This document shows positions 1-64,000 of a stretch of 64,000 bases of DNA, piece after piece. The position numbers and the translations under genes were made by a program. How positions within the stretch are numbered: the stretch's first letter is position 1; each line of letters starts with the position of its first letter. The notes below the pieces were generated by a model. The model was not told where the DNA came from. It did no database searches and was given only the letters and a program-made list of their open reading frames with translations. The DNA is from an uncultured virus (IMG/VR IMGVR_UViG_2823577039_000003) (taxonomy: Duplodnaviria; Heunggongvirae; Uroviricota; Caudoviricetes): the IMG/VR virus record IMGVR_UViG_2823577039_000003; one strand, 5' to 3'.

Positions 1-32
1 ATTGAGGGCGACTACCTACTTATAACTATTCA

Positions 33-3000
33 TCAAACGAATCTTACTCGGCCAGCACCACTGGTATCAACAACACTTTCTACAAACCAGCCTTGACCAT
101 CAGTAAAGATAGTAACTGCCCCAAGTGCTGAAGCATCAATCTGAGCGAATGCACCGTTAAGAGGAACTGAAGGGAACTCTACAATTTGTTGTTGGCCACT
201 ACCATCCAAAAAAGCGATGGTCCATCTGGCTCCGGGTGGCAATCCTATTGCACCGGGATCTGGCATAGTTATATTATTGGCACCGCCGGGGTCACCATTG
301 ACGACCATGAGATAGTGAGTTTCACTACAATCTCCAGCACCTCCTAAAGTAGCGAAATCATAACTTCCTGCAGATAAATCAATAGCAGGCATTACCGTGG
401 CACTGGAACCTACAGCAGCACCGGGCCAAACGTGGTTGGCAGTAGTGGTTAAAGCGTAGCCTCCACCAGCGATAGTAGTATTCAGGTCAGCACCTGTTAC
501 TTTAGCACCAGCAGTAATGTTTTGGCCACAACCTAAAGTAGAGCCGTCAAAAGTTAATTGTGTGCTGGCACCGAAAGCACCACCATTATTAAATTGAATC
601 TCGGTGTTACCACCAGCAGGAGATCCTCCACCGCCACCAGCGGCTGCGATCGTAATAGCACCGGCAGCATTTGTAATAGTGATGTTAGAACCTGCGGTTA
701 AAGTAGCAGCATCAAATAACCCACTGGCTGTGTCACCAATAAGCAACTGACCATCGGTAGGGGCAGAACCATTGTAACTACTAATGGAGTTGCCGATGGC
801 AACATTTCCACCATTGGCACACAGAGTTAAGGTTTGACCCACTCTGGTTAAAGCAGCGTTGTTAGTAGTGCCGTTATCGGCTAACTCTATGGAAGCCGTG
901 GCATCAGTAGACAAAAACTTAGCGACGATGTTATCGGCAGTAGAAACGTGAAGGGATGCCGAAGGAGATGTTCCGATTCCCACATCCACATTGAAAGTAG
1001 CAGTATCCGCCGAAGCGTCTATCAGGAAGGCAGAGTTTTGATTATCGGTTTCCACTCGGAAATCCACATCAGCACGGCCACTATCATTCACCACGATTGC
1101 AGGGTTAGAATCACCCCTGATACTCATCATATCTGTCAAGTTTCCGCTATTGGTAGCAGTTCGCACACGGAAAAACATTCTTCCTGCTTCTGTAGTATCT
1201 GTGGGGTCTAAAATATCGGTGTAAATATCTGCATAAGAAACGGTTGCCGCCGCCGAGTTTTTACCTTGAAAGTGAATGTGACCTAAATCGTCACCTGCGA
1301 CTGGCGAGGCCGAATTGTGGAATAGTTTAAGATCGGGAGAGGCGGTAGCCCCATCATCGTCAATTTGAATAGTTAGCCCTGCCGTTCCAGTAGTTTGTTG
1401 AAGAATTGTGTAAGGAAGAACATTGACTCCGAAAGAAACAGTATCTGCCGAAGCATCCACCTTAAAAGCATCGTTGGTAGAAGTGGTATCAACCCTAAAG
1501 TCAGTGGAGGCATCATTAGCGATATTGACAAACACACCCGCTTCGGTAATTCGCAATTGACTACCAATTGAACCTGCGTTAAGCACTCGGAAATCTAATT
1601 GTCCACTTTCTATCCCTGCGCCGATAGCGTTGGCCTCTCCCGAAATACGAGCATATTCCGATTCCGCCCCACCATCGTCATTACCTTTGAAAACAATGAC
1701 TCCTAAATCGTCACCTGCGGCGGGGGTAGCCGAATCCCTTACNAAAACGATGTCGGGGGCTGATGCCGCCCCTGCATCGGTGGACTTAATCTCCAACATG
1801 GTGCTTGCGCTTGAATCTTCAAGAGTCAATCTTCGGGAACCGGGTGTGGAAACATAAGTTAATCCTGTATCTCCTGTTATTGTGCTGGCACCACTCCAAA
1901 AAGTGACTTGATTTGCGACACCCGTTCCAGTAGCAGGAGCAGTTCCGCTTGAGGCTGCNGTTAGCCTACCTTGTGCATCAACAGTAAGGGAAGCATTGGT
2001 GTATGAACCTGCTGTGACGGTGGTATTAGCCAAAGCAGGTGCAGCGTCAGAACGCATAAATGTAGTAGCCGAACCATTGACAGCAGAACCACTCACAGTA
2101 GCCGAAGGATTGGCTCCAGAAGGTTGAGAGATACCTACTGAGGTAGCACCCGTAATTCTACCTTGAGCATCTACGGTAAATTGTCCTACTTCGGTAGCAG
2201 AACCATAAGTGGCTGGTGTAACAGCAGTGTTATCCAGATTAACGGTGACAGTATCAGTAGCCCCTACAACAGTGCTAATACCTGTTCCACCCGCAATATC
2301 AACAGTTTGTCCATCTTCTACGGTTTGGTTAGAACCACTGTCCCCAGTTAGAGTCCAACTGGTCATACTACCGCCAGTGTTAGCAATAGTAATAGATCCG
2401 GCAGCATTAGTAATAGATATACCTCCACCAGCGGTCANGGTGGCGGCTACGGGAACAGCAGCAGTGCTACCAATAAGCAGTTGTCCATCGGCTAAAGGTA
2501 AGCCATCTTGGGTTGAAGCCCCTACGCCATCAAAATATGGAATGCTGTTGATAACTACAGGTGTAGGTGCTCTAACTACTGTGGTATCAGTAGAAACAGT
2601 AACAGTATCGGTTGCACCCACTACAGTATCTATTCCGGTGCCTCCNGCAATATCCATAGTATCACCATTACCAATAGTTTGATTAGAACCACTATCGGCA
2701 GTGAGAGTAAAGGTTTCCGAAGGAAAACTAATGGCTTGGTTAGCGGCTGCGGTCAGCCTTCCTTGTGCATCCACAGTAAAAGTAGCCACTTGAGTGGCAG
2801 AACCATAAGAGGCTGCAGTGACCGCAGTATCAGCCAAAGCAGGCGCAGCATCGCTACGCATGAAAGTGGTTGCCGATCCATTGACAACAGATCCACTAAC
2901 GGTAGCAGTTGGGTTGGCACCTGTGGATTGAGTAATACTACTGGCGATCGTAATAGCACCTGCGCCGTTAGTAATAGAAATACCAGAACCTGCAGTTAGA

Positions 3001-3758
3001 GTGGCGGAATCAAAAGTTGCTCCACCAGTGTTTCCGATCAATACTTGACCGTCAGCAGGGGCAGTATCATTGTAATCTCCTATCTTACCAATCATTCTGA
3101 TAGATTTATCNGCCTTGAGTTGCATGGCCAACTGCGAAGCATTTACTTCAAAGTTAATAGTTCCTGCAGCATTCTGGGTTTCAAGGATTAAATCATTTCC
3201 ATTACTGCCTATAATGGGTGCATTAGCAGTGCCAGTATCTTCAAATTGAATTACTGATGATGTGCCTCCTGTGTTCTTAAACAGGGCTATATTATTAGAA
3301 GCCGTAGAAGTTTGGAACTCAACTGCACGACTACCTGTTGGGTCAGCACCAGTCCCCACAGTTAAAAAGCCCGCATTGGCAGCACCAATTAACAAAGTGC
3401 CAGTTCCAGTAACATAAGTAAAATTAGCATCTCCTCCAATAGTATCCCCTGCGGTGCCAAAGGCTACTTGAGTATTAGCAATCGTTCCTCCAATAGTTGC
3501 AGTTGCTGTTGCGGCAGTGGCTTGAGTAGTTCCATCTGCGAAAGTAAGCACTCCACCTGCACCCGCAGTAAGAGTAAGATTAACACCCTGCACCAAACCT
3601 GTGCCGTGAATATCACCCGATACGGCTAAAGCATAACCGGGGTTTGTAGTCCCAATTCCCACCCGAGCACGAGTAGAATCAACAACTAAAGTGTTATTAA
3701 CATCATCAATGATGTAAACACTGTTGCCACTCACGGTGGTCTGAGTGATCTCCGTCAT
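33..3758 (-). CDS. Large Gly/Thr/Ala-rich fibre/spike (adhesin-like) protein with internal repeats
   Basis: Contains VGIGT motifs, 3x DGQxLIG..ATLTAGxxIxITNxAGxITIA, 2x GANPxATVSGSxVNGSATTFMRSDAAPALA, 3x TVDAQGR and 2x PxAGDDLGxIxFxG. Start moved to ATG 3758 (MTEITQ) because the TATA motif lies at 3778-3788. Confidence 0.75.
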   Translation of the reverse strand: MTEITQTTVSGNSVYIIDDVNNTLVVDSTRARVGIGTTNPGYALAVSGDIHGTGLVQGVNLTLTAGAGGVLTFADGTTQATAATATATIGGTIANTQVAFGTAGDTIGGDANFTYVTGTGTLLIGAANAGFLTVGTGADPTGSRAVEFQTSTASNNIALFKNTGGTSSVIQFEDTGTANAPIIGSNGNDLILETQNAAGTINFEVNASQLAMQLKXDKSIRMIGKIGDYNDTAPADGQVLIGNTGGATFDSATLTAGSGISITNGAGAITIASSITQSTGANPTATVSGSVVNGSATTFMRSDAAPALADTAVTAASYGSATQVATFTVDAQGRLTAAANQAISFPSETFTLTADSGSNQTIGNGDTMDIXGGTGIDTVVGATDTVTVSTDTTVVRAPTPVVINSIPYFDGVGASTQDGLPLADGQLLIGSTAAVPVAATXTAGGGISITNAAGSITIANTGGSMTSWTLTGDSGSNQTVEDGQTVDIAGGTGISTVVGATDTVTVNLDNTAVTPATYGSATEVGQFTVDAQGRITGATSVGISQPSGANPSATVSGSAVNGSATTFMRSDAAPALANTTVTAGSYTNASLTVDAQGRLXAASSGTAPATGTGVANQVTFWSGASTITGDTGLTYVSTPGSRRLTLEDSSASTMLEIKSTDAGAASAPDIVXVRDSATPAAGDDLGVIVFKGNDDGGAESEYARISGEANAIGAGIESGQLDFRVLNAGSIGSQLRITEAGVFVNIANDASTDFRVDTTSTNDAFKVDASADTVSFGVNVLPYTILQQTTGTAGLTIQIDDDGATASPDLKLFHNSASPVAGDDLGHIHFQGKNSAAATVSYADIYTDILDPTDTTEAGRMFFRVRTATNSGNLTDMMSIRGDSNPAIVVNDSGRADVDFRVETDNQNSAFLIDASADTATFNVDVGIGTSPSASLHVSTADNIVAKFLSTDATASIELADNGTTNNAALTRVGQTLTLCANGGNVAIGNSISSYNGSAPTDGQLLIGDTASGLFDAATLTAGSNITITNAAGAITIAAAGGGGGSPAGGNTEIQFNNGGAFGASTQLTFDGSTLGCGQNITAGAKVTGADLNTTIAGGGYALTTTANHVWPGAAVGSSATVMPAIDLSAGSYDFATLGGAGDCSETHYLMVVNGDPGGANNITMPDPGAIGLPPGARWTIAFLDGSGQQQIVEFPSVPLNGAFAQIDASALGAVTIFTDGQGWFVESVVDTSGAGRVRFV

Positions 3759-3796
3759 GGTAAATATATCTCCGCACAACTATTTATTAGTTGTCA

Positions 3797-5245
3797 TCAG
3801 TCTTCACAGAAACTGGTGTTAATCACAGCATTTCCGCTACCTGCTGGAGCAGTCAAAGTAAATCTAAGAACGTTGGCACCGCCTGTGCTGACAGAAACAT
3901 TGAGAGCGTCGTTGCCGGGGACGACAACAAAGATAAACTCTGGAAGCAACGGTGCACCTGTAGAACGAGTAACTACGCCTGAAACTTGAAGATATCCAGT
4001 GTTGGCAGTAACGGTGTCTTCCAACATAATTTGAGCGAAATAACCAGCGTTAGCACGAGTTCCAGTAGGAATAGCCACATCAAAGTTTTTGGTCACACCG
4101 GCTGTATAAGTATCTGTAGTAACGGAACCTGAACCGCCTGTAGCGGCAATTGTGATGGCTCCCGAGCCATTGGTAACGCTAATACCTGTTCCAGCAGTAA
4201 TAGTAGCCTTGGCTAAAGTATTACCTGTGGAATTACCAATCAATAGTTGTCCATCCGTATAGGTAGTTTGTCCAGTGCCTCCATAGGCTGTGCCGACGGC
4301 AGTTCCTTCCCAAACACCTGTNGCAATAGTTCCCACACTGGTAAGTGAAGAATTGACTACTCCTGAGCCTAATGTCGTAGCCGACAGAACTTCGGTAGCA
4401 TTGACACTGTATGACTTTCCAGTAGCCACATCCAGACCAGATGAAGATGATAATGCACCACCATCAGAGAGAGTTAAGAAAGTAACAGTGTTAGCACCGT
4501 TGTTAGATAATATATTTAATCCAGACGAAGCGTTAGATCCAACTCCAACACCTGCAGCATCAGAGTTGAGGTCAATAACTTTATCTTCCACACGCAAGTT
4601 AGTAGAGTCAATAAATGTAGTAGTTCCTTCTACAGTTAAACTTCCCGGGAAAACAGTAGTGGTAGTAGCCCCACCGACAGTGAGGGTATTGGCTCCCAGT
4701 GAACCGAAAATAGTGGCGTTTCCAGCCGCCGCATCAATAGCAGTAGCGTTGTTACCAACTACTAAATTATTAACAGTAACTCCACCAGCCTTATCAGTAG
4801 TAAAGGCTGCATCAGCACCGAAAGCACCACCATTATTGTATTGCACCTCTCCGTCTGCACCAGCAGGAGTGCCTGCAGCACCGGCTAAGAAGTTAGCACG
4901 AGTTTGTTGTTTGAGAGCGTTATCAGTAGCATCCAGAAGCAGAATAATATCAGCATCATCGGCAGTAGCCGTGGCTGTTTTACCAGAAATAAGGGCGGGC
5001 TGAGCCGTGGTAGCACCAGAGTTATCTATATTTATATCTCCAGAAACGGAAACCGCAGTGGCTGTGCCTGCATTAGACACCACAATTTGGGCATCAGTCA
5101 TGGTAACTNGAGTTAATTGTTTTGCAGCATCTACGGCAACAATACCTAATCCAGTAGTAAAATCATCTATCTGCACTGCACCATCTAAAATAATGGTAGT
5201 ATCCTCGATCTCATAAGAGGTCGTGGTCTGGATAATCTTGGCCAT
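3797..5245 (-). CDS. Fibre/spike-like structural protein
   Basis: Shares PAGxxxEVQYNNGGAFGA and DGQLLIG..ATITAGTGISVTNGSGAITIAA with the 33..3758 protein. Also has the fibre-type segments LTVEGTTTFIDSTNLRVEDKVIDLN and TAYGGTG. Start MAKIIQ at 5245 follows promoter spacing. Confidence 0.7.
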   Translation of the reverse strand: MAKIIQTTTSYEIEDTTIILDGAVQIDDFTTGLGIVAVDAAKQLTXVTMTDAQIVVSNAGTATAVSVSGDINIDNSGATTAQPALISGKTATATADDADIILLLDATDNALKQQTRANFLAGAAGTPAGADGEVQYNNGGAFGADAAFTTDKAGGVTVNNLVVGNNATAIDAAAGNATIFGSLGANTLTVGGATTTTVFPGSLTVEGTTTFIDSTNLRVEDKVIDLNSDAAGVGVGSNASSGLNILSNNGANTVTFLTLSDGGALSSSSGLDVATGKSYSVNATEVLSATTLGSGVVNSSLTSVGTIXTGVWEGTAVGTAYGGTGQTTYTDGQLLIGNSTGNTLAKATITAGTGISVTNGSGAITIAATGGSGSVTTDTYTAGVTKNFDVAIPTGTRANAGYFAQIMLEDTVTANTGYLQVSGVVTRSTGAPLLPEFIFVVVPGNDALNVSVSTGGANVLRFTLTAPAGSGNAVINTSFCED

Positions 5246-5264
5246 AATTATATTTTCACTTGCC

Positions 5265-5275
5265 AACTATTTATA
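5265..5275 (-). promoter_or_regulatory. Archaeal-type TATA promoter TATAAATAGTT (leaderless class)
   Basis: 19 nt spacer to ATG 5245; the same spacing occurs at 29 genes. Confidence 0.8.
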
Positions 5276-5282
5276 TTTGTGC

Positions 5283-6149
5283 TCAATCAATAACCTGAGC
5301 CGTAGTTACCCAACCGACCCAATCAATAGTCTGTCCGGCTGCGCCAGTAACAGCAATCACTAAATTAACNCCGGAAACCGTAGCGGAAACATTGTAAGTG
5401 CCAGCCGAAGAATCATGCACAATAAACTCAAACACCGCACCTAAGATAGAAGCGNTTCCAGCGGCACGAGTNACGGCTCCTTTTAACTGCACCGTAATAG
5501 AATCCGAAGTGGTATCTACTTTACCCACGACATGAGCATCAAAAAACCAAGTGGAATTGGTTTGCAGTCCCATGGTTCCACCGCCGGGGGTGAGGGTCAT
5601 AGGGGTAATCGTGGCATCAGTGGTNGTAACCCCAAGAAGATAGGAAGCATGACGATTTTCATCATTTAAGNCTGCGGGTTGAACAATGGTTCCACCTTCG
5701 GGTATAATTTGTAGTTCTCCGGCGACATCGGAATACAGATCGGTGTAATAAGTGCCATCATAATCTAAGCGTAGTTGCGTAGTTAATTCTTCTACATGTA
5801 ATTTCCGAGCAGGGGTTTGCGTTCCTATGCCAACTCTAAGATTGGCAGCATCATAGAAAAATTGAGCCGTAGCACCTGCGAAACCACCCGCACCATTGTT
5901 GTATTGCACGGCACCAGAAGCACCACCGGGAGCACCTCCGCCACCACCGCCACCTCCGGTGACAATGGAGACTACGCCTCCTCCTTCATCAGTTAAGGTG
6001 CCATTAGTAACTTTAATAGTAGTTACGGGAGTAACTGTAGGATTGCCGTCCTGTTCTTCTACAGTAAGATTAGAACTGCCTCCACCTCCTGAAGTAGAGG
6101 TGATAGCGGTAACGCCAGTAAACTTAATCTTACGATTAGCGTGTGCCAT
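5283..6149 (-). CDS. Short fibre/spike-like protein
   Basis: Has a poly-Gly hinge, VQYNNGAGGFAG and RVGIGTQTPARKLHV. Its N-terminal module is nearly identical to that of 6185..6757. Confidence 0.65.
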   Translation of the reverse strand: MAHANRKIKFTGVTAITSTSGGGGSSNLTVEEQDGNPTVTPVTTIKVTNGTLTDEGGGVVSIVTGGGGGGGGAPGGASGAVQYNNGAGGFAGATAQFFYDAANLRVGIGTQTPARKLHVEELTTQLRLDYDGTYYTDLYSDVAGELQIIPEGGTIVQPAXLNDENRHASYLLGVXTTDATITPMTLTPGGGTMGLQTNSTWFFDAHVVGKVDTTSDSITVQLKGAXTRAAGXASILGAVFEFIVHDSSAGTYNVSATVSXVNLVIAVTGAAGQTIDWVGWVTTAQVID

Positions 6150-6184
6150 AATAAATATAATGATGCCTTGTTATTTATAGGTTA

Positions 6185-6757
6185 TCAACCTATGATGGTG
6201 TAATTAACGATGACATCTGCTGCATCAGGTGTAGGGTTAACAATATCCGCTTTCACAGTAAAAGAAGTAGAGGCACTCCGAGCCGAAATAAAACCAGATC
6301 CTCCGGGTAACTCAAGCGGTGCAGCCGTCTCAAGACTGTAAAGAANTACATTAGTNGCAGTAACGTTGGAATTAGTAACTACGATGGAAGAAATGCTTCC
6401 TCCGCCTCCGGCTACTGTTTCGGTTTGTCTGCCAGAAATAATTTCTAAGTTTTCTCTCGCTCCTGACGCTGTGGTAGCACCTGTTCCACCGTTAGCCAAA
6501 GCCAAAGTTCCGGCTACTGTAACTACTCCTGAAGTCGCCGTAGCAGGAGTCAAACCAGTAGTTCCGAAGCCAATAGTTGTAACTCCGCCGCCACCGCCTC
6601 CGCCAGTGGTGATCGTAACGACTCCGCCCCCGTTGTCAGTAAGTGTGCCGTTAGAAACTTGGATAGTTTTAACTTGAGCGACAGTAGGATTGCCATCTAA
6701 CTCTTTAACAGTGAGTCCACCTTGGGTGACTCCAGTAAATGAAATTGGATTTCCCAC
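6185..6757 (-). CDS. Short fibre/spike-like protein
   Basis: GTG start preceded by SD GAGGTGAT. Contains the fibre motif LALANGGTGATTASGARENL and shares LTVxExDGNPTV..NGTLTDxGGGVVxIxTGGGGGGG with 5283..6149. Confidence 0.65.
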   Translation of the reverse strand: MGNPISFTGVTQGGLTVKELDGNPTVAQVKTIQVSNGTLTDNGGGVVTITTGGGGGGGVTTIGFGTTGLTPATATSGVVTVAGTLALANGGTGATTASGARENLEIISGRQTETVAGGGGSISSIVVTNSNVTXTNVXLYSLETAAPLELPGGSGFISARSASTSFTVKADIVNPTPDAADVIVNYTIIG

Positions 6758-6766
6758 TTAATCACC

Positions 6767-7711
6767 TCAAGATTGTAGTTTCGCACGAGATGTATCATCA
6801 TAGCCGTCTTGGGTTTCAGTCCAACCAGCAAAACAAGCATCCATATTACCAGTAGTAATGGCTCCACCTGTGCGGTTAATGACACGGAACACAATTTGCT
6901 TTTCTACGCTGATAGGCACGTCAAAGTCCCACATATCACGCTTAGGTGAAGTAGGTGCCCATTGGAAATCTTGCCATTGTAAGAATAAAGCACCATCTAC
7001 CCAGAGTTCATAATACATACCTGTGGTGGGTGTAGTCAAACCAGAAGGTTCGGAATGTCCAAACGAAGATACTACATACAGTTCTCCTGTGCTTCCTGTG
7101 GAAATAGTTCCGCCTACGGAGGCTTGAGTAGATCCTGAACCGATTGGGAATCGGGCAGTGGAAGCACCGTTAACACCAGCGGTGCCAGTATAAGTTTGAG
7201 GTGGTATTTGTGGTGCGGCAGCAGATGTATAATCAGAACGACCTACTACTTCGTCTAAAACACCATCAGCATTNGAATCTCGCCAAGTATTGTCACCTAA
7301 AACATCGGCTACGTTAATAACTACCATATCTACATAAGCGTTGTCATCTAATTGGTTAGCATTCTGCAAAACACCTGCAGCGTTGTAAGTATCTAAAGTA
7401 GTGAAATCAATGCGCTGACGTTGAATTAAGTTGGCAGAATTGCCTTTACTAACCATGTGCCAAGGATAATTACTGTAATCAATGGGAATACCTTCAAGTC
7501 CGGCTTGTGGGGTGGCTCTAACGGGGCGGCGAAAGGTTTGAGGGTCAACTCCCGGCCTCACCACCTGTGTAGCCGCTGTAGAGACAGTAGAATAGGATGA
7601 AATCGGGGGTGGGTTTGACTGAACAGCATTTCCCTTTTGTGAATACCCGCTTTGGAATGCCTTCTTACGATAAGGACGTTTAATATCCCTAATCTTTTCA
7701 CCAGTGGTCAT
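6767..7711 (-). CDS. Putative virion structural protein (basic N-terminus, beta-rich C-terminus)
   Basis: Long ORF with a TATA motif at 7731-7741 giving start MTTGEK. The C-terminal FDVPISVEKQIVFRVIN pattern resembles the neighbouring beta-sandwich proteins. Confidence 0.45.
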   Translation of the reverse strand: MTTGEKIRDIKRPYRKKAFQSGYSQKGNAVQSNPPPISSYSTVSTAATQVVRPGVDPQTFRRPVRATPQAGLEGIPIDYSNYPWHMVSKGNSANLIQRQRIDFTTLDTYNAAGVLQNANQLDDNAYVDMVVINVADVLGDNTWRDXNADGVLDEVVGRSDYTSAAAPQIPPQTYTGTAGVNGASTARFPIGSGSTQASVGGTISTGSTGELYVVSSFGHSEPSGLTTPTTGMYYELWVDGALFLQWQDFQWAPTSPKRDMWDFDVPISVEKQIVFRVINRTGGAITTGNMDACFAGWTETQDGYDDTSRAKLQS

Positions 7712-7730
7712 GATATATATGCCTCCCTTC

Positions 7731-7741
7731 AACTATTTATA
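7731..7741 (-). promoter_or_regulatory. TATA promoter TATAAATAGTT
   Basis: 19 nt spacer to ATG 7711. Confidence 0.8.
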
Positions 7742-7746
7742 CTTAC

Positions 7747-9708
7747 TCATCTATTTCGTGCCTGCATTCCACGCTTACGATGATAGGCTTTATCCAAGAT
7801 TTCTTGGCGTTTTTTCCACTCTTTCATTAAAATTAAATATTTTTCATAGGTGTCGGGTTGTAATCCCTCCATGTTCAAAATCATCTGCTTATACCAATCT
7901 ACGCTATCGGGATGAATATCTATACCTAATTTAAGCAACTTATGGCAAATAAGTGCCTCGGCACCTTCAAATAACCAATAGTCAAAGAAAACTTGTGCAA
8001 AATCCCATCCGTAGGCAGGACGGGTGCTAACATTAAACGGCGACCCTCCAAAATTAACATTTCCCACACGGGTCAAATAATTAGCCAAGGCAGGCATATC
8101 GGTATTAACAGTATATTCTACATCGTAGGTCTGCCCGGGTAAAACATAAACATTGGGTCTTAAATGATATTGTGGAACCTTAATTCCGGGCTGTTTTGGG
8201 AATGGTGCAGCATCACCTGAGATCCCTAAACTGGGAGTCATATCAGGATTCTGATAATAACGAGAATCATTAACTACCAGATTAACGAAGCCGTTAGGCT
8301 TGTAATCACTCACAAAATTAATTTCATTATTATTAGGATACTCAATTTGATAAATAGGTCCTTCGTTGAACAAAGGATTTAAATTATTATCATAACGATT
8401 AGGTGGAGTGATGGGGCCATGAGGTCCTGTTCCTGAATAAGTGGTAGCGTAAGTAGTAGTAATAGCACCTCCTCCTGCTTTACCAAACTCGGCATAATAT
8501 CTGATTCTTAACTGAGGTGGGGCTTGTTCGGGACTATAACGCACCATGGTTAAAATCTGCTGAATCTTCAAATATCCTGAATCTGGGCCGATATAACCTT
8601 GAGTTTCTACTGAACCAACATCTCCGGTCCGAGGGTCTCCCGGAATTACATAATCCCAACCAATATTGGGCTGTGGTGGGGGTTTTATCTGTGCTGGAGA
8701 CCATGGAAATAATCCTACTACACCTCCTTCGTAATTTAAAGTGCCTAACCAACCTTGTTCATCCTGCCGAGGATCGGGGGTTCCGGGTATAGTTTGAGCA
8801 AAATCTTGTAAATTGTCTATAGAATTAGCAGGATAAATCAAACTATTAACTAAAATACCTCGTAGGCCATTACCGGGATTGGCCGCTAAACGGGGGTCGT
8901 CCTCAGAAAAGAAACATCCTCGCTTAGTAAGTGCTAATATTTCTTCTTTAGTTATAGGATTGGTGTTACCACCAGCAATCGTAACCAGTGGATAACCAAA
9001 AGCAACCTCTATGGGAATCCATTGTTCTTCAGGGATGTTGGCAGGGCCTTGTAGGTCGCCCGTGGGACCCAGAGCATTAACCTCAGTCTCACAAAAATCA
9101 ATACTTACAATACGAGCAAGATTAGGCAGGGCACCTGCAATACGCATATCAAAAACCATGGTATAAAATGCAAAAGTGGGTGTAATCTTAGGGTCGGGTA
9201 AAATACCGGGGGTGGAGCCAAAATTATTGAAAACTAAAAACTGGTCGGCTTTAACCATAGGTGGTTGCGATATTTGTTTTTTGTCCCAATTATCAAAAGG
9301 GATATTACTACCTTGTTCGTATAATGCTCCATACTGTTTACCAGTTCCCGGACCGGCAGAGGGTAATTTAGCAGGGTCAAAAGAATCTGCGCTTTCATTA
9401 CCTAAACCATCAGGAAGATAGGAAAATAATCCACGAGGACGTTTACCTGCCGAGCCGTATTGAGAAGTAAATAAAGAAAACGGTATTCCGGCTTCAGGCC
9501 AAGCGTTGGAATCCCACCCAGTTAAAACTCCAGATCTTTGACGGATGATATAATCTGCTGGACCGGGCCGAGCCAGTGGACTGGCAGGAGAATCGTTCTC
9601 AGCACTGTAAGCCTCGGGACCACGAAGAAAAATACCATCATAATAAAAAGGTAGTTGAAACATGGCGGTATCGGGACCCATACGCCAAAAATAAGTTAGA
9701 TGTCTCAT
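7747..9708 (-). CDS. Large member of putative capsid-protein family A (C-terminal domain homologous to 24097..24729)
   Basis: PNVYVLPGQTYDV and FFDYWLFEGAEALICHKLLKLGIDIHPDSVDWYKQ align with PDVYVLPGQVWDV and FVKYTLYDGPDALIANKLLEMGISINPGNVDWYKR. ATGA overlap with the upstream gene. Confidence 0.6.
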   Translation of the reverse strand: MRHLTYFWRMGPDTAMFQLPFYYDGIFLRGPEAYSAENDSPASPLARPGPADYIIRQRSGVLTGWDSNAWPEAGIPFSLFTSQYGSAGKRPRGLFSYLPDGLGNESADSFDPAKLPSAGPGTGKQYGALYEQGSNIPFDNWDKKQISQPPMVKADQFLVFNNFGSTPGILPDPKITPTFAFYTMVFDMRIAGALPNLARIVSIDFCETEVNALGPTGDLQGPANIPEEQWIPIEVAFGYPLVTIAGGNTNPITKEEILALTKRGCFFSEDDPRLAANPGNGLRGILVNSLIYPANSIDNLQDFAQTIPGTPDPRQDEQGWLGTLNYEGGVVGLFPWSPAQIKPPPQPNIGWDYVIPGDPRTGDVGSVETQGYIGPDSGYLKIQQILTMVRYSPEQAPPQLRIRYYAEFGKAGGGAITTTYATTYSGTGPHGPITPPNRYDNNLNPLFNEGPIYQIEYPNNNEINFVSDYKPNGFVNLVVNDSRYYQNPDMTPSLGISGDAAPFPKQPGIKVPQYHLRPNVYVLPGQTYDVEYTVNTDMPALANYLTRVGNVNFGGSPFNVSTRPAYGWDFAQVFFDYWLFEGAEALICHKLLKLGIDIHPDSVDWYKQMILNMEGLQPDTYEKYLILMKEWKKRQEILDKAYHRKRGMQARNR

Positions 9709-10661
9709 GGTAAGGCCGACCTCCGAGTAGTCATTCCAGTTTCCCGAATCAATTCTTCATCTAAATCTCCTTCGTGAATATCTGCCCGAAGTTGCCATCG
9801 GGTAATATTTTGTTTGAATTGCTGTAAGCCTTTTTCAGTCACTGGAAGTCCAATGTCTATCATTTTCTTAGCGACTAAGAAATCCGCACCATCAACTAAT
9901 AAATATTTTACGAACCCACGAGCAATATCTCGGTCTTGAAGATCTCGTTTGTTATTTGCTACCGTGCTGGCAACATTCCATAAACTGGGGTCGGCACCTT
10001 CGGCCTTTCCTTCCCAAGTAGGTAGGGTATTGCGAGCCACATCACCTTCGGTAGTAAGATCCGAAAAGTTTTTGGCTTGTTGACCTGTGCCATAAAGTAA
10101 AGTTGAACCTTGAACTATTTCCGCAAAAGTAATGAAAACACCCCATGTAGAACCCGGCATAACATAAATAGGCGGGTCTATACCCTTTTTAAATGATTCC
10201 ACAGTAAATATATTAGCATAATTCGGTTCTGGAAACGGAACGGTGTAGCCGCTTAATCCATTGATAGCAGAAAAGTCAGGAGCATCATAATAATAATTTT
10301 CATCTATAAATATATTTAAATTAGCATCTGGTGGCCAGCAGGCTAAAGAATCAATAATAACCATCTGGTTGGCTAAAACATGGGCAGAAGTTTTAGTGTT
10401 ATTACCATAACCACCTGTAAACAATCCAATAGGTAAATTACCCTGAATTAAAGGCGAAGCGATGTTGTTATTCAAATTGTTGGCATAATCAGCAGAGGGA
10501 GGTGTAGAAGCAGATGTGGGATTAGACTCTGGGGCGACATAAGGATTACAATCTAAAACAGGATGTCCAATAACATAAGGATCACGATTATAGCGTGATT
10601 GATTATCAGAATAAGTGGGAATAACATTCCGCCACTCATACGCTTGTCGCCTGACAGCCAT
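9705..10661 (-). CDS. Member of putative capsid-protein family A
   Basis: Starts MAVRRQAYEW (compare MSMRSQVYEW) and contains PIYVMPGSTWGV and FVKYLLVDGADFLVAKKMIDIGL. TATA motif at 10680-10690. Confidence 0.6.
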   Translation of the reverse strand: MAVRRQAYEWRNVIPTYSDNQSRYNRDPYVIGHPVLDCNPYVAPESNPTSASTPPSADYANNLNNNIASPLIQGNLPIGLFTGGYGNNTKTSAHVLANQMVIIDSLACWPPDANLNIFIDENYYYDAPDFSAINGLSGYTVPFPEPNYANIFTVESFKKGIDPPIYVMPGSTWGVFITFAEIVQGSTLLYGTGQQAKNFSDLTTEGDVARNTLPTWEGKAEGADPSLWNVASTVANNKRDLQDRDIARGFVKYLLVDGADFLVAKKMIDIGLPVTEKGLQQFKQNITRWQLRADIHEGDLDEELIRETGMTTRRSALP

Positions 10662-10685
10662 AAACTTAATAGTCTGCACAACTAT

Positions 10686-10970
10686 TTATATCTCTTGGCG
10701 ATTGATAGCAGCATAAAAAATATAAAAGATTTCTTTGGATAGCCATTGGCCATGTAACCAGTCACCTGCACGATGGAGGGGTATTTTATCGTAAACTAAA
10801 CCACCAACTTGAAATAATTCAGGATAATCCATAAAAATGAGATACTGAACCAAATCTTTCTTTTTGCCAGACACAGGTAAATCCCTTGACTTTAATAACT
10901 CTTTGAGTTCGGGTATAGTCATACTAAGATAGCCACTATATGAGTCTAACCAGTTGTCTGCGGGTGGCAT
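10686..10970 (-). CDS. SAP-domain DNA-binding protein
   Basis: MTIPELKELLKSRDLPVSGKKKDLVQYL matches the SAP helix-extended-helix consensus. Variant promoter at 10990-11000. Confidence 0.8.
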   Translation of the reverse strand: MPPADNWLDSYSGYLSMTIPELKELLKSRDLPVSGKKKDLVQYLIFMDYPELFQVGGLVYDKIPLHRAGDWLHGQWLSKEIFYIFYAAINRQEI

Positions 10971-11008
10971 AAAGATACTATGCGTTACCAACTATATGTA
11001 GTTACGGC

Positions 11009-11464
11009 TCACATAGGTGCGCCATTACTGAAACGCTCATTGTAGTATTCCTTTTGGATAGCCAATTCACCAATAAGGCTGACATTGACTGTGCGAGTAG
11101 CAGTAGTAGCAGTGGTTACGCTAACAGTAACTGCAAGCGGTTGCTGGAAAAGAACCAAGATTGGAGTAGAGAAGGCGAGAACTGGTCCACCTTGGTTGAT
11201 GTTCTGGAAAACCCAACTGATGTCAAAAGAGTTAGAAGGGACGTTGTTAGGTCCNACTTGGATTTGAACATTGAAATCGGTTTCAGTGGTGGCTACAGTG
11301 CCTGCATTGTCAAGGATGTTAACAGCAATAGCGTAAAGGCGAACTTCTTCGTTGTTAGCCTGATTTGTGAAAATTGTTTGTGTATTTACGGTTCCTGCCG
11401 CAGTTGCCCCAGTAAATGTATGGGTTGTGGAGTAAATCTCTGGTTGTGGATCTTGATTTGCCAT
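11009..11464 (-). CDS. Beta-rich ~150 aa structural protein, family B (single jelly-roll candidate)
   Basis: Tandem paralogue of 11520..11990 (MxNQDPQPExYST, IFTNQANNEEVRxYAI, PILxLFQQPLA, IAIQKEYY). Leadered promoter plus SD AGGTGA. The fold is an inference. Confidence 0.55.
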   Translation of the reverse strand: MANQDPQPEIYSTTHTFTGATAAGTVNTQTIFTNQANNEEVRLYAIAVNILDNAGTVATTETDFNVQIQXGPNNVPSNSFDISWVFQNINQGGPVLAFSTPILVLFQQPLAVTVSVTTATTATRTVNVSLIGELAIQKEYYNERFSNGAPM

Positions 11465-11497
11465 CTTAAGTCACCTATACATATTGTTGTGTTGCAC

Positions 11498-11508
11498 GAC
11501 TATTTATA
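11498..11508 (-). promoter_or_regulatory. TATA promoter TATAAATAGTC (leadered class, with SD AGGTGA at 11471-11476)
   Basis: 33 nt spacer to ATG 11464, containing the SD. Confidence 0.75.
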
Positions 11509-11519
11509 TCTTATGCTTC

Positions 11520-11990
11520 TTACACACCACGAGGATTGCGTCTTTGTCGTTGTGAATAGTATTCTTTTTGAATGGCAATCTCGGCAATCAGGGTGCAGAC
11601 TACAGTTCTCTGAGCCGCTAAAGTAGCACCNGCAGTAGAATCTAAAGATACTTGAATAGCCAAAGGTTGTTGGAAAAGTGCCAGAATGGGGCTACTAAAG
11701 GTAAGAGTTTTATCATCTTTAAAGTTGATAACAGTAGCATCAAAGGCATTTGAAGGAATATTATTAGGTCCGACCTGAATCTGCACTGAAAAATCAGTGT
11801 CTGTAGTGGCTGTAGTCACGGGAGCACCATTTTCATTAAGAATGTTAATCATAATAGCATAAATACGAACTTCTTCGTTATTGGCTTGATTAGTAAAGAT
11901 AGTAGACGTGGCTACATCTCCTGTCGTATTAGCAGCCGAAAAAACTGCCCGAGTAGAATACAACTCTGGTTGTGGATCTTGATTGACCAT
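11520..11990 (-). CDS. Beta-rich ~155 aa structural protein, family B (single jelly-roll candidate)
   Basis: Paralogue of 11009..11464 with a basic C-terminal tail RQRRNPRGV. TATA motif at 12010-12020. Confidence 0.55.
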   Translation of the reverse strand: MVNQDPQPELYSTRAVFSAANTTGDVATSTIFTNQANNEEVRIYAIMINILNENGAPVTTATTDTDFSVQIQVGPNNIPSNAFDATVINFKDDKTLTFSSPILALFQQPLAIQVSLDSTXGATLAAQRTVVCTLIAEIAIQKEYYSQRQRRNPRGV

Positions 11991-12022
11991 ANGGTTAATA
12001 GCACCCCCTTACTATTTATAAC

Positions 12023-12424
12023 TTACTTTCGCTCTCTCATTTGCAGTTCATCCCACATCCAGTCATCATTAGGTGGGGCATATTGAGGTTCAATGAATTG
12101 TGGTCGTGCTGGAGGCTCGGGAGGTGCTGGAGGCAGTAAAGGAGGGGTTTTATCCAGCAAAAGTCCGGGGAGAACTCCAGTGATTTTCTCTCGCCAGACA
12201 TACTTACGAGTAAACCACCATGTTAAAGGCATAAAGATAAAAATATCTATTAAAATTGCCCACGGACCAAATACTTTAGAAGTTTCGTCTAATCTTTCTT
12301 GAGTTTCCTCGGGGCCTAACATTCCGTCTTGCCAAATGTAACCCAACCACAATCCTGAAATAGCCATAACAAGAAACAGGGTAAAGATAAGGGCTTGCAC
12401 AAATGTGAGGCGGGACATATTCAT
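12023..12424 (-). CDS. Membrane protein (2 TM, Pro-rich tail)
   Basis: Two hydrophobic segments and a PPLLPPAPPEPP tail. TATA motif at 12442-12452. Confidence 0.6.
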   Translation of the reverse strand: MNMSRLTFVQALIFTLFLVMAISGLWLGYIWQDGMLGPEETQERLDETSKVFGPWAILIDIFIFMPLTWWFTRKYVWREKITGVLPGLLLDKTPPLLPPAPPEPPARPQFIEPQYAPPNDDWMWDELQMRERK

Positions 12425-12479
12425 ACTAACCTTGTGTGGTCTGTTATTTATAATTTAAGAGGGAAGTCCCTTAGTTGCA

Positions 12480-12947
12480 TCATTCACGAAACAATTCATT
12501 TTCATCGCTCCATTCAGGAACAGGCTCTAAATCTATTTCGGGTGGCACAGATAAAGGATCGTTAGATAATAAGAAATCATGAACTCGTGGAGCCAAATCG
12601 TCTAACTTTTCATCAATGCTACTGCCCTTTTCCTCGGAAATCTNNTCTAATTTACTAAAGAAACTGGCTAAAATAGCAGTGCCACGATAAAACTCAGGAG
12701 TAAAGGCTTTGCGTTGCATTTCAGAAATCTTTTCGGCAGACCGCTGAGCCACAATAGCCAAAATAACGGCAGCCAAGTTAGTAGACATAATAAAAGCCAA
12801 CATTTGATAGTTTAACCAAAAACTGGGAGTTATTATTTGAGCAATAGTTTGAGTTAAGAAGGCTAATCCTAATGACAGAAAAACCATGGTTTTTGCACTG
12901 ATAAAATCAGTTTGATTAAAATCGTCCCATTCACTTTTTGATGACAT
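12480..12947 (-). CDS. Membrane protein (2 TM)
   Basis: Two hydrophobic segments. SD GAGGAGG precedes ATG 12947 (MSSKSEW). Confidence 0.6.
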   Translation of the reverse strand: MSSKSEWDDFNQTDFISAKTMVFLSLGLAFLTQTIAQIITPSFWLNYQMLAFIMSTNLAAVILAIVAQRSAEKISEMQRKAFTPEFYRGTAILASFFSKLXXISEEKGSSIDEKLDDLAPRVHDFLLSNDPLSVPPEIDLEPVPEWSDENELFRE

Positions 12948-13416
12948 GTAAATAAACCTCCTCAAATAATTCTATATAACCTACAATTTCATAATCATAT
13001 GATGACAATAATTCCCGAACTTTCTTCTCCCATTTACGTCCCTTATCTAAGGCAAACTCTTCCAACCTAAATATACCTTGTTGTGCTAACATAATAAAAT
13101 CCTCATAATAAACGAAAGGCATAACTTTTTCATTAAACTCTATTTCATGAAACTCGGAAGCCACTTGATGCACATCTTCTAATTGTTCCATGAGTTTACG
13201 TTCAAAGAAATCTTCTCCCATTTGTTGTTTAATGGGGTCCTCTACACCAATTCCTGCAGCCAATCTTTCTGCCATCACATCCCATTCACGTTCAATAATG
13301 GCATCCCATCTTTGCCGATCAGCATCGTATTCCAAACCTAAGTTGGTTTTACGGTCTTTGAGGTAATCATTCCGTTTAGAACCTAAATATTCTAACCAGA
13401 GCGTAGCCTCATCCAT
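12931..13416 (-). CDS. Hypothetical helical acidic protein
   Basis: 161 aa ORF with a TATA variant at 13435-13445. Confidence 0.55.
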   Translation of the reverse strand: MDEATLWLEYLGSKRNDYLKDRKTNLGLEYDADRQRWDAIIEREWDVMAERLAAGIGVEDPIKQQMGEDFFERKLMEQLEDVHQVASEFHEIEFNEKVMPFVYYEDFIMLAQQGIFRLEEFALDKGRKWEKKVRELLSSYDYEIVGYIELFEEVYLHVIKK

Positions 13417-13448
13417 GATAGTTATGGTTAGGGCACCTACTTATATCT

Positions 13449-13667
13449 TCATCCAAAGTAAGCAATTGCAGAAGCACTGGCCCAAGAAAAGACACCGACG
13501 ATAACTACCATAGAGAAAAAGTCTTTAGCATCTGGCAAAACCAGTTGTGGGTATTGAATAGGACCATCGTCCTGCCATGCACCTAATTGGTAATGAATCA
13601 AGGCTTCAGCCATAAAAGCAGCAAAGGTAATACCTATAACTAAATTACTGGCCTTGGGTAATCCCAT
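13449..13667 (-). CDS. Small 2-TM membrane protein
   Basis: Two hydrophobic helices in 72 aa. Confidence 0.55.
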   Translation of the reverse strand: MGLPKASNLVIGITFAAFMAEALIHYQLGAWQDDGPIQYPQLVLPDAKDFFSMVVIVGVFSWASASAIAYFG

Positions 13668-13671
13668 GCTA

Positions 13672-14574
13672 TCACTGATCCCATTTGAATTGAGGGTTAA
13701 TCTTAAACTTATCCATAATCATTTCGGACGCAAGATTTCCAAAAATGGTTCCCAGTGCCCCGATTAGACATCCAATAATTATACCTTTTAACATGACGGA
13801 AGCATCATCGTCATCATAAAGATTGGCTACTTCAGGATGTTTCTGAAGATATTGGGTAACCGAAGAAGGAGGATTATCATTTTTCAAACGAGGGTCTCGG
13901 GCAGCCGCAGGGTCGTGAAACACTTTCCCCACAGGTGCGGTAAATCTCTCTGCCAAGAATTGGTCGTCCCATGATGATAATAAGTTGTCCATAATGTCAT
14001 CAATAGCATTATTTAACCGAGAATTATCTGTATCTGATAAAATATTTTCTCTTTCTTCTTCCGTCAAACTGTCATACCATTGGTCTGCGTCTTGTTGGGT
14101 GGAATCTTCGTCGCCAGTGAGGGCAATATATATATTTAACACATCATCGGAAAAACCACTTACCCAATCCTCAGACCAGCCTTCGTAAGCCTGCTCAGTA
14201 GCCATTTGTGGATCATAATAAGAATCGTCATACCAGTCATCTTCATCTTCGCTTTGATACATTAAAGGTTTAGTATAATGACCTCCACAGGAAGTGCCGG
14301 GGCCTTGAAAACGTCCTCCAAGGACTCTGCAATCGCCCATAGTGGTTTCCATACACCTGCCATCAGGTAGCAAACAAGCACCAAACCAATTAGAATAAGG
14401 TGTAGCCTTGAAATCTTTTTCTAAAAGTATGTCTACCTGACTATTGTTTAAAATATCCATAAGATAGGCAATAGACTCTTCTTCGTTGGAATCAGGGTGG
14501 GCTTCTAACCAAGCCACATACTCTTGAAGTTGACGGTCAGAAATTAAATCTAACAAGGTGGAAAGTTCAATCAT
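13672..14574 (-). CDS. Acidic protein with Cys module and near-C-terminal membrane anchor
   Basis: Has the module GACLLPDGRCMETTMGDCRVLGGRFQGPGTSC and a TM segment GIIIGCLIGALGTIFG. ATGA overlap. Confidence 0.6.
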   Translation of the reverse strand: MIELSTLLDLISDRQLQEYVAWLEAHPDSNEEESIAYLMDILNNSQVDILLEKDFKATPYSNWFGACLLPDGRCMETTMGDCRVLGGRFQGPGTSCGGHYTKPLMYQSEDEDDWYDDSYYDPQMATEQAYEGWSEDWVSGFSDDVLNIYIALTGDEDSTQQDADQWYDSLTEEERENILSDTDNSRLNNAIDDIMDNLLSSWDDQFLAERFTAPVGKVFHDPAAARDPRLKNDNPPSSVTQYLQKHPEVANLYDDDDASVMLKGIIIGCLIGALGTIFGNLASEMIMDKFKINPQFKWDQ

Positions 14575-14846
14575 CCTTGTGCCTCCTTGATCTCTTCTGT
14601 TAGACCGAGAGCAAGGATTACAAAGGGGATGCTCATTAAAGCATAATCAGTCCAACCGAAAGCATCAGATGGCCAACCATACTGACGATAGGTGCGAGCG
14701 ACACCCAAAAGGGTAGAAGTAAAGAAAGCAGCAGAACCGACGGCAGGAATTAAAAGACCACGCCATGCTTTACGTCGTTGCTCGGCTCGGGCATCAACTT
14801 CAGCCTCTACTTGGGTTTCAATATGTTTTTGCTCTTGGCCCACCAT
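14571..14846 (-). CDS. Small 2-TM membrane protein
   Basis: Two hydrophobic segments; SD GAGGTGA. Confidence 0.55.
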   Translation of the reverse strand: MVGQEQKHIETQVEAEVDARAEQRRKAWRGLLIPAVGSAAFFTSTLLGVARTYRQYGWPSDAFGWTDYALMSIPFVILALGLTEEIKEAQG

Positions 14847-14853
14847 AGGAAAC

Positions 14854-15408
14854 TCACCTCATAAGTAATGCGAGTCCTGCACCGAGAGCACCGGCTACAG
14901 CCAATGAACCCCATGCAACAGAGGTTTCAGGTTCTATTTGCATACCATCAATTTCTTGAGTTTCGTCAGCAGAATAACTTTCTGCTTCTCCGGCTACTAC
15001 GGAAGGGTCATCCGAAGTTCGGCATCCGAAAACATTAGACCACAAAGGATTACACAAACGGTTTTCAGTCATCCAGCGTGAAAAAGCACCGGGCATGGAT
15101 TCATCAAGATATTTATAATCTTGCATATCTGCACCGCTGGAAGGCATCCACTTCATAGTGGAACCAGTTTGGGTGTAGGGAATACCGGCTTGACCATAGG
15201 GTTGATAAGCATTACCAGATTGGTCTAAAGTAGTTACTGTAGGTGTCCATGCCATCCATGGAACTGTAGAAGGTGCTTTAGAGATAGGATCTCCACCAGC
15301 AGTNTATCCAATAATTTCTTGTTTCTTAGAAGGGTCTGAAGGATCTTGAACATAACACTTTCGGTTATATAAGTCTCCACGGTCACAGGTAATTCCATAG
15401 CCAGCCAT
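14854..15408 (-). CDS. Tail-anchored protein
   Basis: Ends WGSLAVAGALGAGLALLMR-stop. TATA motif at 15428-15438. Confidence 0.6.
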   Translation of the reverse strand: MAGYGITCDRGDLYNRKCYVQDPSDPSKKQEIIGXTAGGDPISKAPSTVPWMAWTPTVTTLDQSGNAYQPYGQAGIPYTQTGSTMKWMPSSGADMQDYKYLDESMPGAFSRWMTENRLCNPLWSNVFGCRTSDDPSVVAGEAESYSADETQEIDGMQIEPETSVAWGSLAVAGALGAGLALLMR

Positions 15409-15427
15409 AAATATAATAGTGTCAGCC

Positions 15428-15438
15428 GACTATTTATA
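15428..15438 (-). promoter_or_regulatory. TATA promoter TATAAATAGTC
   Basis: 19 nt spacer to ATG 15408; lies 1 nt after the upstream stop codon. Confidence 0.8.
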
Positions 15439-15439
15439 C

Positions 15440-16645
15440 TTAATCTTCGGACGGTTCTTCGTCCTGACCCTTAGCAAACTTATTTAAAAGCATAACGGCG
15501 GCTACTAAGCCCAAGGCACCAATACCTGTAGCAACTATAGCATTACGTTTAAGACGGGTATTTTCACTTTGGAAATCTTGCATAAATCTATCATCTAAGT
15601 AAGTATCTTCGCCCATACTGGGGAACTCTTGAGACTCAATAATCATATCTAATAAATCGTCGGCAAAAGGTCCACCGGCACTAACATGAATACCATCATC
15701 TTCACGATAAATCTTGACTTGACCTTCTGTTACCATGTCCTTCCAATCACTGTGAGCCGTGAGACGGCGATACAAATCTTTGGAAAGGGTGAAAGTTTCA
15801 AAATTATCAGGAATATCTTCCTTGATATCCATTTCGGTTTCGGCGGCTTTGCCCTTAAATCTACTATCAATAATGGCNGGGAAACGGCCTCCTTCTTGGG
15901 AATTAACTTGAATGGTGTCAATTTCATCAATTTTCATACCTGAGTTTTCCAAGTCCTTCTTATGTAGTAGAACTGGAGAAGGCAAACCTACGTCCAGAAC
16001 ATAACTTCGGGGGTATTTGTTGTCTTCCTCATAGCCTTTAACCTTGAGGTAAGGAGCCGTCTTTTGAATCTCTTGTCGCTTCTTCTTTTGGCGTTCCTTT
16101 CGGGCAGCCTTATACTCGGGAGTGTCACGACGCTTCTTCATTTCTTCCCTGCTTTCGCCGGGTAAGAGATCGGGACTGGTATCAACTTCAGAAGCCATAC
16201 TCATCGGTCCAATACCATCGTCATCATCTTCACCATTGAAAGGTGTAGCATTTATATTTACTACGGCATCAGTGCCCGGGGTGGCGGTTGTCATGGATGC
16301 AGAATTACTGCCGATAACACGACCGTTGCCATCAGGTTGGAAAGTATCGTCACCCAGCATAGCCACTTCTTCTACACCATCGGCTTGTTCTTCAGCCACA
16401 GGTGCGTCAACAACTTCAGCCACGTTTTCAGAAGCCTTGGCTTCCATTCCCGGATAGGTAATATCTATACCTGATTCTTTAGAAACACGCTCTGCTTCGG
16501 CTTTAGAACAAACTTTGTGACAATTATAGGTTTTGCCTTTGTGTTTATATTCGCCTTTGATACCGAAAGACTTTTTCTTAACAATGGCCGTAACTTTGGC
16601 TTTAACATTTTGTTTAAGAGGTAAACAGTAAAAACTATACTTCAT
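15440..16645 (-). CDS. Modular tail-anchored protein (basic Cys-containing N-domain, xAE/xSE linkers)
   Basis: C-terminal TM AIVATGIGALGLVAAVMLL; SD GGTGA. KASE, MASE, KAAE and FQSE motifs separate its segments. Confidence 0.6.
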   Translation of the reverse strand: MKYSFYCLPLKQNVKAKVTAIVKKKSFGIKGEYKHKGKTYNCHKVCSKAEAERVSKESGIDITYPGMEAKASENVAEVVDAPVAEEQADGVEEVAMLGDDTFQPDGNGRVIGSNSASMTTATPGTDAVVNINATPFNGEDDDDGIGPMSMASEVDTSPDLLPGESREEMKKRRDTPEYKAARKERQKKKRQEIQKTAPYLKVKGYEEDNKYPRSYVLDVGLPSPVLLHKKDLENSGMKIDEIDTIQVNSQEGGRFXAIIDSRFKGKAAETEMDIKEDIPDNFETFTLSKDLYRRLTAHSDWKDMVTEGQVKIYREDDGIHVSAGGPFADDLLDMIIESQEFPSMGEDTYLDDRFMQDFQSENTRLKRNAIVATGIGALGLVAAVMLLNKFAKGQDEEPSED

Positions 16646-16649
16646 TTAA

Positions 16650-17207
16650 TCACCAACCGAATGTTTTTTGCTCAAAAGATGCTCGTGGTGCAAATAAATC
16701 AGCAGAGGGTCCAAATCCAAAGGATTCTTGTCCCACGGCAGCACCGTAAACACCATGTCCACCAAAGTCTACATGATCTGCAGTAGCGATTGGCTCAAAG
16801 AGATAGTGTGCATCATCGGCTAAGTAAGCCTGTTGTTCTACTTGCTCNGCATTGTTTTCTTGCTCATCTTCTTTTTCCATCTCATTTTCGTAAGCATTTT
16901 GAGTGGCTTCTAACAACGATTCGTATCGCTTNATTTCAGTTTGAGCCTGATTTCCACGAGTCAAACGACCCAGACCGTAAGCGAGAGGTGCAACACCTAA
17001 AGCAATAGCCACAATGGTGCGATGAGCACCAAGAACATCAAACTTAGCCTTGTCTAATCCACAGAAGGCTAAAGTGCCTGCACCAAGAAATAAAGGAATA
17101 CCTGTGCTCGGTTCAAGGGCTTCTTTTTCCAGAGTAGAGGGTTCACGAGGGGTTTCATCTCCCTCACCAAATAGAATCTGGTTTCGTAATGATGCGAAGT
17201 CTACCAT
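16650..17207 (-). CDS. Membrane protein (hairpin TM)
   Basis: Two hydrophobic segments followed by an acidic coiled stretch. TATA motif at 17227-17237. Confidence 0.55.
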   Translation of the reverse strand: MVDFASLRNQILFGEGDETPREPSTLEKEALEPSTGIPLFLGAGTLAFCGLDKAKFDVLGAHRTIVAIALGVAPLAYGLGRLTRGNQAQTEXKRYESLLEATQNAYENEMEKEDEQENNXEQVEQQAYLADDAHYLFEPIATADHVDFGGHGVYGAAVGQESFGFGPSADLFAPRASFEQKTFGW

Positions 17208-17226
17208 AGTAATACCTTCGGTCTAC

Positions 17227-17237
17227 AACTATTTATA
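17227..17237 (-). promoter_or_regulatory. TATA promoter TATAAATAGTT
   Basis: 19 nt spacer to ATG 17207. Confidence 0.8.
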
Positions 17238-17240
17238 CTT

Positions 17241-17615
17241 TCAGTTGGCACCAACGGCACGACCGAAGTAATTTGCTCCGAAAATAGGCTCAGTAGTCAT
17301 AAGAGTGTAAGAATAAGCAGTCCAATCAGAACGCACGGTGTCTTCACCGTTGTTAGGAGTTTGTCCTACTGGATAAGTATAGTTAATGTTTTGTCCTACG
17401 GCTTGTCCGCCCATGATTCCACGGTCGGTGCCAATGACAGGGATAGTTCCCCAGTTATTGACTAAATGATCCTTACCAGTTTCGGTGTGGGCTTCTTTAG
17501 TTTCTTCAGTAGCCTCGCTACTGTCGTTCATTTTGCCCTTAATATAACTACCTACAACGAAAGTTACCAGAGCGATTGGAATACCAATCATTAAACCTTC
17601 AGTGACTGCTGACAT
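17241..17615 (-). CDS. N-terminally anchored small membrane protein
   Basis: TM segment GLMIGIPIALVTFVVGSYI. Start MSAVTE follows the promoter at 17635-17645. Confidence 0.55.
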   Translation of the reverse strand: MSAVTEGLMIGIPIALVTFVVGSYIKGKMNDSSEATEETKEAHTETGKDHLVNNWGTIPVIGTDRGIMGGQAVGQNINYTYPVGQTPNNGEDTVRSDWTAYSYTLMTTEPIFGANYFGRAVGAN

Positions 17616-17652
17616 ATTATTCACTTCTCCTTACGACTATTTATATTTACTC

Positions 17653-19116
17653 TTATTCTTGGTTGTAGAAGGCACCTAAACCTACAAGGGCCAATGGAAT
17701 GGTAAGTGCAGCAGCAACCCAACCCAAACCTAATTTATATCCGGTGCGAAGTGGTTGTTGTAGTTGAATGGGAACAGTAGGGTCTGCAAGAACCCGACGG
17801 TTTTCAGCATCCATTTCAATAGTATCTTGAATGGCGATTTCATCTTGGAGTTCATCTAAACGAGTGGCAATCTGATTACGATAACGTATCATTTCTTCTA
17901 ACAAGGGGTGTTTAGGATTGTCCATAGTTTGATACATAGTAGCGATATCAGTTTCTAAAGACATATAGATAGATAATAGACGATCGAAATCTTGTTCATC
18001 ATCAATAATTATATCTTCTCGGATTTCTAAGAGAGTATTGAAGGGTGAATCTGCAGCAAAATGTTCGGCTTGCTTAAAGATTTTCTTAAAAGTGGTAATT
18101 TCTTTGTCACTGGCAGAGGGTTGATAAGTAATTTTACTTGACATATCACGACCGTCTCGGTGTCCATCGTTGTAAGCATAAATATAAGCATCAGATTCAG
18201 AGGCATAAGTGCCAGTTTCAGCGGTGTTAAAATCACTGTATTCGTGATGCCATGAGACATCTCCAGTAACCTCAAACTCTTNATCTTGGGCATCAACAAA
18301 TTGAATATCAAAACTTAGGCTTCCTTCGCCATCACCTGTGCTACGGATTTCTCGCTCTACTCGGTCTTCTATTTCTGCTATCTGGTCACCATCTAATGAT
18401 TTAGGTGATTCATACTGGCCTTCGTAAACAATAGTTCCAAAAGTCATACGCTCTCCGGAAATCTCACCAGATTCGGCTCGCTTACGCTTGAGACCTTCGC
18501 TTCCATCAAGAGGTGTCCAATTTGCCATCTCTCCAAACTCCATAGGATCTTGAATAGGGGCACTTCCTTCCTCAGAATAATGCTCACGCATGTAATCTAC
18601 ATCAGTAGAAGCCTCGTCCATAGCGGCCTCTTCTTTTTCTCTTTTCATTCGTTGGCGTTTAGTTTCCGCCTTCATAGCAGAAACACGATAATAACCTTCG
18701 CCTTCTGGCCCTCCTTCATCGTAAATCCATTTAGCAGCACAAGGTTCACAAATGTTGTCATGACCTTCTATATCTCCACCGGGATTAGGTAATCCAGTAA
18801 TATAACAGTTAGGACCTTCGGCATATTCAGTCCATTCTAAGAAATCAATGCCATCCAAATGGCTGTCTTGACAAGTTTCTTCTGCACCCATCTTGACTTC
18901 ATCAACTAAGTAATCGTCTTCAAAGGCTCCAATCTCACGCAGTTCAGCGATTTTGTCATCACGATCTAATTCAGAAAACTCTTCTTCAATAGTAATCATA
19001 AAATCTTCTAATTCATCGGGAGTATAAATATCCATTTTGTATCCCAGTTGTTCTAACTGATCGAAATCTAAAAGACGAAACATATCGTCTAATTGTTCAT
19101 CGCTGAAGTATTGCAT
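17653..19116 (-). CDS. Acidic modular tail-anchored protein with multiple xAE motifs
   Basis: Motifs MGAE, MKAE, KRAE, NTAE, YASE, KQAE and MDAE. C-terminal TM LGLGWVAAALTIPLALVGLGAFY. Confidence 0.6.
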   Translation of the reverse strand: MQYFSDEQLDDMFRLLDFDQLEQLGYKMDIYTPDELEDFMITIEEEFSELDRDDKIAELREIGAFEDDYLVDEVKMGAEETCQDSHLDGIDFLEWTEYAEGPNCYITGLPNPGGDIEGHDNICEPCAAKWIYDEGGPEGEGYYRVSAMKAETKRQRMKREKEEAAMDEASTDVDYMREHYSEEGSAPIQDPMEFGEMANWTPLDGSEGLKRKRAESGEISGERMTFGTIVYEGQYESPKSLDGDQIAEIEDRVEREIRSTGDGEGSLSFDIQFVDAQDXEFEVTGDVSWHHEYSDFNTAETGTYASESDAYIYAYNDGHRDGRDMSSKITYQPSASDKEITTFKKIFKQAEHFAADSPFNTLLEIREDIIIDDEQDFDRLLSIYMSLETDIATMYQTMDNPKHPLLEEMIRYRNQIATRLDELQDEIAIQDTIEMDAENRRVLADPTVPIQLQQPLRTGYKLGLGWVAAALTIPLALVGLGAFYNQE

Positions 19117-19119
19117 TGT

Positions 19120-21402
19120 TCACACCTGTTCTTTGTATCCGCCACGACGCATNTTNGTGNNCANCTTNNTTTGTCCTTGNGNTTCAGACATAGGTCCAAA
19201 GATNGTCATAGTTTTACCAATACGACCATAGCCNTTGAAAACACCACGGTTAGTAAAAGCGAAAACGTGATACTTGTTAGAACTACCNCTACGGTTAGTA
19301 ATATATTCTACACGGTTAATTTTAATTCCCTTGTAGCGTTGCTTCAGAGCCTTTTTGACATTAGCGACATCTTGAGCGTTCTTAGGGTCAATGCGAGCCA
19401 TGGCTTCAAAGTTCTCAGCACCCCAAAGTCCACCAGAAGTTTCCACTAAATAGTTTTGGGCTTCGGTGTAATTAAGGAAAGTATCGCCGGGGCCTGCAAT
19501 CACACCAGTTGGTGGTGCCGACGCTGAGGAATATCCACTACCTGTGGGTGACATAGGTCCTGATGTTTCCCATTCTACGATACCATCATTCCAGACGGGA
19601 ATATCTTCAGCATCCNTGTTCTCATAGTATTCTTCTTGGAAAGCAGCCCAGTGATTACCACACATCTTTTCCAAATAATTGGCATACTCTTCAACCATAC
19701 CACCTGAGAAGGGAATATCTTCTGCAGATTTACGACCNGCCATAGCCTTGCGTGTCATACCACGCTTACCGTATTTCTTGGCACCAACCTTGTAAGCGGT
19801 GCGACGACCGATGTCATCAGCCTCTTCTTTGGACTTACCTTTATCTTGGTATTGCATAGAAATCTTATGAGCCAATTTATTAAAGTTGGATTCAGCCTTG
19901 TAAGTAAAGTAACCCTTGCGCTCTTTAGCCTTGAGTTTCTTAGTAGCAGCAGCCACGGCTGCGGCTTGGTCACGAGTGGTCATAACATCAAACAAACGAG
20001 GATTCTGGGCTAAGCCACCGTAGCCACCGAGGGCACGGAATACACCGTTGCCGTTGTCGTAAACAAAGACCATGTAAAACTTATTGGTATTAGCACCTTC
20101 CATACGCAGAGAATAAGGTCCCCAGACGCATTGTGAGTATTCAAAGTTAGGATCTATTTCATCACGAATAGCGGCACGAAGATTGGTTTTTTCACGGTTA
20201 AGATTAGGAGTAGCAGTAGAAGCAGCAGCGAAATGTTCTGCACTGCGAACCTCAAGGTTTTGATGTCCTGAATAGTTAAGTGAGGCTTGGTCAAAGTCAC
20301 CATGAATAGCACTGGAAGTGGCTAATTCGCCGGGGGTGAAACTACCTAATCCAGTGTCTTTACCGATNTCCATGAGNGCACCTCGGCCCGCATAAGGAGC
20401 NTTCATAGTTTTAGTTCCGCATCCACANCCACCGTGTTCACCAGCGAAATAATCATCACATTCAGCGCACATTAGTTTCTTTTCAGCAGCAAAATCTTCA
20501 GCCGATAACATAGTGCCACGGCTTTGAGCACGTTCTAATTGGTCGTAAGCAACACCTTGAGCAATTTTATGGGCCTGCCATCGGTTAGGACCCTTGTTCC
20601 AGAAGCCATCCTCATCCTGAACTGCTGGTTCACGGAAGAAGTCTTGTTTGGCTTCAGGGGTCCGCTTAGCGATACTCATGGGGCCATTAGGGAAAGCACC
20701 GATAACGGGNTCTACACCAATAACTCCAGTGCGGTAATAACCTTGCATTTGACGAGCAATTTGTTGTCCAATGAAATCTCGTTGAGCCGGAGACAGACTT
20801 TCGGCACTAAATATCTCAGCACCGCCGACNTAGGGTATAATATCCATATCTTCAGCATGGTATTTCTTAGGAACGTGGTCTTTGATAGAAGTAGGGCACT
20901 TAGTTGCACCAGTAGTTAAACTTAAGGAATATTTCTTGTTGCCTAATGGCGAAATTGTGCCACCAATACCACTACAACGCACAATCAATGGTGGTGTTTT
21001 AATAGATTCTACATATTCCGAGACAATAAGCATCAATTCTGCAGAATCATTTTTATCAGGAATGGTAGGGAACTCCACAGTTTGTCCATACTTNGTTTTN
21101 GTAACTAAATGCACACCTGCACGGCCTGTAGCNTCCCAATTGATTTCATCAAGAGTGTAAGGATCGCCATGATAAGTATTGTAATCTCCACCACGGAATC
21201 CTTTGTGGCGAGCCAAGTATCCAGCCTCATTATTGGCTGCTTTTTCATCCGCAGGGAAGTGAGCAACTAACTTAAACTCACCGATTTCGGCTCGGCCAGT
21301 TTGTTCTAAAACTTGGGGTAGCATTCTTAGGTCTACCATAGTTCCGAAAAGGAATCTAACAGATTGTAGTGGTAATTCAGTGACAACGGGGGCTTTAGCC
21401 AT
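19120..21402 (-). CDS. Multidomain (polyprotein-like) protein with two WGR-like domains
   Basis: NTNKFYMVFV..GGYGGLAQ..AATKKLKAKERKGY and SSNKYHVFAF..GYGRIGK..MRRGGY match the WGR pattern. Domains are bounded by xSAE/xKAE/xGAE motifs. Confidence 0.6.
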   Translation of the reverse strand: MAKAPVVTELPLQSVRFLFGTMVDLRMLPQVLEQTGRAEIGEFKLVAHFPADEKAANNEAGYLARHKGFRGGDYNTYHGDPYTLDEINWXATGRAGVHLVXKXKYGQTVEFPTIPDKNDSAELMLIVSEYVESIKTPPLIVRCSGIGGTISPLGNKKYSLSLTTGATKCPTSIKDHVPKKYHAEDMDIIPXVGGAEIFSAESLSPAQRDFIGQQIARQMQGYYRTGVIGVXPVIGAFPNGPMSIAKRTPEAKQDFFREPAVQDEDGFWNKGPNRWQAHKIAQGVAYDQLERAQSRGTMLSAEDFAAEKKLMCAECDDYFAGEHGXCGCGTKTMXAPYAGRGXLMXIGKDTGLGSFTPGELATSSAIHGDFDQASLNYSGHQNLEVRSAEHFAAASTATPNLNREKTNLRAAIRDEIDPNFEYSQCVWGPYSLRMEGANTNKFYMVFVYDNGNGVFRALGGYGGLAQNPRLFDVMTTRDQAAAVAAATKKLKAKERKGYFTYKAESNFNKLAHKISMQYQDKGKSKEEADDIGRRTAYKVGAKKYGKRGMTRKAMXGRKSAEDIPFSGGMVEEYANYLEKMCGNHWAAFQEEYYENXDAEDIPVWNDGIVEWETSGPMSPTGSGYSSASAPPTGVIAGPGDTFLNYTEAQNYLVETSGGLWGAENFEAMARIDPKNAQDVANVKKALKQRYKGIKINRVEYITNRXGSSNKYHVFAFTNRGVFXGYGRIGKTMXIFGPMSEXQGQXKXXXXMRRGGYKEQV

Positions 21403-21438
21403 GTGTATATTTAGGCTACGCCGCTATATATACTTTTC

Positions 21439-22821
21439 TCAACCATAGAAAATGTCAGTTTCAGATTTATCTTCTTTCCGACTACGCCCTCTTTCTTTGG
21501 CAATCATAGTTCTCATCTCAGTTAATTCTTTGTGAGCCTGATCGAAAATGTCTTGAGTAATAATTTTATCTTGGTCGGCAGAAAGCATAATAGCAATATT
21601 TACTAACTCTCTCAGATAGGCACCAGACCAACCATCAGTCTTTTTTACCATTGACTTCAAATCCAAAGCATCAGTGCGACACTTATCTAAATATTTTTCT
21701 AAAATCAGGGCACGGGCAGCCACATCAGGGTGGTCAAAATTAACACGGATGTCAAATCTGCCGGGTCTGTCGGCCAAAGCCCAGTCTAAATGATTGGCAT
21801 AATTTGTGGTGGCCAAAGTGATGACACCTTCATTCTTTTCAACACCTGCCAAACAATTTAGGAACTCTCCTAAGAGTGGGTGGTCACCTTGCTCACGGTC
21901 AATTCCACCGAGAGTATCAATATCTTCTACCACTACCAAAGATGGTGCTAATTTTCTGGCTAAGCCATAGATTTCATCAATTTGTCCTCGTTCTTGAATG
22001 GCATTTCGGGAAACATAAACAATGGTGCATTCTTTACACAAGTTAATAAGAATACTACAACACAGGGTTTTTCCAGTTCCGGGTGGACCTAATAAAAGTA
22101 ATCCACGACTGGTTCTCATCCCTAATTCTTTATAATCATCTAAACGATCCAAGAAGTTAATAGCATGGCGGTCAATCATGGCTTGCTGGTCTTTGGTAAG
22201 AACAATGTCATCCCAATCCATTTTAGGAACTTCCAAAAAGGTATAATCAGCGTTAATGACAGCGTTTTTGTAAATACCTTCAGTCTTAAAATGATTAGAT
22301 ACTTCATCCATAAACTCTACATGATTATAATTAGAGTTGGTGCTAAAGTAAACTCGGCAATCAATTTCATACATATCATAGGGATAAAAATATAATACCA
22401 AAGGATGTCCATCTTCACGGTGTCGTAAAAATCTGGTTTGTCGGTGTGGAACTTTAATTATTTTTTCTGTGCCATCACGACTTCTTACTTTTTCATCTAA
22501 GTATACTGGGTTGGCCTCGGCAGTGCCACGGCCATTGTAGGAACATACCTTTTCTACTTCATAATACTTTTCACAAACAGTCATTAAACTATGTGCCCAA
22601 CCAACATAAGAACGTCCACTATATTCTAATTGTTTAGACTCTACATAACCATCACTATGAGTAGAAAGAATAAACTCATCTATTTGCCGATCAACCATAT
22701 CGTGTCCAGTGTTATGATTAATGTATAACATAGCGTCTTTAACAGACTCTACATCTATATCTATTCCAGCGATGTTTAAGGGTGGGGCGATAATTTTAGT
22801 AGGCTTGTCAGGACTGGACAT
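21439..22821 (-). CDS. Classical AAA ATPase (single AAA domain, Cdc48/PAN/FtsH-like clade)
   Basis: Walker A GPPGTGKT, Walker B VVVEDID and SRH ATTNYANHLDWALADRPGRFD. Start MSSPDK follows the variant promoter at 22841-22851. Confidence 0.9.
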   Translation of the reverse strand: MSSPDKPTKIIAPPLNIAGIDIDVESVKDAMLYINHNTGHDMVDRQIDEFILSTHSDGYVESKQLEYSGRSYVGWAHSLMTVCEKYYEVEKVCSYNGRGTAEANPVYLDEKVRSRDGTEKIIKVPHRQTRFLRHREDGHPLVLYFYPYDMYEIDCRVYFSTNSNYNHVEFMDEVSNHFKTEGIYKNAVINADYTFLEVPKMDWDDIVLTKDQQAMIDRHAINFLDRLDDYKELGMRTSRGLLLLGPPGTGKTLCCSILINLCKECTIVYVSRNAIQERGQIDEIYGLARKLAPSLVVVEDIDTLGGIDREQGDHPLLGEFLNCLAGVEKNEGVITLATTNYANHLDWALADRPGRFDIRVNFDHPDVAARALILEKYLDKCRTDALDLKSMVKKTDGWSGAYLRELVNIAIMLSADQDKIITQDIFDQAHKELTEMRTMIAKERGRSRKEDKSETDIFYG

Positions 22822-22840
22822 ATTGTATAGTTTGGTCATC

Positions 22841-22851
22841 ACCTATATGTA
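22841..22851 (-). promoter_or_regulatory. Variant promoter TACATATAGGT
   Basis: 19 nt spacer to ATG 22821. The same TACATATAG variant occurs at 10990, 26025 and 44379. Confidence 0.65.
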
Positions 22852-22878
22852 GGTATCAGGTTTCCAAAATAACTGTAA

Positions 22879-23778
22879 TCAATCTATTTCAATTGACACT
22901 GGATTGGTAGAAGCGGTTAAACGATAGGTAGTTATATCGTGCCACTCCTCATCAGTTATATCATCTGGTTGTTGCCAGTCGGCTAAAGGACCCCAATAAG
23001 TTAGATAATTGGATTTCAAATCGGCATCACATTTATCTCGGGCTTCATCACCATAGAGATCTTGCCATGGGTTTTGACCTTTGTCAAAGTAATCTTCATC
23101 ATGCTGTCGGTAGACACCAACGAAATCATTTTGGTAAGATAAATATACTTTGTCATCCTGACGGGCATCACCACAAAGATGATACCACAATAATTGGTCT
23201 TCTCCTAACCAGACTTCTTCTAAGAATCCACCAACTTCCTCAAAGCGTGAACGACGCACTGCGACACTGCTTGGAAAAATAATGGCATCTAAGCGAAAGT
23301 GTAAACCATGATATTTAGGGTTCCATGTAGGGTGATGAGGGTGATAATTGAAGTTTTTGGCAGATTCAAAAGTATTACCACGGGTAGTAGTAAACTTAAT
23401 AGTTACATCGCCAGCGTTCCACCATAAAACATGGTCTTCACTGGTTGTAGTAATACAACCTTGTAACTCAGCCAAATGCTCGGGATACCAATAATCATCT
23501 CCGTCTAACCATGCAATAAAGGGTGAACTACCTAAAGTTACGGCTTCATTACGGGCTTGGGAAACTCCAGTTCCAGATTGTCGGAAATAATTAAACCGGG
23601 GATGGTTATCATATTCTTCAACAAGTTGCATACAACCAGCGTAAGTGTCGGCATCAGTAGGTGTGCCATCAACAACCCAAACAGTGTAGTCATTTAAACT
23701 CTGTGCGAAGACAGAATCTACACAACGTTTGAACAATGCTGGGTCAATCCGATAGATCGGAATGATGACATCAAACAT
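22879..23778 (-). CDS. Glycosyltransferase family 2 (GT-A fold)
   Basis: Motifs DVIIPIY, VVDG, GVSQARNEAV, AWLDGDD (DxD), and FEEVGGF..GED. Confidence 0.9.
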   Translation of the reverse strand: MFDVIIPIYRIDPALFKRCVDSVFAQSLNDYTVWVVDGTPTDADTYAGCMQLVEEYDNHPRFNYFRQSGTGVSQARNEAVTLGSSPFIAWLDGDDYWYPEHLAELQGCITTTSEDHVLWWNAGDVTIKFTTTRGNTFESAKNFNYHPHHPTWNPKYHGLHFRLDAIIFPSSVAVRRSRFEEVGGFLEEVWLGEDQLLWYHLCGDARQDDKVYLSYQNDFVGVYRQHDEDYFDKGQNPWQDLYGDEARDKCDADLKSNYLTYWGPLADWQQPDDITDEEWHDITTYRLTASTNPVSIEID

Positions 23779-23803
23779 AATCTGTGCTTAGCGAACCACT
23801 TAC

Positions 23804-24010
23804 TTAACTCTTTGCTACCAGATGGTCATGAATACCATTAGCAACTAAGTTACAGCCGATACTAAAGGTGACTAACCCGAGCAGTGCAAGGGAAATGTGT
23901 CCTCTAATCTGTGAACCTTTAAACTGTTCAGCGACTAACTTCTCAGCGTGATAAGCAGTTAAAGCAGTGCCGACACATATCAGAACGACTCCAGTATTAG
24001 TGGAAGTCAT
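23804..24010 (-). CDS. Small 2-TM membrane protein (start uncertain: 24010, 24022 or 24031)
   Basis: Two hydrophobic segments. Confidence 0.45.
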   Translation of the reverse strand: MTSTNTGVVLICVGTALTAYHAEKLVAEQFKGSQIRGHISLALLGLVTFSIGCNLVANGIHDHLVAKS

Positions 24011-24096
24011 CTTCAATTGCATTGGCAACACCTAACGCTTTCGCTTGACCGTCATACTCCCAGAGGGAGAATCACTCGGAAAAGGCGAGGTTACGC

Positions 24097-24729
24097 TTAA
24101 GCCTGTGCTTGAAGTAGGCTTCGCTTATACCAGTCTACGTTTCCGGGGTTGATACTGATTCCCATCTCCAACAACTTGTTAGCGATAAGTGCATCTGGAC
24201 CGTCGTAAAGTGTGTATTTAACGAAACACATTAGTTCACCAGCAACTGATGTTCCTGCTGCGAAAGCACCTGCGTTGTAGAAAGTTACCAAAACGTCCCA
24301 AACTTGACCCGGTAGGACGTAAACGTCTGGGTAAAGGTTGAAAGCAGGTTGGAAATCAATACTGCGTGGGTAAGGGCTTGCTGCACCGGGGATACCATCG
24401 TTAGGGATGTTATCTGGGTCAAGGAAATAATCGGTTGTGTTGATTCTTACTTGGACGTAGGAACGAGGACCTGCAATACCAGCGGTTCCTGCTGCTCCGT
24501 CTATGATCAATCCACGGATAACAGTGTCTGCTGTGATACCAGCCCAGCAACCCAAAGTGGGTGTGGTTGCGATATCTTCAATAACAACGAACTCTGTTGC
24601 AGTGGTTTCCGCAGGCTTTGTGATGTTGTTACCAACGCCACCGACGAAAATTGATGTTCTTTGACCGACAACTGTTGATACGGTCATTCCTGTGCTGTCC
24701 CATTCATATACTTGGCTTCTCATTGACAT
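24097..24729 (-). CDS. Candidate major capsid protein (family A)
   Basis: Strong SD AGGAG; codon usage appears rich in AAC/TTC/TAC. Beta-rich core with a helical C-terminus. Tandem paralogue upstream and two more paralogues at 7747-10661. Confidence 0.55.
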   Translation of the reverse strand: MSMRSQVYEWDSTGMTVSTVVGQRTSIFVGGVGNNITKPAETTATEFVVIEDIATTPTLGCWAGITADTVIRGLIIDGAAGTAGIAGPRSYVQVRINTTDYFLDPDNIPNDGIPGAASPYPRSIDFQPAFNLYPDVYVLPGQVWDVLVTFYNAGAFAAGTSVAGELMCFVKYTLYDGPDALIANKLLEMGISINPGNVDWYKRSLLQAQA

Positions 24730-24772
24730 ATTTTTTCAACTCCTATTAAAGTGTTTAAATCGGGGTCTCCGA

Positions 24773-25438
24773 TTAAGCCTGACCTCCAGCGGCTGCAGCG
24801 ACACGAGAGCGTTGCTGTTGTTCAATCAGGGAACGCTTATACCAGTCAACGTTGTTTGGGTTGATGGTGACACCAAGTTCCAAAAGTTTGTTAGCGATAA
24901 GAGCGTCTGGTCCGTCATATAGAGTGTATTTAACGAAGCAAGAAACAACTTCAGTGGATGTAGCATCTGTTGAAGTAGTTCCGACACTTGTAGTGTAAAG
25001 AATCTGGAAAGTCTGACCGGGTAGAACGTAAACGTCTGGGTAAAGGTCAAAAGACTTCAAGATGTTCTGTGAACCAACTGAGGACGCTGTAACTGAAGTT
25101 AGGTCCAGAGTGGAGTTTGCACCACGAGGGTATGGACTTGCCAGACCGGGGATACCATCCATGTTGGTAACGTCGGGGTTCTGGAAGTAATCTGTTGTGT
25201 TGATTCTGATTTGAACAGCACCAGAAAGAACTGGGCTTGCTGCAATATCTTCAATCACAATAAATTATGTGGCGGTTGTTTCTGCGGGCTTGGTGATGTT
25301 GTTTCCAATTCCACCTGTGAAAATATCGTATTCACGGTTAGCAGTTACTTGAACTGGCTGATCGGTGGAAAGACGGCGAAGTTGATTCGCACTTGTCTGA
25401 AGGTTACTCCATTCGTATACTTGGCTTCTCATTGACAT
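24773..25438 (-). CDS. Candidate major capsid protein (family A) interrupted by an in-frame TAA at 25265-25267
   Basis: ATG 25438 (MSMRSQVYEWSN) has SD GGAGGT and reads GGIGNNITKPAETTAT*FIVIEDIA. The paralogue reads GGVGNNITKPAETTATEFVVIEDIA, so the stop replaces Glu (GAA to TAA). Confidence 0.7.
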
Positions 25439-25482
25439 AATATCTTACCTCCCTTATCGGGATAGTTTATGTTTTGTTTTTT

Positions 25483-25493
25483 GACTATATAAA
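25483..25493 (-). promoter_or_regulatory. TATA promoter TTTATATAGTC of the candidate capsid operon (leadered, SD GGAGGT)
   Basis: 44 nt spacer to ATG 25438. Confidence 0.7.
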
Positions 25494-25522
25494 TCTTTGC
25501 ACTATTTTTGCGATTTGTAAGG

Positions 25523-26005
25523 TCAATCCTCAACATATTGTTCTTGTAAGAGTTCAATATAGTTATTACTTTCGGGAGTTCTTAGTTCTGCGATTACCCA
25601 CCAGACATCATTATCCTTGTCTACTAACCAATTAACAGATTTATATTTAGTATTATTGTCAGTGCTGACTACGGTTTTCCATTGATAGGGTCGGTAAGAA
25701 CTAACATCCGCATTTGATTTAGCGATTTCGTTGTAAAACTTTAGGATTTGTTCCTTAGCCCGTTGTGCCTCTACAGAACCTCCTCTGTCTCCACTAACAA
25801 AACTACTATCTGAATAAGACCACGATAATCCACATTCATCGCAAGCCGAGGGCATAATGTTGGGGTTAGAACAAGTTAGGTAATGTTGGCCGGTATATGC
25901 TTCGCCCGGATCTAAACCGTCGGTTTCAGTCTCACCACCGACAAAAAAGGCTTTGCCAGTCATACCTCCGGGTGAACTGCGGAGAAAATTAATAACTCCC
26001 GACAT
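25523..26005 (-). CDS. Hypothetical protein with CxxC
   Basis: Contains CDECG. Start MSGVIN follows the variant promoter at 26025-26035. Confidence 0.55.
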   Translation of the reverse strand: MSGVINFLRSSPGGMTGKAFFVGGETETDGLDPGEAYTGQHYLTCSNPNIMPSACDECGLSWSYSDSSFVSGDRGGSVEAQRAKEQILKFYNEIAKSNADVSSYRPYQWKTVVSTDNNTKYKSVNWLVDKDNDVWWVIAELRTPESNNYIELLQEQYVED

Positions 26006-26036
26006 ATTATAAATATAGTTAGACAACTATATGTAT

Positions 26037-26279
26037 TTATTCTTCTTTAGGATAATACTTGTTAGCGATATCCAAACCTTCCATGAGTCCAAAGCCACAA
26101 GCCACAGTCATAATTCCGAAAACTGCAATTTGTTTCATTTGACTATAACGAATACCATTAGCGACTCCAAGGATTCCTCCGAGAGCACCAACTAAAGAAC
26201 CAGTGTAAACTAAAGAATCAATAGAAGTCAAACCCATTTCTTGATAATAGGCTACAGGATTGTTAATCATTGATACCAC
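26037..26279 (-). CDS. Small 2-TM membrane protein
   Basis: Gly-rich hydrophobic hairpin. Confidence 0.55.
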   Translation of the reverse strand: MVSMINNPVAYYQEMGLTSIDSLVYTGSLVGALGGILGVANGIRYSQMKQIAVFGIMTVACGFGLMEGLDIANKYYPKEE

Positions 26280-26551
26280 TCCGCTTCTTCTTCATCATAA
26301 TCAAAACTCATAAGTTCTAACTCATGAAGTGGTCCGACGGGTTGAAAAGGACGGTGGGCATTAAGTTTAGTAAGACCGTAGAATAATCCACCAGTCATAA
26401 GAGCGTAAAGAGTAATATTTTTATAATCCATAGCACGAATAGATTGAATAGTAAGATACATACCACTAATCATACCAGCATAGATAGTAAAAACACCTAC
26501 ACCACGAACTATTTCGCCAACGAAATTGTCGGCTTGTGAGATAATTTCCAT
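26267..26551 (-). CDS. Small 2-TM membrane protein
   Basis: Hydrophobic hairpin with an acidic tail; SD AGGTGG. Confidence 0.55.
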   Translation of the reverse strand: MEIISQADNFVGEIVRGVGVFTIYAGMISGMYLTIQSIRAMDYKNITLYALMTGGLFYGLTKLNAHRPFQPVGPLHELELMSFDYDEEEAEWYQ

Positions 26552-26560
26552 GGAACCACC

Positions 26561-27115
26561 TTAGTAGCCCATAGCGGAATAAAGTTCCTTAGCCTTGGCC
26601 ATGTTGCCTTTTGCTTCAGCGACACAGGATCGCCATGCTTGTTGCTTAGGTGTGCCAGACTTTGAAGGTGCGGCTTCCATAGCATTAAGAACCATTTCTT
26701 CAGCAGCATATTCTTCATCAGAGATACCGCCTTCAGCAGCCATTGGAACTACTTCAGGAGTAGGTTGGGCTGCAGTTTGGATTTGGTCACGGAAATCACC
26801 AGCAACATCAGAAACTCTTTCTTCAACTACATCGTAAACATCGCTTACGACTGGTAGTTTAGTGAGTTCACCGAGAACTGGTGTTCGGCGGAACTTGCCC
26901 ATAAGAACAGCAAGTCCAAGAGTGGCAGGAACTACTCCAAGAATGCGGCCAACAGTGACGGATGCACCGCCAACTACTGGGATAGCAGATGGAATAGTTG
27001 TAACTTGGTAAGAAAGGATGTCAGCAAAACGAGTGCTAAAGAAACCAAAACCAACGAGCAGGAGAGACCCTCCGACAGTGTATTCATTAACAATTAGATT
27101 TCGCATACTTAACAT
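26561..27115 (-). CDS. Membrane protein family C (N-terminal hydrophobic hairpin)
   Basis: IVNxxTVGxSL..IPV..xGRIL.VVPxxLGL is shared with 27138..27497 and 40280..40582. SD AGGAG; MAAE and YAAE motifs. Confidence 0.6.
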   Translation of the reverse strand: MLSMRNLIVNEYTVGGSLLLVGFGFFSTRFADILSYQVTTIPSAIPVVGGASVTVGRILGVVPATLGLAVLMGKFRRTPVLGELTKLPVVSDVYDVVEERVSDVAGDFRDQIQTAAQPTPEVVPMAAEGGISDEEYAAEEMVLNAMEAAPSKSGTPKQQAWRSCVAEAKGNMAKAKELYSAMGY

Positions 27116-27137
27116 CTCCTATTAAAGTGTGTTAACC

Positions 27138-27497
27138 TTACTCGTTCCATTCAGCGGAGCCGTAGTAAGTAGGAACGCCACGTCCACCGTAAACGGTAGA
27201 GTCTTCGCCCCAGTTGGCTTCGTTAGGATCGATGTATGCGCCTTCTGCTGCGGATTCATCAGCGATGTCTCCCAAGAATGGGATATCAAAGCCACCGTAG
27301 ACACGGGCTAATGTCACAAGTCCAACGGACAATGGGACGACATACATTACGGTGCCGAGACTGACATTAATTACGGGAATGGTATAGTCCATTACGTTAC
27401 TAAACATTCCACCTACAAGGCCAGCAGCACCGACGACTGTTAGAGATGCTCCAACAGTAAGCGGGTTTACAATAAAGTTCATTATTTGGTTCAACAT
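27138..27497 (-). CDS. Membrane protein family C
   Basis: Paralogue of 26561..27115 ending in NWGEDSTVYGGRGVPTYYGSAE. Leadered promoter at 27537-27547 plus SD AGGAG. Confidence 0.6.
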   Translation of the reverse strand: MLNQIMNFIVNPLTVGASLTVVGAAGLVGGMFSNVMDYTIPVINVSLGTVMYVVPLSVGLVTLARVYGGFDIPFLGDIADESAAEGAYIDPNEANWGEDSTVYGGRGVPTYYGSAEWNE

Positions 27498-27550
27498 ATT
27501 TTTTACTCTCCTGAGTTATTTTATTCTTTTCTTTTCCACTATATATAGTT

Positions 27551-28588
27551 TTACATCTGTCCGAGAACAGATCCGTTTCCTTCACCAATGTGGTGAGAAA
27601 GGGTCCCTACTGCATTTTGCTCGGCAGAGCCATACCATTGTATAGGTGTTTTGCTGCCGGGGCTGACGACACGGACGGATGCCAGTGGGTTCATATCTGT
27701 GTCAGCAGTAGTGAATGGTTTAAAGTATTCTGGGGCTTGAACGTTTGCCGAAGCAGATTGTTCAACCATTGGCTCTTCAGCCGCATAGTGCACAGGAGGT
27801 GCGTAAGCATTTCCACCTGCATACTTAGTAGTTACAAACATATTACTCTTGTTCATGTTTTGAGCACGAAGTCCCATAGTATCTACAGAAGAAACATAAT
27901 CAGCCGCCATCATATCGGTAGGATTCATAGTAGCAGAAGATTCGCTAACTCCACCGAAGTTTTGGTCAACTCCACCAGTAGGTGCAAACTCAGCACCAAA
28001 CCACTGGTCAGGTCCGTGACCCAATGGAGATAGTTCTACAACAGAGGCAACTGCATCAGAAGCAGGAACACGGTCTACCATATCAACAGTCATGTTTTCA
28101 AAGTCCCATGCAGGACCTCCATCACCGGGGTAGCCAGAAGAACCTTCAGTTAGTTCTTCAGCATTCTTAATATCTGAAAAAGAGTGAAGTGCAGTTTCTT
28201 GTCCGATAACACTACCGCTACCAGATTGAGGAAGGTATTCTTCAGCCGAGTAACGACCAACCATAGATCCCAAACGAGGTGAAATCATAGTAGCCGCCTG
28301 AACCACAGCCGAAAGCACCAAAGCAGTTCCAGCGTAATTCATTCCCTTTCCATAGTTGTCAAAACGACTGCGGGAAGAAACGATAAGGTAACCACCAAGT
28401 CCAGCAGTTCCCAGTGTGCGACCTACTTCAGCAAGAGGTCCCAAACGGTAGAATGGAATGTAAGTTAAAAGTCCACCGATGAAAGCACCAGACATAAGTC
28501 CAATAACGCCTGCATAAGTAGAACTATCTGTAAGAACCTCAAAGGAATCTTCTACATCGGGTTGAGATTGTGAGTATTGCATTACCAT
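27551..28588 (-). CDS. 3-TM protein with a low-complexity xAE-repeat C-terminal region
   Basis: Three hydrophobic segments, then YSAE, KNAE, WFGAE, YAAE and WYGSAE. Start is 28582 or 28588. Confidence 0.6.
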   Translation of the reverse strand: MVMQYSQSQPDVEDSFEVLTDSSTYAGVIGLMSGAFIGGLLTYIPFYRLGPLAEVGRTLGTAGLGGYLIVSSRSRFDNYGKGMNYAGTALVLSAVVQAATMISPRLGSMVGRYSAEEYLPQSGSGSVIGQETALHSFSDIKNAEELTEGSSGYPGDGGPAWDFENMTVDMVDRVPASDAVASVVELSPLGHGPDQWFGAEFAPTGGVDQNFGGVSESSATMNPTDMMAADYVSSVDTMGLRAQNMNKSNMFVTTKYAGGNAYAPPVHYAAEEPMVEQSASANVQAPEYFKPFTTADTDMNPLASVRVVSPGSKTPIQWYGSAEQNAVGTLSHHIGEGNGSVLGQM

Positions 28589-28618
28589 ATTGTTCACCTA
28601 ACGACTATTTATATTTAT

Positions 28619-29446
28619 TCACAGACTCCTTGAGTTTTTGCGTGGCGCACCGGCCAACTTTGTAGGTGGAGCGATGTGTTGACCTACAGGGTTTTGATTA
28701 AATCCTTCTGCGTTGCGTAGCATTCCAGATTGAATGTGTGACAACGGAGTAGGCACGATAGTGTCTCCCATGAAATGGTCAGACTTTAGTTTCTGGACTC
28801 CTCGGTATTCCGAAGCCAAATCCATTTCCATGACGTTGCTTTGATTCATGGATTGTGAAGAAACCGGGGAAGTGCCTGCAAGAGACATCTCGGTTTGTGA
28901 AGGAACTTGAATAACCGCAGTGATTTCCGGAGACATGTTAGCCAAGACTTCAGAGATAACAGCGTTTTTAACATCATCATTAAGATCGGATTCTTCTACG
29001 GAAGTCAGGAAGCGATGTCCCGAGTCGCCACCATACTTAGTAATAAGCACAGTAGAAGTATCAGTGTCTTTGCCACCAGATTTAAACCAGTTAACGAAAC
29101 GATCGAAACCAGTAGATGGGCGTAGTTTAGTTAAACTAAAGTTATTGTTAGCCGTAGCATAAGAAACAGTGTAAGTTTCACCGTTGATGTTTAACACTTG
29201 ATTGAAACCTTGCATAGTAGGTGGAGCGAAAGTAGCATCGTCTGGTAGCACGGCCTTGGATAGTTGGGCATCACCAACAGGTGCAGTAACGCCTACACTG
29301 TCTCCGAAAAGTTGGTCGGCCAAACCTGCGTTCTCGGTGTAAGAACGAAGTTCATATTGAGCACCGAAGTTAGACAATACTCCATGCATAGCACCTTCCA
29401 TGGGGCTGCGTTTCAAAGTGTTTTGAATGGCGAGGTCCAGATTCAT
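28619..29446 (-). CDS. Hypothetical (putative virion) protein
   Basis: TATA motif at 29466-29476; LASE and RNAE motifs. Confidence 0.55.
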   Translation of the reverse strand: MNLDLAIQNTLKRSPMEGAMHGVLSNFGAQYELRSYTENAGLADQLFGDSVGVTAPVGDAQLSKAVLPDDATFAPPTMQGFNQVLNINGETYTVSYATANNNFSLTKLRPSTGFDRFVNWFKSGGKDTDTSTVLITKYGGDSGHRFLTSVEESDLNDDVKNAVISEVLANMSPEITAVIQVPSQTEMSLAGTSPVSSQSMNQSNVMEMDLASEYRGVQKLKSDHFMGDTIVPTPLSHIQSGMLRNAEGFNQNPVGQHIAPPTKLAGAPRKNSRSL

Positions 29447-29477
29447 AATATTACATCCTTGTTACAACTATTTATAC

Positions 29478-30371
29478 TTATTGCATACTACGCCTGACCA
29501 AGAGGATAGGTAGAACGATGGCAGAAACCGAGGCTACGCCGATTAAGGCCGGAGCCATATAAGATTTACGAGGGGCTTCAATTTCAATTTCCACGGTGTC
29601 AACTTGTGGAAACGCCGGGGCCATGACATCATGAGTTACGGCATCTAAATTAGGAAGTAGATCTACGACCTGTGAGGCTGGGGCTAAAGTTAATTGTTCT
29701 CGGGTTTCTACAACATCACATCCCGAGTAATTAGTTTGCGACCAAGTAGCGGCAGCGATTTGCACAACTTTAGGATAAATAATAGCATCGTAACCTAAAG
29801 TATCTTTATTATAGCCAGCAGAAGTTAAGTTATTGATAACACGAGCCAAGGTAACTTGACCTTCGTGATAACCGGGAGTGCCCATGGCTGGGAACAACCA
29901 GAGTTCGTATTCGGCAGGAAGCATAGAAGCGACTCGTTGAGCCACACCGAATTGGTCACGGGCTTCGGCTCGCATTTCCTCGGTAATAACAGGAGCGATG
30001 GGTTCAGCCATCATTTCTGGCTCGGGAGTTTCTTGATTCTCAAAATCAATACCCGAGTCCTCCACCACCGGCTGGTCTCCAGCCGTTTCAGGAGTAGTGG
30101 CATCTGAATCATCTACGACATCATCTAAAGCGACTTCTTCTTCAGGTGAATCATCATCATCGTCAGAAATACCTTCAGTTTTCGCAGCGACACCTGCTAA
30201 AGCGGCACCTGCCTTTTCCATAGCAGCACCTTTGGAATCTTTGGTTTCTTTATCGCCGGGGATTGCATCAGTTGTAGGAACAGAGTCCTTAACTTCTTCG
30301 TCTACACCTGCAGACTTTTCAATCTCGGCCTTTAAGTCTTCCAAATCCGGAGACAAATCTTCATCAGCCAT
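29478..30371 (-). CDS. Acidic tail-anchored protein
   Basis: Disordered acidic N-terminal half and C-terminal TM ALIGVASVSAIVLPILLV-RRSMQ. TATA motif at 30391-30401. Confidence 0.6.
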   Translation of the reverse strand: MADEDLSPDLEDLKAEIEKSAGVDEEVKDSVPTTDAIPGDKETKDSKGAAMEKAGAALAGVAAKTEGISDDDDDSPEEEVALDDVVDDSDATTPETAGDQPVVEDSGIDFENQETPEPEMMAEPIAPVITEEMRAEARDQFGVAQRVASMLPAEYELWLFPAMGTPGYHEGQVTLARVINNLTSAGYNKDTLGYDAIIYPKVVQIAAATWSQTNYSGCDVVETREQLTLAPASQVVDLLPNLDAVTHDVMAPAFPQVDTVEIEIEAPRKSYMAPALIGVASVSAIVLPILLVRRSMQ

Positions 30372-30390
30372 AAAGTAGATAGGAGGCTAC

Positions 30391-30401
30391 AACTATTTAT
30401 A
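30391..30401 (-). promoter_or_regulatory. TATA promoter TATAAATAGTT
   Basis: 19 nt spacer to ATG 30371. Confidence 0.8.
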
Positions 30402-30402
30402 C

Positions 30403-30921
30403 TTATTCTTCCTCTCGGGAGAAAACAGTGAAGTTATAATCTACACCTGCCAATTCTGGTTCGTAGAGAGCAATAGTGATTTCACCACTCCCAAAAGTAT
30501 TAACCATAGCACCTTCTAAATACTCAGGTTGTTCGGCAGCATAAACCCAAACTGGAAGTTTGGTAACCACGGTGTCATCACCCTCTAACTGGGTATCAAT
30601 AAGTATAGTAGGAACACCGTTCATATCATTAGCAGATAAAATCCGGTTAACAGTATATTCAGGAGCACGAGGATCGGGTTCACCAACTTGGAATTGATAA
30701 GTAGCAATTCGGACTCCATCACTACCATGATAGCCAGAGTAAGCCCATGCTTTCAATTCGGTAAGAGAAGTGACTTCAAAGAAACTGGGAAAAGCCACAG
30801 CATGATGCCCCCAATGAACATAATCTAAATCATTCATATCAAAAGCGGCGGCTTGTTCAGCAGGAATACCATTTTCCGCATAATATTCTCTAAACTTATC
30901 GTTAAGATCAGAATCAGACAT
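30403..30921 (-). CDS. Hypothetical beta-rich protein
   Basis: Start MSDSDL follows the promoter variant at 30941-30951. Confidence 0.55.
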   Translation of the reverse strand: MSDSDLNDKFREYYAENGIPAEQAAAFDMNDLDYVHWGHHAVAFPSFFEVTSLTELKAWAYSGYHGSDGVRIATYQFQVGEPDPRAPEYTVNRILSANDMNGVPTILIDTQLEGDDTVVTKLPVWVYAAEQPEYLEGAMVNTFGSGEITIALYEPELAGVDYNFTVFSREEE

Positions 30922-30983
30922 ACACTTTAGTGGTGAAACCACATACTTATAACTTCCTTTCCCCTGAATGTAAAGCATTCAAG

Positions 30984-31547
30984 TTAAAGTTTTAGTATCA
31001 AAAAGCCTGCTATGGCCATCAAGACTCCGACAGCACCTTGCATATTAAGTGGTTCAGGTTCAAAACTTTCGGCTCCTAATTCTACGTTAACATCATACCG
31101 ATAGTAAACATTAAGTTCTTCAACTTTTTCGTCCTCGTTAACATAGTTAACATAAGTAATGCCTTGAGAACTCGGGTCACGCTCGTTTTCATATTCATAA
31201 ATGATGTGGTCTTGAACAGCAGAATCAATTAAAGCAATTAATTCATCGTTGTCAACTTCATCATCATCCATATCAAAGATAGTCCACTCATAACCAACCA
31301 TAACATCAGCCGCTACGTTACCAGATTCAGTGTAATCAGCACCGAAACCTAACATTTCTTTAATGGCTTTTCTACGAACTCCTGAATAATCACGACGAGT
31401 AGATTTTTTACGATTAGGATCACGAATTAAACCACGATATCTATAACTTCTAACGTTTTCAGCACCAAATGGGGCTTGGGAAGTATACTTATAGGGATTA
31501 TAGTCATCTACAGTTTGGTAATTTCCAGTGTAGGTGACACCTGTCAT
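30984..31547 (-). CDS. Tail-anchored protein with FGAE/FGAD/LGAE motifs
   Basis: C-terminal TM GAVGVLMAIAGFLILKL. Start is 31547 or 31562. Confidence 0.6.
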   Translation of the reverse strand: MTGVTYTGNYQTVDDYNPYKYTSQAPFGAENVRSYRYRGLIRDPNRKKSTRRDYSGVRRKAIKEMLGFGADYTESGNVAADVMVGYEWTIFDMDDDEVDNDELIALIDSAVQDHIIYEYENERDPSSQGITYVNYVNEDEKVEELNVYYRYDVNVELGAESFEPEPLNMQGAVGVLMAIAGFLILKL

Positions 31548-31558
31548 AGTGGACCGCC

Positions 31559-33547
31559 TCACTTCTTGGAGGCTAACATGTATCCGAGGTAAGCCAAAAT
31601 ACCGCCGCCAGCAACCATAGCCATAGGGCTTTGGAACATACTTGGCTTTTGGTAACGAGCACCCATACCGTCAATAGTCTCGGAGAGAAGCAACATGAAC
31701 TCATCTCCAGTCATGTATTCTCCTTCGGGACTCATTTCATCCACGAACTCGTAAGGATGATATGCATCAGGACGTGCTTCTTGCACGGCTACGGATTCAG
31801 GAGCCTCTGCGCTACCATACCATTGAGGTGCGCCACGACCGCCAATAGCGGAATCGTTACCCCATGAGTTGTTAACCAAAGGAACTCCTTGGACGTGAGT
31901 AGTTTCTACATTGTCGGAGTAGACAACTTCGTTGACTTCTGCACCATACATTTGTGGAACTCCGTTTCCAGAGCCACCGGCAGAATCTTCTCCCCATGAG
32001 TTAGCAATAACTGGTAGACCGACACCAAGAGCATCTTCTCCACCAACTTGTTCAAATACTAAGGGGTTGACTTCAGCATCCATAGTCATAACATCGTCAT
32101 ACTTACGGTGCATACGAGTGTGCATCTTATCCATAGCAGCCGCTTCATCTCGGCGGTCATGCTTGGATTGAGAATGAGGACCACGGTGTCGCATTCCAAG
32201 TGATTCATCCATCTTATCATTATAGCCTTGTTCAGCACCATACCATTGTGGAACTCCACGTCCGCCAATAGCGGAATCTTCGCCACGAGTATTAGGAACA
32301 ATAGGAACTCCTTGAACATGAGTTTCATCTACATTGTCAGACATAACTACTTCGTTAACTTCAGCACTACCATACCATTGTGGAACACCTTGTCCACTAA
32401 CAATTGCGGAGTTAGTTCCATAAGCATTAGCAGGAGCAAGAATATCAACGCCCGCATCAGGCATCATAACGAAGTTTTCGTCAGAGCCGGGTTGCTCAAT
32501 TCCATCTGCAGAGTAGTGAATCATATGATCGTAATCGCCACCGGCTTGTCCAAAGGCTTGAGTAGTCATAACTTGACGCATTTCTTCTCCCATTGGAACA
32601 ACTTCAGTCAGTGGTGTGGCCTCAACTTCAGCATCAAACTTCATAGCCTTAGCAGCACGAGCAGCCTTACGAGCCTTGCTTCGTGCCTTAGCACTTAGAC
32701 GGTGTTTAAGAGTTGCCGACTTGGGACCCATTTTATCAGTCTTCATAGGATTGACGTGTCCGACCTCGCCTTCAGCAGCGTTATCAAAAGTATCTTGAGG
32801 AGTGTATCCTCCTTCTACACCAGAAGGATCGTATTTAACGTTAGCCGTGCTGTAGGTTTCAGCCGGTGGGTTATCTGCCATTGGGTCAGAAACTTGAAGT
32901 GCTTCTGATTCAGGGGCTGCTTCTGCTTCTGCAGAGAATCCTTCATTCTGTGGGTTTTCGGTTAGTGGACGAGATTCATCGTAAGAAGATGGAGTTGGTG
33001 CGACCGATGTTGGGTCTACGAACTCTGCTGACTTCTGATTGATAACATCGCCAATTTCGCTTTCTAATTTGTTTATAGTTTCCAAGATATCCTTCTCCTC
33101 GTAAATAAATGTGTTAATCAAGAATGTGCCGGGGGTTGTGTTTGCGCCAACGGCTTCCAACTGTGACATATCGGTAGCACTCGGGTCGGCTTCCCTCATA
33201 GTAATGGTATCAGTTCCATCAGTAACAACATAGGGTGGGCTTTGGCCGCCTTCGTCGTAAGTTCGCATTTCAACCATACCTTGTCGGTTAGGTCCACGAA
33301 CCTTAACGGTGGTGCCTTCGTCACGAATAGCAAGTGGGGTGTAACCATGGTTGTCCACACGGGACTTATGGTAGAAAAGAGCACATCGGTAGAGTTGGTT
33401 ACGAACCTCTTCCGGCAATCCATCATACTGGTTCTTCTTCAAAATCCAGACGTTATCATAAAAGTTTAAAGTATCATTTTTTGATGATGCATCAAAGCCC
33501 CAGTAGTCTTGGGATAGAATATATACACGCTCTCGGGATTCTGCCAT
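31559..33547 (-). CDS. Large tail-anchored protein with GxGVPQWYG(S)AE repeats
   Basis: Four copies of DSAxxGxGxPQ[WM]YG(S)AE. C-terminal TM MAMVAGGGILAYLGYMLA-SKK. TATA motif at 33567-33577. Confidence 0.65.
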   Translation of the reverse strand: MAESRERVYILSQDYWGFDASSKNDTLNFYDNVWILKKNQYDGLPEEVRNQLYRCALFYHKSRVDNHGYTPLAIRDEGTTVKVRGPNRQGMVEMRTYDEGGQSPPYVVTDGTDTITMREADPSATDMSQLEAVGANTTPGTFLINTFIYEEKDILETINKLESEIGDVINQKSAEFVDPTSVAPTPSSYDESRPLTENPQNEGFSAEAEAAPESEALQVSDPMADNPPAETYSTANVKYDPSGVEGGYTPQDTFDNAAEGEVGHVNPMKTDKMGPKSATLKHRLSAKARSKARKAARAAKAMKFDAEVEATPLTEVVPMGEEMRQVMTTQAFGQAGGDYDHMIHYSADGIEQPGSDENFVMMPDAGVDILAPANAYGTNSAIVSGQGVPQWYGSAEVNEVVMSDNVDETHVQGVPIVPNTRGEDSAIGGRGVPQWYGAEQGYNDKMDESLGMRHRGPHSQSKHDRRDEAAAMDKMHTRMHRKYDDVMTMDAEVNPLVFEQVGGEDALGVGLPVIANSWGEDSAGGSGNGVPQMYGAEVNEVVYSDNVETTHVQGVPLVNNSWGNDSAIGGRGAPQWYGSAEAPESVAVQEARPDAYHPYEFVDEMSPEGEYMTGDEFMLLLSETIDGMGARYQKPSMFQSPMAMVAGGGILAYLGYMLASKK
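31806..32460 (-). repeat. Intragenic imperfect repeats (~40 aa unit ending PQWYG(S)AE)
   Basis: Also visible in DNA: + strand ccataccattg near 31815, 32238 and 32370, and ccgccaatagcggaatc twice. Confidence 0.75.
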
Positions 33548-33566
33548 ATCAATTACTCTCCTTCTT

Positions 33567-33577
33567 AACTATTTATA
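33567..33577 (-). promoter_or_regulatory. TATA promoter TATAAATAGTT
   Basis: 19 nt spacer to ATG 33547. Confidence 0.8.
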
Positions 33578-33583
33578 ATTTAC

Positions 33584-34495
33584 TTATACTCTCCTGAGCA
33601 TAATTTCAAAACCACCACTCTGAGGAATGGCTTGCACAGTAGTATCACTATGTCGTAATAGAGTGTGGGTGCGACTCCACTGATCCAAAGAAGCAGTGGT
33701 TCCATCAGGTCCAGTGTAACTGGCGTTAACCGATGGGTCTAAAGATAGTTTACCCATACGACCGTTGTAGTTTTCTTCTCCGGATTCACGAGAGAGGCTA
33801 CCAAAGCGGTTGGCTCCTTGTTCGGGAGCATCGCTAACAATAAATGGTGCATCTACAATAGAAACCATGTAAGGCATATCTACAAACGCTTCGGGCGGTG
33901 GCTTAGGAACTCCTAATGCACGAGGAGAATTGTTGTAAACTCCAACGCCGGGGGTTTGTGAAATTGGGACAGAGGGATGACGCACTTTAACGTCAGAAGG
34001 TGGTTGACCTGTGGAAGTCAAATAAGGTGCTTGGCCGGGGGCTTGAGATTCAAAGGAACGGTGTCCGGGCATTTCAGCAGCCAGTTCTTTAGGAACATAT
34101 TCTTTCATAGGGTGGCTACGACGATTCATATCAGCCATCAAATAATTTTCTTCAGCAGCCATCATAAGGTCGTCATCGCTGTAGCCTAAATCATATGGAT
34201 TTTCGTAAACGGCTTGAACGTCAATAACACCGGGACCCCAAGGTGCATCATTAGCCACCATAGTGGTGTGCTCTAAGTCAAGGAATTGGTATCCCATAAA
34301 GGCTTCGGTTAATCCGACGGGAATGGTGTCTAAAGTTTGACCACTTCTTTCAATCTGCATTTCTTCTAAATCAGCAGCCGTCCAGTGAGCAGGTGCATTA
34401 AAGATTTTACCTACTGCAGTTGACCTAAGTGCATAAGCAGTTCCGACAATAGCAGCGGCCCCTGCTAAGAAATAACCTAATGGGCTGAATCGCAT
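33584..34495 (-). CDS. N-terminally anchored Pro-rich protein
   Basis: TM segment LGYFLAGAAAIVGTAYAL; MAAE and LAAE motifs. TATA motif at 34515-34525. Confidence 0.6.
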   Translation of the reverse strand: MRFSPLGYFLAGAAAIVGTAYALRSTAVGKIFNAPAHWTAADLEEMQIERSGQTLDTIPVGLTEAFMGYQFLDLEHTTMVANDAPWGPGVIDVQAVYENPYDLGYSDDDLMMAAEENYLMADMNRRSHPMKEYVPKELAAEMPGHRSFESQAPGQAPYLTSTGQPPSDVKVRHPSVPISQTPGVGVYNNSPRALGVPKPPPEAFVDMPYMVSIVDAPFIVSDAPEQGANRFGSLSRESGEENYNGRMGKLSLDPSVNASYTGPDGTTASLDQWSRTHTLLRHSDTTVQAIPQSGGFEIMLRRV

Positions 34496-34520
34496 GGTAG
34501 TAATTCCTCGTCCCGACTAT

Positions 34521-35912
34521 TTATACTTTAGGATTAACACCTTTTTCTAAAAGGTCTAAGCCATTCAACATTTCATTTATTTGTTTTATCTGATAATCCA
34601 CTTGAGAGGTGCGTCCGAAGTTTAACTCACCATAAATATAATTATATCCTCGTTCCAATGCCTCCCGCTTCTTATAGGAACTTACATCTTGAGTGCTATA
34701 CATCATTTTGGGAATTGAAGTCTTGACTGAACTGGGTAGTCCTAACACACCCCAACCCTGACAAGTTTTACATATTCGGTTGGAACTACCACCTTTACCA
34801 TTACATTTATTACAATGTTCAATCTCAAAAGTAGGGAGTTCTGGTTCAAAACCTAAATCTTTCATAGTCTTTTCAAAATCAATATAATCTAAATCAGTGG
34901 GTATTTTTCCTAAACGATTTCCCGATCTAAAATCAGTGGTAGGGTTAATGCCACTAACGATGCGTAAAACCTCAAAAGCATCTCGCAATTGTTCTAAACC
35001 TCTTCTCATAAATATAATATTTTCAGGTGTTAGGGTTTCATAAATCTTTCGGGATTTATCATATTCTTCTAAAGTAGTTTTGACTACATTATGATACTTC
35101 CATAAACCATCATAATAAGACATAAGTATTCTGCGGACATCATCAGTTCGGAAATCTAAATCAGAAGTTACTTCCCAACCAGATTCATCCAATAATTTAT
35201 CTATCATTTTATTAGTCCCATACTGGCCATAATAATTTTGTTGCCAGATGTCTTTCACGCCATAAAGACGGTTAACTTTCATTCGGTTCCATAAACGAGT
35301 AGACCGTGGTAATCTTTTCCATAATTGTTTTAGACCATCACTCCACCCGCCAAAATAATAACCTCTATCAGATGTCTCTCTAAAAAGCAAATACATTAAT
35401 CCTACGGAACCTAACTTTCTGGTAAGCAGGTGGTAAGCACGAAGAGCATGAGCATAGGCAGTTCTATCTTTCGGATCCATGGTGCTTAATTGAGTTTGCA
35501 TAGGTAAACCTTTCCACTGACGGTAACGCCCGGTTTGGTCAACATAATGTGGAGAATCAACGTTTTGCATATTAGGGTGGGATTGAATACTGGCTGCGGC
35601 CTGAAGTTGAGTTGCTAAATCTGCGGACAAGATGGTGCTAACGGATTGGTTAAACAAACTGTTACGCAAACGAGAGTAATTGGCTTCGGGGCTGGAACCA
35701 GCCAAACACTCGTAAATATAATCATTATAATCAGTAGTTAACTCTACTAAGTCTCCATAGTTTAGATTTTCACTAATCCAAACTGCATAGGGTAAAACGG
35801 TGCGACGATATTCATAATACTTACGCTCTCCTTTAAGATTACGAACAGAAGTTAGAGATTTTTGAAGCCCTGCAAAACAACGGTCTAAACCATCTATCCA
35901 ATTGATAATCAT
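34521..35912 (-). CDS. Helical protein with DnaJ-type CxxCxGxG zinc finger
   Basis: Contains CNKCNGKG..CKTCQGWG. SD GGAGGT precedes ATG 35912. Confidence 0.6.
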   Translation of the reverse strand: MIINWIDGLDRCFAGLQKSLTSVRNLKGERKYYEYRRTVLPYAVWISENLNYGDLVELTTDYNDYIYECLAGSSPEANYSRLRNSLFNQSVSTILSADLATQLQAAASIQSHPNMQNVDSPHYVDQTGRYRQWKGLPMQTQLSTMDPKDRTAYAHALRAYHLLTRKLGSVGLMYLLFRETSDRGYYFGGWSDGLKQLWKRLPRSTRLWNRMKVNRLYGVKDIWQQNYYGQYGTNKMIDKLLDESGWEVTSDLDFRTDDVRRILMSYYDGLWKYHNVVKTTLEEYDKSRKIYETLTPENIIFMRRGLEQLRDAFEVLRIVSGINPTTDFRSGNRLGKIPTDLDYIDFEKTMKDLGFEPELPTFEIEHCNKCNGKGGSSNRICKTCQGWGVLGLPSSVKTSIPKMMYSTQDVSSYKKREALERGYNYIYGELNFGRTSQVDYQIKQINEMLNGLDLLEKGVNPKV

Positions 35913-35916
35913 GAAA

Positions 35917-36954
35917 TTACCTCCACAAATAATCAGCAAATCTTTCAAAGCCATTAAAGGGTTGATAACCTTGTTGCACTCCACCATATTGTAATTCCAT
36001 AAGTTTATAATCTTCTAAACGATTGTCACCCACAGGATGTTTCTTAACTTGATTACCTAAATAATCTCGCAATACATTTCGGTTGAAAAACATTTCATAA
36101 TCTAATTCATTCGGGATAAGTTGGGTAGGATAACCATAATTCATGGCATCATAACCAAGGTCTTTATGATTCAAGGCTACGAATCCTGCATTGAACTCTT
36201 CGGCTTCTAATCTTTCACCAGCATCTTCACGGACTTTTCTCCATGCTAAGTCGTGACGAATAAATATAAGTTCATTAAGATCTTCCGTGGTCTGCAGTTC
36301 TTTTCCGCTAACAGGTTCAATCCAAATAACGTCGGCAGTAGTGGGGCGAACACGATAAATATGAGCAGTGGTTAAATGTCCTGCATTTTTGCCGGGGCGT
36401 GAAACCGATACTACGTCACCGGGTTCCCAATCACGACTCAACTGTTCATAGTTGCCAATTTTCTTGTGAGCAAATTGTTTAGCAATATTTATTTCTGCTT
36501 GTGGTTTAGTATACTCAGATTCGGGAGCAATTCTTTCTCGCAACAAGGCTAAATTGATGTCACGAGCCTGACGTTCTTCACGAGCCTTATAATAAGCGTT
36601 AAGAATAATAGGATCAGATATTCCTCGTTGGGGTCGGTCGTCAATTAAACCAGATAAATCAGGTCCATTACGGGTAGAAAAGGGAACACCGCCTTCAGCA
36701 TAGAACTCTAAATAAGGTTCGTAAGCAGGATGAATATCTTCTTCGTGAATAATGGGAGGTTCACGGATTCGGAGATAATCGGTAACATCATCAAAGCGAC
36801 GAATTAAAATTAAATCATCGTAGTTTTCATAGGATTGCTTCTGGTCTTCCCAGATAACTCTAACTCGGTCAAAGTCTACATCTACAATAGTGCCAATAGA
36901 ACCATAACCTTCAATAGCAATTGAAGTAATTTTATCTCCTAAGTTCCACTTCAT
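35917..36954 (-). CDS. Protein with two SH3/KOW-like repeats
   Basis: WNLGDKI..GTIVDVDFDRVRVIW..DDLILI and WEPGDVV..AHIYRVRPTTADVIW..NELIFI. ATGA overlap start at 36954. Confidence 0.55.
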   Translation of the reverse strand: MKWNLGDKITSIAIEGYGSIGTIVDVDFDRVRVIWEDQKQSYENYDDLILIRRFDDVTDYLRIREPPIIHEEDIHPAYEPYLEFYAEGGVPFSTRNGPDLSGLIDDRPQRGISDPIILNAYYKAREERQARDINLALLRERIAPESEYTKPQAEINIAKQFAHKKIGNYEQLSRDWEPGDVVSVSRPGKNAGHLTTAHIYRVRPTTADVIWIEPVSGKELQTTEDLNELIFIRHDLAWRKVREDAGERLEAEEFNAGFVALNHKDLGYDAMNYGYPTQLIPNELDYEMFFNRNVLRDYLGNQVKKHPVGDNRLEDYKLMELQYGGVQQGYQPFNGFERFADYLWR

Positions 36955-37367
36955 AGACCTCGCCTGCCAATAAATATACCAGCAGTCAAAACCAAGCCGC
37001 CGAATACAATAAGGCCCCAATAATCTTTAACAGCATTGTTAATAGCATCTACGGGCGACATTTTAATTTCGGCTGCATTAGCATTAAAATTATCTCGGGC
37101 TTCTGCCCTCCAATCTACTTCTACAGGACGAACCTTGACTGCTTCGGGAGAAGATTCAGGAACTGGGTGCACTTCTGGTGCAAACGGAGAAGCCGCTAAA
37201 TCCACACCTAACTCTGCCAGAGTGTATTCAGTTTGAGGAACTTTATTACGAAAAGCCGATGACGGCATAAAAACACCATCAGGAAGAACTAACCCAGATT
37301 CACGATCTTCTTGTGAACCTACATTAGAGTCACGACGGACGTAACCATCAACCATGTTAGTAGGCAT
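36951..37367 (-). CDS. Tail-anchored protein
   Basis: Ends YWGLIVFGGLVLTAGIFIG-RRGL. TATA motif at 37387-37397. Confidence 0.6.
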   Translation of the reverse strand: MPTNMVDGYVRRDSNVGSQEDRESGLVLPDGVFMPSSAFRNKVPQTEYTLAELGVDLAASPFAPEVHPVPESSPEAVKVRPVEVDWRAEARDNFNANAAEIKMSPVDAINNAVKDYWGLIVFGGLVLTAGIFIGRRGL

Positions 37368-37415
37368 AATAATAAGTTACCTGCACAACTATTTATAGTT
37401 GTTCATATCAGTTGG

Positions 37416-38345
37416 TTACTTTTTTCCCCAGTTTCTCCAAATCCAAGATTTCACGAGACGTTTTTTAGTTAGGTCTTTCCAATAGAATTGTCTCTTACTA
37501 CCTCGTAAACCAAAGTTGGGGTTAAGGCTGTTCACATACCGTTTCGCCTGACTCACTGTCTTAAACATTCGTATTTGATTCGGTAATTTAATGTCATCTC
37601 CTTTCTTGAAGGACGCGTTTCCCGTAGATGAAACTATCACTGTTTTTTGATATTTTCCATTTTTATCCTGTCCACTAAATCTGCCATTTGTTTGGGCTTT
37701 GAAAGACGGCACACCAATCACACGCACTATATAATCATTTTGGTTACAAGAATAGCCTTCACACTTCCGGATTTCGTAAGTTTTCCCTTTCCAATTTTTA
37801 GGTGCATTGGTGTTATATCCATCTTTATCATAAGCACCAAACTCTTTATCTTCGGCTGCATAATCAGTAGAGGGATACTCTTGATAATTATCAGGATTGG
37901 TTGCCCACTGCATAGCCGAAGGATATGGCTGGAAGGGAACATTCTTGATGTCGCCATAAGTTTGAATATCTACGAAAGGTTCCCATGGATTGTTACTTTG
38001 GGGTGTGGGATAATTATCTGGATTAGGAATAACCATGCCGGGGTGAATTGTGTTAGCAAAGGTGCGACCTTGGCCACTAATGTTTTGTGTAAACTGTGGG
38101 AAAATTACGCTTTCAGCACCCATGATATCTTCGGAACCTTGCACTTCAGTAGGATTGAGATGATTAACGTGGTTAGAAGAACCAGAAACATCCTCAGTCA
38201 TTTCGGAGTTAAACAAAAATTGTTCTCGTTGTGGGTAATTATACCAATTGGCTAAATCGTTAACTTCTTGAGCAGTAGTTTCAGCACTGGATTCTTCTTC
38301 CTCTACTGGCTCGGAAAAGCCAAAGAAGGAGCGAACACGATCCAT
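37416..38345 (-). CDS. Protein with acidic xAE-containing N-half and basic C-terminal domain (may start at 38399)
   Basis: SSAE, MGAE and YAAE precede a K/R-rich domain. The frame stays open upstream as xGDCNCGDKSEEVVEPTF. Confidence 0.6.
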   Translation of the reverse strand: MDRVRSFFGFSEPVEEEESSAETTAQEVNDLANWYNYPQREQFLFNSEMTEDVSGSSNHVNHLNPTEVQGSEDIMGAESVIFPQFTQNISGQGRTFANTIHPGMVIPNPDNYPTPQSNNPWEPFVDIQTYGDIKNVPFQPYPSAMQWATNPDNYQEYPSTDYAAEDKEFGAYDKDGYNTNAPKNWKGKTYEIRKCEGYSCNQNDYIVRVIGVPSFKAQTNGRFSGQDKNGKYQKTVIVSSTGNASFKKGDDIKLPNQIRMFKTVSQAKRYVNSLNPNFGLRGSKRQFYWKDLTKKRLVKSWIWRNWGKK

Positions 38346-38401
38346 GAAAGTAGGTTCTACAACCTCTTCGGATTTGTCTCCACAGTTGCAGTCACCGATG
38401 A

Positions 38402-38707
38402 TTAAGCCCCCTGTAAAAAGGATGGGGTGCCAGTAATATAATCAATCATACCAGATGGGCTGGGGTTAGGAACTCCACCGTAAAGGTGGTTAAGTTCTAC
38501 ATTGGCAATACTTCGCTCTTGAGCATTAGTCATAGCCATGTCAGAAAAAGGAAGGGCACGAGTAGCGACACCATCAATTTCCATCATTTCAGCAGCCATT
38601 CGTGAATCAACTTCATCGTCGGCAGGAGTCATAACTTTATAGACAACAAATGCTGCGATGCCGAGACCAACTAAAGACATCACATGGTTTGCACTAATCA
38701 AGTTCAA
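38402..38707 (-). CDS. Small N-anchored membrane protein
   Basis: TTG start with a GAGGGG SD, TM segment VMSLVGLGIAAFVVY, and an MAAE motif. Confidence 0.55.
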   Translation of the reverse strand: MNLISANHVMSLVGLGIAAFVVYKVMTPADDEVDSRMAAEMMEIDGVATRALPFSDMAMTNAQERSIANVELNHLYGGVPNPSPSGMIDYITGTPSFLQGA

Positions 38708-38714
38708 AACCCCC

Positions 38715-39209
38715 TCAGTTCATACCGGGCTTGAACTCCCAATCTTGGCTACGGGTATATGTTTGTCCAGTAACCTTAAGGTCGGTTGCACCTGCAATTC
38801 CCAACTTGCGAGCAAGAGGAGTATCAGGAACAGGCTTGTCCAGTGTTCCATATCCACGGTCTGTGAACCATGAGGTTCCACGGGATGCGTTTGACTTGGT
38901 TTGACCAGCAGAAGGTGTCCATGCACCTACACGGTCACCATCTTTGTAAAGTTGAGAACGACCACCAGTTCGCTTTTGACCAATACCAGTAGTTCCTTCG
39001 GAAATACGACGAGGACCTTGCTTAGTGTTGGACACTTGTGCACGAACTTTCTTAGATGCTTTCTTTTGCTTCCAGCCGTCTTGCTTGTATCGCTTGACAC
39101 CCTCACGGATACCATATTTTGATACATATCGCTGAACAACAGTCAGCATACCGGCTTTCTTTGTGGATTTCTTTGCTCCTCGGAGATTGGATGAACTCTT
39201 GTCAGTCAT
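38715..39209 (-). CDS. Highly basic protein, candidate DNA-condensing core protein
   Basis: Very K/R-rich. Leadered promoter at 39249-39259 plus SD AGGTGA. Confidence 0.55.
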   Translation of the reverse strand: MTDKSSSNLRGAKKSTKKAGMLTVVQRYVSKYGIREGVKRYKQDGWKQKKASKKVRAQVSNTKQGPRRISEGTTGIGQKRTGGRSQLYKDGDRVGAWTPSAGQTKSNASRGTSWFTDRGYGTLDKPVPDTPLARKLGIAGATDLKVTGQTYTRSQDWEFKPGMN

Positions 39210-39248
39210 AATAATTTCACCTTTGTGGTAATAGATATGTCTTTGTTC

Positions 39249-39259
39249 TACTATTTATA
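39249..39259 (-). promoter_or_regulatory. TATA promoter TATAAATAGTA (leadered, SD AGGTGA)
   Basis: 39 nt spacer to ATG 39209. Confidence 0.7.
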
Positions 39260-39268
39260 CTTTTGTAA

Positions 39269-39883
39269 TTATTCTGTAGGGGGTTCTTGGAATCCAATAA
39301 CTCCACAAGCCATACGTTTTCCAGCATTACCTGTTTTTAATGATTCTTGATGCACTTTTTCATTAACTACTTCACCGTTGGCATCTAAACCACCCAAACC
39401 TAAATCATCACGGTCTTGGTGAACAATAATCATACGTCCTACAATAAAAGTAATACTATGAGGATCTAAACTTAAAGTCGGGGCAGTTAACTCGCCTCGG
39501 GCTTTTCCGTTAGTAGAAGTAATGTTTCCTAAGTCGCCTTCATGTCGTTCTGCCGAATCTAAACCTCCATGGGTTGTGCCAAAAGGATTAAAATGTGCAC
39601 AGGCTGATTGACAACCATCAGTTAAGTCACCATATTCATGAATGTGAAAACCATGTTCGCCATCAGCAAGTCCATCAATATTATATTTAATAACTACACC
39701 TTGAGAAGTATCTTCAAAGTGCACGACACCAGTAACACCATTATCATTAGGTGCCATGACTGCCACAGCATAACGAGTAGGTTTAGTTTCACTCAGGTAT
39801 CTTAAAGAAGGTCTAAAAGTAGACATAATATAGGCTAATCCCCCACCTATGAAGGCCATAATACCTATATTTTTGATATTCAT
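39269..39883 (-). CDS. sodC: Cu/Zn superoxide dismutase with N-terminal membrane anchor or signal
   Basis: HGFHIH, GCQSACAHFNP, THGG, RHEGDLGN, IIVHQDRDDLG and TGNAGKRMACGVIG supply all metal ligands, the disulfide Cys pair and the catalytic Arg. Confidence 0.95.
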   Translation of the reverse strand: MNIKNIGIMAFIGGGLAYIMSTFRPSLRYLSETKPTRYAVAVMAPNDNGVTGVVHFEDTSQGVVIKYNIDGLADGEHGFHIHEYGDLTDGCQSACAHFNPFGTTHGGLDSAERHEGDLGNITSTNGKARGELTAPTLSLDPHSITFIVGRMIIVHQDRDDLGLGGLDANGEVVNEKVHQESLKTGNAGKRMACGVIGFQEPPTE

Positions 39884-40239
39884 TGTTCATCACCGACGAC
39901 AGAGCCATCAGATTCATCTTCTTCGGCTTCATCATCTTCGGCAAACTCGGAACAAACGGTTTCAAAATCTAATCGGTGCTGATCATCATTACTATCAGAA
40001 GACCAAACTCCGTATCCCCAACCAGAAATCATTCCTATACCGAGTGGGGCTAAAGCCATCCAACGATTCATAGTAATAAATTGAGAACTAATGAAAAGAA
40101 TACCTGTGGGAATTAAACCACCGATAACGCCGTAAGCAATAGATTTATTGAGATGAGCCTTATGACGCTCTGAAATATATGCAGATACTCCAAGCGAGCA
40201 AGTTCTACGGGCTTCAGCCTCAGTCTTGGTTAACACCAT
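39880..40239 (-). CDS. 2-TM membrane protein
   Basis: Hydrophobic hairpin with an acidic tail. TATA motif at 40259-40269. Confidence 0.55.
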   Translation of the reverse strand: MVLTKTEAEARRTCSLGVSAYISERHKAHLNKSIAYGVIGGLIPTGILFISSQFITMNRWMALAPLGIGMISGWGYGVWSSDSNDDQHRLDFETVCSEFAEDDEAEEDESDGSVVGDEQ

Positions 40240-40279
40240 GTAGTAAAGTTATCAACACAACTATTTATAGTTATGGAAC

Positions 40280-40582
40280 TCAAAGGTGACCGTGGGCTTT
40301 TGCGCCTTCAATCATCTCAGCAGACATATCTACGAATTGAGTAGGGTTTAGAACGATACTCTTACCGAAGAGCATAACCAATCCGCTACCAACTGCGATA
40401 GTTCCGAGAACCTTAAGTGGAGTTACTCCACCAAAGAGGGGAAGTTCACCAAAGGACATGCTACCAAAAGCATCTTTGTTAAAGAAAGGTAGTGGACCAG
40501 AGAACTGGTGTAGACCGATCAAAGTTAGTGTTGTTCCAATTACGAGTTTGTTGCTTAAGAAATCTGTGACTGCATTCATCAT
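40280..40582 (-). CDS. Membrane protein family C
   Basis: FLSNKLVIGTTLTLIG..LPLFGGVTPLKVLG..GLVML resembles 26561 and 27138. Has an MSAE motif. Confidence 0.55.
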   Translation of the reverse strand: MMNAVTDFLSNKLVIGTTLTLIGLHQFSGPLPFFNKDAFGSMSFGELPLFGGVTPLKVLGTIAVGSGLVMLFGKSIVLNPTQFVDMSAEMIEGAKAHGHL

Positions 40583-40623
40583 ATTATCATATCCTATGTT
40601 TTACTATTTATATTTTTGTTTTA

Positions 40624-41487
40624 TCAGAACGGACTGTGTAGTGCAGCGTTAGCACCGAAAGCACGGCCAATTCCAGTTCCGAAGCCGTTACTGTTTTCTG
40701 CTCCGAAACCACCTAAGTCAGCGTTTCGCACTGGTGGGGCAACGTGTTTAGCCTCCATACGAATCTTCTTGGGTGGATTGATACTACGAACTACCTTGTT
40801 GTGGTTCAGCATAGGTTGTGTGGATGCTGGAATGATTGGTCGCTCTCGGATTGGCATACGAGTGCTGGACGCAGGAACATTCAGTTTAGGTGCACCACTA
40901 AACATAGCACGAGGGTTGCTCGGGCGGATAGATGTGCGGTCTACTTCAAACGCAGGTGAAGCACCGAAAGTTTCAGTAGGTTGGTGAGCGTTAATCTTAG
41001 GCATAATTTGTTCTGCCTTCATACGGTTCATGTGAGAAACATCTGGACCGAAGTTTTGGTCGCCGTAAATCTCAGCGGTGTGAGATGGGCGAGAGTATTG
41101 TGCTTCAGGAGTAAGTCTTTGTCCCATAACTCCGTAAGCCGAGAGATCGAAATCTGCATCACGGCCACTGGCTAAAGCACTAAGGTCTAACTTAGGCATA
41201 GTAGAAATAGCAGGTGCTGGGCGAGGCATGTTTGGAACAACACCTTGTCCGTATCCGCCACCGCTAACCATGGCAGCCATGTCCATAGAAGTAGTTGGAG
41301 GCACAACGAAAGCAGGCATATTTACAACAGGGGCACTGGGTCGTGGACCAGCCTGTGTCAAACCTTGGCCCATAGCATTACGAGCAGGTAGAGTATCATT
41401 AACCAAACTAACTTGTGGTAGTGCTGGCATATTGGGGCTATATGGGATGTCTGGAAGGACAGTATTCTTTCCGATTGTTCGTGCCAT
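40624..41487 (-). CDS. Pro/Met-rich low-complexity protein
   Basis: Start MARTIG follows the promoter at 41507-41517. Motifs MKAE, FGAS, FGAE and FGAN. Confidence 0.6.
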   Translation of the reverse strand: MARTIGKNTVLPDIPYSPNMPALPQVSLVNDTLPARNAMGQGLTQAGPRPSAPVVNMPAFVVPPTTSMDMAAMVSGGGYGQGVVPNMPRPAPAISTMPKLDLSALASGRDADFDLSAYGVMGQRLTPEAQYSRPSHTAEIYGDQNFGPDVSHMNRMKAEQIMPKINAHQPTETFGASPAFEVDRTSIRPSNPRAMFSGAPKLNVPASSTRMPIRERPIIPASTQPMLNHNKVVRSINPPKKIRMEAKHVAPPVRNADLGGFGAENSNGFGTGIGRAFGANAALHSPF

Positions 41488-41518
41488 GTTAATTACTCCT
41501 TGTTTCAACTATTTATAC

Positions 41519-41932
41519 TTACTTGTTCATGAGAGAGGAAACAGCCAAGAATGCGCCAGTTCCAACTAATGCAAATCCTAAGAGATTCATGAGGGAATTG
41601 CCAGAGGATTCACCTTCAGCACTGTAGTGTTCAGCAACCATGCGGTCTTGTTCGCCTTGGTCTTGTCCAAAGTTTTGGCCGTCAGCATCTCCGCCTTGGT
41701 CTCCAGTTTGACCTTCATCGGCACCTTCTGGAGTATCAGTTTCAGGTTTCAAATCTACTACTTCTGATTCTTGAGTAGCGTCTTGAGGAGATACCATTTG
41801 AGTCATGGGGTCAGTCATAACATCACGGTTAGTGTTCATGAAAGCACGAATAGCATCAGAGTTACGTTCCCAAGAGTAGTGATTTACTACGGTATTAGGA
41901 TCTACAATCATCGGTTCGTTGAAAGGGTGCAT
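41519..41932 (-). CDS. Tail-anchored protein
   Basis: MVAEHYSAE is followed by TM LMNLLGFALVGTGAFLAVSSLM-NK. Confidence 0.6.
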   Translation of the reverse strand: MHPFNEPMIVDPNTVVNHYSWERNSDAIRAFMNTNRDVMTDPMTQMVSPQDATQESEVVDLKPETDTPEGADEGQTGDQGGDADGQNFGQDQGEQDRMVAEHYSAEGESSGNSLMNLLGFALVGTGAFLAVSSLMNK

Positions 41933-41981
41933 AAGAAATTATCATCATGCCGACTACTTATACTTTAGCACACAATGGGGT

Positions 41982-43130
41982 TTAATCCCAGCGTTGTAAA
42001 CTCATTAATTCTTCAGTAGTTAAAGATTCACCAGCCATTAATTTTTTCATTAACTCATCTACTTTTTGGCGAGCAGTCTTAGGATTGGAAGGTTGATTGG
42101 GTGGTTGGAAAGGACTGTTATTACCAGAGCCTTGAGGATAATAGTTAGCCGGAGTGTTAGAAGTAGAATAAGGATTAGCACGGGCGGGATTAAAGGGATT
42201 ACCAGTTTGTCGTTGTTTAGCAGGCAGGGGTGGATAGTTTTGACCCCGTGGTTGCATAGGATGGTAATAATCAGAATCTGTTTCTTGAGGCCGGGGTGTG
42301 GTGACACGTCCTCGGGGTGGTCGCTCAATACCGCTAACGAGTTTACCAATGCCAGTGAGAGGAAAGTTGATAGTCAGGCTACCTTTAGTCACTTGGTCAG
42401 ACCACCAACGGAACTTAGGTCGGAACTCACCCCATGGAATATACCATTCTTCGGCTTCACGAGGATGTTGGTCTTGATGATGTTTTAAATATTTATTATC
42501 ATGGCATTCTGGAAAGGTTGGTTCGGCTTGGGCGTTAAACAATCGCACACCTGCACCCAGTTTAGGTCTGCCTGTTTTACTTCCGCCCCCATTTACTCGG
42601 AAATTGGCTCCGTTAACTCCGGGGGCAGCAGGAAGTAACTCCATTTCAAAATCTTCCCATTTAGGATTATCAAAAGGACGACAAAACATGAGATTACGTT
42701 GCCAGCGAGTAGGAACGCAAAGATAATCTTGTCTTTGGGGTGACCATGCTAAATAACTATCTCCTTTTTGGATAGGTTTCAAAGGGCCACCGCCCTCGGG
42801 ACATTGAGTAGTGTGTGACCAAATAGGACACCATCGTTCAGGTAAAGCCGTAAACTCATAACTTCCGACTCCGAAGATTTCGTCATCAAATACTGCCAGT
42901 TGGGAGTTCTTGCCGCGATCGGGTGAGATAAGAGAACGAGTTCTACCATTTTTCTTAGTAGTGGGTCGGATGTAAACCATGGCGGGAACATTGTTTTCAA
43001 TAAACCATTGTTCTTTAGTAACTCCATAAGACTGTGCGAATTGAGTATCTGTTAAATCACGAAAGTGACTGGCGAGAACACCTCTGCCAGAGATGTCGCC
43101 TTCTAAACATACAATGTCGCCTGCTTCCAT
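41982..43130 (-). CDS. Hypothetical Trp/Pro-rich protein
   Basis: 382 aa ORF with a promoter variant at 43152-43162. Confidence 0.55.
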   Translation of the reverse strand: MEAGDIVCLEGDISGRGVLASHFRDLTDTQFAQSYGVTKEQWFIENNVPAMVYIRPTTKKNGRTRSLISPDRGKNSQLAVFDDEIFGVGSYEFTALPERWCPIWSHTTQCPEGGGPLKPIQKGDSYLAWSPQRQDYLCVPTRWQRNLMFCRPFDNPKWEDFEMELLPAAPGVNGANFRVNGGGSKTGRPKLGAGVRLFNAQAEPTFPECHDNKYLKHHQDQHPREAEEWYIPWGEFRPKFRWWSDQVTKGSLTINFPLTGIGKLVSGIERPPRGRVTTPRPQETDSDYYHPMQPRGQNYPPLPAKQRQTGNPFNPARANPYSTSNTPANYYPQGSGNNSPFQPPNQPSNPKTARQKVDELMKKLMAGESLTTEELMSLQRWD

Positions 43131-43165
43131 CAGGAATGATTAGTGGATACGACCTATGTATAGTT

Positions 43166-44359
43166 TTAGTTGGAGGCTAAACCACGATAAACGACATAAC
43201 TAAGAGTTCCAGCCACTACTAAACCACCTACTACGATGCCGGTGACCATCATACTACCATCTTTTTCGGGTTCTGGTGGTTCTACCTCAACATCATATTC
43301 TACTTCAGGTTCGGCTTTCGCCTCAGCATCCCAACTCATATTATTTACTAATCGTGCCGGTGGCAGATTACCTACTGGGGAGGGGGTTGCAGGGGGAGGG
43401 GTTCTCCAAGAGGCTTCTGCAGCCATCGGTTGCTTGTGGTTGGGATTGACATCTACTTCTACATCTAAGGCTGCCAAGTCTTGAGGCGAGGCTACAGGAT
43501 TTTCATCATGGAACTTCAACCGTGAATCTTGAATGTTAACGTTGTGTCCTTTGTGTTCGGTCTTACGGTCTCCACGGATTTTACCGATGACTACATATCC
43601 TCGGTCACGATAGAACTCGGGTGCATAAGCGATAACTTCTCCTTTACGGGCTTTAGCGATACCGTCCAGCATACGCTTAATAGTTTTCTTATCAGTTCCA
43701 AAGGATAACTGATCGTCCAGAGCCTTGAGGTCACGAGCGTTGATAACGTTGTGAACGAGATAGATAGAGGCTTGAGATAGGGCTTCCTTGCCTACGCCCG
43801 CAGGACGCTGGGAGATAAGTGTAACTCCATAACCGAGAGCACGGCCTAATTTACAAAGACGAATAATGGGGTCGGCTGAACTTGGTCTTCCCATCTGTGG
43901 AATAAAGTCTTGACATTCTTCCACGATTGTTTGAATACCTTTACCAAGTGCGGCTTCTAAAAGGGCTTCACAATATTCAGCAATCAATTCTTGTTGCTTC
44001 TTGAGTGGCAGTCCCGCCAACTTAATAATAACTGAGTTAGAAGTAGTCTTGAGAGTATCCACTAATTCTTTCATGTTGATAGTCTGTCCCAGAGTAGGTT
44101 TGAGTGGCACGACACCGGGCATCTGTTCTGCTAAATGACCGTGAGCATCCAGAGCGTCAAAACAAACGAATTGTAATCCCAAGCGAGCAAACTCTTCCAT
44201 CAGAACCGCAGCGGTCCATGACTTTCCGCTACCACGCTTACCAGTAATAAACAGAACCTGTGAGATAAGTGAATCATCTCCATAGGCAGAGAAATGAATA
44301 TCTTTGCCTAACAGGACACGATCCTTGGGGTCCTGTAATTTCTCTTGAGGTTTACCCAT
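43166..44359 (-). CDS. HerA/FtsK-superfamily P-loop ATPase with C-terminal membrane anchor (candidate genome-packaging ATPase)
   Basis: Walker A GKRGSGKS, Walker B TIVEECQ, and LGRALGYGVTLISQRP (Arg and SQRP motifs). C-terminal TM GIVVGGLVVAGTLSYVVY. Start MGKPQE. Confidence 0.85.
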   Translation of the reverse strand: MGKPQEKLQDPKDRVLLGKDIHFSAYGDDSLISQVLFITGKRGSGKSWTAAVLMEEFARLGLQFVCFDALDAHGHLAEQMPGVVPLKPTLGQTINMKELVDTLKTTSNSVIIKLAGLPLKKQQELIAEYCEALLEAALGKGIQTIVEECQDFIPQMGRPSSADPIIRLCKLGRALGYGVTLISQRPAGVGKEALSQASIYLVHNVINARDLKALDDQLSFGTDKKTIKRMLDGIAKARKGEVIAYAPEFYRDRGYVVIGKIRGDRKTEHKGHNVNIQDSRLKFHDENPVASPQDLAALDVEVDVNPNHKQPMAAEASWRTPPPATPSPVGNLPPARLVNNMSWDAEAKAEPEVEYDVEVEPPEPEKDGSMMVTGIVVGGLVVAGTLSYVVYRGLASN

Positions 44360-44378
44360 AGATATAACTTCCCTGCAC

Positions 44379-44389
44379 AACTATATGTA
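44379..44389 (-). promoter_or_regulatory. Variant promoter TACATATAGTT
   Basis: 19 nt spacer to ATG 44359 (HerA ATPase). Confidence 0.65.
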
Positions 44390-44405
44390 GTTTATGGTAA
44401 TAAAT

Positions 44406-45413
44406 CTATTTAGTCATCTGTGCCATTTTAGCCATGCCGCCACCTAAACTGATAGCAGAACTGGCGTTGGTAGAATCAATGGCTTCAAACAAACCGGGGG
44501 GTGGGTTTATGTTTTTACCGTGCACTTCATTCAGTTTACGGCTGAGTTCAGCCATGCCTTTTTCACCCATGGCTTTACTGTTATAATCTGCGATGGCAAT
44601 ATAGAAAGTAGGTCCATAGGCTCTTAACACTTCATCACAAGATTTACCATCGCCACGACCGGCATCAGACATAGCAGCATTGAAAATATAATCTCCGTTT
44701 TGGTCCCACATATCAGTGATAACAATAGTAACGGCTTTATCTATACCTTGTCCTTCCATTCCACGAATGCATTCTCTGAGTCCAGAAGGAATGTTAGTTC
44801 CACCACGAGGGTAGAAAGGTAGGTAGCCGAAACTGCGTCCACTGTAATTTCGTCCCATATCGTAAGAAGTAATATAATCAATACAATCTTGATGTTGATA
44901 TGATGGACCTTTCCAGAGAACGTTAGGGTATGATTCAAACTCATAAATAGCGAAAGCATCATCACCAAGTAGACATTGTTTAATCATAATAGCGGTGCAA
45001 ATACGGGCTACCTCCCAGCGACCGAAAGTATAACCTTTCCATGAAGCAGCGGTAGCACCCATAGAACCAGATACATCTACAATTACATTTACCATAGTGT
45101 TCTTTCCAGATTTTCCACGAGGGACACGGGCTTGAGCAGCAGTCACAGGTGTAGTTCCGGGCAGTGGAAGTGGAACGAAAGTAGGATACTTGGCACCTTT
45201 CATACCTTGAGATGGATCCCAAGTAGTAGTGCGTATAGGTGCTAATGGTGTGCGAGGTGCTTTAGGTTTTTCTACTAAAGGTGGTGCAATATCTTCATAA
45301 AAGGCTCGTAATGGATTTTCAAAACCAAATGGTTTTTCTTCAGCATCACAATCTCCAACAGGTTCTAACCACACGAAGGGGTCTTTTAGTTTATTAACAT
45401 CTACTTCACTCAC
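44406..45413 (-). CDS. von Willebrand factor A (vWA) domain protein
   Basis: MIDAS motif DVSGS, plus GGTN and IVITD. Confidence 0.85.
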   Translation of the reverse strand: MSEVDVNKLKDPFVWLEPVGDCDAEEKPFGFENPLRAFYEDIAPPLVEKPKAPRTPLAPIRTTTWDPSQGMKGAKYPTFVPLPLPGTTPVTAAQARVPRGKSGKNTMVNVIVDVSGSMGATAASWKGYTFGRWEVARICTAIMIKQCLLGDDAFAIYEFESYPNVLWKGPSYQHQDCIDYITSYDMGRNYSGRSFGYLPFYPRGGTNIPSGLRECIRGMEGQGIDKAVTIVITDMWDQNGDYIFNAAMSDAGRGDGKSCDEVLRAYGPTFYIAIADYNSKAMGEKGMAELSRKLNEVHGKNINPPPGLFEAIDSTNASSAISLGGGMAKMAQMTK

Positions 45414-48172
45414 AGTATCACCACGTTACCTTTTGCCTCGTTCATCTTTTGACTGCCTTCTTGGTTAGCAGGAGTGTGCATCCAATTCCAGAAACCGGGA
45501 ATTAAACCACTTTGGCCTGTTTGTTCAATGGCTAACTCAGACCTAAATACCTCTAAAGAATATTGACGAGGTTTAGGGGTCAGCAAGTCAGGAGTATTTC
45601 TATCCTTCCAACCTTGAATCCTAATTTGTCCTTTTCCTTTTCGGAACATTAGCACGGCCATGCCGGGGTAGTAAACACCACGCTCGTAAGCATCTTGTAA
45701 ATCTTTGCCACCACCAATTAATGTCCAATCACTGCTGGGGTAAGGAGTTAATTTATTTTTATCTGGGGCGTGTTTTTGAGCCATGGATTTTCCACGCTTA
45801 TAGATTTGCTCACAAGTTTTACATTTAATCATGGCCATTCTTCCTTGGCTGGGGTCGTCAATAGAACCTACTTGAGTTATGTCATGCACAGTAATGCCGA
45901 TTTCTCCGCCAGTGTTAGAAGTTACACTGGACAAACTACCAGTATGGAAAGGATCACAAATAACATGAGTTTTATCATCACACCATTCGTAGCGGCGAGC
46001 CACTTCTAAAGTAGGTGGTGTGGTTTGAGTGCGAGGGTCGTAATTAGGCCCTAACATGAAACGAGGATAAGTGACGGGTGCTTTAAGTGGGGTGTTGGGA
46101 TTAGCAGGGTCACGATAACTACGACACTCAACAGATTCATCCACCCAACGATTTTTACTATTTTTGAAAGCGTGTTGTGCACGACCTTCGGCAATCATCA
46201 TGGTAAATCCACTCCATGTAACTCCAGAACAAGGTCCAGTTTGGGTAGCCCCTGCTTGAATCTTAGCCTCTACACAACTAACACCATCGCCCATGTAAGT
46301 TCCATTAGCAGCAGTGCAAACCTCTTCAGTAGACATCATAGCAGTTCCGTTTGGTAATTGACAACAACCTTGTGGGGCGGGAGTAGTAGGTGTGCCAGTA
46401 TTGTTTTGAGTATTTCCATTAGGCATCATTACAGGGTCATGTTCACACTTGATTCCTAATGCTGAGCCTCCGCCGGGGTCTTGGGTGCGGATTTGGTCTA
46501 AAGTAGTGGGAACTATGGAAGATGTGTGAATGCCAGCCAATGATAATCCAAAACGATAATCATCACTATCTCGGGAATCTAAATAAATAGACCAAACAGG
46601 TTTATTCCGAATAGGTCTACCAGTAACTTGGGCAGTAGTTAGGAATCCACCATCTTGTTTAGCAGAGATAACTAATTTTTTACGGGGGAAGAGGAAGGCT
46701 CTACCACCAACTCCCTTAAACTCTTGGAGATTGACCGGATCGGTTTGGTCTTTACATTGAGGACATTGGTCCATTTTTCTGCCGGGAGGTGTGACATCCC
46801 ATTTATTACCCATGTTAGCACCTTTACCTGTGGTTCCAACACCACACTGCCAATTATTTACAGACATTCCACCACATTGTCGGCCAGTCATATCATAATC
46901 CATTTGATTTCCACAAACCAAACACCGAGAAATAGCGTTGTCAGCCCATAAAGAAGGCATACCTGCTAAGCCATTATAACTATTATGTGCAGTGCATATA
47001 ATTTTAGGGTCCATAGTAAAAGCATGACGCATAGCACTGATAGGATAACGACTGGGTAAAGCATTTTTACCACGAGCAATTTGTTGCATATTCATTTCGG
47101 CCACATATTCAGGCTTATATTCTTTAGTGGGGCCTAAAACCTTGGGTTGTCCTATTTCCCACCCCATGTTAGGAAGGTAATTTCCAGAACATCCTGCTTC
47201 AGTGCAACGATTGGTTCCATTTTTTCCAATGCCGTTATAGATACCACCAGTTTGAGGTGAAGAAGGATTATTAGAGGGACTCATATCTACTTCGGATTCA
47301 GTCATAGGACGACCAAACGGATAACTGGTAGATGGTGGTGGGAAAAATCTTTCATGGTCGCAAGAATCACAAGTGAAACCATAAGGTCGTTTGAAAGCAC
47401 CGATTTGGTAACCTACTTCTAAATTAGGTATGAAGTCACAAGCCTCTTCAAAACTATTAATTTGACGATCGTAGGCAGGAGAACTGTAAGTTAAACGATA
47501 GGCAAAAGGTTTTCCATGGTCTAATTTAGAAACTTTTCCTTTGGGTTGAATCTGCCAGACATATTTTTGTGATTCTACCATATCTTGGGTTTCAGCCTGT
47601 AGGTTAGAGACATTCTGTTCTTTAACGAAATGTTTGGCATAACTTTCTTTGCCACAACCACGCTTTTCCACATTAGAAGAATTACAATAAATGCATACAG
47701 AGGCACTGGGATTACGGGTGGCCCATTGTTCACCACAATCTTTGCACACTACATAATCATTACAACGCACACGAGTCATAACTAAGAAACCAGACTGACC
47801 GTTCATAGAGTTCTTCAGTAAATCTACGTTGCCTCGCCATGTTTTCATATTGCCGTAAACTCCAAAGTCTACGAACTCCCAATTATAAATAAAATCACGA
47901 CGGCCACAACCGCCCATAGAGGGGTCACAGATATAAATACCTGAATCATAGGATTGGTCGGCGTTAACTGGAGAATAACTGGATAAGAACTTACGGATGT
48001 TAAAAACAATTCCGGGTTTGTTCTTCATGAAATGACTGACCATTTGTTTTTCATCAGTGTCTTGAATAGTGGTAGCATCATTAGGATCTGTTTGGTAAAT
48101 GCCATTAAATATATCTAACATAATTTGTTGACCTTTGGGTGAGTAGAAAGGATAGTCGTCGTAAGTTCCCAT
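45410..48172 (-). CDS. Large Cys-rich multi-zinc-ribbon protein
   Basis: Many CxxC pairs (CKDC, CIYC, CDSC, CLVC, CPQC, CKTC) and the module GCCQLPNG..CTAANGTYMGDGVSC. SD GGAGTGA. Confidence 0.6.
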   Translation of the reverse strand: MGTYDDYPFYSPKGQQIMLDIFNGIYQTDPNDATTIQDTDEKQMVSHFMKNKPGIVFNIRKFLSSYSPVNADQSYDSGIYICDPSMGGCGRRDFIYNWEFVDFGVYGNMKTWRGNVDLLKNSMNGQSGFLVMTRVRCNDYVVCKDCGEQWATRNPSASVCIYCNSSNVEKRGCGKESYAKHFVKEQNVSNLQAETQDMVESQKYVWQIQPKGKVSKLDHGKPFAYRLTYSSPAYDRQINSFEEACDFIPNLEVGYQIGAFKRPYGFTCDSCDHERFFPPPSTSYPFGRPMTESEVDMSPSNNPSSPQTGGIYNGIGKNGTNRCTEAGCSGNYLPNMGWEIGQPKVLGPTKEYKPEYVAEMNMQQIARGKNALPSRYPISAMRHAFTMDPKIICTAHNSYNGLAGMPSLWADNAISRCLVCGNQMDYDMTGRQCGGMSVNNWQCGVGTTGKGANMGNKWDVTPPGRKMDQCPQCKDQTDPVNLQEFKGVGGRAFLFPRKKLVISAKQDGGFLTTAQVTGRPIRNKPVWSIYLDSRDSDDYRFGLSLAGIHTSSIVPTTLDQIRTQDPGGGSALGIKCEHDPVMMPNGNTQNNTGTPTTPAPQGCCQLPNGTAMMSTEEVCTAANGTYMGDGVSCVEAKIQAGATQTGPCSGVTWSGFTMMIAEGRAQHAFKNSKNRWVDESVECRSYRDPANPNTPLKAPVTYPRFMLGPNYDPRTQTTPPTLEVARRYEWCDDKTHVICDPFHTGSLSSVTSNTGGEIGITVHDITQVGSIDDPSQGRMAMIKCKTCEQIYKRGKSMAQKHAPDKNKLTPYPSSDWTLIGGGKDLQDAYERGVYYPGMAVLMFRKGKGQIRIQGWKDRNTPDLLTPKPRQYSLEVFRSELAIEQTGQSGLIPGFWNWMHTPANQEGSQKMNEAKGNVVIL

Positions 48173-48177
48173 ATTTA

Positions 48178-49404
48178 TCACTCCTTGTAGGCTACATGGT
48201 TAGGGTAGGAAATATCAGCAATCCACTGACGAGCAGCATCTATGCCTTTCAGATTTCCATAGCCGTTGGTAGCAGCATTACCAGCGAACTCTTGTGTTAA
48301 CAACATACGATACATAAAATTGTGGTCACGGGCTGGATGTCCAGCAGGAACATTAGTAGAAGGTTGATAAGCACCTACAAACTGATTAGTTATAACTAAT
48401 CCACAGTCTGGGCAGAGACTATCAAAATATTGCACGGGATAAAGTTGACCTTTTATTTTATAATAACGTGGTGGGTCAGGATCGGTGGTGTTAGTTTTTC
48501 CACCATAGTGAATTACTTCTTCTACAACATAATCGCCGGGGTTGAGTGTTCCTAACTTAGTTCCAGTTCCACCCATAGGAGAAGTGGTAGAATTAGGGAA
48601 ACAATAGATTTCCATAGTGCTGTTATCTTGATAAGCAGTAATAGTTTTACTTAATCTAACTTTAGCCCACTTGTTAGCATCTAATCCAGAAGCCAGTGCA
48701 AAACCAATTGGTGGATAGAATTGAGTGCCTAAACCATGACCTTGCACGGTTTGATAAAGGGGTGTGGCAGTAGTGGGTTTTCCAGTAGCGGGGTCCAGAC
48801 CTTCTAATTCACCGGGTTTGCCACCGGGAGGTGACCAACGATTATCAACTAATTTACCACGGACACGCAAATCATTATGGCGAGTTAAGTGTTCATCACG
48901 GTTTTCACCAACTCCACATTGACGAGTTAAAACTTCCCACATTCGGCCTTCAGCCATGGCTTTACGATACAAGGCTTCTAAGTTTTTATCGGGCACACGC
49001 TTCCAGTTTAAACTGCGAGTAACATTGAAGTTAACTACAATATCAGAAAGAACGTTAGACCACATACCTTGTTGGCTGGGAGCACAAGGATAAGATTTTA
49101 CTTCTTTTTGCCAGTCACATCCTCTGCCGGGGTGTGTGGTCAGATGTCCAATCTCGTGTCCAATAACGAAAGTAGTGCCAGCAATCCGAGCGATATGATT
49201 AGCAGGATAACCATGATAATTGGCAGCAATACATTTTTGCATAAAACTATCGCTGAACTCTACATTTTTAGAATCGGTTTTAGCACCTTTAAAAGAATTG
49301 CCTAAGAAACATTTGACAGATCCGGGAATACCTGTAGCCTGTTTTAGAAAGGCCCAAGCATCGGCAAACTCATCGTTAGCCTGTTGAACAGCGTTGTCTG
49401 CCAT
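48178..49404 (-). CDS. HExxH zincin-like metallopeptidase (DUF2201_N-like, MoxR/vWA-associated)
   Basis: VIGHEIGHL is followed by WSNVLSDIVVN, the W-N-x-x-x-D-x-x-x-N type helix of this family. Lies between the MoxR and vWA genes. Confidence 0.65.
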   Translation of the reverse strand: MADNAVQQANDEFADAWAFLKQATGIPGSVKCFLGNSFKGAKTDSKNVEFSDSFMQKCIAANYHGYPANHIARIAGTTFVIGHEIGHLTTHPGRGCDWQKEVKSYPCAPSQQGMWSNVLSDIVVNFNVTRSLNWKRVPDKNLEALYRKAMAEGRMWEVLTRQCGVGENRDEHLTRHNDLRVRGKLVDNRWSPPGGKPGELEGLDPATGKPTTATPLYQTVQGHGLGTQFYPPIGFALASGLDANKWAKVRLSKTITAYQDNSTMEIYCFPNSTTSPMGGTGTKLGTLNPGDYVVEEVIHYGGKTNTTDPDPPRYYKIKGQLYPVQYFDSLCPDCGLVITNQFVGAYQPSTNVPAGHPARDHNFMYRMLLTQEFAGNAATNGYGNLKGIDAARQWIADISYPNHVAYKE

Positions 49405-49439
49405 GATTATAATACTACGGAGAGACTATATAAAGTTTA

Positions 49440-52400
49440 TCATTGTAGACAATCTTTGAACCGAGCGTTGAAGAAGTTACGGTCTTGCAGCGACATATTT
49501 CCAGTATCAACTAAACAAGCCTTAGCCTTAATTCGTTGCTTGGTCGGCAAACTCTTAGTTAATTCCTTCATGTAATCATTGAAAGCACCAGCCCATGCGT
49601 TGTTATCAACGAAACATTGGGTGTGATATTGTGAACTTACATCAGCAGGAACAATGTAAACTTGTGTGCCTTGTAACAATTGACCTTTTTCATCACTTTG
49701 AGTGGTTCCGATAGCGGAAGAAATACCGGCTGTAAACAACATGGTTACATATTCAGCATCAGTTTCAGAAGGTTGTGCTTCGGCTTGGTCACCGGCTCGT
49801 TGAAGTCTAACCCAAAGACGGAGTGTGTCTTCACCGTGCATACCACGGTTAGCAGCCTGTGGGGTGGTAGTTGGAGCGTGTTTAAGAACGAAACAACCAA
49901 TAACATCATCTTCAGGGGCATTGGTGGGGTCACGAATGTTTTGTTGAAGTGCACGAGAGGCTTGTTTAATCCAATCTTCTAAAGAAGTTTTACGCATAGT
50001 CATGTTGGCTGCATCACCGAAGTTCTGGAAAACATGACCATCAGTTACATACTGATCGAAAGTCTTTTGGAAGTTAGTGAGAACAGTTCCAATTTCTACT
50101 CGGCTACCACTGCGAGTGCTACCGACCTGATAGCGACCTATCACTCGCAATCCTTGGTCGGCGTTGTTTACTGCTGTAGCCAAATCAGCACCTAATGGTG
50201 AAGCGATGCTACCCGAGTTACCAAGAATCATGCCATTCAGTCCTCGGGTTTGTCCACGGTTAATCAAGATACCATATGGACCCATGCTGTCAAAGTAAGT
50301 TCTCCATCCCAAACGATTCGGTCGTGGGTTGGGGGCGTTGTTAGCATCTCCGAAGAAATCGTTTTGGCGAGGTGCTTGACGAGTTCCTGCAGGTGGTGGT
50401 GTAACTGCTTGAGGCATAGGTATAATAGAACCAGACACACAACCAGACACTTCGTTAATGTCGGAGTCAAGAATTGAATCACCAGAGATAGAACGCATCT
50501 CGGAATCCAACATCATCAACANTCTATGACGGTCATTAGTAAATAAGTTTACATCACGAGCAATAATACCACGAACTGCGTAGTAATCAAAGAGAATTGG
50601 CTCTTTGTCACTGCCTGTTGGATCNAAAATTAGATTCTGGAAGTAAGAATACATAGAGTTGTAATCACCTAATTGACTATAACTACCATCTACGCCTGCA
50701 TTTTCTACAGTATAACTTCGCTGTGGTTTGTTGGTAGAGCCAGAAGCGTTAGTAGCCATTCTTTCTTCTTCTACAACCATAGTTGCGATATGCCAGTGAA
50801 CTGGAGTAATTTCACTCAGGGAAGATTCGCTGGAATCTTTAATTTCTTGGTGAAGTGGAAGCAAGACATCTCGCTCGTATTGCCAAACTGATGGCACAGA
50901 GGCGAGAACATCACGGCAACGTTGGTAAAACANGTCAAAGTTATCCAAAAGATTTTGTCCTTCTTGGCCAACACCAGTCGTAACACCTTTGTTTTGAATG
51001 TATCCACGAACCAATACTTCTCGTAGGAACTCTTGTTCGTTAACATATTTAATAGTGCTTCCGTCCAGACCCTTGTTGTTTCCTTGTAGGTCAAGAGCAC
51101 CGGCTTTAGCACGACCCAAACGGTGTGCCAGACAGTATGGAACTGCGTCCAGAATATCTTGTCGGCCTACATATTCCTTGCCACGCAAGAAAGAGAAGGC
51201 TTGTGCCAATTTAACAATAGAGTTAGTGAAACGGAAACCGAGAACACGAGTAAAGGCTGAAGGAACGTGAGACAAGTCATCAGAAGTTCCGAAATCACCG
51301 AAAGATAGAATTGAGTCGGCATCTTCGGCTCCAATCAGGGGTGTTGTGGTAGATTCTCCAGAAGTTTCGGTGTTAGTGGTAATAGAATAATCCAAAAGTG
51401 GAGATTCGTGAACGTTACCAATACCAGTAGCGAAACTGTATTCCAATTCATCGCTTCCAGCAGCGATAGATGTAGGTCGCTTAGCGAAACGCTGAGAGAA
51501 CAGCATAGAAATCATACCGATATCACGGAGACCGTTGTAAGAAGATCCCGGGGGTGTGAATCCAAGGCTGCCGACAGTTGTCCACACCTTCATTAAGTCA
51601 TCAATACGCATAGGTATGAGAGTTTTACGGTTGTTTTGAGTTAATTCTTTAACAATACGAAGTTGTGGTTCACCACTGCCTCCGCCACCGTATTTACCCA
51701 TTAGTTGGTCATAACGACCACCGAGTCCAACGGAACGGAATAGTAATTCCATGTCAATACGATCGGTAAATGCCAAATCGTTTCCTTTTTGGTGAGGGTT
51801 AGTATCCATCCAAGCAACGAATGGTGGTGAGTTAAACACTTTACCACGATATTCTACTTTTCGCTCGGCAATAAGACCCAGAATTGCGTCTTCTACACCA
51901 GATTGAGAACGGTTGGCTTCGTTAAAGAACTTAATAGGTTGGGTAACAATTGGTTTTGGCTCAGGTTCAAACACGAAAGTGTTGGTAGTAGCACCAGTGA
52001 TAGCAGAGGTTTCTTCAACACTCTGGATTTCCAGACCGTAAAGAACTTCATCAGGTCGCTTATCATAATCTAATTTAGCCACACCGATTTCACCGAGCAT
52101 TTCCATACCGATAGCATCAATACCACCACGAGAAGTAGCACGAATATCACGCAAGAAGTGGCACATCATTTCACGAAGCCAATATCCTTCGTTACGACCA
52201 GCATCAGTGTAGATACCATCAAGTTCGGCAGCAAATATAAGTTGCTTACGAGCCGGTTCGGGAATACTACCCATGATTTGACCATAGAAAGAAGAGTTTA
52301 CTTTAGCGTTGCGAAGAGACATTTCAAACGGTCCATAACTGGGTTTGGAACCTTGCTCAAAGGCAATAAATTGACCTTGGTCATCTAAAATCTTGATAGG

Positions 52401-53969
52401 TTTAACATAGATTTCTTTTTCGGTTTCTGCATAGGCTTCTGAAGTAGGATCCCAGTTAGGGTGGTCAGCATAGGAGTTAGTTCCCATATCATTCCAGAGT
52501 CCAATGTCAAAATCTTTTGGAACACGAACTTCCCAACAGTTTTGTAGTAGATTACGATAAGTTTCAATAGTAACTTCACGCTTAGAGTCTACAGGTGGGA
52601 ACAACATATCTCCACGATGATTGGTAGTTTCTTCTTCTTGGTTGCGAAGGAACTTAAAGTTATAAAGATAAGAACCACTGCGTTGTGGGGAAGAATAATT
52701 ATAATTATTTGAGGCATCTACTGGAGGGTGTGACCAAGAAGTAAATCTCCAACTTTCCCAAACACCAGCAGTATCAGCGTAGGACTTTTGGTTGTAGTTA
52801 ATATCATAATACATACCTTTCTCAAAAATGAGTGGCTGGTAAATGTTATCACTACTGGAGTTATCGCCAAAGAAATTACGGGGGTCAGCAGAACTACCCA
52901 AGTTGGTTAAATATTGTTCACCGGCAGAATAGGTCTTGGAAGTATGGTAACCATAAGAGTTAGCCAAAAGGGTAGAAGCACATTCAATAACTGTGGTTTT
53001 TCCAGTTCCGGGGATACCAGACAACCGACAGGTAGAGTTCTTCATCAACCATGCTGCAATCAAGGCTTCTAATTGTTTGTAATCGTCAAAACCGAAAACA
53101 TCATTGAGTTTGAAAATAAGAGTTCGCATCCACTTCAACAAGTCAACACGTTGTTGTCGGCGTTCTTTTTCACCAATCAATTCTTTAAACTCTTCAAGGG
53201 CATTCATAATAGAACCGCCCATGCCATCCGCCTTGTAACGGTTAATAGAATCGTTTTCTAAATTGGTAAACACAGAGTTATCTATAACTTGTTGAACCTC
53301 TACTTCACCGTCAGAGTTAACTGGTAGGTTGAGAATAGAAGTAACATCGGCACCATTTATATCTACTAACTGAATAAATCGGGGTCGTCCATCACGATCG
53401 TCTAAAATATCTATACGAGCAATATCGCTAAGCGGAGTCATAGAGACGACATCACTAAGTCCACCATCATTCATAGAAGCAATTTTAGCAATTAAGTTAG
53501 TGGCTCGGTCACCAATAACGCTTTCCAGATTTTGGAGTAGTAATTGTTTGCCGTCTAATTTAGCCTCACCTTCGGGAACAAAAATAGGTGTAACTACTTC
53601 ATTAGGGAGCAATCCCATAAGTTCGTCATCATCTAAAACTTCGGAAAGATAATTGGCTTCCATAGCCTGCTTGATAGCATCTACTTCTACTTCATCAACA
53701 CCTAAGTTATTCATAGGTTGTGGGCTGTCAGGGATTTCAGGAATTACTTCTTCATTATCATCTAAATCTTCAAAGAAAGATTCATCTTGAGACAAGTCTT
53801 GGATTTCTTCAATCTCTTCCATAAGTTCTTCAACCTCGGGTTCAGAAGGAACATCAGTGGAATCTATTTCCATTTCTTCCATGAGGTCATCCATGTCATC
53901 CATGTCTAAAGGTTGAAGTTCTTCAACTTGTTCTTCATCTTCGTCAGCATTAAAGTGTTCTTCGGTCAT
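49440..53969 (-). CDS. Giant MoxR-family AAA+ ATPase with large insertions
   Basis: Walker A GIPGTGKT, Walker B-like FFNEANR, MDTNP, AFTDRI, and lid AQAFSFLRGKEYVGRQDILDAVPYCLAHRL. Acidic N-terminus. Confidence 0.8.
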   Translation of the reverse strand: MTEEHFNADEDEEQVEELQPLDMDDMDDLMEEMEIDSTDVPSEPEVEELMEEIEEIQDLSQDESFFEDLDDNEEVIPEIPDSPQPMNNLGVDEVEVDAIKQAMEANYLSEVLDDDELMGLLPNEVVTPIFVPEGEAKLDGKQLLLQNLESVIGDRATNLIAKIASMNDGGLSDVVSMTPLSDIARIDILDDRDGRPRFIQLVDINGADVTSILNLPVNSDGEVEVQQVIDNSVFTNLENDSINRYKADGMGGSIMNALEEFKELIGEKERRQQRVDLLKWMRTLIFKLNDVFGFDDYKQLEALIAAWLMKNSTCRLSGIPGTGKTTVIECASTLLANSYGYHTSKTYSAGEQYLTNLGSSADPRNFFGDNSSSDNIYQPLIFEKGMYYDINYNQKSYADTAGVWESWRFTSWSHPPVDASNNYNYSSPQRSGSYLYNFKFLRNQEEETTNHRGDMLFPPVDSKREVTIETYRNLLQNCWEVRVPKDFDIGLWNDMGTNSYADHPNWDPTSEAYAETEKEIYVKPIKILDDQGQFIAFEQGSKPSYGPFEMSLRNAKVNSSFYGQIMGSIPEPARKQLIFAAELDGIYTDAGRNEGYWLREMMCHFLRDIRATSRGGIDAIGMEMLGEIGVAKLDYDKRPDEVLYGLEIQSVEETSAITGATTNTFVFEPEPKPIVTQPIKFFNEANRSQSGVEDAILGLIAERKVEYRGKVFNSPPFVAWMDTNPHQKGNDLAFTDRIDMELLFRSVGLGGRYDQLMGKYGGGGSGEPQLRIVKELTQNNRKTLIPMRIDDLMKVWTTVGSLGFTPPGSSYNGLRDIGMISMLFSQRFAKRPTSIAAGSDELEYSFATGIGNVHESPLLDYSITTNTETSGESTTTPLIGAEDADSILSFGDFGTSDDLSHVPSAFTRVLGFRFTNSIVKLAQAFSFLRGKEYVGRQDILDAVPYCLAHRLGRAKAGALDLQGNNKGLDGSTIKYVNEQEFLREVLVRGYIQNKGVTTGVGQEGQNLLDNFDXFYQRCRDVLASVPSVWQYERDVLLPLHQEIKDSSESSLSEITPVHWHIATMVVEEERMATNASGSTNKPQRSYTVENAGVDGSYSQLGDYNSMYSYFQNLIXDPTGSDKEPILFDYYAVRGIIARDVNLFTNDRHRXLMMLDSEMRSISGDSILDSDINEVSGCVSGSIIPMPQAVTPPPAGTRQAPRQNDFFGDANNAPNPRPNRLGWRTYFDSMGPYGILINRGQTRGLNGMILGNSGSIASPLGADLATAVNNADQGLRVIGRYQVGSTRSGSRVEIGTVLTNFQKTFDQYVTDGHVFQNFGDAANMTMRKTSLEDWIKQASRALQQNIRDPTNAPEDDVIGCFVLKHAPTTTPQAANRGMHGEDTLRLWVRLQRAGDQAEAQPSETDAEYVTMLFTAGISSAIGTTQSDEKGQLLQGTQVYIVPADVSSQYHTQCFVDNNAWAGAFNDYMKELTKSLPTKQRIKAKACLVDTGNMSLQDRNFFNARFKDCLQ

Positions 53970-56173
53970 TATTGTGCCTCCTGTTGGTAGTTAAGATCCA
54001 ATTCAATAAGAACTGGTTGCCCTCCCCGACGACCAATAATATAGTATTTGCGTCCGATGCGGAAAGCCACAGCACCAGTAGCATTTTGGTCGGTGGCTGA
54101 TGGATTAGGTAGATTGAAAGAAGGGGCCATACGGTTGCTACGACGAATCATCTTTTGAGTTTCATACATAGCAGCAGCATTTCCAGAATGAACTTCAATG
54201 GAATCTACTTGTCCCTTGACTTCCTCACCATTACGGTCAAAAGCCATAACTTCTCCGTCAGCATTTGGAATCTGAATAACTTTAGTTTTACCATTGTGTT
54301 CAAAAGTAAGGGTAGCATCACTACAAGTATCATAGCCCAGAGCGTTTCCATCGCTATCTAAAGCAGGAACTAAAGCACTGGTTTGAACACTCTTGAGTGC
54401 CATAACCTTATCCATTTGGTCTACTAAACCTAATTCGTTATTAACGCCTTCAATATCTAAATCTATTTGGTCGCCCGGGAAAATAAGAGCACTCAAGCGA
54501 CTTTCTGAATCCTGAATGCGACCACTAAACAAATCAGTAGTGCGAGCACCAGCATAATCAAAGTCTAAAAAGACCTTAATATATTTATTTTGAACGTCTA
54601 CACTTTGGTCTGCAGTTCCAGCAACTCTGGCCAAAAGTTCATCAGCCGGAAGTGTGCTACCATCAAGGTCAGTCATTTCTTGTTCATAAACATCCACAGT
54701 GGCTACAGGAGTAGTGTCTACAGAATAGAAAAAGATTTGGGCTGCTGGGTTGGCTTCTGTCCAAGTAGGAATATTTTCTGTCCAAGCATCACCATTTTGA
54801 GGAAATCCTAAATCACTGGCAGTCAAGCCAGAGTCTTCAGAATGTTGAGTAATAATTTGTAAAACAGATTGAGTAAGTTCTACCGATTGATTGGCAGTCA
54901 TTAATCCACTGGTTTGAGTAGCAAGGATAGCGTTTTTAGAAGCAATTTCAGTGATGGTGCCATCAATGACTTTAAAAATAGTGGCTCCATTTTTATTCTT
55001 GGCTTCAAAGAGTTCAATCTTGTTAGCACTGCCGGGGCGTGACCACTTCAGAGTGAAATCAGCGATATTGTCTGAACTAAGGTTTTCTGCCTTTTGCTCG
55101 CCACCACTACCTAAAAGATTAGCCATAGTAGTAAACTTTAATTTCATTCCAGATTGGACTATAATAACACCTTGGTCGGAAAGACGAGCAGGAGTATTAG
55201 GATCGGCATCCCAATTTTCAGGGTCTACCAAGAACTCACTGAACTGGAGAACACCATCTTCAGCAGCAGGAGTCAAAAGGAAATAAATTGGTTGTTCTTT
55301 TAGAGGGTAAGGATACATACCACTGGAAGTTTTGTCTCTTTCTTCCCACTTAGGGATGGACAAACGACGATTATCTGTATTAGCATTAGTATATGCCTTC
55401 TGAACCTTGGCCGTTAACTTCTCTTGCATAGCAGATTCGCCTTCTGCCAATGTAATTGCTGGTTCTTCTACAACTTCTTCAACAACTTCGGGAGTTTCTT
55501 CAGTTTCTTCGGTTTCTTCAGCAGGGGTGGGTGCGGGAGGGGATGTGGTTGGTGGTGCAGGTGGCACAGGATTCGCCGGGGTTGAGGTTGCAGTTCCTGT
55601 GAGCATTTGGTTGATACCACGGTCACCAATAACATAACTGGCTCCAACACTAACGGGGAACTCAGTAGTATAGTTAGTTCCTGCGGCCACTTTCTTAGCC
55701 GATGCAATCCAACTGGCAGTCGGTGAACCAGAATTAGCAATTTCTAAAATGTTAGCAGCCATCTGACCATTATGATCAAAGAAGGTAGCATTGAGAGCAC
55801 GAGATGGTGGTGTCACACCTGCAGGTGTAGTTTTAGCCGTCTTTTGTGTTCCAGTAGTAGCCTTGCCCCTAACTTGAATATGACGAGTATAATCATCCTT
55901 TTCTACGAGGTCATTGAAACCCAGACGTTGTGAAATAGCATCTGCGTCTGGTAGACTTTGCTTCATAGTAGAGATTTGAGCATATCGTTGAGTATTACCT
56001 GTGGTTCCCAAAAGAGGTTTGGAACGATTAGAAAGTGGGATAGTAAATCCATTATCATTAAGTAAATCTACCACGTCATCAATGAGTGGTCCCTTAATGA
56101 CAGCATCTTTAAGAGCCTCGGTTTGAAGATACTGAATGATGGTATCACACTGAACACTATTCAGGACTGGCAT
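53969..56173 (-). CDS. Hypothetical large protein, first gene of the MoxR transcription unit
   Basis: Start MPVLNS follows the promoter at 56193-56203. Pro/Glu linker; TAATG coupling to the MoxR gene. Confidence 0.6.
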   Translation of the reverse strand: MPVLNSVQCDTIIQYLQTEALKDAVIKGPLIDDVVDLLNDNGFTIPLSNRSKPLLGTTGNTQRYAQISTMKQSLPDADAISQRLGFNDLVEKDDYTRHIQVRGKATTGTQKTAKTTPAGVTPPSRALNATFFDHNGQMAANILEIANSGSPTASWIASAKKVAAGTNYTTEFPVSVGASYVIGDRGINQMLTGTATSTPANPVPPAPPTTSPPAPTPAEETEETEETPEVVEEVVEEPAITLAEGESAMQEKLTAKVQKAYTNANTDNRRLSIPKWEERDKTSSGMYPYPLKEQPIYFLLTPAAEDGVLQFSEFLVDPENWDADPNTPARLSDQGVIIVQSGMKLKFTTMANLLGSGGEQKAENLSSDNIADFTLKWSRPGSANKIELFEAKNKNGATIFKVIDGTITEIASKNAILATQTSGLMTANQSVELTQSVLQIITQHSEDSGLTASDLGFPQNGDAWTENIPTWTEANPAAQIFFYSVDTTPVATVDVYEQEMTDLDGSTLPADELLARVAGTADQSVDVQNKYIKVFLDFDYAGARTTDLFSGRIQDSESRLSALIFPGDQIDLDIEGVNNELGLVDQMDKVMALKSVQTSALVPALDSDGNALGYDTCSDATLTFEHNGKTKVIQIPNADGEVMAFDRNGEEVKGQVDSIEVHSGNAAAMYETQKMIRRSNRMAPSFNLPNPSATDQNATGAVAFRIGRKYYIIGRRGGQPVLIELDLNYQQEAQ

Positions 56174-56192
56174 AGTTATGAATGCCTCTCCC

Positions 56193-56203
56193 AACTATTT
56201 ATA
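56193..56203 (-). promoter_or_regulatory. TATA promoter TATAAATAGTT
   Basis: 19 nt spacer to ATG 56173. Confidence 0.8.
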
Positions 56204-56217
56204 GTTTAGGGTTATAG

Positions 56218-56652
56218 TTATATTTGGCGACCTTGTTCCCTTAAACCTTTGATTGCAGATGCACGAACAAATTGATAAACACGAGAAAACCATGCTACTT
56301 GAGAGTCAAAGAAATCTACTACATATTGCAACTGTTTATCTACCCTACCATAAGGACGTAAGGCTACTAAAAAATCTCGGAAATTAGAATTGGCCCAAAC
56401 TGATAGTCCTACATCAGAAAGTGAAGATAAAAACTCATCATTTATCATTAACTGGTCAAACAACGGAGTGCGATCTTCTTCAGTGTTGGGAACGTAGTAA
56501 GGATTGAGGCCAATAAATCTATCAGCCATTTCTAAATAGGAATTAACATGAATGCTGGTAACCCATTCCAACCAACCATCAATTTGAACTTGACAAAATC
56601 TTGCCCAAACAGGGTTGACTTCCTCAACTTCACTCTTCTTCTCCGACATCAT
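56218..56652 (-). CDS. Hypothetical helical protein
   Basis: Overlaps the end of the upstream gene; SD GTGGAG. Confidence 0.55.
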   Translation of the reverse strand: MMSEKKSEVEEVNPVWARFCQVQIDGWLEWVTSIHVNSYLEMADRFIGLNPYYVPNTEEDRTPLFDQLMINDEFLSSLSDVGLSVWANSNFRDFLVALRPYGRVDKQLQYVVDFFDSQVAWFSRVYQFVRASAIKGLREQGRQI

Positions 56653-57793
56653 TCTCCACGACTCCTTCATCAATGATTTCGGCTTCAATTACTGGTTCTT
56701 CAATAATTTCTTCTTCTGGTGTTGGGTAAGAAACTACTTCGTCAAAGTCATTAGGGTTAAACTCTTCTTCTTCCCATGGGGCTTCTACTGATTCCTCGGT
56801 TTCTTCTAAGACACTCAAGTCAATTGGTTCAAGGAAACCAGAAAAGGAGGGAACTTGTCTAACTTCGCCGTTCATTGGATTAGTATCACCTTCTAAGTTC
56901 TGTGGCACAGGCATCTTATCAGAATCTTTGAAAGTCACTTTACTGGTATGAGAAATCTTTTGCTTTTCCATTTTCATGGCTTCATTGATTTTCTCTAATC
57001 CTAAATCTAAAGAGATGCCATCGCCTTTAGTATAATCAATAGCGTTGCTGGTTCTACCAAAGTTATTAGTTTTCAATTGGCGATCGCTGCCTTTGATTTG
57101 GTCTAAAGACATACCTTGTTCAGCAGCCAATCTTTCTAAACCAACAGTCATAAAAGTATTGTGAACTTCAGCATTGTATTCTTCTTCTTTGCTGGGTTGA
57201 ATGCCCATGGCTTCTTCCCAATCTACACCTTCTGTAAAGATATTTCTTTCAACAGGAATACCTTCATTAACTGCCCGGGGTTTGGGCATAGGTTTTACCT
57301 CGGTTTCAGGGGCGACTTCTTCGCCAACAGGTTCCATGGTTTCTCCGATGAATAATCCCATGTCGCCAGTGGACTGTGCTTCTTTAATTTGATTAAGGAA
57401 ATCACGGTCTTCGTCTGATAACTCTTTCTGTTTGCCAGCGAAATATTCCATAGCGTTTTTGACTACAGGTGTGACATCAGTTAAGAACTCAATAAGACTG
57501 CCTGCAGTTTGAGCCGTAGGGCTGGAAGAAATACTATCTCCAACACCATATTTATCTAAGAAATTAAGAACAGGAACTAAGACTTTATCAGACATATCTG
57601 GGTCTACATTAAACTTACGAGCCAAATCTGCTTGATTGTTACTCCCTACCAGCATTTCCATCAAAGACTTTTGCTTTTCTTGCTTTGCTTTAGAAGTAAG
57701 TTTAGGGGCTTTTCTTTCTTGAGCCAACAAACGCTCAACTTCATCAAGTTCATCTCGTTGAATAAGATGATCAAAGGGATTATCCTCAGCCAT
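56630..57793 (-). CDS. Acidic hypothetical protein
   Basis: Start MAEDNP follows the promoter at 57813-57823. Glu-rich C-terminus. Confidence 0.6.
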   Translation of the reverse strand: MAEDNPFDHLIQRDELDEVERLLAQERKAPKLTSKAKQEKQKSLMEMLVGSNNQADLARKFNVDPDMSDKVLVPVLNFLDKYGVGDSISSSPTAQTAGSLIEFLTDVTPVVKNAMEYFAGKQKELSDEDRDFLNQIKEAQSTGDMGLFIGETMEPVGEEVAPETEVKPMPKPRAVNEGIPVERNIFTEGVDWEEAMGIQPSKEEEYNAEVHNTFMTVGLERLAAEQGMSLDQIKGSDRQLKTNNFGRTSNAIDYTKGDGISLDLGLEKINEAMKMEKQKISHTSKVTFKDSDKMPVPQNLEGDTNPMNGEVRQVPSFSGFLEPIDLSVLEETEESVEAPWEEEEFNPNDFDEVVSYPTPEEEIIEEPVIEAEIIDEGVVENDVGEEE

Positions 57794-57818
57794 AATATCC
57801 CATCGTTGTTTCTTGTAT

Positions 57819-58337
57819 TTATATCTTATGGTGCCGACCAACTGCGATATCAAATCCTACTTTGAGTGCATCCACCCAAACTTCATTCATAGTTTGCCCT
57901 TCATCTCGTTGTTCACGGATAGAAGATTCTATGGCATCAGCGGCTTGGCGTAGCGAATTAGCCAAAATAGATTGTAAAAAGGAATCGTCATCTACGGAGT
58001 TAGCAGCCGACTTATCAATGAAATCACATAATTGATGTGTTAATTTACGCATTTCTCGTTCACGGAAACTGGTTTTCACAGACATAATTTGATGAAAGAA
58101 GTCAGACTCTACGGCTTGCTTCATTTTATCCTGTGCAGGAATGTCTTGGTCTTCTAATACTTGTAACATAGACATAAAGTTATCAAAATATTCTTCAGAA
58201 TGGTCGGGGTCAGAAACTCCTATCTGGTCCATGAAAGAATCAAATTGAACTAAAAGGTTATGTTGTCGCTCTTTTTCTAAAAGACGGCGATAACTCTTCA
58301 ACATGGTTTGCATACCTTTTAGATCCAGTTTATCCAA
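57819..58337 (-). CDS. Hypothetical helical protein
   Basis: TTG start with SD GAGGTGAT. Confidence 0.55.
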   Translation of the reverse strand: MDKLDLKGMQTMLKSYRRLLEKERQHNLLVQFDSFMDQIGVSDPDHSEEYFDNFMSMLQVLEDQDIPAQDKMKQAVESDFFHQIMSVKTSFREREMRKLTHQLCDFIDKSAANSVDDDSFLQSILANSLRQAADAIESSIREQRDEGQTMNEVWVDALKVGFDIAVGRHHKI

Positions 58338-58348
58338 AGTTAATCACC

Positions 58349-59155
58349 TCAATACTGGGGTGTATTACGATTTTGGTAGTTACGAAGTAATTCTGCATCA
58401 AAGAACTTATTGCGGTCAAAGTTTTGTTCTGCTGCTTTGACGGCTTGTTCTTTTTGACGGTTATCTTCGGCTCGCTTAATCGCAATTTCAGCCTCAGCCA
58501 GTTTTGTTCCAATGTTATCAATTTCAGAACCCAGTGAATCTATTTTACCTTTGTAATACATAGACATACCAATAGCACCACCTAATCCACCGACTACCAT
58601 ACCAATGGCTCCACTGGTCCATGGGGATACACCAAACATAGCAGATGCAACGGGCATATCTTTAACTGCACTGCCTGTGAAAGCATTTTCAGCAGCCTTA
58701 GCATCAGAGTGGTTGGCACTGTGTTCTACAGGGGAACGGGATTGCATACGACGGCGAACTTCTCGGTGAAGTGCTGACATATCTTTTCGGAACTTAGTAA
58801 ACTCAGCATCCGATTTAATCTCGGCAGTTTCCATAGTGTGCATTAAATCTGAAAGGTCGGCATCTGACATTTCACTTAATCGCAGACTGCGTTTAACAGA
58901 GATTGAATCTTCGGCAGCAAATGTAGTATAAGTATTTTCAAACATAGGTGTCTCCTCGGCTTCTACAATACAATCAGTAATCTTTTTAAAACCACGGATT
59001 CCCTTACCACGCTCACCTAATAAATACTTTCCGGGGCCTGTGGCATGAGCAAGATTAACAAAGGTTTCCAAGGGGATTTCCGTTTCAGAAACTATAACAT
59101 CTTGACATCCTGAGTTTTTGACACCTTTTTCGTATCGGCGGATGAAGTAGGGCAT
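58349..59155 (-). CDS. Membrane protein with Gly-zipper TM and coiled coil
   Basis: GAIGMVVGGLGGAIGM is followed by a heptad-like segment. Motifs FAAE, KAAE and FDAE. Confidence 0.6.
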   Translation of the reverse strand: MPYFIRRYEKGVKNSGCQDVIVSETEIPLETFVNLAHATGPGKYLLGERGKGIRGFKKITDCIVEAEETPMFENTYTTFAAEDSISVKRSLRLSEMSDADLSDLMHTMETAEIKSDAEFTKFRKDMSALHREVRRRMQSRSPVEHSANHSDAKAAENAFTGSAVKDMPVASAMFGVSPWTSGAIGMVVGGLGGAIGMSMYYKGKIDSLGSEIDNIGTKLAEAEIAIKRAEDNRQKEQAVKAAEQNFDRNKFFDAELLRNYQNRNTPQY

Positions 59156-59228
59156 ACCTCATATGGGACGGTTCAACTACTTATACCTTTCGGACAAAAT
59201 GGGACCTAAATCCGAATTACTTATCCGA

Positions 59229-59738
59229 TTAAGACCAGACAGTAGCCAAGGCTTCATAGGCTTTATCTAAGGTATCATTATCAGGTTCTTCGCCATCTTC
59301 CATTTTACCTATAAGTTCTTGGAGGGCAGTAATAGTCATAACAATTTGTCGCCATTTGAGTTCCCTCAATCTTTCGTAAACTCCTCGTTCTTCAGCACGG
59401 TTGACAAAGTTTTTACTTTCTAAATACTTTACCAGTGCTAAGAGGTCTAAACGCCATCTAATTCCGCCTCTGCGATCTTTAGATTGAGCGTGTTTGAACA
59501 TAGGTCGGTTGCGAAGCACACCGATAACTTCACGAGAGGTATATCTTCGTGGTTTGAGTTGCACCATTTTTTCAGAGATTTCTGTAGAGTAGCCGTAGCC
59601 TTCGTGTGCCAAGAGATAATCCACAATATCAAAAACTAACGATTCCGTCAAGGGTAATGGACGGGTGTCTCGCTTTCGCTTTGCGGGTTTTTCTTCAGGG
59701 TCTTTTGAAAAATCATAACCCTTTTCATCCTTGGCCAT
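59229..59738 (-). CDS. Putative winged helix-turn-helix DNA-binding protein
   Basis: IVDYL..YSTEISEKM..TSREVIGVLR..F....GGIRWRL fits a wHTH layout. SD GGAGTGA. Confidence 0.5.
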   Translation of the reverse strand: MAKDEKGYDFSKDPEEKPAKRKRDTRPLPLTESLVFDIVDYLLAHEGYGYSTEISEKMVQLKPRRYTSREVIGVLRNRPMFKHAQSKDRRGGIRWRLDLLALVKYLESKNFVNRAEERGVYERLRELKWRQIVMTITALQELIGKMEDGEEPDNDTLDKAYEALATVWS

Positions 59739-59745
59739 GAAGAGG

Positions 59746-60141
59746 TCACTCCTCTTCTTCTAACTCAGGTTCAGGAAGTCCTAAAGAGATTCTAACCATG
59801 TCTGCTTTTTCAGCATCGTAGGCTAATTTAGCATCAGCCAGTTCCATACCTTCGGCTACTTTATCCTTGATGTAGGATTTTCGGTTGGACTCAAACTCCA
59901 TGAGGGCGAGAATAGCAGCATTTTCATCATCTACTTGACGACCATCATCATCGGATTCAAACAAATCTTCTACTTCTTGTTCAGCAGTCAAATAATCAGT
60001 GGCATCAACGTTGACATATTCGTCAAGTTCATCGTCCATAACTTTACCAGTTACGCCTTCTTGCATTTTTTCTACCATTTCCAAAGCCTGTGGCTTAGTT
60101 ACTCTAAATCCGACTCTTTCCCAGTATCGTGTCTCGGTCAT
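59746..60141 (-). CDS. Acidic hypothetical protein
   Basis: TATA motif at 60162-60172. Confidence 0.55.
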   Translation of the reverse strand: MTETRYWERVGFRVTKPQALEMVEKMQEGVTGKVMDDELDEYVNVDATDYLTAEQEVEDLFESDDDGRQVDDENAAILALMEFESNRKSYIKDKVAEGMELADAKLAYDAEKADMVRISLGLPEPELEEEE

Positions 60142-60334
60142 GGTAAACCATGTGGTAAACTACCTATTTATATCTTTTCTTAATTCGGAGTGACAGAAAT
60201 AATTTTACGATTGGATTTAATAGCAGAAATCAATTGGTCAGGATCGGTCACAGGGTCGCCTTCTACGAATTATAAATAACCTAAATCCAGTTGGTATTGG
60301 AATAAATGACGCAAAGCATTTTCTTCGCTACGAT

Positions 60335-60757
60335 TCATTTTTTACGCCTCTTTGACTTTTTCCGGGGTTTGGCACCAAGAGTCATGTTAACAGGAGAATC
60401 AGGGTTATCTAAATCTTGAGTCAGACAGCGATGCCCGCAATAGGAACGAGTAGTAACGACTTTGTGCCAACGAGCAGATTTAGTTTTATGCCATCCCAAA
60501 GTAATCATGTGTCCCTGATCGAACTTGTTATCACAGCAACTGCATTGAGCACCATCTTCGGTAGCCACTTCTCCAGTGTCGTCTAACCACTGGCCGTCAT
60601 CGTCTTGTAGCAACATCCGAAGGCATTCAATAGAACATAAAACATCGGAATTAAGATGTTCAGACCACCTACCGTTAGCATTAAACAAAGTATCGGTAAA
60701 AATAACTACAGGTTTATTAGTTTTAATCACGGTATCACACATCACGCATTGGCTCAT
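60335..60757 (-). CDS. Tandem TRASH/MYM-like zinc-finger protein with basic tail
   Basis: CVMC..CSIECL and CSCC..CGHRCL, ending KPRKKSKRRKK. Confidence 0.65.
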   Translation of the reverse strand: MSQCVMCDTVIKTNKPVVIFTDTLFNANGRWSEHLNSDVLCSIECLRMLLQDDDGQWLDDTGEVATEDGAQCSCCDNKFDQGHMITLGWHKTKSARWHKVVTTRSYCGHRCLTQDLDNPDSPVNMTLGAKPRKKSKRRKK

Positions 60758-60876
60758 TCTACCAACTCCTTAAGTTCTTGTTTCATGCCACTAATAATAA
60801 ACGGAAAGTGGTAATCGTTGAGAATCTTTTTAATACCTTCACGCATTCGCTGGACTTCATCACATTCGCAACTCAT
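60754..60876 (-). CDS. 40 aa small protein missing from the ORF track
   Basis: Translates as MSCECDEVQRMREGIKKILNDYHFPFIISGMKQELKELVE*. SD GAGGTGAT, with ATGA overlaps at both ends. Confidence 0.6.
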   Translation of the reverse strand: MSCECDEVQRMREGIKKILNDYHFPFIISGMKQELKELVE

Positions 60877-61244
60877 TCAATCACCTCGTATAACTGCCAT
60901 TCTCCAGAAGCGAGACCATCTTTATGAGAGAATAATCTACCGACTGGAAATCCATGGGCTTGACGCTCGTTATCGGCTCTCAATCTGCCTCCACATTCTA
61001 ATTCAAAAGGTGGGTCGTGAAAACGAGATCGCCATGCAAAAGAATCAACGGAATCAACGGCTATGGGACGAAGATGATAGGAATCATCTAATTCGCCCAC
61101 AAGGACGTGAAGCCCTTGGCCGCTGGATGATACCCGATACCAGACCCTTTCGGGTCCAAAAGACTCGGCCAACTGGCTCAAAGCCTGCTGGACGATATCA
61201 TTATCTATGGCGACATCATCCCAATCAAAAGTTAACACTCCCAT
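60873..61244 (-). CDS. Minimal archaeo-eukaryotic primase (AEP)-like protein
   Basis: hhhDWD (motif I) and RVSSSGQGLHV (motif II) occur in only about 123 aa. Confidence 0.55.
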   Translation of the reverse strand: MGVLTFDWDDVAIDNDIVQQALSQLAESFGPERVWYRVSSSGQGLHVLVGELDDSYHLRPIAVDSVDSFAWRSRFHDPPFELECGGRLRADNERQAHGFPVGRLFSHKDGLASGEWQLYEVIE

Positions 61245-61283
61245 AGGAGTAATTAGTAACAACCTCTGTTATATAGTTTGAGA

Positions 61284-61973
61284 TTACTTCTTAAGCATCT
61301 TGGAAGCAAAAATACCGCCAACAACTACGAGAGCAGCAATACCACCGTAAAGTAGGTAATTGGTTTCGTCTTCTTCAGTGTCATCGCCGTTTCCGCCATT
61401 ATCAGAACCACCGTTGCCACCATTAGAACCGCCGTTGTCGCCGTTTGTGCCGTTATCACCAGTTCCGTTGTCGCCACCCGCAGGTGTGATAGGAACTACT
61501 TCATCAAGAGTGATATTGTAGGAGTCTCCACGAATCCATGGAACTTCAGTAGTTACGTTTGCAGAACCATCTGCAGGGACATAAACTACGTTTTTTCCAC
61601 GGCCATCACGGTAGAGTGAGTCGCCGGGCTTAAGGTCAAAGGAAAAGGTTTGTTTGCCGGGGCGTGATAGGTTAACAGTTTGACTAACTATATCAGCAGC
61701 ACTGTCAAGTGTAAAGTGGAATCCTTTATCGTATCCTGTTTTAACTCCACCACTTACGTTAGTAGTGTGAGAGCCAGCACCAGTGCCACCATCACCGATA
61801 CTAAAACGACTAAAGTTGGCACCGTCATAGTTAGTAATGTTAGCACTATCAATGGTTGCTGCACCGAATTGTTTTGATGGTAGCGACATCAAACTTTCTG
61901 CGCTGAATGTTGGTAGTGGGAGATTAGTCTCGGATTGAAACTTTCCAAATGAGTTATAGTCTACAAAGCCCAT
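61284..61973 (-). CDS. Tail-anchored surface protein with Gly/Asn/Asp linker
   Basis: FSAE near the N-terminus, a beta-rich domain, a GDNGTG/GGNGG linker, and TM YLLYGGIAALVVVGGIFA-SKMLKK. Confidence 0.65.
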   Translation of the reverse strand: MGFVDYNSFGKFQSETNLPLPTFSAESLMSLPSKQFGAATIDSANITNYDGANFSRFSIGDGGTGAGSHTTNVSGGVKTGYDKGFHFTLDSAADIVSQTVNLSRPGKQTFSFDLKPGDSLYRDGRGKNVVYVPADGSANVTTEVPWIRGDSYNITLDEVVPITPAGGDNGTGDNGTNGDNGGSNGGNGGSDNGGNGDDTEEDETNYLLYGGIAALVVVGGIFASKMLKK

Positions 61974-62011
61974 GTAAAGAATAATACTCCACTACTATTT
62001 ATATTTAACGA

Positions 62012-62170
62012 CTATTCTTCTTCGTCATCATTAGTATTTTTATGATACCAGACCAGAAGTTTACTTAACTGTTCATTTCGCCAGAGAACCCAGCGCACAA
62101 AATAAATATTCGCAAAGCCATGCAAGATCACAGCCATCATAATTAGCCATACAATTGTTAAGTCATCCAT
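62012..62170 (-). CDS. 52 aa membrane protein missing from the ORF track
   Basis: Translates as MDDLTIVWLIMMAVILHGFANIYFVRWVLWRNEQLSKLLVWYHKNTNDDEEE*. SD GGTGAG, directly downstream of the ArsA/Get3 gene. Confidence 0.6.
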   Translation of the reverse strand: MDDLTIVWLIMMAVILHGFANIYFVRWVLWRNEQLSKLLVWYHKNTNDDEEE

Positions 62171-62171
62171 T

Positions 62172-63152
62172 TTACTCACCCGGTAATGTCATTTTATCAG
62201 TTCCCATAATCAAATCAGCGAAATCTTTTAAGTGTCCTGAATCGCCTAAACCTTTGGGTTCATAGGGTAAACGAGTTACTCCAATAGCCGAGACATCATG
62301 TTCTTTGCAGACTTTTTGATAATTGTTAATCCATGGTTGCTGGTTCTGGTGTTCTGACCAGACCATAGCCACGGCAGGATTTTCTCCTCGGATATCAAAG
62401 TGTTGTTTGAGATCGGGAACGATGTGATTAATAATAAGTGTATTAGCAGGAAGCCCAATAGATTTCAAGAAATTGATAGTGCGATAAAACTCCATGAATC
62501 CTGCTTCAGTCGGAATGGAAACTAACATAATTTTAGTTCTCTCGGTGTCTTCTAAAAATGATTTTAATAAATCTATTTCGTCACAGAAACTGGCCAGTAA
62601 TTCTTCTAACTCATCAGTATCACTGCCTTTGAACACAATACCTTTCAGTAATTTGCCAGAAATCTTTTTCTTCATACGGCGAATCTTAAGCAACATTTCT
62701 TTAATGGTATCTGGTGCAGTCAAGGCTTTGAGGGTGTGTCCCGTAGGTGCAGTATCAAATACAATTAAATCATATTCTTCATCACGCATAAGTTCTCCGA
62801 GAATCTCACAAGCACCCCATTCGTCTAAACCGGGGAGTGCTGACATAGAGACTACATCAGTATCCATATTAGGAAAAAGATTACTAAACATAGAAGCGAA
62901 AGCCTCTTTAACTCGGGTTACTCGGCCTGAAATGGCTTTGGCAGCATCAATATTCATCGCCCAAAGATTAGTGGCAATTTCTTGAGGTGTAGAACTGATT
63001 TTAACTCCTACAGTATCGTCAGTGCTGTGAGCCGGATCGGAAGAGATAAGAATAGTTTTCAACCCTTGCTCAGCATAATAATGTGCTAAAGAAGCAGAAG
63101 TTGTGGATTTTCCCACTCCGCCTTTGCCAGTTACTAACAGTAACTTCGTCAT
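62172..63152 (-). CDS. arsA: ArsA/Get3(TRC40)-family SIMIBI ATPase, single domain
   Basis: Motifs GKGGVGKST, SDPAHS, LPGLDE, FDTAPTGHTL, a helical insert after switch II, and LPYEPKG. Start MTKLLL follows the promoter at 63172-63182. Confidence 0.9.
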   Translation of the reverse strand: MTKLLLVTGKGGVGKSTTSASLAHYYAEQGLKTILISSDPAHSTDDTVGVKISSTPQEIATNLWAMNIDAAKAISGRVTRVKEAFASMFSNLFPNMDTDVVSMSALPGLDEWGACEILGELMRDEEYDLIVFDTAPTGHTLKALTAPDTIKEMLLKIRRMKKKISGKLLKGIVFKGSDTDELEELLASFCDEIDLLKSFLEDTERTKIMLVSIPTEAGFMEFYRTINFLKSIGLPANTLIINHIVPDLKQHFDIRGENPAVAMVWSEHQNQQPWINNYQKVCKEHDVSAIGVTRLPYEPKGLGDSGHLKDFADLIMGTDKMTLPGE

Positions 63153-63171
63153 GGAGAAGTATAGATTCCAC

Positions 63172-63182
63172 TGGTATTTATA
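63172..63182 (-). promoter_or_regulatory. TATA promoter TATAAATACCA of the ArsA/Get3 gene
   Basis: 19 nt spacer to ATG 63152. Confidence 0.7.
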
Positions 63183-63187
63183 TCTTC

Positions 63188-63613
63188 TTAAGCCCACTCT
63201 TCTAAGAAATCACTGGAAAACTCTTCAGATAAGTCATCTAAATCAATTTTTATAACTTCTTGCTTTTCGGTAACAATACTAAATTGACAATACAACAACT
63301 CGGTTTCATTTGCGGAAGTAATACCACTCATAATTGATTCCCAGAGCGATAAGCACTCTAACGAGATAGTGAGGTCTTCTTTAGGAAAGAATGGGGCTTC
63401 TGGGGTGATAACCATACCTGATGACACCAGTTCTCCAGAATAAACGGTAACTTTGCCACAAGTAATCTTGAGCATAACATAATCTGCACTATTAAAATTA
63501 TCTAATGGGTGTATAATTATTTTTTCTACTCTGGTTCCGGGATCCATCTCTACAGTAGCGATGACGGAACTTGTGCGGCTTATCGGGATTTTAAAGTCTT
63601 TGCTTTTATCCAT
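63188..63613 (-). CDS. Small beta-rich hypothetical protein
   Basis: SD GGAGGG precedes ATG 63613. Alternating hydrophobic strands. Confidence 0.5.
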   Translation of the reverse strand: MDKSKDFKIPISRTSSVIATVEMDPGTRVEKIIIHPLDNFNSADYVMLKITCGKVTVYSGELVSSGMVITPEAPFFPKEDLTISLECLSLWESIMSGITSANETELLYCQFSIVTEKQEVIKIDLDDLSEEFSSDFLEEWA

Positions 63614-63673
63614 TTTACCCTCCACTTTAGTATTGTGTTTTCCGCTATTTATGCTTTAGCCCTTCGTGCATCA

Positions 63674-64000
63674 CTAATTTTCCGAATCCCGGCGTTTCTC
63701 TTCCGTTTTCTGTATATCTCCGGACGCAGAATTGCCGAAAGCGTCCACATCCATCATTTCATCAGTATCTGGATTAGGTGGAAGTAGATTTAACTGTGGG
63801 AGGAGTTCTTCAATAGATTCTTCATCCAAGGCATAGAAATCACCTGCTAATTGTTCTTCTAAAGTTTCAGTAGCACTGGGTTTGAGAGTTCCGGCTTCTT
63901 CTCGTCGCTTACGCATTTTCCAACCACGGTTTCTTTCTTTGAGAATATCTTGGTATTCTTGACGTTGTTTAGACATCCATTCTTCTATTTCTTCTAAAGT
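63674..64000 (-). CDS. Hypothetical protein, probably 5'-truncated by the window edge
   Basis: The frame stays open to 64000 (TLEEIEEW-MSKQ...). Confidence 0.5.
   Translation of the reverse strand, partial: TLEEIEEWMSKQRQEYQDILKERNRGWKMRKRREEAGTLKPSATETLEEQLAGDFYALDEESIEELLPQLNLLPPNPDTDEMMDVDAFGNSASGDIQKTEEKRRDSEN

Follow-up and report, generated by a model that had tools for sequence, protein, structure and literature searches.

The stretch of DNA analysed here (the window, 64,000 nt) belongs to a marine virus that is large and carries genes of archaeal type. The features discussed below are listed in Table 1. The motif, counted across the window's 69 ORFs on the minus strand, has the consensus Phi-x-A-E, where Phi is M, Y, F or W and sometimes L, and the A is sometimes S. 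The Glu is invariant and is preceded by a small residue, with a bulky residue two positions upstream.

Table 1. Genes of the window considered in this analysis and the motif sites in their products (TM, transmembrane segment)
Feature	Position	Strand	Product	Motif sites
W17653	17653..19116	-	487 aa, TM anchor at C-terminus	MGAE76, MKAE148, MDAE435 (17803-17814, 26 residues before TM)
W19120	19120..21402	-	760 aa	YHAE181, FSAE198, LSAE299, FAAE304, MCAE311, YKAE501 (19891-19902), WGAE660
Two small capsid-protein candidates	24097..25258	-	210 aa and at least 161 aa	none
W26561	26561..27115	-	184 aa, one TM	MAAE125, YAAE136
W27551	27551..28597	-	348 aa, N-terminal helical membrane part, long low-confidence tail	YSAE116 (28241-28252), FGAE200 (27989-28000), YAAE271 (27776-27787), YGSAE322 (27620-27634)
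W29478	29478..30371	-	297 aa, tail-anchored	MMAE120, MRAE133
W31559	31559..33547	-	662 aa, built of cassettes	FSAE204, FDAE304, YGSAE392, YGAE436 (32231-32242), MDAE489 (32072-32083), YGAE534 (31937-31948), YGSAE577
W33584	33584..34495	-	303 aa	MAAE112, LAAE138
W35917	35917..37020	-	367 aa	FYAE106 (36694-36705)
W36951	36951..37367	-	138 aa, tail-anchored	WRAE86
W37416	37416..38345	-	309 aa	MGAE75, YAAE162
W38402	38402..38707	-	101 aa, N-terminal TM	MAAE37
W40280	40280..40582	-	100 aa, membrane protein	MSAE86
W40624	40624..41508	-	294 aa	MKAE163, FGAE268
W41519	41519..41932	-	137 aa, tail-anchored	MVAE98, YSAE103
Packaging ATPase	43166..44380	-	404 aa, FtsK/HerA-type, C-terminal TM anchor	MAAE319, WDAE350
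Gene block around W48178	44406..53969	-	neighbours packaging ATPase gene	
VWA/CoxE-like protein	44406-45413	-	block gene	
923-aa protein	45410-48181	-	block gene	
W48178	48178..49404	-	408 aa, HExxH protein	none
Large AAA+ protein	49440-53969	-	1509 aa, block gene, MoxR-type AAA lid	
W58349	58349..59155	-	268 aa	FAAE79 (58910-58921), FDAE252
Get3/ArsA ATPase	62172..63197	-	single site	YYAE40

The first-pass annotation had reported that the motif recurs in more than 20 unrelated proteins, and had proposed a comparison with composition-matched shuffles. The recurrence was borne out by such a comparison. The strict form, [FYWM].AE, is present in 28/69 proteins (10.3 +/- 2.8 expected from shuffles) and in 51 copies, against 11.8 +/- 3.4 expected and a maximum of 23 in 1000 shuffles. 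All 31 of the tetra- and pentapeptides listed at that stage are present in the ORFs named, and spot translations agree with the coordinates. The wider form, [FYWML].AE, occurs 64 times, compared to 19.5 +/- 4.1 in per-protein shuffles, a count reached by 0/500; L as first residue, included in the original definition, is only weakly enriched (13 vs 7.2). Most strict copies lie within positions 13672-61973 (47 vs 9.9; 4 vs 1.8 in the rest of the window). In a hypothesis-free scan of 48,000 gapped tripeptides, Y.AE and M.AE took ranks 1 and 2 and F.AE rank 7.

An artefact of chance or composition, arising from helix-favouring A-E pairs, acidic low complexity or a DNA word, could draw on the AE dipeptide by itself being somewhat over-represented in the window (148 vs 99.6), and on the [FYWM].EA control being mildly raised in 80 metagenomic loci (305 vs 211). 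Against this, no shuffle (0/500, 0/1000 and 0/400, block shuffles included) matches the observed count. Shuffling in blocks of 10, 20 or 40 residues still gave approximately 12-13 strict motifs (maximum 24), and thus local composition is not the cause of the enrichment. Permuted and neighbouring patterns are flat in the window, namely [FYWML] followed by.EA (20 vs 18.8),.AQ (9 vs 12.3),.AK (12 vs 12.7),.GE (19 vs 19.7) or.VE (15 vs 15.6), and [IV].AE (8 vs 11.3). Nor are the supposed close variants xAD and xSE significantly enriched there (23 vs 20.1 for [FYWML].AD and 21 vs 15.9, respectively). The A, E, F and Y of the motif use background codons, indicating selection on the protein and not the DNA, and the two other frames of the coding sequences hold 5 and 0 strict motifs compared to 51 in frame. 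As the signal was also replicated in diverged relatives with positional conservation, the artefact explanation is effectively refuted and we consider it extremely improbable.

Among the relatives, three IMG/VR loci are enriched (L006, 16 vs 3.9; L007, 10 vs 3.7; L008, 18 vs 4.4), as is L125, the ATPase of which is 49% identical (12 vs 3.9), and the 80 metagenomic loci together contain 721 motifs where 211 are expected. None of five distant ATPase-bearing loci is enriched. In the MAG, the top z value among 60 other contigs is 3.2, compared to 7.6 for contig C16, and in each genome the enrichment is restricted to the morphogenesis block. Genome G003 carries a strong variant, AE-x-F-E-A (AE.F, 47 vs 8). 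Phi-x-A-E is a real, lineage-wide, protein-level signal common to otherwise unrelated proteins of the morphogenesis module. The most probable role of this shared tag is that of a signal for processing or sorting while the virus particle is built.

Conservation of the sites, proposed earlier as a check, is partial. Many are kept in position with M, Y, F and L swapping, and swaps at orthologous sites include FGAE/FGAD/FGSE and YAAE/YSAE/YGAE. FAAE79 of W58349 is conserved in G001 (FAAE), G002 (FAAE) and G003 (FSAE), and FYAE106 of W35917 is retained as [FYWML]-x-[AS]-[ED] in 20/22 non-redundant homologues. MGAE75 of W37416 is retained in 7/7 close homologues and is YGAE in G001, where MAAE112 of W33584 is also YGAE; LAAE138 of the latter corresponds to MAAE/MSAE in several subgroups, and a conserved F-G-A-D lies past the N-terminal hydrophobic segment throughout this family. 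Past the TM, MAAE37 of W38402 is replaced family-wide by KSAE, MSAE or LKAE, and in 16/18 sequences of a sample alignment the W41519 family has M-x-(x)-A-E-G approximately 8-10 residues before the C-terminal TM. Counterparts in alignments are LEAE and VEAE (G001 and G002) for MAAE125 of W26561, and FVAE and LLAE for MRAE133 of W29478. Turnover is seen at MKAE163 of W40624 (MKAE in G001, MKSE in G002, [MVI]KPE in most metagenomic homologues), at MSAE86 of W40280 (LSAE/MMAE in most homologues, AAES in one subgroup, the tail missing from another) and at WRAE86 of W36951 (WRAE, HHAE or WASE in subgroups and gone in others). Both sites of the packaging ATPase fall within a variable linker, where W350 is invariant and its x-[AS]-E is retained in closer relatives only. 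YAAE162 of W37416, FGAE268 of W40624 and FDAE252 of W58349 are not conserved.

The fibres, the AAA ATPase, Get3 and the capsid candidates of approximately 210 aa had been described as essentially lacking the motif. This stands for all but Get3, whose one site reads HHAQ, HYSN or YHAS in orthologues and, not being conserved, was counted as a chance occurrence. The capsid-protein candidates are the most conserved small proteins (59-79% identity to relatives), and a PDB sequence search with both returned no match.

Sites tend to sit at the C-terminal end of conserved blocks. This is seen in a module of approximately 35 aa, G-[LV]-P-[VI]-[VI]-P-N-S-Y-G...G-V-P-Q-W-Y-G-(S)-A-E, present in four copies in W31559, in which about 30 residues upstream of W-Y-G-S-A-E are conserved and all conservation is lost directly past the A-E in 15/15 aligned copies. 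In the W27551 family, aligned over 27 sequences with identities as low as 34%, six AE sites are conserved, and conservation falls past the AE at 4-5 of the six, FGAE being followed by 27 gappy columns. At 14 sites in other families the asymmetry is mixed, with conservation higher upstream (by >0.05) at eight and higher downstream at four. Ends of internal BLAST HSPs coincide with the motif more often than expected (20 vs 6.2 +/- 3.1; 1/1000 permutations), whereas starts do not do so significantly (11 vs 5.7; 78/1000). Natural C-termini in AE are also in excess (17 vs 8.6), mostly from one family and so not independent. Some cassettes have the motif on both flanks and are reshuffled among proteins and genomes. 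Between YGAE436 and MDAE489 of W31559 lies a basic unit of approximately 50 aa, matches to which in relatives cover exactly residues 439-492, and G001 has tandem copies of it with MDSE or MDAE in between. In W19120, a basic cassette (SNFNKLAHKI...KYGKRGMTRK...RKSAE) begins directly past YKAE501; it is preceded by LMAE in G001 and LSAE in G003, and ends in RKSAE or RKAAE. A motif that bounds conserved cassettes is the expected appearance of a processing-site code.

We therefore tentatively favour a proteolytic processing site, an explanation that we rate at a little under an even chance. On this view a single common factor, most likely a protease, would recognise Phi-x-A-E as a short linear signal during virion morphogenesis. 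Many proteins of the morphogenesis module would be made as precursors of conserved blocks (small basic units, the ...WYG(S)AE module, and the ectodomains of single-pass membrane proteins), each closing with the motif and followed by a variable spacer, and the blocks would be released by a cut at or beside the Glu. That the signal is cleaved, where, and by which enzyme is what we infer. The cut may fall after the E, as in head maturation of the T4 and phiKZ type, or between A and E, so that Glu becomes the N-terminal residue, as it is in SSV1 VP1. At short motifs in many head proteins, the prohead proteases of SPN3US, phiKZ and T4 cleave after Glu, and further sites lie inside propeptides (PMC5694885); processing of SSV1 VP1 gives a Glu at its N-terminus, the protease responsible being unknown (PMC5748691).

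Several of the same observations suit a motif that stays uncut and serves in docking or sorting. It would bind a site repeated on a shared assembly partner, such as the inner face of the capsid, the N-domain of the AAA ATPase or a scaffold, and so recruit diverse proteins, several of them membrane proteins, into the particle or tether them within it. Docking of this kind is known from the cargo-loading peptides of encapsulins and from the targeting half of the T4 capsid targeting sequence. An identical signal in dozens of unrelated morphogenesis-block proteins would be expected of such a motif, and site turnover is typical of short linear motifs. The upstream epitope conserved in the 15 module copies is more extended than a protease site needs, and the lineage-specific extension that G003 has on the opposite side resembles co-evolution with a binding pocket. 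In the model of W27551, the sole motif-bearing protein modelled, residues 113-348 have pLDDT <50 and include all of its AE sites, which are thus probably in a disordered tail; the disorder that the first-pass annotation proposed to check is supported to that extent. TM segments are present in 16/36 motif proteins of C16, compared to 44/160 overall. However, motifs are no nearer to TM segments than chance (26 vs 22.4 within 30 residues), which also leaves the earlier proposal that membrane-tethered precursors are cut to free cargo without statistical backing. Docking does not account for conservation stopping exactly at the Glu, or for small units with the motif on both flanks and in tandem copies, and we regard it as possible but doubtful.

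A T4-like combination, in which the block and motif dock the precursor to a core or membrane and the A-E is then clipped, would unite the upstream epitope with the cassette boundaries. The T4 targeting sequences are N-terminal propeptides that the prohead protease removes (PMC5694885), whereas the sites described here mostly lie inside the protein or close to its C-terminus (relative positions 0.04-0.94) rather than in N-terminal leaders, making this combination unlikely. Less likely still is a non-proteolytic modification, such as cross-linking or ligation via the Glu, or a structural repeat with no trans-acting reader. The invariant Glu with its small and bulky neighbours, and the many unannotated proteins encoded in these genomes, would allow for it, but no candidate enzyme for it was found and the position at block ends is left unexplained. 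Moreover, no pair among the 51 sites shares at least 9/24 flanking residues; the contexts are alike only in the motif, which argues against a structural repeat.

If Phi-x-A-E is a processing site, W48178 may be the cutter, though a host enzyme is equally possible. It is the only virus-encoded protease candidate, and a Pfam peptidase was found in none of the 159 C16 ORFs. The HExxH is invariant across 12 sequences, as are H83, E84, H87, P92, S120 and D121, and H91 is nearly so. In the model (pLDDT 87), the N-terminal 165 or so residues appear zincin-like and precede an SH3-like beta domain. Zinc peptidases head the VIA matches, with middling Z values (selecase 6.3, ZMPSTE24 6.3, abylysin 5.9, ERAP1 5.7 and BepA 5.6), and among named ESM clusters the closest belong to PF13203 DUF2201_N (26/30, score 0.90). 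Searches of Pfam (even at E <= 10), of PDB sequences and with Foldseek (E <= 0.001) gave no match, and the zincin assignment is weak.

The suggestion that a protease, possibly the HExxH protein, acts on the motif therefore fares unevenly, as does the proteolytic or polyprotein reading as a whole: the lineage-wide signal, the bounding of cassettes and a zincin-like protein conserved beside the packaging ATPase agree with it, whereas TM proximity and G003 do not. G003 retains the motif and yet has no HExxH, VWA, large AAA+ or 923-aa gene (tblastn and six-frame HMM searches) and no Pfam peptidase in 146/153 ORFs. Hence, if G003 is complete and does not rely on a different enzyme, the zincin cannot be what reads the motif throughout the lineage, and a docking motif would sit easily with this. 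In G001 and G002 the block of HExxH, VWA, 923-aa and large AAA+ genes is conserved, and a W48178 homologue is present in 57/80 metagenomic loci, the remaining 23 spanning <5.5 kb on the relevant side.

All 31 examples of the Phi-x-A-E motif (Phi being M, Y, F or W, and sometimes L) cited in the first-pass annotation are present in the window, and the enrichment over shuffled sequence, for which that annotation had proposed a test, was found: there are 64 copies of [FYWML].AE, whereas per-protein shuffles average 19.5 ± 4.1 and none of 500 reaches the observed value. The strict form, [FYWM].AE, occurs 51 times where 11.8 ± 3.4 are expected (maximum 23 in 1000 shuffles) and is borne by 28 of the 69 window proteins (10.3 ± 2.8 expected). 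Within 13672..61973, the span over which the motif had originally been reported, there are 47 motifs against 9.9 expected. When separated by first residue, the counts were 35 against 8.8 for [FYW].AE, 16 against 3.4 for M.AE and a weaker 13 against 7.2 for L.AE. When 48,000 gapped tripeptide patterns were scanned without bias, Y.AE came out first (18 against 3.7), M.AE second (16 against 3.2) and F.AE seventh. The controls [IV].AE, Phi.EA, Phi.AD, Phi.AQ, Phi.AK, Phi.GE (19 against 19.7, counted as [FYWML].GE) and Phi.VE were all at expectation, and Phi.SE was hardly raised (21 against 15.9). Hence, the xAD and xSE forms that had been listed as close variants are not supported across the window. 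A-to-S and E-to-D changes are seen at conserved sites of relatives.

That the motif is an artefact is barely credible. Local composition was ruled out as the cause by the permuted-motif controls and by shuffling within 10-, 20- or 40-residue blocks, which left 51 observed against 12-13 expected, and an inflation of the count by paralogous repeats was ruled out as no flank similarity was found among the 51 contexts. The codons for A, E, F and Y within the motif follow background usage and the off-frame control, performed on the same CDSs, gave 5 hits in the +1 frame and 0 in the +2 frame. This rules out a DNA-level word or an overlapping-frame effect, and selection therefore acts on the protein.

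The contig containing the window (bases 62001-126000), C16, is 136 kb long with 41.6% GC, whereas the remaining contigs of the metagenome-assembled genome (MAG) are mostly ~27% GC. As BLAST of the window proteins against the other contigs of the MAG found no match and the packaging ATPase is in 0 of 20 relatives of the MAG, C16 looks like a mis-binned virus contig. The minus strand carries all long ORFs of the window, and 69 non-overlapping ORFs account for 97% of its length. The majority of C16 proteins have no family assignment. Among the Pfam matches are TFIIB, DP2 (the large subunit of PolD), a fusion of PolX and LigD, Fpg and an ATP-dependent ligase, as well as ATPases (FtsK/HerA-type, PF01935; Get3/ArsA; a classical AAA ATPase), GT2, Cu/Zn SOD, a VWA protein, a SAP domain and the MoxR-type AAA lid of a 1509-aa protein. 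An MCM-like protein is also among the archaeal-type genes.

Homologues of the packaging ATPase were found in marine metagenomes (368 at E ≤ 1e-3 among 8000 candidates, on contigs of ≤ 170 kb) and the metagenome collection contains 425 relatives. Searches of IMG/VR with single proteins (the ATPase or W31559) found nothing, and the IMG/VR relatives came from an alignment-based search. Three whole relatives, G001 (160 kb), G002 (166 kb) and G003 (123 kb), have packaging ATPases 53-58% identical to that of C16 and a gene order collinear with it. Both G001 and G002 include inverted terminal repeats, and the relatives of 160-166 kb with these repeats are linear genomes. Relatives in the genome collection had been placed in MAGs labelled Acidiferrobacteraceae, Legionellales and Rickettsiales and, as these labels are bacterial and unrelated, are evidently mis-binned. 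The lineage is an abundant, uncultured virus group, common in marine metagenomes, and the abstracts and the excerpted text of PMC11706807 that were searched contained no description of it or of such a motif.

Among the 61 contigs of the MAG, strong enrichment is confined to C16 (65 against 23.4). In the 10 kb on either side of the ATPase, 16 motifs against 3.9, 10 against 3.7 and 18 against 4.4 were counted in the three relatives, and the farthest relative examined, locus L125 (49% identical), has 12 against 3.9. No enrichment was found at five loci with ATPases of 23-27% identity and 60-65% GC. When 80 metagenomic loci were pooled there were 721 motifs against 211, the Phi.EA control giving 305 against 211, though many of these loci are close kin and the figure represents replication across the clade and is not to be read as 80 independent tests. 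Counted in 10-kb bins, all complete genomes have the excess only in the morphogenesis block. The motif is thus real and specific, it is under protein-level selection, and a large clade of uncultured viruses has kept it.

An extension of the motif beyond its Glu, to A-E-x-F-E-A, is seen in G003 (AE.F 47 against 8 and E.F.A 54 against 8) and in part in G002. Four G003 paralogues (L040/L041, G003:56428-67869) have, at the called start or close to it, the sequence M-C-N-[TH]-C-G-C-[KR]-[GD]-A-E-x-F-E-[AS], in which a Cys-rich nonapeptide, possibly a metal-binding or lipidated leader, directly precedes the motif. A related Cys-rich element is internal, after two AE sites, in C16 (W19120, residues ~311-330) and in G002. 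A weak tetrapeptide excess was seen in three further contigs of the MAG, C26, C56 and C14 (z 3.1, 3.2 and 2.4; ~38-41% GC), for which BLAST found no similarity to the window proteins. One of them, C26, has 97% of its gene orientation single-stranded and may be another virus.

The motifs, whose conservation in homologues the first-pass annotation had proposed to check, are partly conserved: several sites persist in orthologues of 28-52% identity, with M, Y, F and L replacing one another as the bulky residue (see table). Six AE sites are conserved in the 27 homologues of the W27551 family (down to 34% identity), and FYAE106 of W35917 is retained in 20 of 22 homologues. Unconserved sites include YYAE40 of Get3, YDAE108 of W59746, FDAE252 of W58349 and those in the 923-aa and 1509-aa proteins, and from the alignments these are probably chance occurrences. 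We estimate the functional core at ~20-30 sites in the window. The larger set of family alignments was made with a fast setting and is rough around tandem sites; five families were re-aligned accurately.

Features of the window, with the variants seen at conserved motif sites (ORFs named W are on the minus strand)
Feature	Window position	Assignment or detail	Site variants
W7747	7747-9708	653 aa	
C-terminally anchored ORF	13672-14574		
C-terminally anchored ORF	14854-15408		
C-terminally anchored ORF	15440-16645		
C-terminally anchored ORF	17653-19116		
W19120	19120-21402	motif-rich gene	
Cluster of single-base N	19153-19288	in W19120	
Basic ~50-residue cassette	19720-19902	...KYGKRGMTRK...	
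Cluster of single-base N	20368-21133	in W19120	
Classical AAA ATPase	21439-22842		
W27551	27551-28597		FGAE/FGAD/FGSE; YAAE/YSAE/YGAE (orthologues)
W29478	29478-30371	C-terminally anchored ORF	MRAE/FVAE/LLAE
C-terminally anchored ORF	30984-31562		
W31559			YGAE/YDSE; MDAE/MDSE
Basic ~50-residue cassette	32072-32242	QGYNDKMDESLGMRHRG...	
W33584			MAAE/YGAE
C-terminally anchored ORF	36951-37367		
W37416			MGAE/YGAE
Cu/Zn superoxide dismutase	39269-39883		
W40624			MKAE/MKSE/MKAE
C-terminally anchored ORF	41519-41932		
Packaging ATPase	43166-44380	C-terminally anchored ORF	
Five-gene block	44406-56194	directly upstream of the ATPase	
VWA_CoxE/VWA_2 protein	44406-45413	Pfam	
W48178	48178-49404	HExxH protein	
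1509-aa protein, AAA_lid_2 (MoxR-type)	49440-53969	Pfam	
W58349			FAAE, FAAE, FAAE, FSAE
C-terminally anchored ORF	61284-61973		
Get3/ArsA-type ATPase	62172-63197		

The one motif protein modelled was W27551. In the AlphaFold2 model, made from the family alignment, residues 24-112 form a helical membrane part (pLDDT 67-85) and residues 113-348, which hold every AE site, have pLDDT below 50; hence, the motifs of this protein lie outside the confidently folded core. Judging from the model, the setting of the motif is probably disordered. Flank composition, a weak proxy for disorder, differed in C16 (polar fraction 0.694 against 0.668, p 0.008) and did not reach significance in the three relatives. 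Many motif proteins include a single TM segment, often C-terminal, and nine of the 17 tail-anchored candidates in C16 contain the motif. In several small families, the site is 8-30 residues from the membrane anchor. It had been proposed that membrane-tethered precursors are cut to release cargo domains into the virion, and this is possible for individual proteins but not as a general rule, as motif-TM distances are those of chance (13 against 13.2 at ≤15 residues, 26 against 22.4 at ≤30 and 32 against 30.5 at ≤45). In the W27551 family, the sequence G-S-G-S-V-I-G-Q is found after the first AE site and the element returns at the extreme C-terminus as A-E-G-x-G-S-V-x-G-Q. The G-x-G-x-x-h-G outline is presumably comparable to that of SHP-box motifs, which bind the N-domains of Cdc48/p97; the window also encodes a classical AAA ATPase.

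The motif tends to fall at the ends of conserved blocks. A module of ~35 residues, G-[LV]-P-[VI]-[VI]-P-[ND]-S-[YW]-G-x-[DEN]-S-A-...-S-G-x-G-V-P-[QV]-W-Y-G-(S)-A-E, is present in 15 copies across C16, G001 and G002, and in all 15 conservation ends immediately past the A-E of the motif. Most copies include a second Phi-x-A-E (or a close variant, e.g. -AD or -SE) 5-16 residues upstream. In the alignment of the W27551 family, mean conservation in the 8 columns before and after AE was 0.81/0.29, 0.69/0.52 (27 gappy columns follow), 0.69/0.44, 0.69/0.44, 0.51/0.47 and 0.50/0.76 for sites 1 to 6, respectively. For 14 sites in other families the asymmetry was mixed, which argues against a simple rule. 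In BLAST comparisons of the window proteins with relatives, internal HSP ends fall on the motif 20 times against 6.2 ± 3.1 (1 of 1000 permutations; the HSPs are not mutually independent), and HSP starts do so 11 times against 5.7, which is not significant (78 of 1000 permutations). Natural protein ends at AE number 17 against 8.6, mostly from one family and from ORFs cut at locus ends.

Small conserved cassettes have the motif on either side and move between proteins. The basic unit of W31559 follows YGAE436 and runs to MDAE489, and relatives match exactly residues 439-492/493 at 76-81% identity; in G001 the unit is in tandem, with MDSE or MDAE separating the copies. The KYGKRGMTRK cassette comes after YKAE in W19120, LMAE in G001 and LSAE in G003 and ends with RKSAE or RKAAE. 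Few sequences of the module are as well conserved as the two strongly basic cassettes (76-85% identity, when orthologues otherwise share 30-45%), which are candidates for DNA-condensing or core peptides. Single-base N, 51 in all, are scattered through the window, but approximately 25 of them are in the gene for W19120. This clustering would be expected if polymorphic positions had been masked, with strain-level variation concentrated in that motif-rich protein.

The block-end and cassette-flanking positions, together with the probably disordered setting, favour a proteolytic processing site, and this is the reading that we tentatively prefer, at somewhat below an even chance. A site of modification is a very improbable explanation. 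A docking motif that is left uncut would resemble the T4 capsid targeting sequence and the cargo peptides of encapsulins, where a short shared peptide brings diverse cargo to the shell. However, each of those cargo proteins has a single signal, placed at a terminus, whereas Phi-x-A-E is mostly internal and often multiple. We consider uncut docking possible but less likely than processing. In T4, the targeting sequence is then removed at a Glu site, and a signal that first docks and is then cut would combine the two functions, but it is burdened by the same differences and appears improbable here.

Processing at Phi-x-A-E would have precedents. In the excerpted text of PMC5694885, Glu-specific head maturation is described for T4 (gp21), phiKZ and 201phi2-1 (gp175-type) and SPN3US (gp245, A-X-E), and the small cleavage fragments are presumably cleared or kept as internal peptides. 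As in T4, phiKZ and SPN3US, a short degenerate motif ending in Glu is common to many unrelated virion proteins, and there may be several sites per precursor. However, the grammar is different. Here, Ala adjoins Glu and M/Y/F/W is two residues further upstream, whereas the phage motifs (L/I-x-E, S/A/G-x-E, A-x-E) have a small or aliphatic residue at P3, and no A.E-type pattern was in the top 30 of the 48,000. No protease of the T4 gp21/phiKZ gp175 family was detected in C16 using Pfam, and a very remote homologue may exist. The packaging ATPase here is FtsK/HerA-type with a C-terminal TM anchor, whereas the T4/phiKZ type is a terminase; C16 has no Pfam match to portal, terminase or HK97 capsid proteins, and PHROG 2666, labelled terminase, matches the HerA-type region of the packaging ATPase.

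Adenovirus, which is icosahedral and non-HK97, processes many core and cement precursors using adenain, an Ulp1-like cysteine protease that acts on Gly-Gly type sites, with a hydrophobic residue and any residue preceding Gly-containing positions. The outline of the motif is similar (hydrophobic, any, small, then the cleavage position), but here the last position is Glu, and no Ulp1/adenain-like Pfam domain was found in C16 or in G003 (146 of 153 ORFs). The motif would work like the maturation codes of T4-/phiKZ-like phages and of the adenovirus type, yet it belongs to neither group, as it differs in grammar and in the packaging machinery and the searches found no homologous protease. In the excerpt of PMC5748691, VP1 of the archaeal virus SSV1 is processed at the conserved Glu66, with essential conserved residues just upstream, leaving an N-terminal Glu, and the protease is not known or recognisable in the viral genome. 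SSV1 is spindle-shaped and the processing concerns a single site of a single protein, whereas here there are dozens of sites in dozens of proteins of a large virus with an FtsK/HerA-type packaging ATPase. A cut after Glu would parallel T4, phiKZ and SPN3US and an N-terminal Glu would parallel SSV1 VP1.

No peptidase Pfam domain was found among the 69 window ORFs (E ≤ 0.01) or the 90 others of C16 (E ≤ 1e-4), in 28 core proteins under a lenient threshold (E ≤ 1), or in G003 (146 of 153 ORFs covered). W59229 was rejected as a protease candidate as its alignment looks winged-helix, and W6767 as the ESM lead of its orthologue is a P23-77 VP17-like central barrel (0.77, lead only). Invariant His/Ser/Asp sets among 42 core proteins were not diagnostic of other proteases.

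This leaves W48178 (408 aa), the HExxH protein, which is itself without the motif. In 12 sequences sharing 25-48% identity, H83, E84, H87, P92, S120 and D121 are invariant and H91 nearly so. An exhaustive HMMER search with the family recovered 27 relatives, none with an informative Pfam domain, and PDB sequence searches with this family and with the capsid candidate found no meaningful match. In the model (pLDDT 87), W48178 additionally has a beta domain of SH3-like form, and its C-terminal part is helical. Foldseek found no match at E ≤ 0.001, the weak top rows being zinc peptidases, and the best VIA-align scores, in the middling range for VIA, were for selecase (Z 6.3; 101 residues, rmsd 3.2), ZMPSTE24 (6.3), abylysin (5.9), ERAP1 (5.7) and BepA (5.6). 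At a score of 0.90, the nearest named ESM-Atlas clusters (26 of 30) were DUF2201_N 'putative metallopeptidase'; the shared features numbered 165, under the 170 typical of true members. This lead fits the genes beside W48178, which encode a VWA/CoxE-like protein and a large AAA+ protein bearing a MoxR-type lid. DUF2201_N (PF13203) and W48178 are alike in the HExxH and in these neighbours, and perhaps in a zincin-like fold. Pfam, PF13203 included, gave no match for W48178 and two orthologues (E ≤ 10) or for 15 homologues (E ≤ 0.01). The titles of literature mentioning DUF2201 gave no sign of a functional study.

The zinc HExxH enzymes include BMP1/tolloid astacins, Asp-N-type enzymes and meprin beta, all of which cleave on the N-terminal side of an acidic residue, and BMP1 substrates have a small residue at P1 and an aromatic residue or Met two to three residues upstream. 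As this outline is that of Phi-x-A|E, a zincin could plausibly read the motif by analogy, the likeness being one of specificity and not implying homology. Homologues of W48178 are present in G001, G002, loci L125 and L127 and 57 of the 80 metagenomic loci, the remaining 23 extending < 5.5 kb on the HExxH-gene side. The five-gene block (VWA/CoxE-like, 923-aa, HExxH, 1509-aa and 741-aa proteins) is kept in G001, G002 and most metagenomic loci. In G003, the block (lying between the W56218 orthologue and the ATPase) is cleanly absent, and six-frame searches of the 123-kb record found nothing. However, G003 holds the strongest, extended motif. Hence, W48178 is a plausible candidate reader of the motif but not a universal one.

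In the fullest form of the processing reading, the interior of the virion would be made from cassette polyproteins cut at Phi-x-A|E by a viral DUF2201_N-type zinc peptidase acting with the VWA protein and the large MoxR-lid AAA+ protein, in a lineage of ~120-170 kb linear marine viruses with archaeal-type replication and transcription genes and an FtsK/HerA-type ATPase. We consider this doubtful. If true, it would be a maturation protease unrelated to the HK97-lineage prohead proteases and the adenain family, and would provide the first function and substrate code for DUF2201_N. The released products would include multi-copy peptides of ~35-50 residues, a part of them strongly basic, with a possible role in condensing DNA or in cementing the capsid to the membrane. 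Codes for processing or targeting that extend over the whole virion are known for adenovirus- and poxvirus-like viruses. They are also described for T4- and phiKZ-like phages (excerpted text of PMC5694885). We know of none in the prokaryotic viruses whose packaging ATPase is of the FtsK/HerA type. The motif offers a sequence-only handle on an abundant uncultured group, predicts which ORFans are virion or morphogenesis components, the mature termini and the small peptides in the particle, and suggests, in concrete terms, what the substrates of an uncharacterised zincin family may be.

The Get3/ArsA-type ATPase is virus-encoded and is found in all three relatives at 41-45% identity. Tail-anchored proteins are unusually numerous in C16, and the packaging ATPase is among the 17 candidates. 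Together, these suggest virus-directed tail-anchored insertion into the virion membrane. W7747 and a 193-aa protein located downstream of the window (C16:130265-130846) match the G003 orthologue of the 210-aa capsid candidate at 27-32% identity and, on this similarity, are paralogues of the putative capsid protein. The Cu/Zn superoxide dismutase includes an N-terminal extension and is 75% identical to the G003 copy, and its best match in G002 is part of a 923-aa protein with an HExxH near its C-terminus.

Follow-up and report, generated by a model that had tools for sequence, protein, structure and literature searches.

The viral DNA analysed here (a stretch of 64,000 nucleotides, the window) encodes an intact, single-domain member of the Get3/TRC40/ArsA family with a Get3-type helical subdomain, which was named Get3v. 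Get3v may be a virus-borne Get3-type ATPase chaperone for viral tail-anchored proteins, a reading for and against which we find the case evenly balanced. This virus lineage has long retained a Get3 homologue, whose gene lies near candidate clients in unusual density. The viral tail-anchor insertion pathway that was proposed in the initial annotation is partly supported.

The Get3v gene and its product

62172..63152, minus strand: Get3/TRC40/ArsA-family ATPase (Get3v), 326 aa, identified by Pfam, NCBIfam, PDB alignments, an AF2 model and Foldseek

The start codon of Get3v is the ATG at 63152, and the start position is the same across all homologues. The protein matched PF02374 with 191.2 bits (cut-off 24.3, E 3.4e-56) and TIGR00345 GET3_arsA_TRC40 with 189.2 bits (cut-off 135), both over one domain within 326 aa, which bears out the single-domain ArsA/Get3 ATPase read from the sequence earlier. 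It carries the P-loop GKGGVGKS, switch I DPAHS and switch II DTAPTGH, and in 46 aligned sequences the residues G9, K10, G11, G12, G14, K15, D39, P40, A41, H42, D133, T134, P136 and G138 were invariant. A CxxC zinc motif was present in none of the 46 sequences. The AF2 model (pLDDT 84.6, pTM 0.83) was compared with known structures using Foldseek; each of the 28 matches listed, down to rank 49, was a Get3/TRC40 protein, the best being archaeal Get3 3zq6 (E 6.7e-24, TM 0.68-0.77).

The helical insert comes after DTAPTGH, at about residues 140-201, and is modelled as a helix (136-168), a loop (169-176) and a second helix (177-201). It aligns without a break to the Get3 proteins of M. jannaschii (3ug6) and M. 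thermautotrophicus (3zq6), whereas the alignment with E. coli ArsA (1f48) is interrupted at query residues 148-199, the region of the TRC40-type insert. The insert had been described as rich in Met and Leu. This was found for Leu, with 19.4% in residues 140-201 against 10.7% in the whole protein, but not for Met, with 3.2% against 4.0%, and thus no Met-rich groove or lid is seen. Helices 70-90, 136-168 and 177-201 are amphipathic, with conserved hydrophobic positions spaced i/i+3/i+4, and the hydrophobic moment of the predicted helix 136-168 is 0.58. The lid, residues 150-176, is strongly basic. Passages in Farkas et al. 2019 (PMC6593721) indicate that a TRC40-type insert alone is no predictor of tail-anchor targeting, that other chaperones serve in bacteria, that the functions of insert-bearing bacterial homologues are unclear and that Met content varies widely; in Table 1 of the same paper, some insert-bearing groups are given without CxxC.

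Separation from ArsA

Get3v is supported as a Get3-type and not an ArsA-type member of the family. The initial annotation had already called it Get3-like, and this view is upheld by the insert shared with archaeal Get3, by the best fold matches, which are archaeal Get3, and by the position of ArsA apart in the tree. Against the ArsA pump model TIGR04291, Get3v reached 106.9 bits, far under the cut-off of 650. In the printed 1f48 alignment the cysteine of the ArsA sequence 'ACT' stands opposite 'vsm' in Get3v, which has no Cys there, and the next metalloid cysteine of ArsA falls in a region that is not alignable to Get3v; we take these two to be Cys113 and Cys172.

Pfam scans covered 6+59 ORFs of the window, 70 further ORFs of its 136-kb contig and 147 ORFs of a relative (G003). 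No match to ArsB, ACR3, ArsC, ArsR or ArsD was obtained in the 135 ORFs of the contig, in agreement with the earlier statement that no arsB, arsC or arsR lies nearby, nor among the 147 ORFs of G003.

In the phylogenetic tree, 32 viral Get3 forms make up one clade (SH-aLRT 97). Phylogeny against ArsA had been named as a check, and the viral clade together with its sister group of HSP20-bearing cellular forms is separated from the ArsA halves by a branch with a support of 100 and a length of 1.65, in a tree that holds no labelled archaeal Get3 and whose cellular entries, owing to the search patterns, all carry HSP20. The tandem forms L064 and L083 were entered as separate halves, and L034, L049, L053, L080 and L088, being short or truncated, were omitted.

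Non-viral matches to Get3v have an identity of at most 39%. A full HMMER search with representatives returned, outside the viral clade, mostly tandem forms of 600-800 aa with 29-38% identity; no donor can be named for the viral Get3, because the scores of these tandem forms are inflated by their two domains. A tblastn search of INPHARED with Get3v gave just five weak arsA-like matches (25-31%). The literature search found no account of a virus-encoded Get3, in line with the earlier remark that no such system was known to have been described in a virus.

A marine virus lineage with conserved Get3

The 136-kb contig is foreign to the bacterial bin that contains it, and the residence of Get3v in a virus-like genome, not a cell, is supported. 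The marine lineage of the contig encodes TFB and PolD, in a gene set that comprises TBP, TFB, both PolD subunits and PCNA, and its relatives in IMG/VR are linear genomes of ~160 kb with inverted terminal repeats. The best 120 matches of PolD (48-91% identity) are members of the same group, some of them misbinned.

Nine of the 12 loci retrieved with Get3 share synteny with the window. When IMG/VR was scanned with Get3 alone or with the close-clade alignment A1, no match was obtained, the back-translated patterns being too clade-specific. All five IMG/VR loci fetched with another marker, of 169 aa, carry Get3, with one copy per record; two of the five are near-identical. Relatives without the ATPase, named earlier as grounds for refutation, are not seen among these five. 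Get3 is a conserved gene of this marine lineage of ~160-kb linear viruses, which have replication and transcription genes of archaeal type, and it is inherited vertically. The marine virus family that carries it is apparently large and undescribed, and its viruses look abundant. This group of ITR-bearing ~160-kb viruses is worth studying for itself.

No capsid protein was identified in this analysis of the lineage. A conserved protein of 407 aa was considered as capsid and dropped, as its alignment looks acidic and disordered; its best ESM Atlas score, 0.82, was uninformative.

Promoter motif and neighbouring genes

63174..63182, minus strand: TATA-box-like promoter motif TATAAATAC of Get3v, a member of the WATAWATAG family, read from the sequence
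63188..63625, minus strand: ORF of 145 aa directly upstream of Get3v, with its own CATAAATAG at 63645-63653
61284..61973, minus strand: tail-anchor-like protein of 229 aa with a TM segment at 204-227 and the tail KMLKK; its own motif copy is TATAAATAG at 61995-62003

Get3v belongs to a block of genes on one strand, most of them for membrane proteins or proteins of unknown function, and follows the TATA-like motif of this block. The motif WATAWATAG occurs 26 times against 2.8 expected, with 24 of the 26 on the coding strand. The copy in front of Get3v, TATAAATAC, ends 21 nt before the ATG, and other genes show an equal spacing; the promoter motif noted earlier is thus shared. The 145-aa ORF had no Pfam or PHROG match and no homologue in the related loci at E 1e-4 or 1e-5.

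In one study, contigs from two metatranscriptome runs span 61430-61865, in ORF 61284, and 63399-63623, in the 145-aa ORF, with DNA carry-over possible in both libraries. Over Get3v there is a single 32-nt piece with loose ends, which is uninformative on its transcription.

A small membrane protein downstream of Get3v

62012..62170, minus strand: membrane protein of 52 aa, candidate membrane partner of Get3v, identified from the ORF, a hydropathy scan and alignment A3

Get3v and this small conserved membrane protein form a two-gene unit. The 52-aa ORF proposed earlier is real, and its ATG sits 1 nt past the Get3v stop codon. The protein consists of an N-terminal TM helix, a conserved juxtamembrane segment YFVRWVLWR-N and an acidic tail DDEEE; residues Y23, F24, V25, W27, L29, W30, R31 and N32 are invariant in alignment A3. 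Of 18 loci, 10, among them the window, have a membrane protein of 52-64 aa immediately behind Get3, and it is conserved beside Get3 at Get3 identities down to ~42%. In two of the 18 loci it is displaced from Get3, and in six it was not found, three of these six being short or ending soon after Get3. A search for longer proteins that contain the small protein as a fusion found none, which is weak evidence. The candidate-receptor reading gains indirect support because the small protein is directly downstream of Get3 in 10 of the 18 loci, and its conservation and tight coupling suggest a membrane-side step.

Tail-anchor-like proteins

13672-14574, 14854-15408, 15440-16645 and 17653-19116, minus strand: tail-anchor-like cluster (Kyte-Doolittle scan, C-terminal sequences)
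23804-24031 (75 aa) and 26037-26279 (80 aa), minus strand: small tail-anchor-like ORFs, weaker calls (Kyte-Doolittle scan)
29478-30371, 30984-31562 and, borderline, 31559-33547, minus strand: tail-anchor-like ORFs (Kyte-Doolittle scan)
36951-37367, 40280-40582 (borderline) and 41519-41932, minus strand: tail-anchor-like ORFs (Kyte-Doolittle scan)
43166..44380, minus strand: packaging-like ATPase of the HerA/FtsK type (DUF87), anchored by a C-terminal TM segment (Pfam and PHROG)

TM segments were called with a Kyte-Doolittle scan of 19 residues at a threshold of 1.6, a crude hydropathy predictor. Eleven tail-anchored proteins had been listed for the window. In ten of these, the scan at this threshold calls one TM segment only, at the C-terminus; the eleventh, ORF 31559, has a peak of 1.47 and is flagged only at a lower threshold. 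Three further tail-anchor-like ORFs were flagged (23804, 26037 and 40280).

The predicted tail-anchor-like proteins support the view that Get3v sits among an excess of this class. They amount to 13 of 68 window ORFs. The background, low-GC contigs of a bacterium in the same bin and not of the virus's host, has 12 of 1263 (Fisher p = 1.6e-11). The whole contig has 18 in 167. The window also encodes other membrane ORFs (seven with an N-terminal TM segment, four multi-TM and three with an internal TM segment), and of these TM classes the tail-anchor class is the most enriched. The excess is weaker in relatives, with 15 of 213 ORFs in G003 and 8 of 203 in the flanks of L009-L020. For nine tail-anchor-like ORFs of the contig with a match in G003, the partner is tail-anchor-like in three at a threshold of 1.6 and in four at 1.4. 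ORF 41519 has a tail-anchor-like homologue in G003 as well; for 23804, the scan of the homologue in G003 points to an N-terminal or multi-TM type.

ORF 43166 matched PF01935 at 2.3e-6 and phrog_2666, 'terminase large subunit', at 3.6e-17. The C-terminal hydrophobic segment of this packaging-type ATPase is retained in the homologues of L014, L015 and G003.

Proposed function and alternatives

As a chaperone for viral tail-anchored proteins, the ATP-bound Get3v dimer would shield their C-terminal TM helices post-translationally, and its clients may include the membrane-anchored packaging-type ATPase. Get3v would bring these clients to the membrane that serves as the site of virion or envelope formation and dock there on the small membrane protein, via the Trp/Arg-rich juxtamembrane helix and acidic tail of the latter, which may touch the strongly basic lid at residues 150-176. 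ATP hydrolysis by Get3v would then free the client helix, and insertion could be spontaneous or proceed via a host insertase of the YidC/Oxa1 type; in the viral genomes, none of this type was found. Get1, Get2, Get4 and Get5 gave no Pfam match in the contig or in G003.

A further-reaching version is offered tentatively, with the balance tipped against it: a self-contained viral pathway in which the Get3-type ATPase and a minimal receptor of 52-64 aa load at least 12 tail-anchored proteins, the packaging ATPase included, into the virion membrane. The small protein is proposed to be functionally Get1/Get2-like here, yet unrelated to Get1/Get2. If true, this would be the first virus-encoded GET-like system and would help to approach the membrane receptor of prokaryotic Get3. 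How Get3 targets tail-anchored proteins has been established in detail for eukaryotes, far less so for archaea and bacteria, and we know of no membrane receptor for prokaryotic Get3. The system is small and testable, as it comprises a single ATPase, a single candidate receptor and a defined set of clients. Get3v would add a new type of chaperone to those of viruses and offer a hint of how large archaeal viruses that contain a membrane assemble it.

A general holdase, which would protect viral proteins that are hydrophobic or prone to aggregate, whatever their topology, while membrane proteins are made in a late burst, and which would have no dedicated targeting or receptor step, is an unlikely explanation that nevertheless deserves weight. 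The N-terminal-TM, multi-TM and internal-TM ORFs of the window fit such a role, and an HSP20-like domain was found in all five members tested of the sister group in the tree, with a predicted six-strand beta domain at the HSP20 position in the long viral forms. Against it, Get3v of the window carries no additional beta domain, the tail-anchor class shows the strongest enrichment, and the small membrane protein, conserved and tightly coupled, suggests a step at the membrane. In the portion of Farkas et al. 2019 (PMC6593721) that bears on this point, insert-bearing prokaryotic Get3 homologues are regarded as possible general chaperones.

The P-loop region of Get3v also matches models of the ParA/MinD type, and the gene is in a morphogenesis-like block near the membrane-anchored packaging ATPase. 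Get3v might accordingly be pictured as a SIMIBI-class ATPase tethered by the small membrane protein, organising sites of assembly, packaging or egress in a MinD/ParA-like manner and chaperoning no clients. This is improbable, considering that the full-length match to Get3/ArsA scores 191 bits, that other Pfam families reach no more than 44 bits, and that Get3v has the helical subdomain specific to Get3 in conserved form.

Still less credence is given to host manipulation, in which the viral Get3 would compete with or rewire the tail-anchor pathway of the host, starving or redirecting it. An identity of no more than 39% to non-viral matches fits a long independent evolution and speaks for this reading only indirectly, and the excess of viral tail-anchored proteins is the simpler client set. 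Finally, an arsenite/antimonite pump ATPase acting as an auxiliary resistance gene, although suggested by automatic names in public sources ('arsenite-transporting ATPase'), can practically be dismissed given the single domain, the low TIGR04291 score, the lack of ars genes in the contig and G003, the non-Cys residue opposite Cys113, the insert region without ArsA counterpart and the placement of a true ArsA (arsRDAB operon) across the branch of support 100.

Comparison with known systems

ArsA (E. coli R773, 1F48; arsRDAB of Citrobacter phage Chris1) has the superfamily, the P-loop and DTAPTGH in common with Get3v. Unlike Get3v, it is a tandem double-domain protein without the insert, it has metalloid cysteines and it is encoded in ars operons.

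The Get3-HSP20 forms (PF17886; groups 6 and 11 of Farkas; Get3d 8EGK/8ELF) are the sister group of the viral clade. Viral forms of 381-416 aa have a predicted beta domain at the position of the cellular HSP20 domain, while the window protein ends after the core and has no C-terminal HSP20-like domain. PF17886 was matched at E 0.01 or better by none of five long viral forms, compared with five out of five cellular sisters. The hhalign comparison of the long-viral beta domain with PF17886 was weak (probability 17%, P 0.0014), and a structure search with a long viral form placed NosGet3d 8egk only at rank 24, with an rmsd of 14.

With the eukaryotic GET/TRC system and its Get1/Get2 or WRB/CAML receptor, Get3v would share the proposed logic of an ATPase dimer that shields a C-terminal TM segment and docks on a receptor, and its predicted fold matches Get3 structures with bound TM domains (4XVU, 4XTR and 7SQ0). 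Unlike the eukaryotic system, Get3v has no CxxC, and no homologue of Get1, Get2, Get4 or Get5 was detected; the candidate receptor, in contrast to Get1/Get2, is a single-pass protein of 52-64 aa without similarity to them.

The closest counterpart is archaeal Get3 (M. jannaschii 3UG6/3UG7; M. thermautotrophicus TRC40 3ZQ6), which is single-domain like Get3v, has a length of about 320-350 aa and the same motifs, and provides the best structural matches, with an alignment that continues through the insert. Its identity to Get3v in the Foldseek alignments is only ~30-32%. To our knowledge, M. jannaschii Get3 is likewise without CxxC. Unlike archaeal Get3, Get3v is encoded by a virus, has a basic insert that is rich in Leu and not in Met, is coupled to a small membrane protein and belongs to a clade of its own.

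The virus-encoded Get3-type ATPase

The ATPase of the Get3/TRC40/ArsA family, here called Get3v, was delimited by its open reading frame (ORF) and profile matches.

62172..63152 (-): Get3v, 326 aa

Its start was placed at ATG 63152, in agreement with the MTKLLL.TGKGG start common to all close homologues; the upstream GTG 63197 was rejected because the homologue starts fit ATG 63152. Residues 2-251 match Pfam PF02374 (ArsA_ATPase, E 3.4e-56). The protein passes the cut-off of NCBIfam TIGR00345 (GET3_arsA_TRC40) with 189.2 bits vs 135 and, at 106.9 bits, stays below the 650 needed for the ArsA equivalog TIGR04291. The deviant Walker A, DPAH switch I and DTAPTGH switch II motifs are invariant in a 46-sequence alignment, in which no sequence (0/46) carries a CxxC motif.

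Solved structures matched by the Get3v sequence
5zme, Chlamydomonas ArsA1: E 3.1e-58
3ug6, M. jannaschii Get3: E 1.8e-40
3zq6, M. thermautotrophicus Get3: E 3.4e-39
1f48, E. coli ArsA: E 4.5e-28
several entries, yeast Get3: E about 1e-21

The score of 5zme sums two domains because Chlamydomonas ArsA1 is tandem. Both archaeal Get3 proteins align with Get3v unbroken past DTAPTGH, whereas the alignment with E. coli ArsA ends at Get3v residue 148 and restarts at 199, so the extra helical segment separating Get3-type proteins from ArsA is present in Get3v. The initial annotation had placed a Met/Leu-rich helical insert here. Its position after DTAPTGH agrees with these alignments and segment 140-201 is indeed rich in Leu (19.4% vs 10.7%), but not in Met (3.2% vs 4.0%). 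Helices in the helical subdomain are amphipathic and keep hydrophobic positions across the 46 sequences, and the lid is very basic, R158, R159, K161, K163 and K167 being invariant within the close clade.

An AlphaFold2 model of Get3v (46 homologues; mean pLDDT 84.6, pTM 0.83) predicts helices at residues 70-90, 98-102, 109-124, 136-168 and 177-201. Upon comparison with the PDB by Foldseek, TRC40 of M. thermautotrophicus ranked first (E 6.7e-24) and Get3 of M. jannaschii second, followed after the archaeal entries by diatom, fungal, Giardia and human Get3; among the matches listed (to rank 49), 28/28 were Get3/TRC40. In viral Get3 forms of 381-416 aa the C-terminus is lengthened by ~70 aa, an extension that Get3v of the window lacks. 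This extension is modelled as six beta strands (block pLDDT 81-90) in the Get3 of G003, a related IMG/VR genome (L106:12473-13618; model pLDDT 85.9). The extension of the long forms ends in a basic stretch and (V/A)T(L/Y)T(F/W), and is a candidate degenerate HSP20-like domain.

Contig and viral lineage

The window represents bases 62001-126000 of contig C16 (136,324 bp), from a bin of 1.63 Mb and 61 contigs. The G+C content of C16 is 41.6%, that of most bin contigs 23-31%. Within the bin, only C16 has TFIIB repeats and the catalytic domain of PolD DP2 (C16 55575-59072), so the bin is bacterial and C16 foreign to it, i.e. misbinned. Outside the window C16 encodes TFB, the PolD large subunit, an XPD-like helicase, Fpg, NUDIX, an ATP-dependent ligase and a dNMP kinase; neither a tRNA nor a terminal repeat was found on it. 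Two other bin contigs gave BLASTX matches to C16 or G003. C26 (37.7 kb, 40.4% G+C) matches the ligase and adjoining ORF at the C16 end, as well as DP1, RNR and UvdE of G003; it could represent either the end that C16 lacks or a related second virus. C58 (13.9 kb, 52.5% G+C) has a single match, to the G003 TBP, and is perhaps a further foreign contig of archaeal type.

All window genes but one lie on the minus strand. Few ORFs have a Pfam match (SAP, AAA, GT2, Cu/Zn superoxide dismutase, DUF87/HerA ATPase, VWA, and a MoxR-type AAA lid within a 1509-aa protein that shows 30-44% identity to relatives over most alignments). PHROGs gave tail-fibre-like matches on three ORFs between 33 and 6757 and assigned the HerA-type ATPase to a 'terminase large subunit' family.

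10686-10991 (-): SAP-domain protein (1.5e-10), among unknown genes
39269-39883 (-): Cu/Zn superoxide dismutase (PF00080, 1e-40), among unknown genes
43166-44380 (-): HerA/FtsK-type ATPase with C-terminal hydrophobic helix
44406-53969 (-): large conserved proteins: VWA (335 aa), 923 aa, 408 aa, 1509 aa
60873-61262 (-): 129-aa ORF, with homologues after the small ORF in related loci L009-L013

By sequence reading alone, the 129-aa ORF resembles a minimal archaeo-eukaryotic primase (LTFDWD ... SSSGQGLHV); it has no Pfam match at E 0.01 or better.

A search with a conserved 169-aa protein (59229-59738) as marker yielded five IMG/VR records (84-166 kb), two of which (G002 and G003, behind loci L096 and L097) are classed by IMG/VR as having inverted terminal repeats. 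G003 measures 160,342 bp with 41% G+C, and its inverted terminal repeat is exact over 99 nt; of its 213 ORFs, 92 have homologues on C16. It codes for TBP, TFB, both PolD subunits (DP1, DP2), PCNA, a class II ribonucleotide reductase, PolX, a ligase, three C5 methyltransferases and the nuclease or repair proteins FEN-like, XPF, XPD, Hjc-like, Endo VII, UvdE and Fpg. The lineage is one of linear viruses of about 160 kb with inverted terminal repeats, in which no capsid protein was identified. It looks large, since a PolD search gave at least 120 clusters at 48-91% identity among the matches listed; the named ones bear bacterial bin names. Sampled words of the window occur in 20 sequencing runs, 18 of which contain at least half of them; the 20 runs belong to 12 studies of metagenomes labelled marine, seawater, aquatic or sponge.

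Conservation and phylogeny of Get3

Close homologues of Get3v (52-93% identity) come from metagenomes, as do '316-aa' and '384-396-aa ArsA family' proteins with 43-49% identity. Some records are named Marinimicrobia, Bacteroidetes, Maribacter or Crocinitomicaceae, but their locus content is not bacterial. When ORFs of loci L009-L020 were compared with C16 by BLASTP, the window gene order recurred in 9/12: Get3, a small membrane protein, homologues of ORFs 59746, 59229, 58349, 57819, 56630 and 56218, the 1509-aa protein and the packaging-type ATPase. The other three (L016, L018, L019) are too short or share one or two genes only. Relatives that keep the tail-anchored proteins but lack the ATPase, named in the initial annotation as evidence against its proposal, were not encountered: all five IMG/VR loci fetched by the different marker, two of them near-identical (L094, L095), have Get3 within the 10-kb flank, at one copy per record. 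Get3 is a conserved gene of this viral lineage.

In a maximum likelihood tree of 97 rows (IQ-TREE 'quick', SH-aLRT support only), a branch with support 97 has all 32 viral forms together on one side. Sister to them (support 99) is a clade of 58 cellular proteins, about 390 aa long, a sample one-sided because of the search patterns; 5/5 tested carry the PF17886 HSP20-like domain. As to the proposed phylogeny against ArsA, viral clade and sister together split from the ArsA halves with support 100 and branch length 1.65, in a tree whose rows do not include labelled archaeal Get3 and for which the program warns of long branches meeting. An exhaustive HMMER search gave nothing above 39% identity outside the viral clade.

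A small membrane protein downstream of Get3

The Get3 stop codon is followed one base further by the ATG of a small ORF.

62012-62170 (-): 52-aa membrane protein

Given this spacing, and the next promoter-like motif lying only after the 52-aa ORF (61995-62003), the two genes appear to form a single unit. The 52-aa protein has a hydrophobic helix at its N-terminus, a juxtamembrane segment rich in Trp and Arg, and an acidic tail; Y23, F24, V25, W27, L29, W30, R31 and N32 are invariant in six aligned homologues. When the window and 17 related loci were scanned for its motif, the protein lay directly downstream of Get3 in 10/18 (window, L009-L013, L015, L017, L096, L097), and BLAST matches placed it about 2.4 kb downstream in two more (L094, L095). 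It was not found in L014, L016, L018, L019, L020 and L098, of which L016, L018 and L019 are short or end soon past Get3. Get3 forms paired with it measure 316, 326 and 381-389 aa. No fused forms were found, in a search graded as weak evidence. A Get3-type ATPase is conserved in the lineage and paired with a conserved tiny membrane protein.

Promoter motif and tail-anchor-like proteins

The motif WATAWATAG, (A/T)ATA(A/T)ATAG, occurs 26 times in the window vs 2.8 expected, a count reached in 0/100 shuffles, and 24/26 sites are on the coding strand (examples from the 26: 61995-62003, 40604-40612 and 29468-29476). It typically ends about 21 nt upstream of an ATG. The claim that Get3 shares the viral promoter of the structural genes agrees with a copy at the same 21-nt spacing.

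63174-63182 (-): Get3 promoter motif TATAAATAC

Judged by the usual TATA-box geometry of archaeal promoters, the motif fits a TATA box for leaderless or near-leaderless transcripts. G003 does not use it (0 and 1 occurrences on its two strands).

Transmembrane (TM) segments were scanned by Kyte-Doolittle hydropathy (19-residue window, threshold 1.6). An ORF was called tail-anchor-like when it had a single hydrophobic segment, no longer than 35 residues, that started after residue 40 and ended within 30 residues of the C-terminus.

Tail-anchor-like ORFs
Window: 13/68
Whole contig C16: 18/167
Bin contigs under 32% G+C: 12/1263
Other bin contigs: 12/362
G003: 15/213
Flanks of L009-L020: 8/203

The window differs from the low-GC bin contigs with Fisher p = 1.6e-11, in a crude scan without a signal-peptide model, with starts taken from the longest ORF and a bacterium, not the host, as background. 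Ten of the eleven tail-anchored ORFs listed initially pass; ORF 31559, with a Gly-rich C-terminal segment peaking at only 1.47, fails. The C-termini resemble classical tail anchors with short basic tails (...LITLKK, ...LLVRRSMQ, ...FASKMLKK). The Get3v gene lies within this tail-anchor-like-rich block and carries its promoter motif. Metatranscriptome contigs from two libraries of one study cover 61430-61865, a 229-aa tail-anchored gene, and one of the two libraries covers the 145-aa upstream ORF (63399-63623); both may reflect DNA carry-over.

The C-terminal helix of the HerA/FtsK-type ATPase recurs in its homologues of L014, L015 and G003, although the preceding linker is not conserved. Otherwise the topology is patchily conserved between C16 and G003: nine tail-anchor-like C16 ORFs have a G003 match at E 1e-4 or better, some being short local alignments to unrelated large proteins, and the partner is tail-anchor-like in 3/9 at threshold 1.6 and 4/9 at 1.4.

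Proposed function and comparison with known systems

The joint reading, to which we give an even chance, is that a Get3v dimer delivers viral tail-anchored proteins with the small protein as dock. The dimer would capture C-terminal TM helices of viral proteins and take them to the membrane serving virion assembly, where the small membrane protein would be its docking site and the acidic tail may touch the very basic lid. No Oxa1/YidC/Get1-type insertase was detected in C16 or G003, so TM insertion would be spontaneous or host-mediated.

The main rival, a general holdase, is rather unlikely; such a role is proposed for prokaryotic Get3 homologues by Farkas et al. (PMC6593721). That Get3v is a positioning or assembly ATPase is doubtful, and a host manipulation factor is quite improbable. 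Arsenic resistance is hardly credible, the viral forms standing apart from ArsA in the tree.

In the literature covered, subscription journals lying outside it, no description was found of virus-encoded Get3, archaeal viruses included, or of PolD-encoding archaeal viruses. What we have not found described is the setting: a Get3-type gene that a virus encodes, that is core to its lineage, that is coupled to a gene for a small membrane protein and that has candidate clients around it. Within its known family, Get3v itself is a new member that branches deeply.
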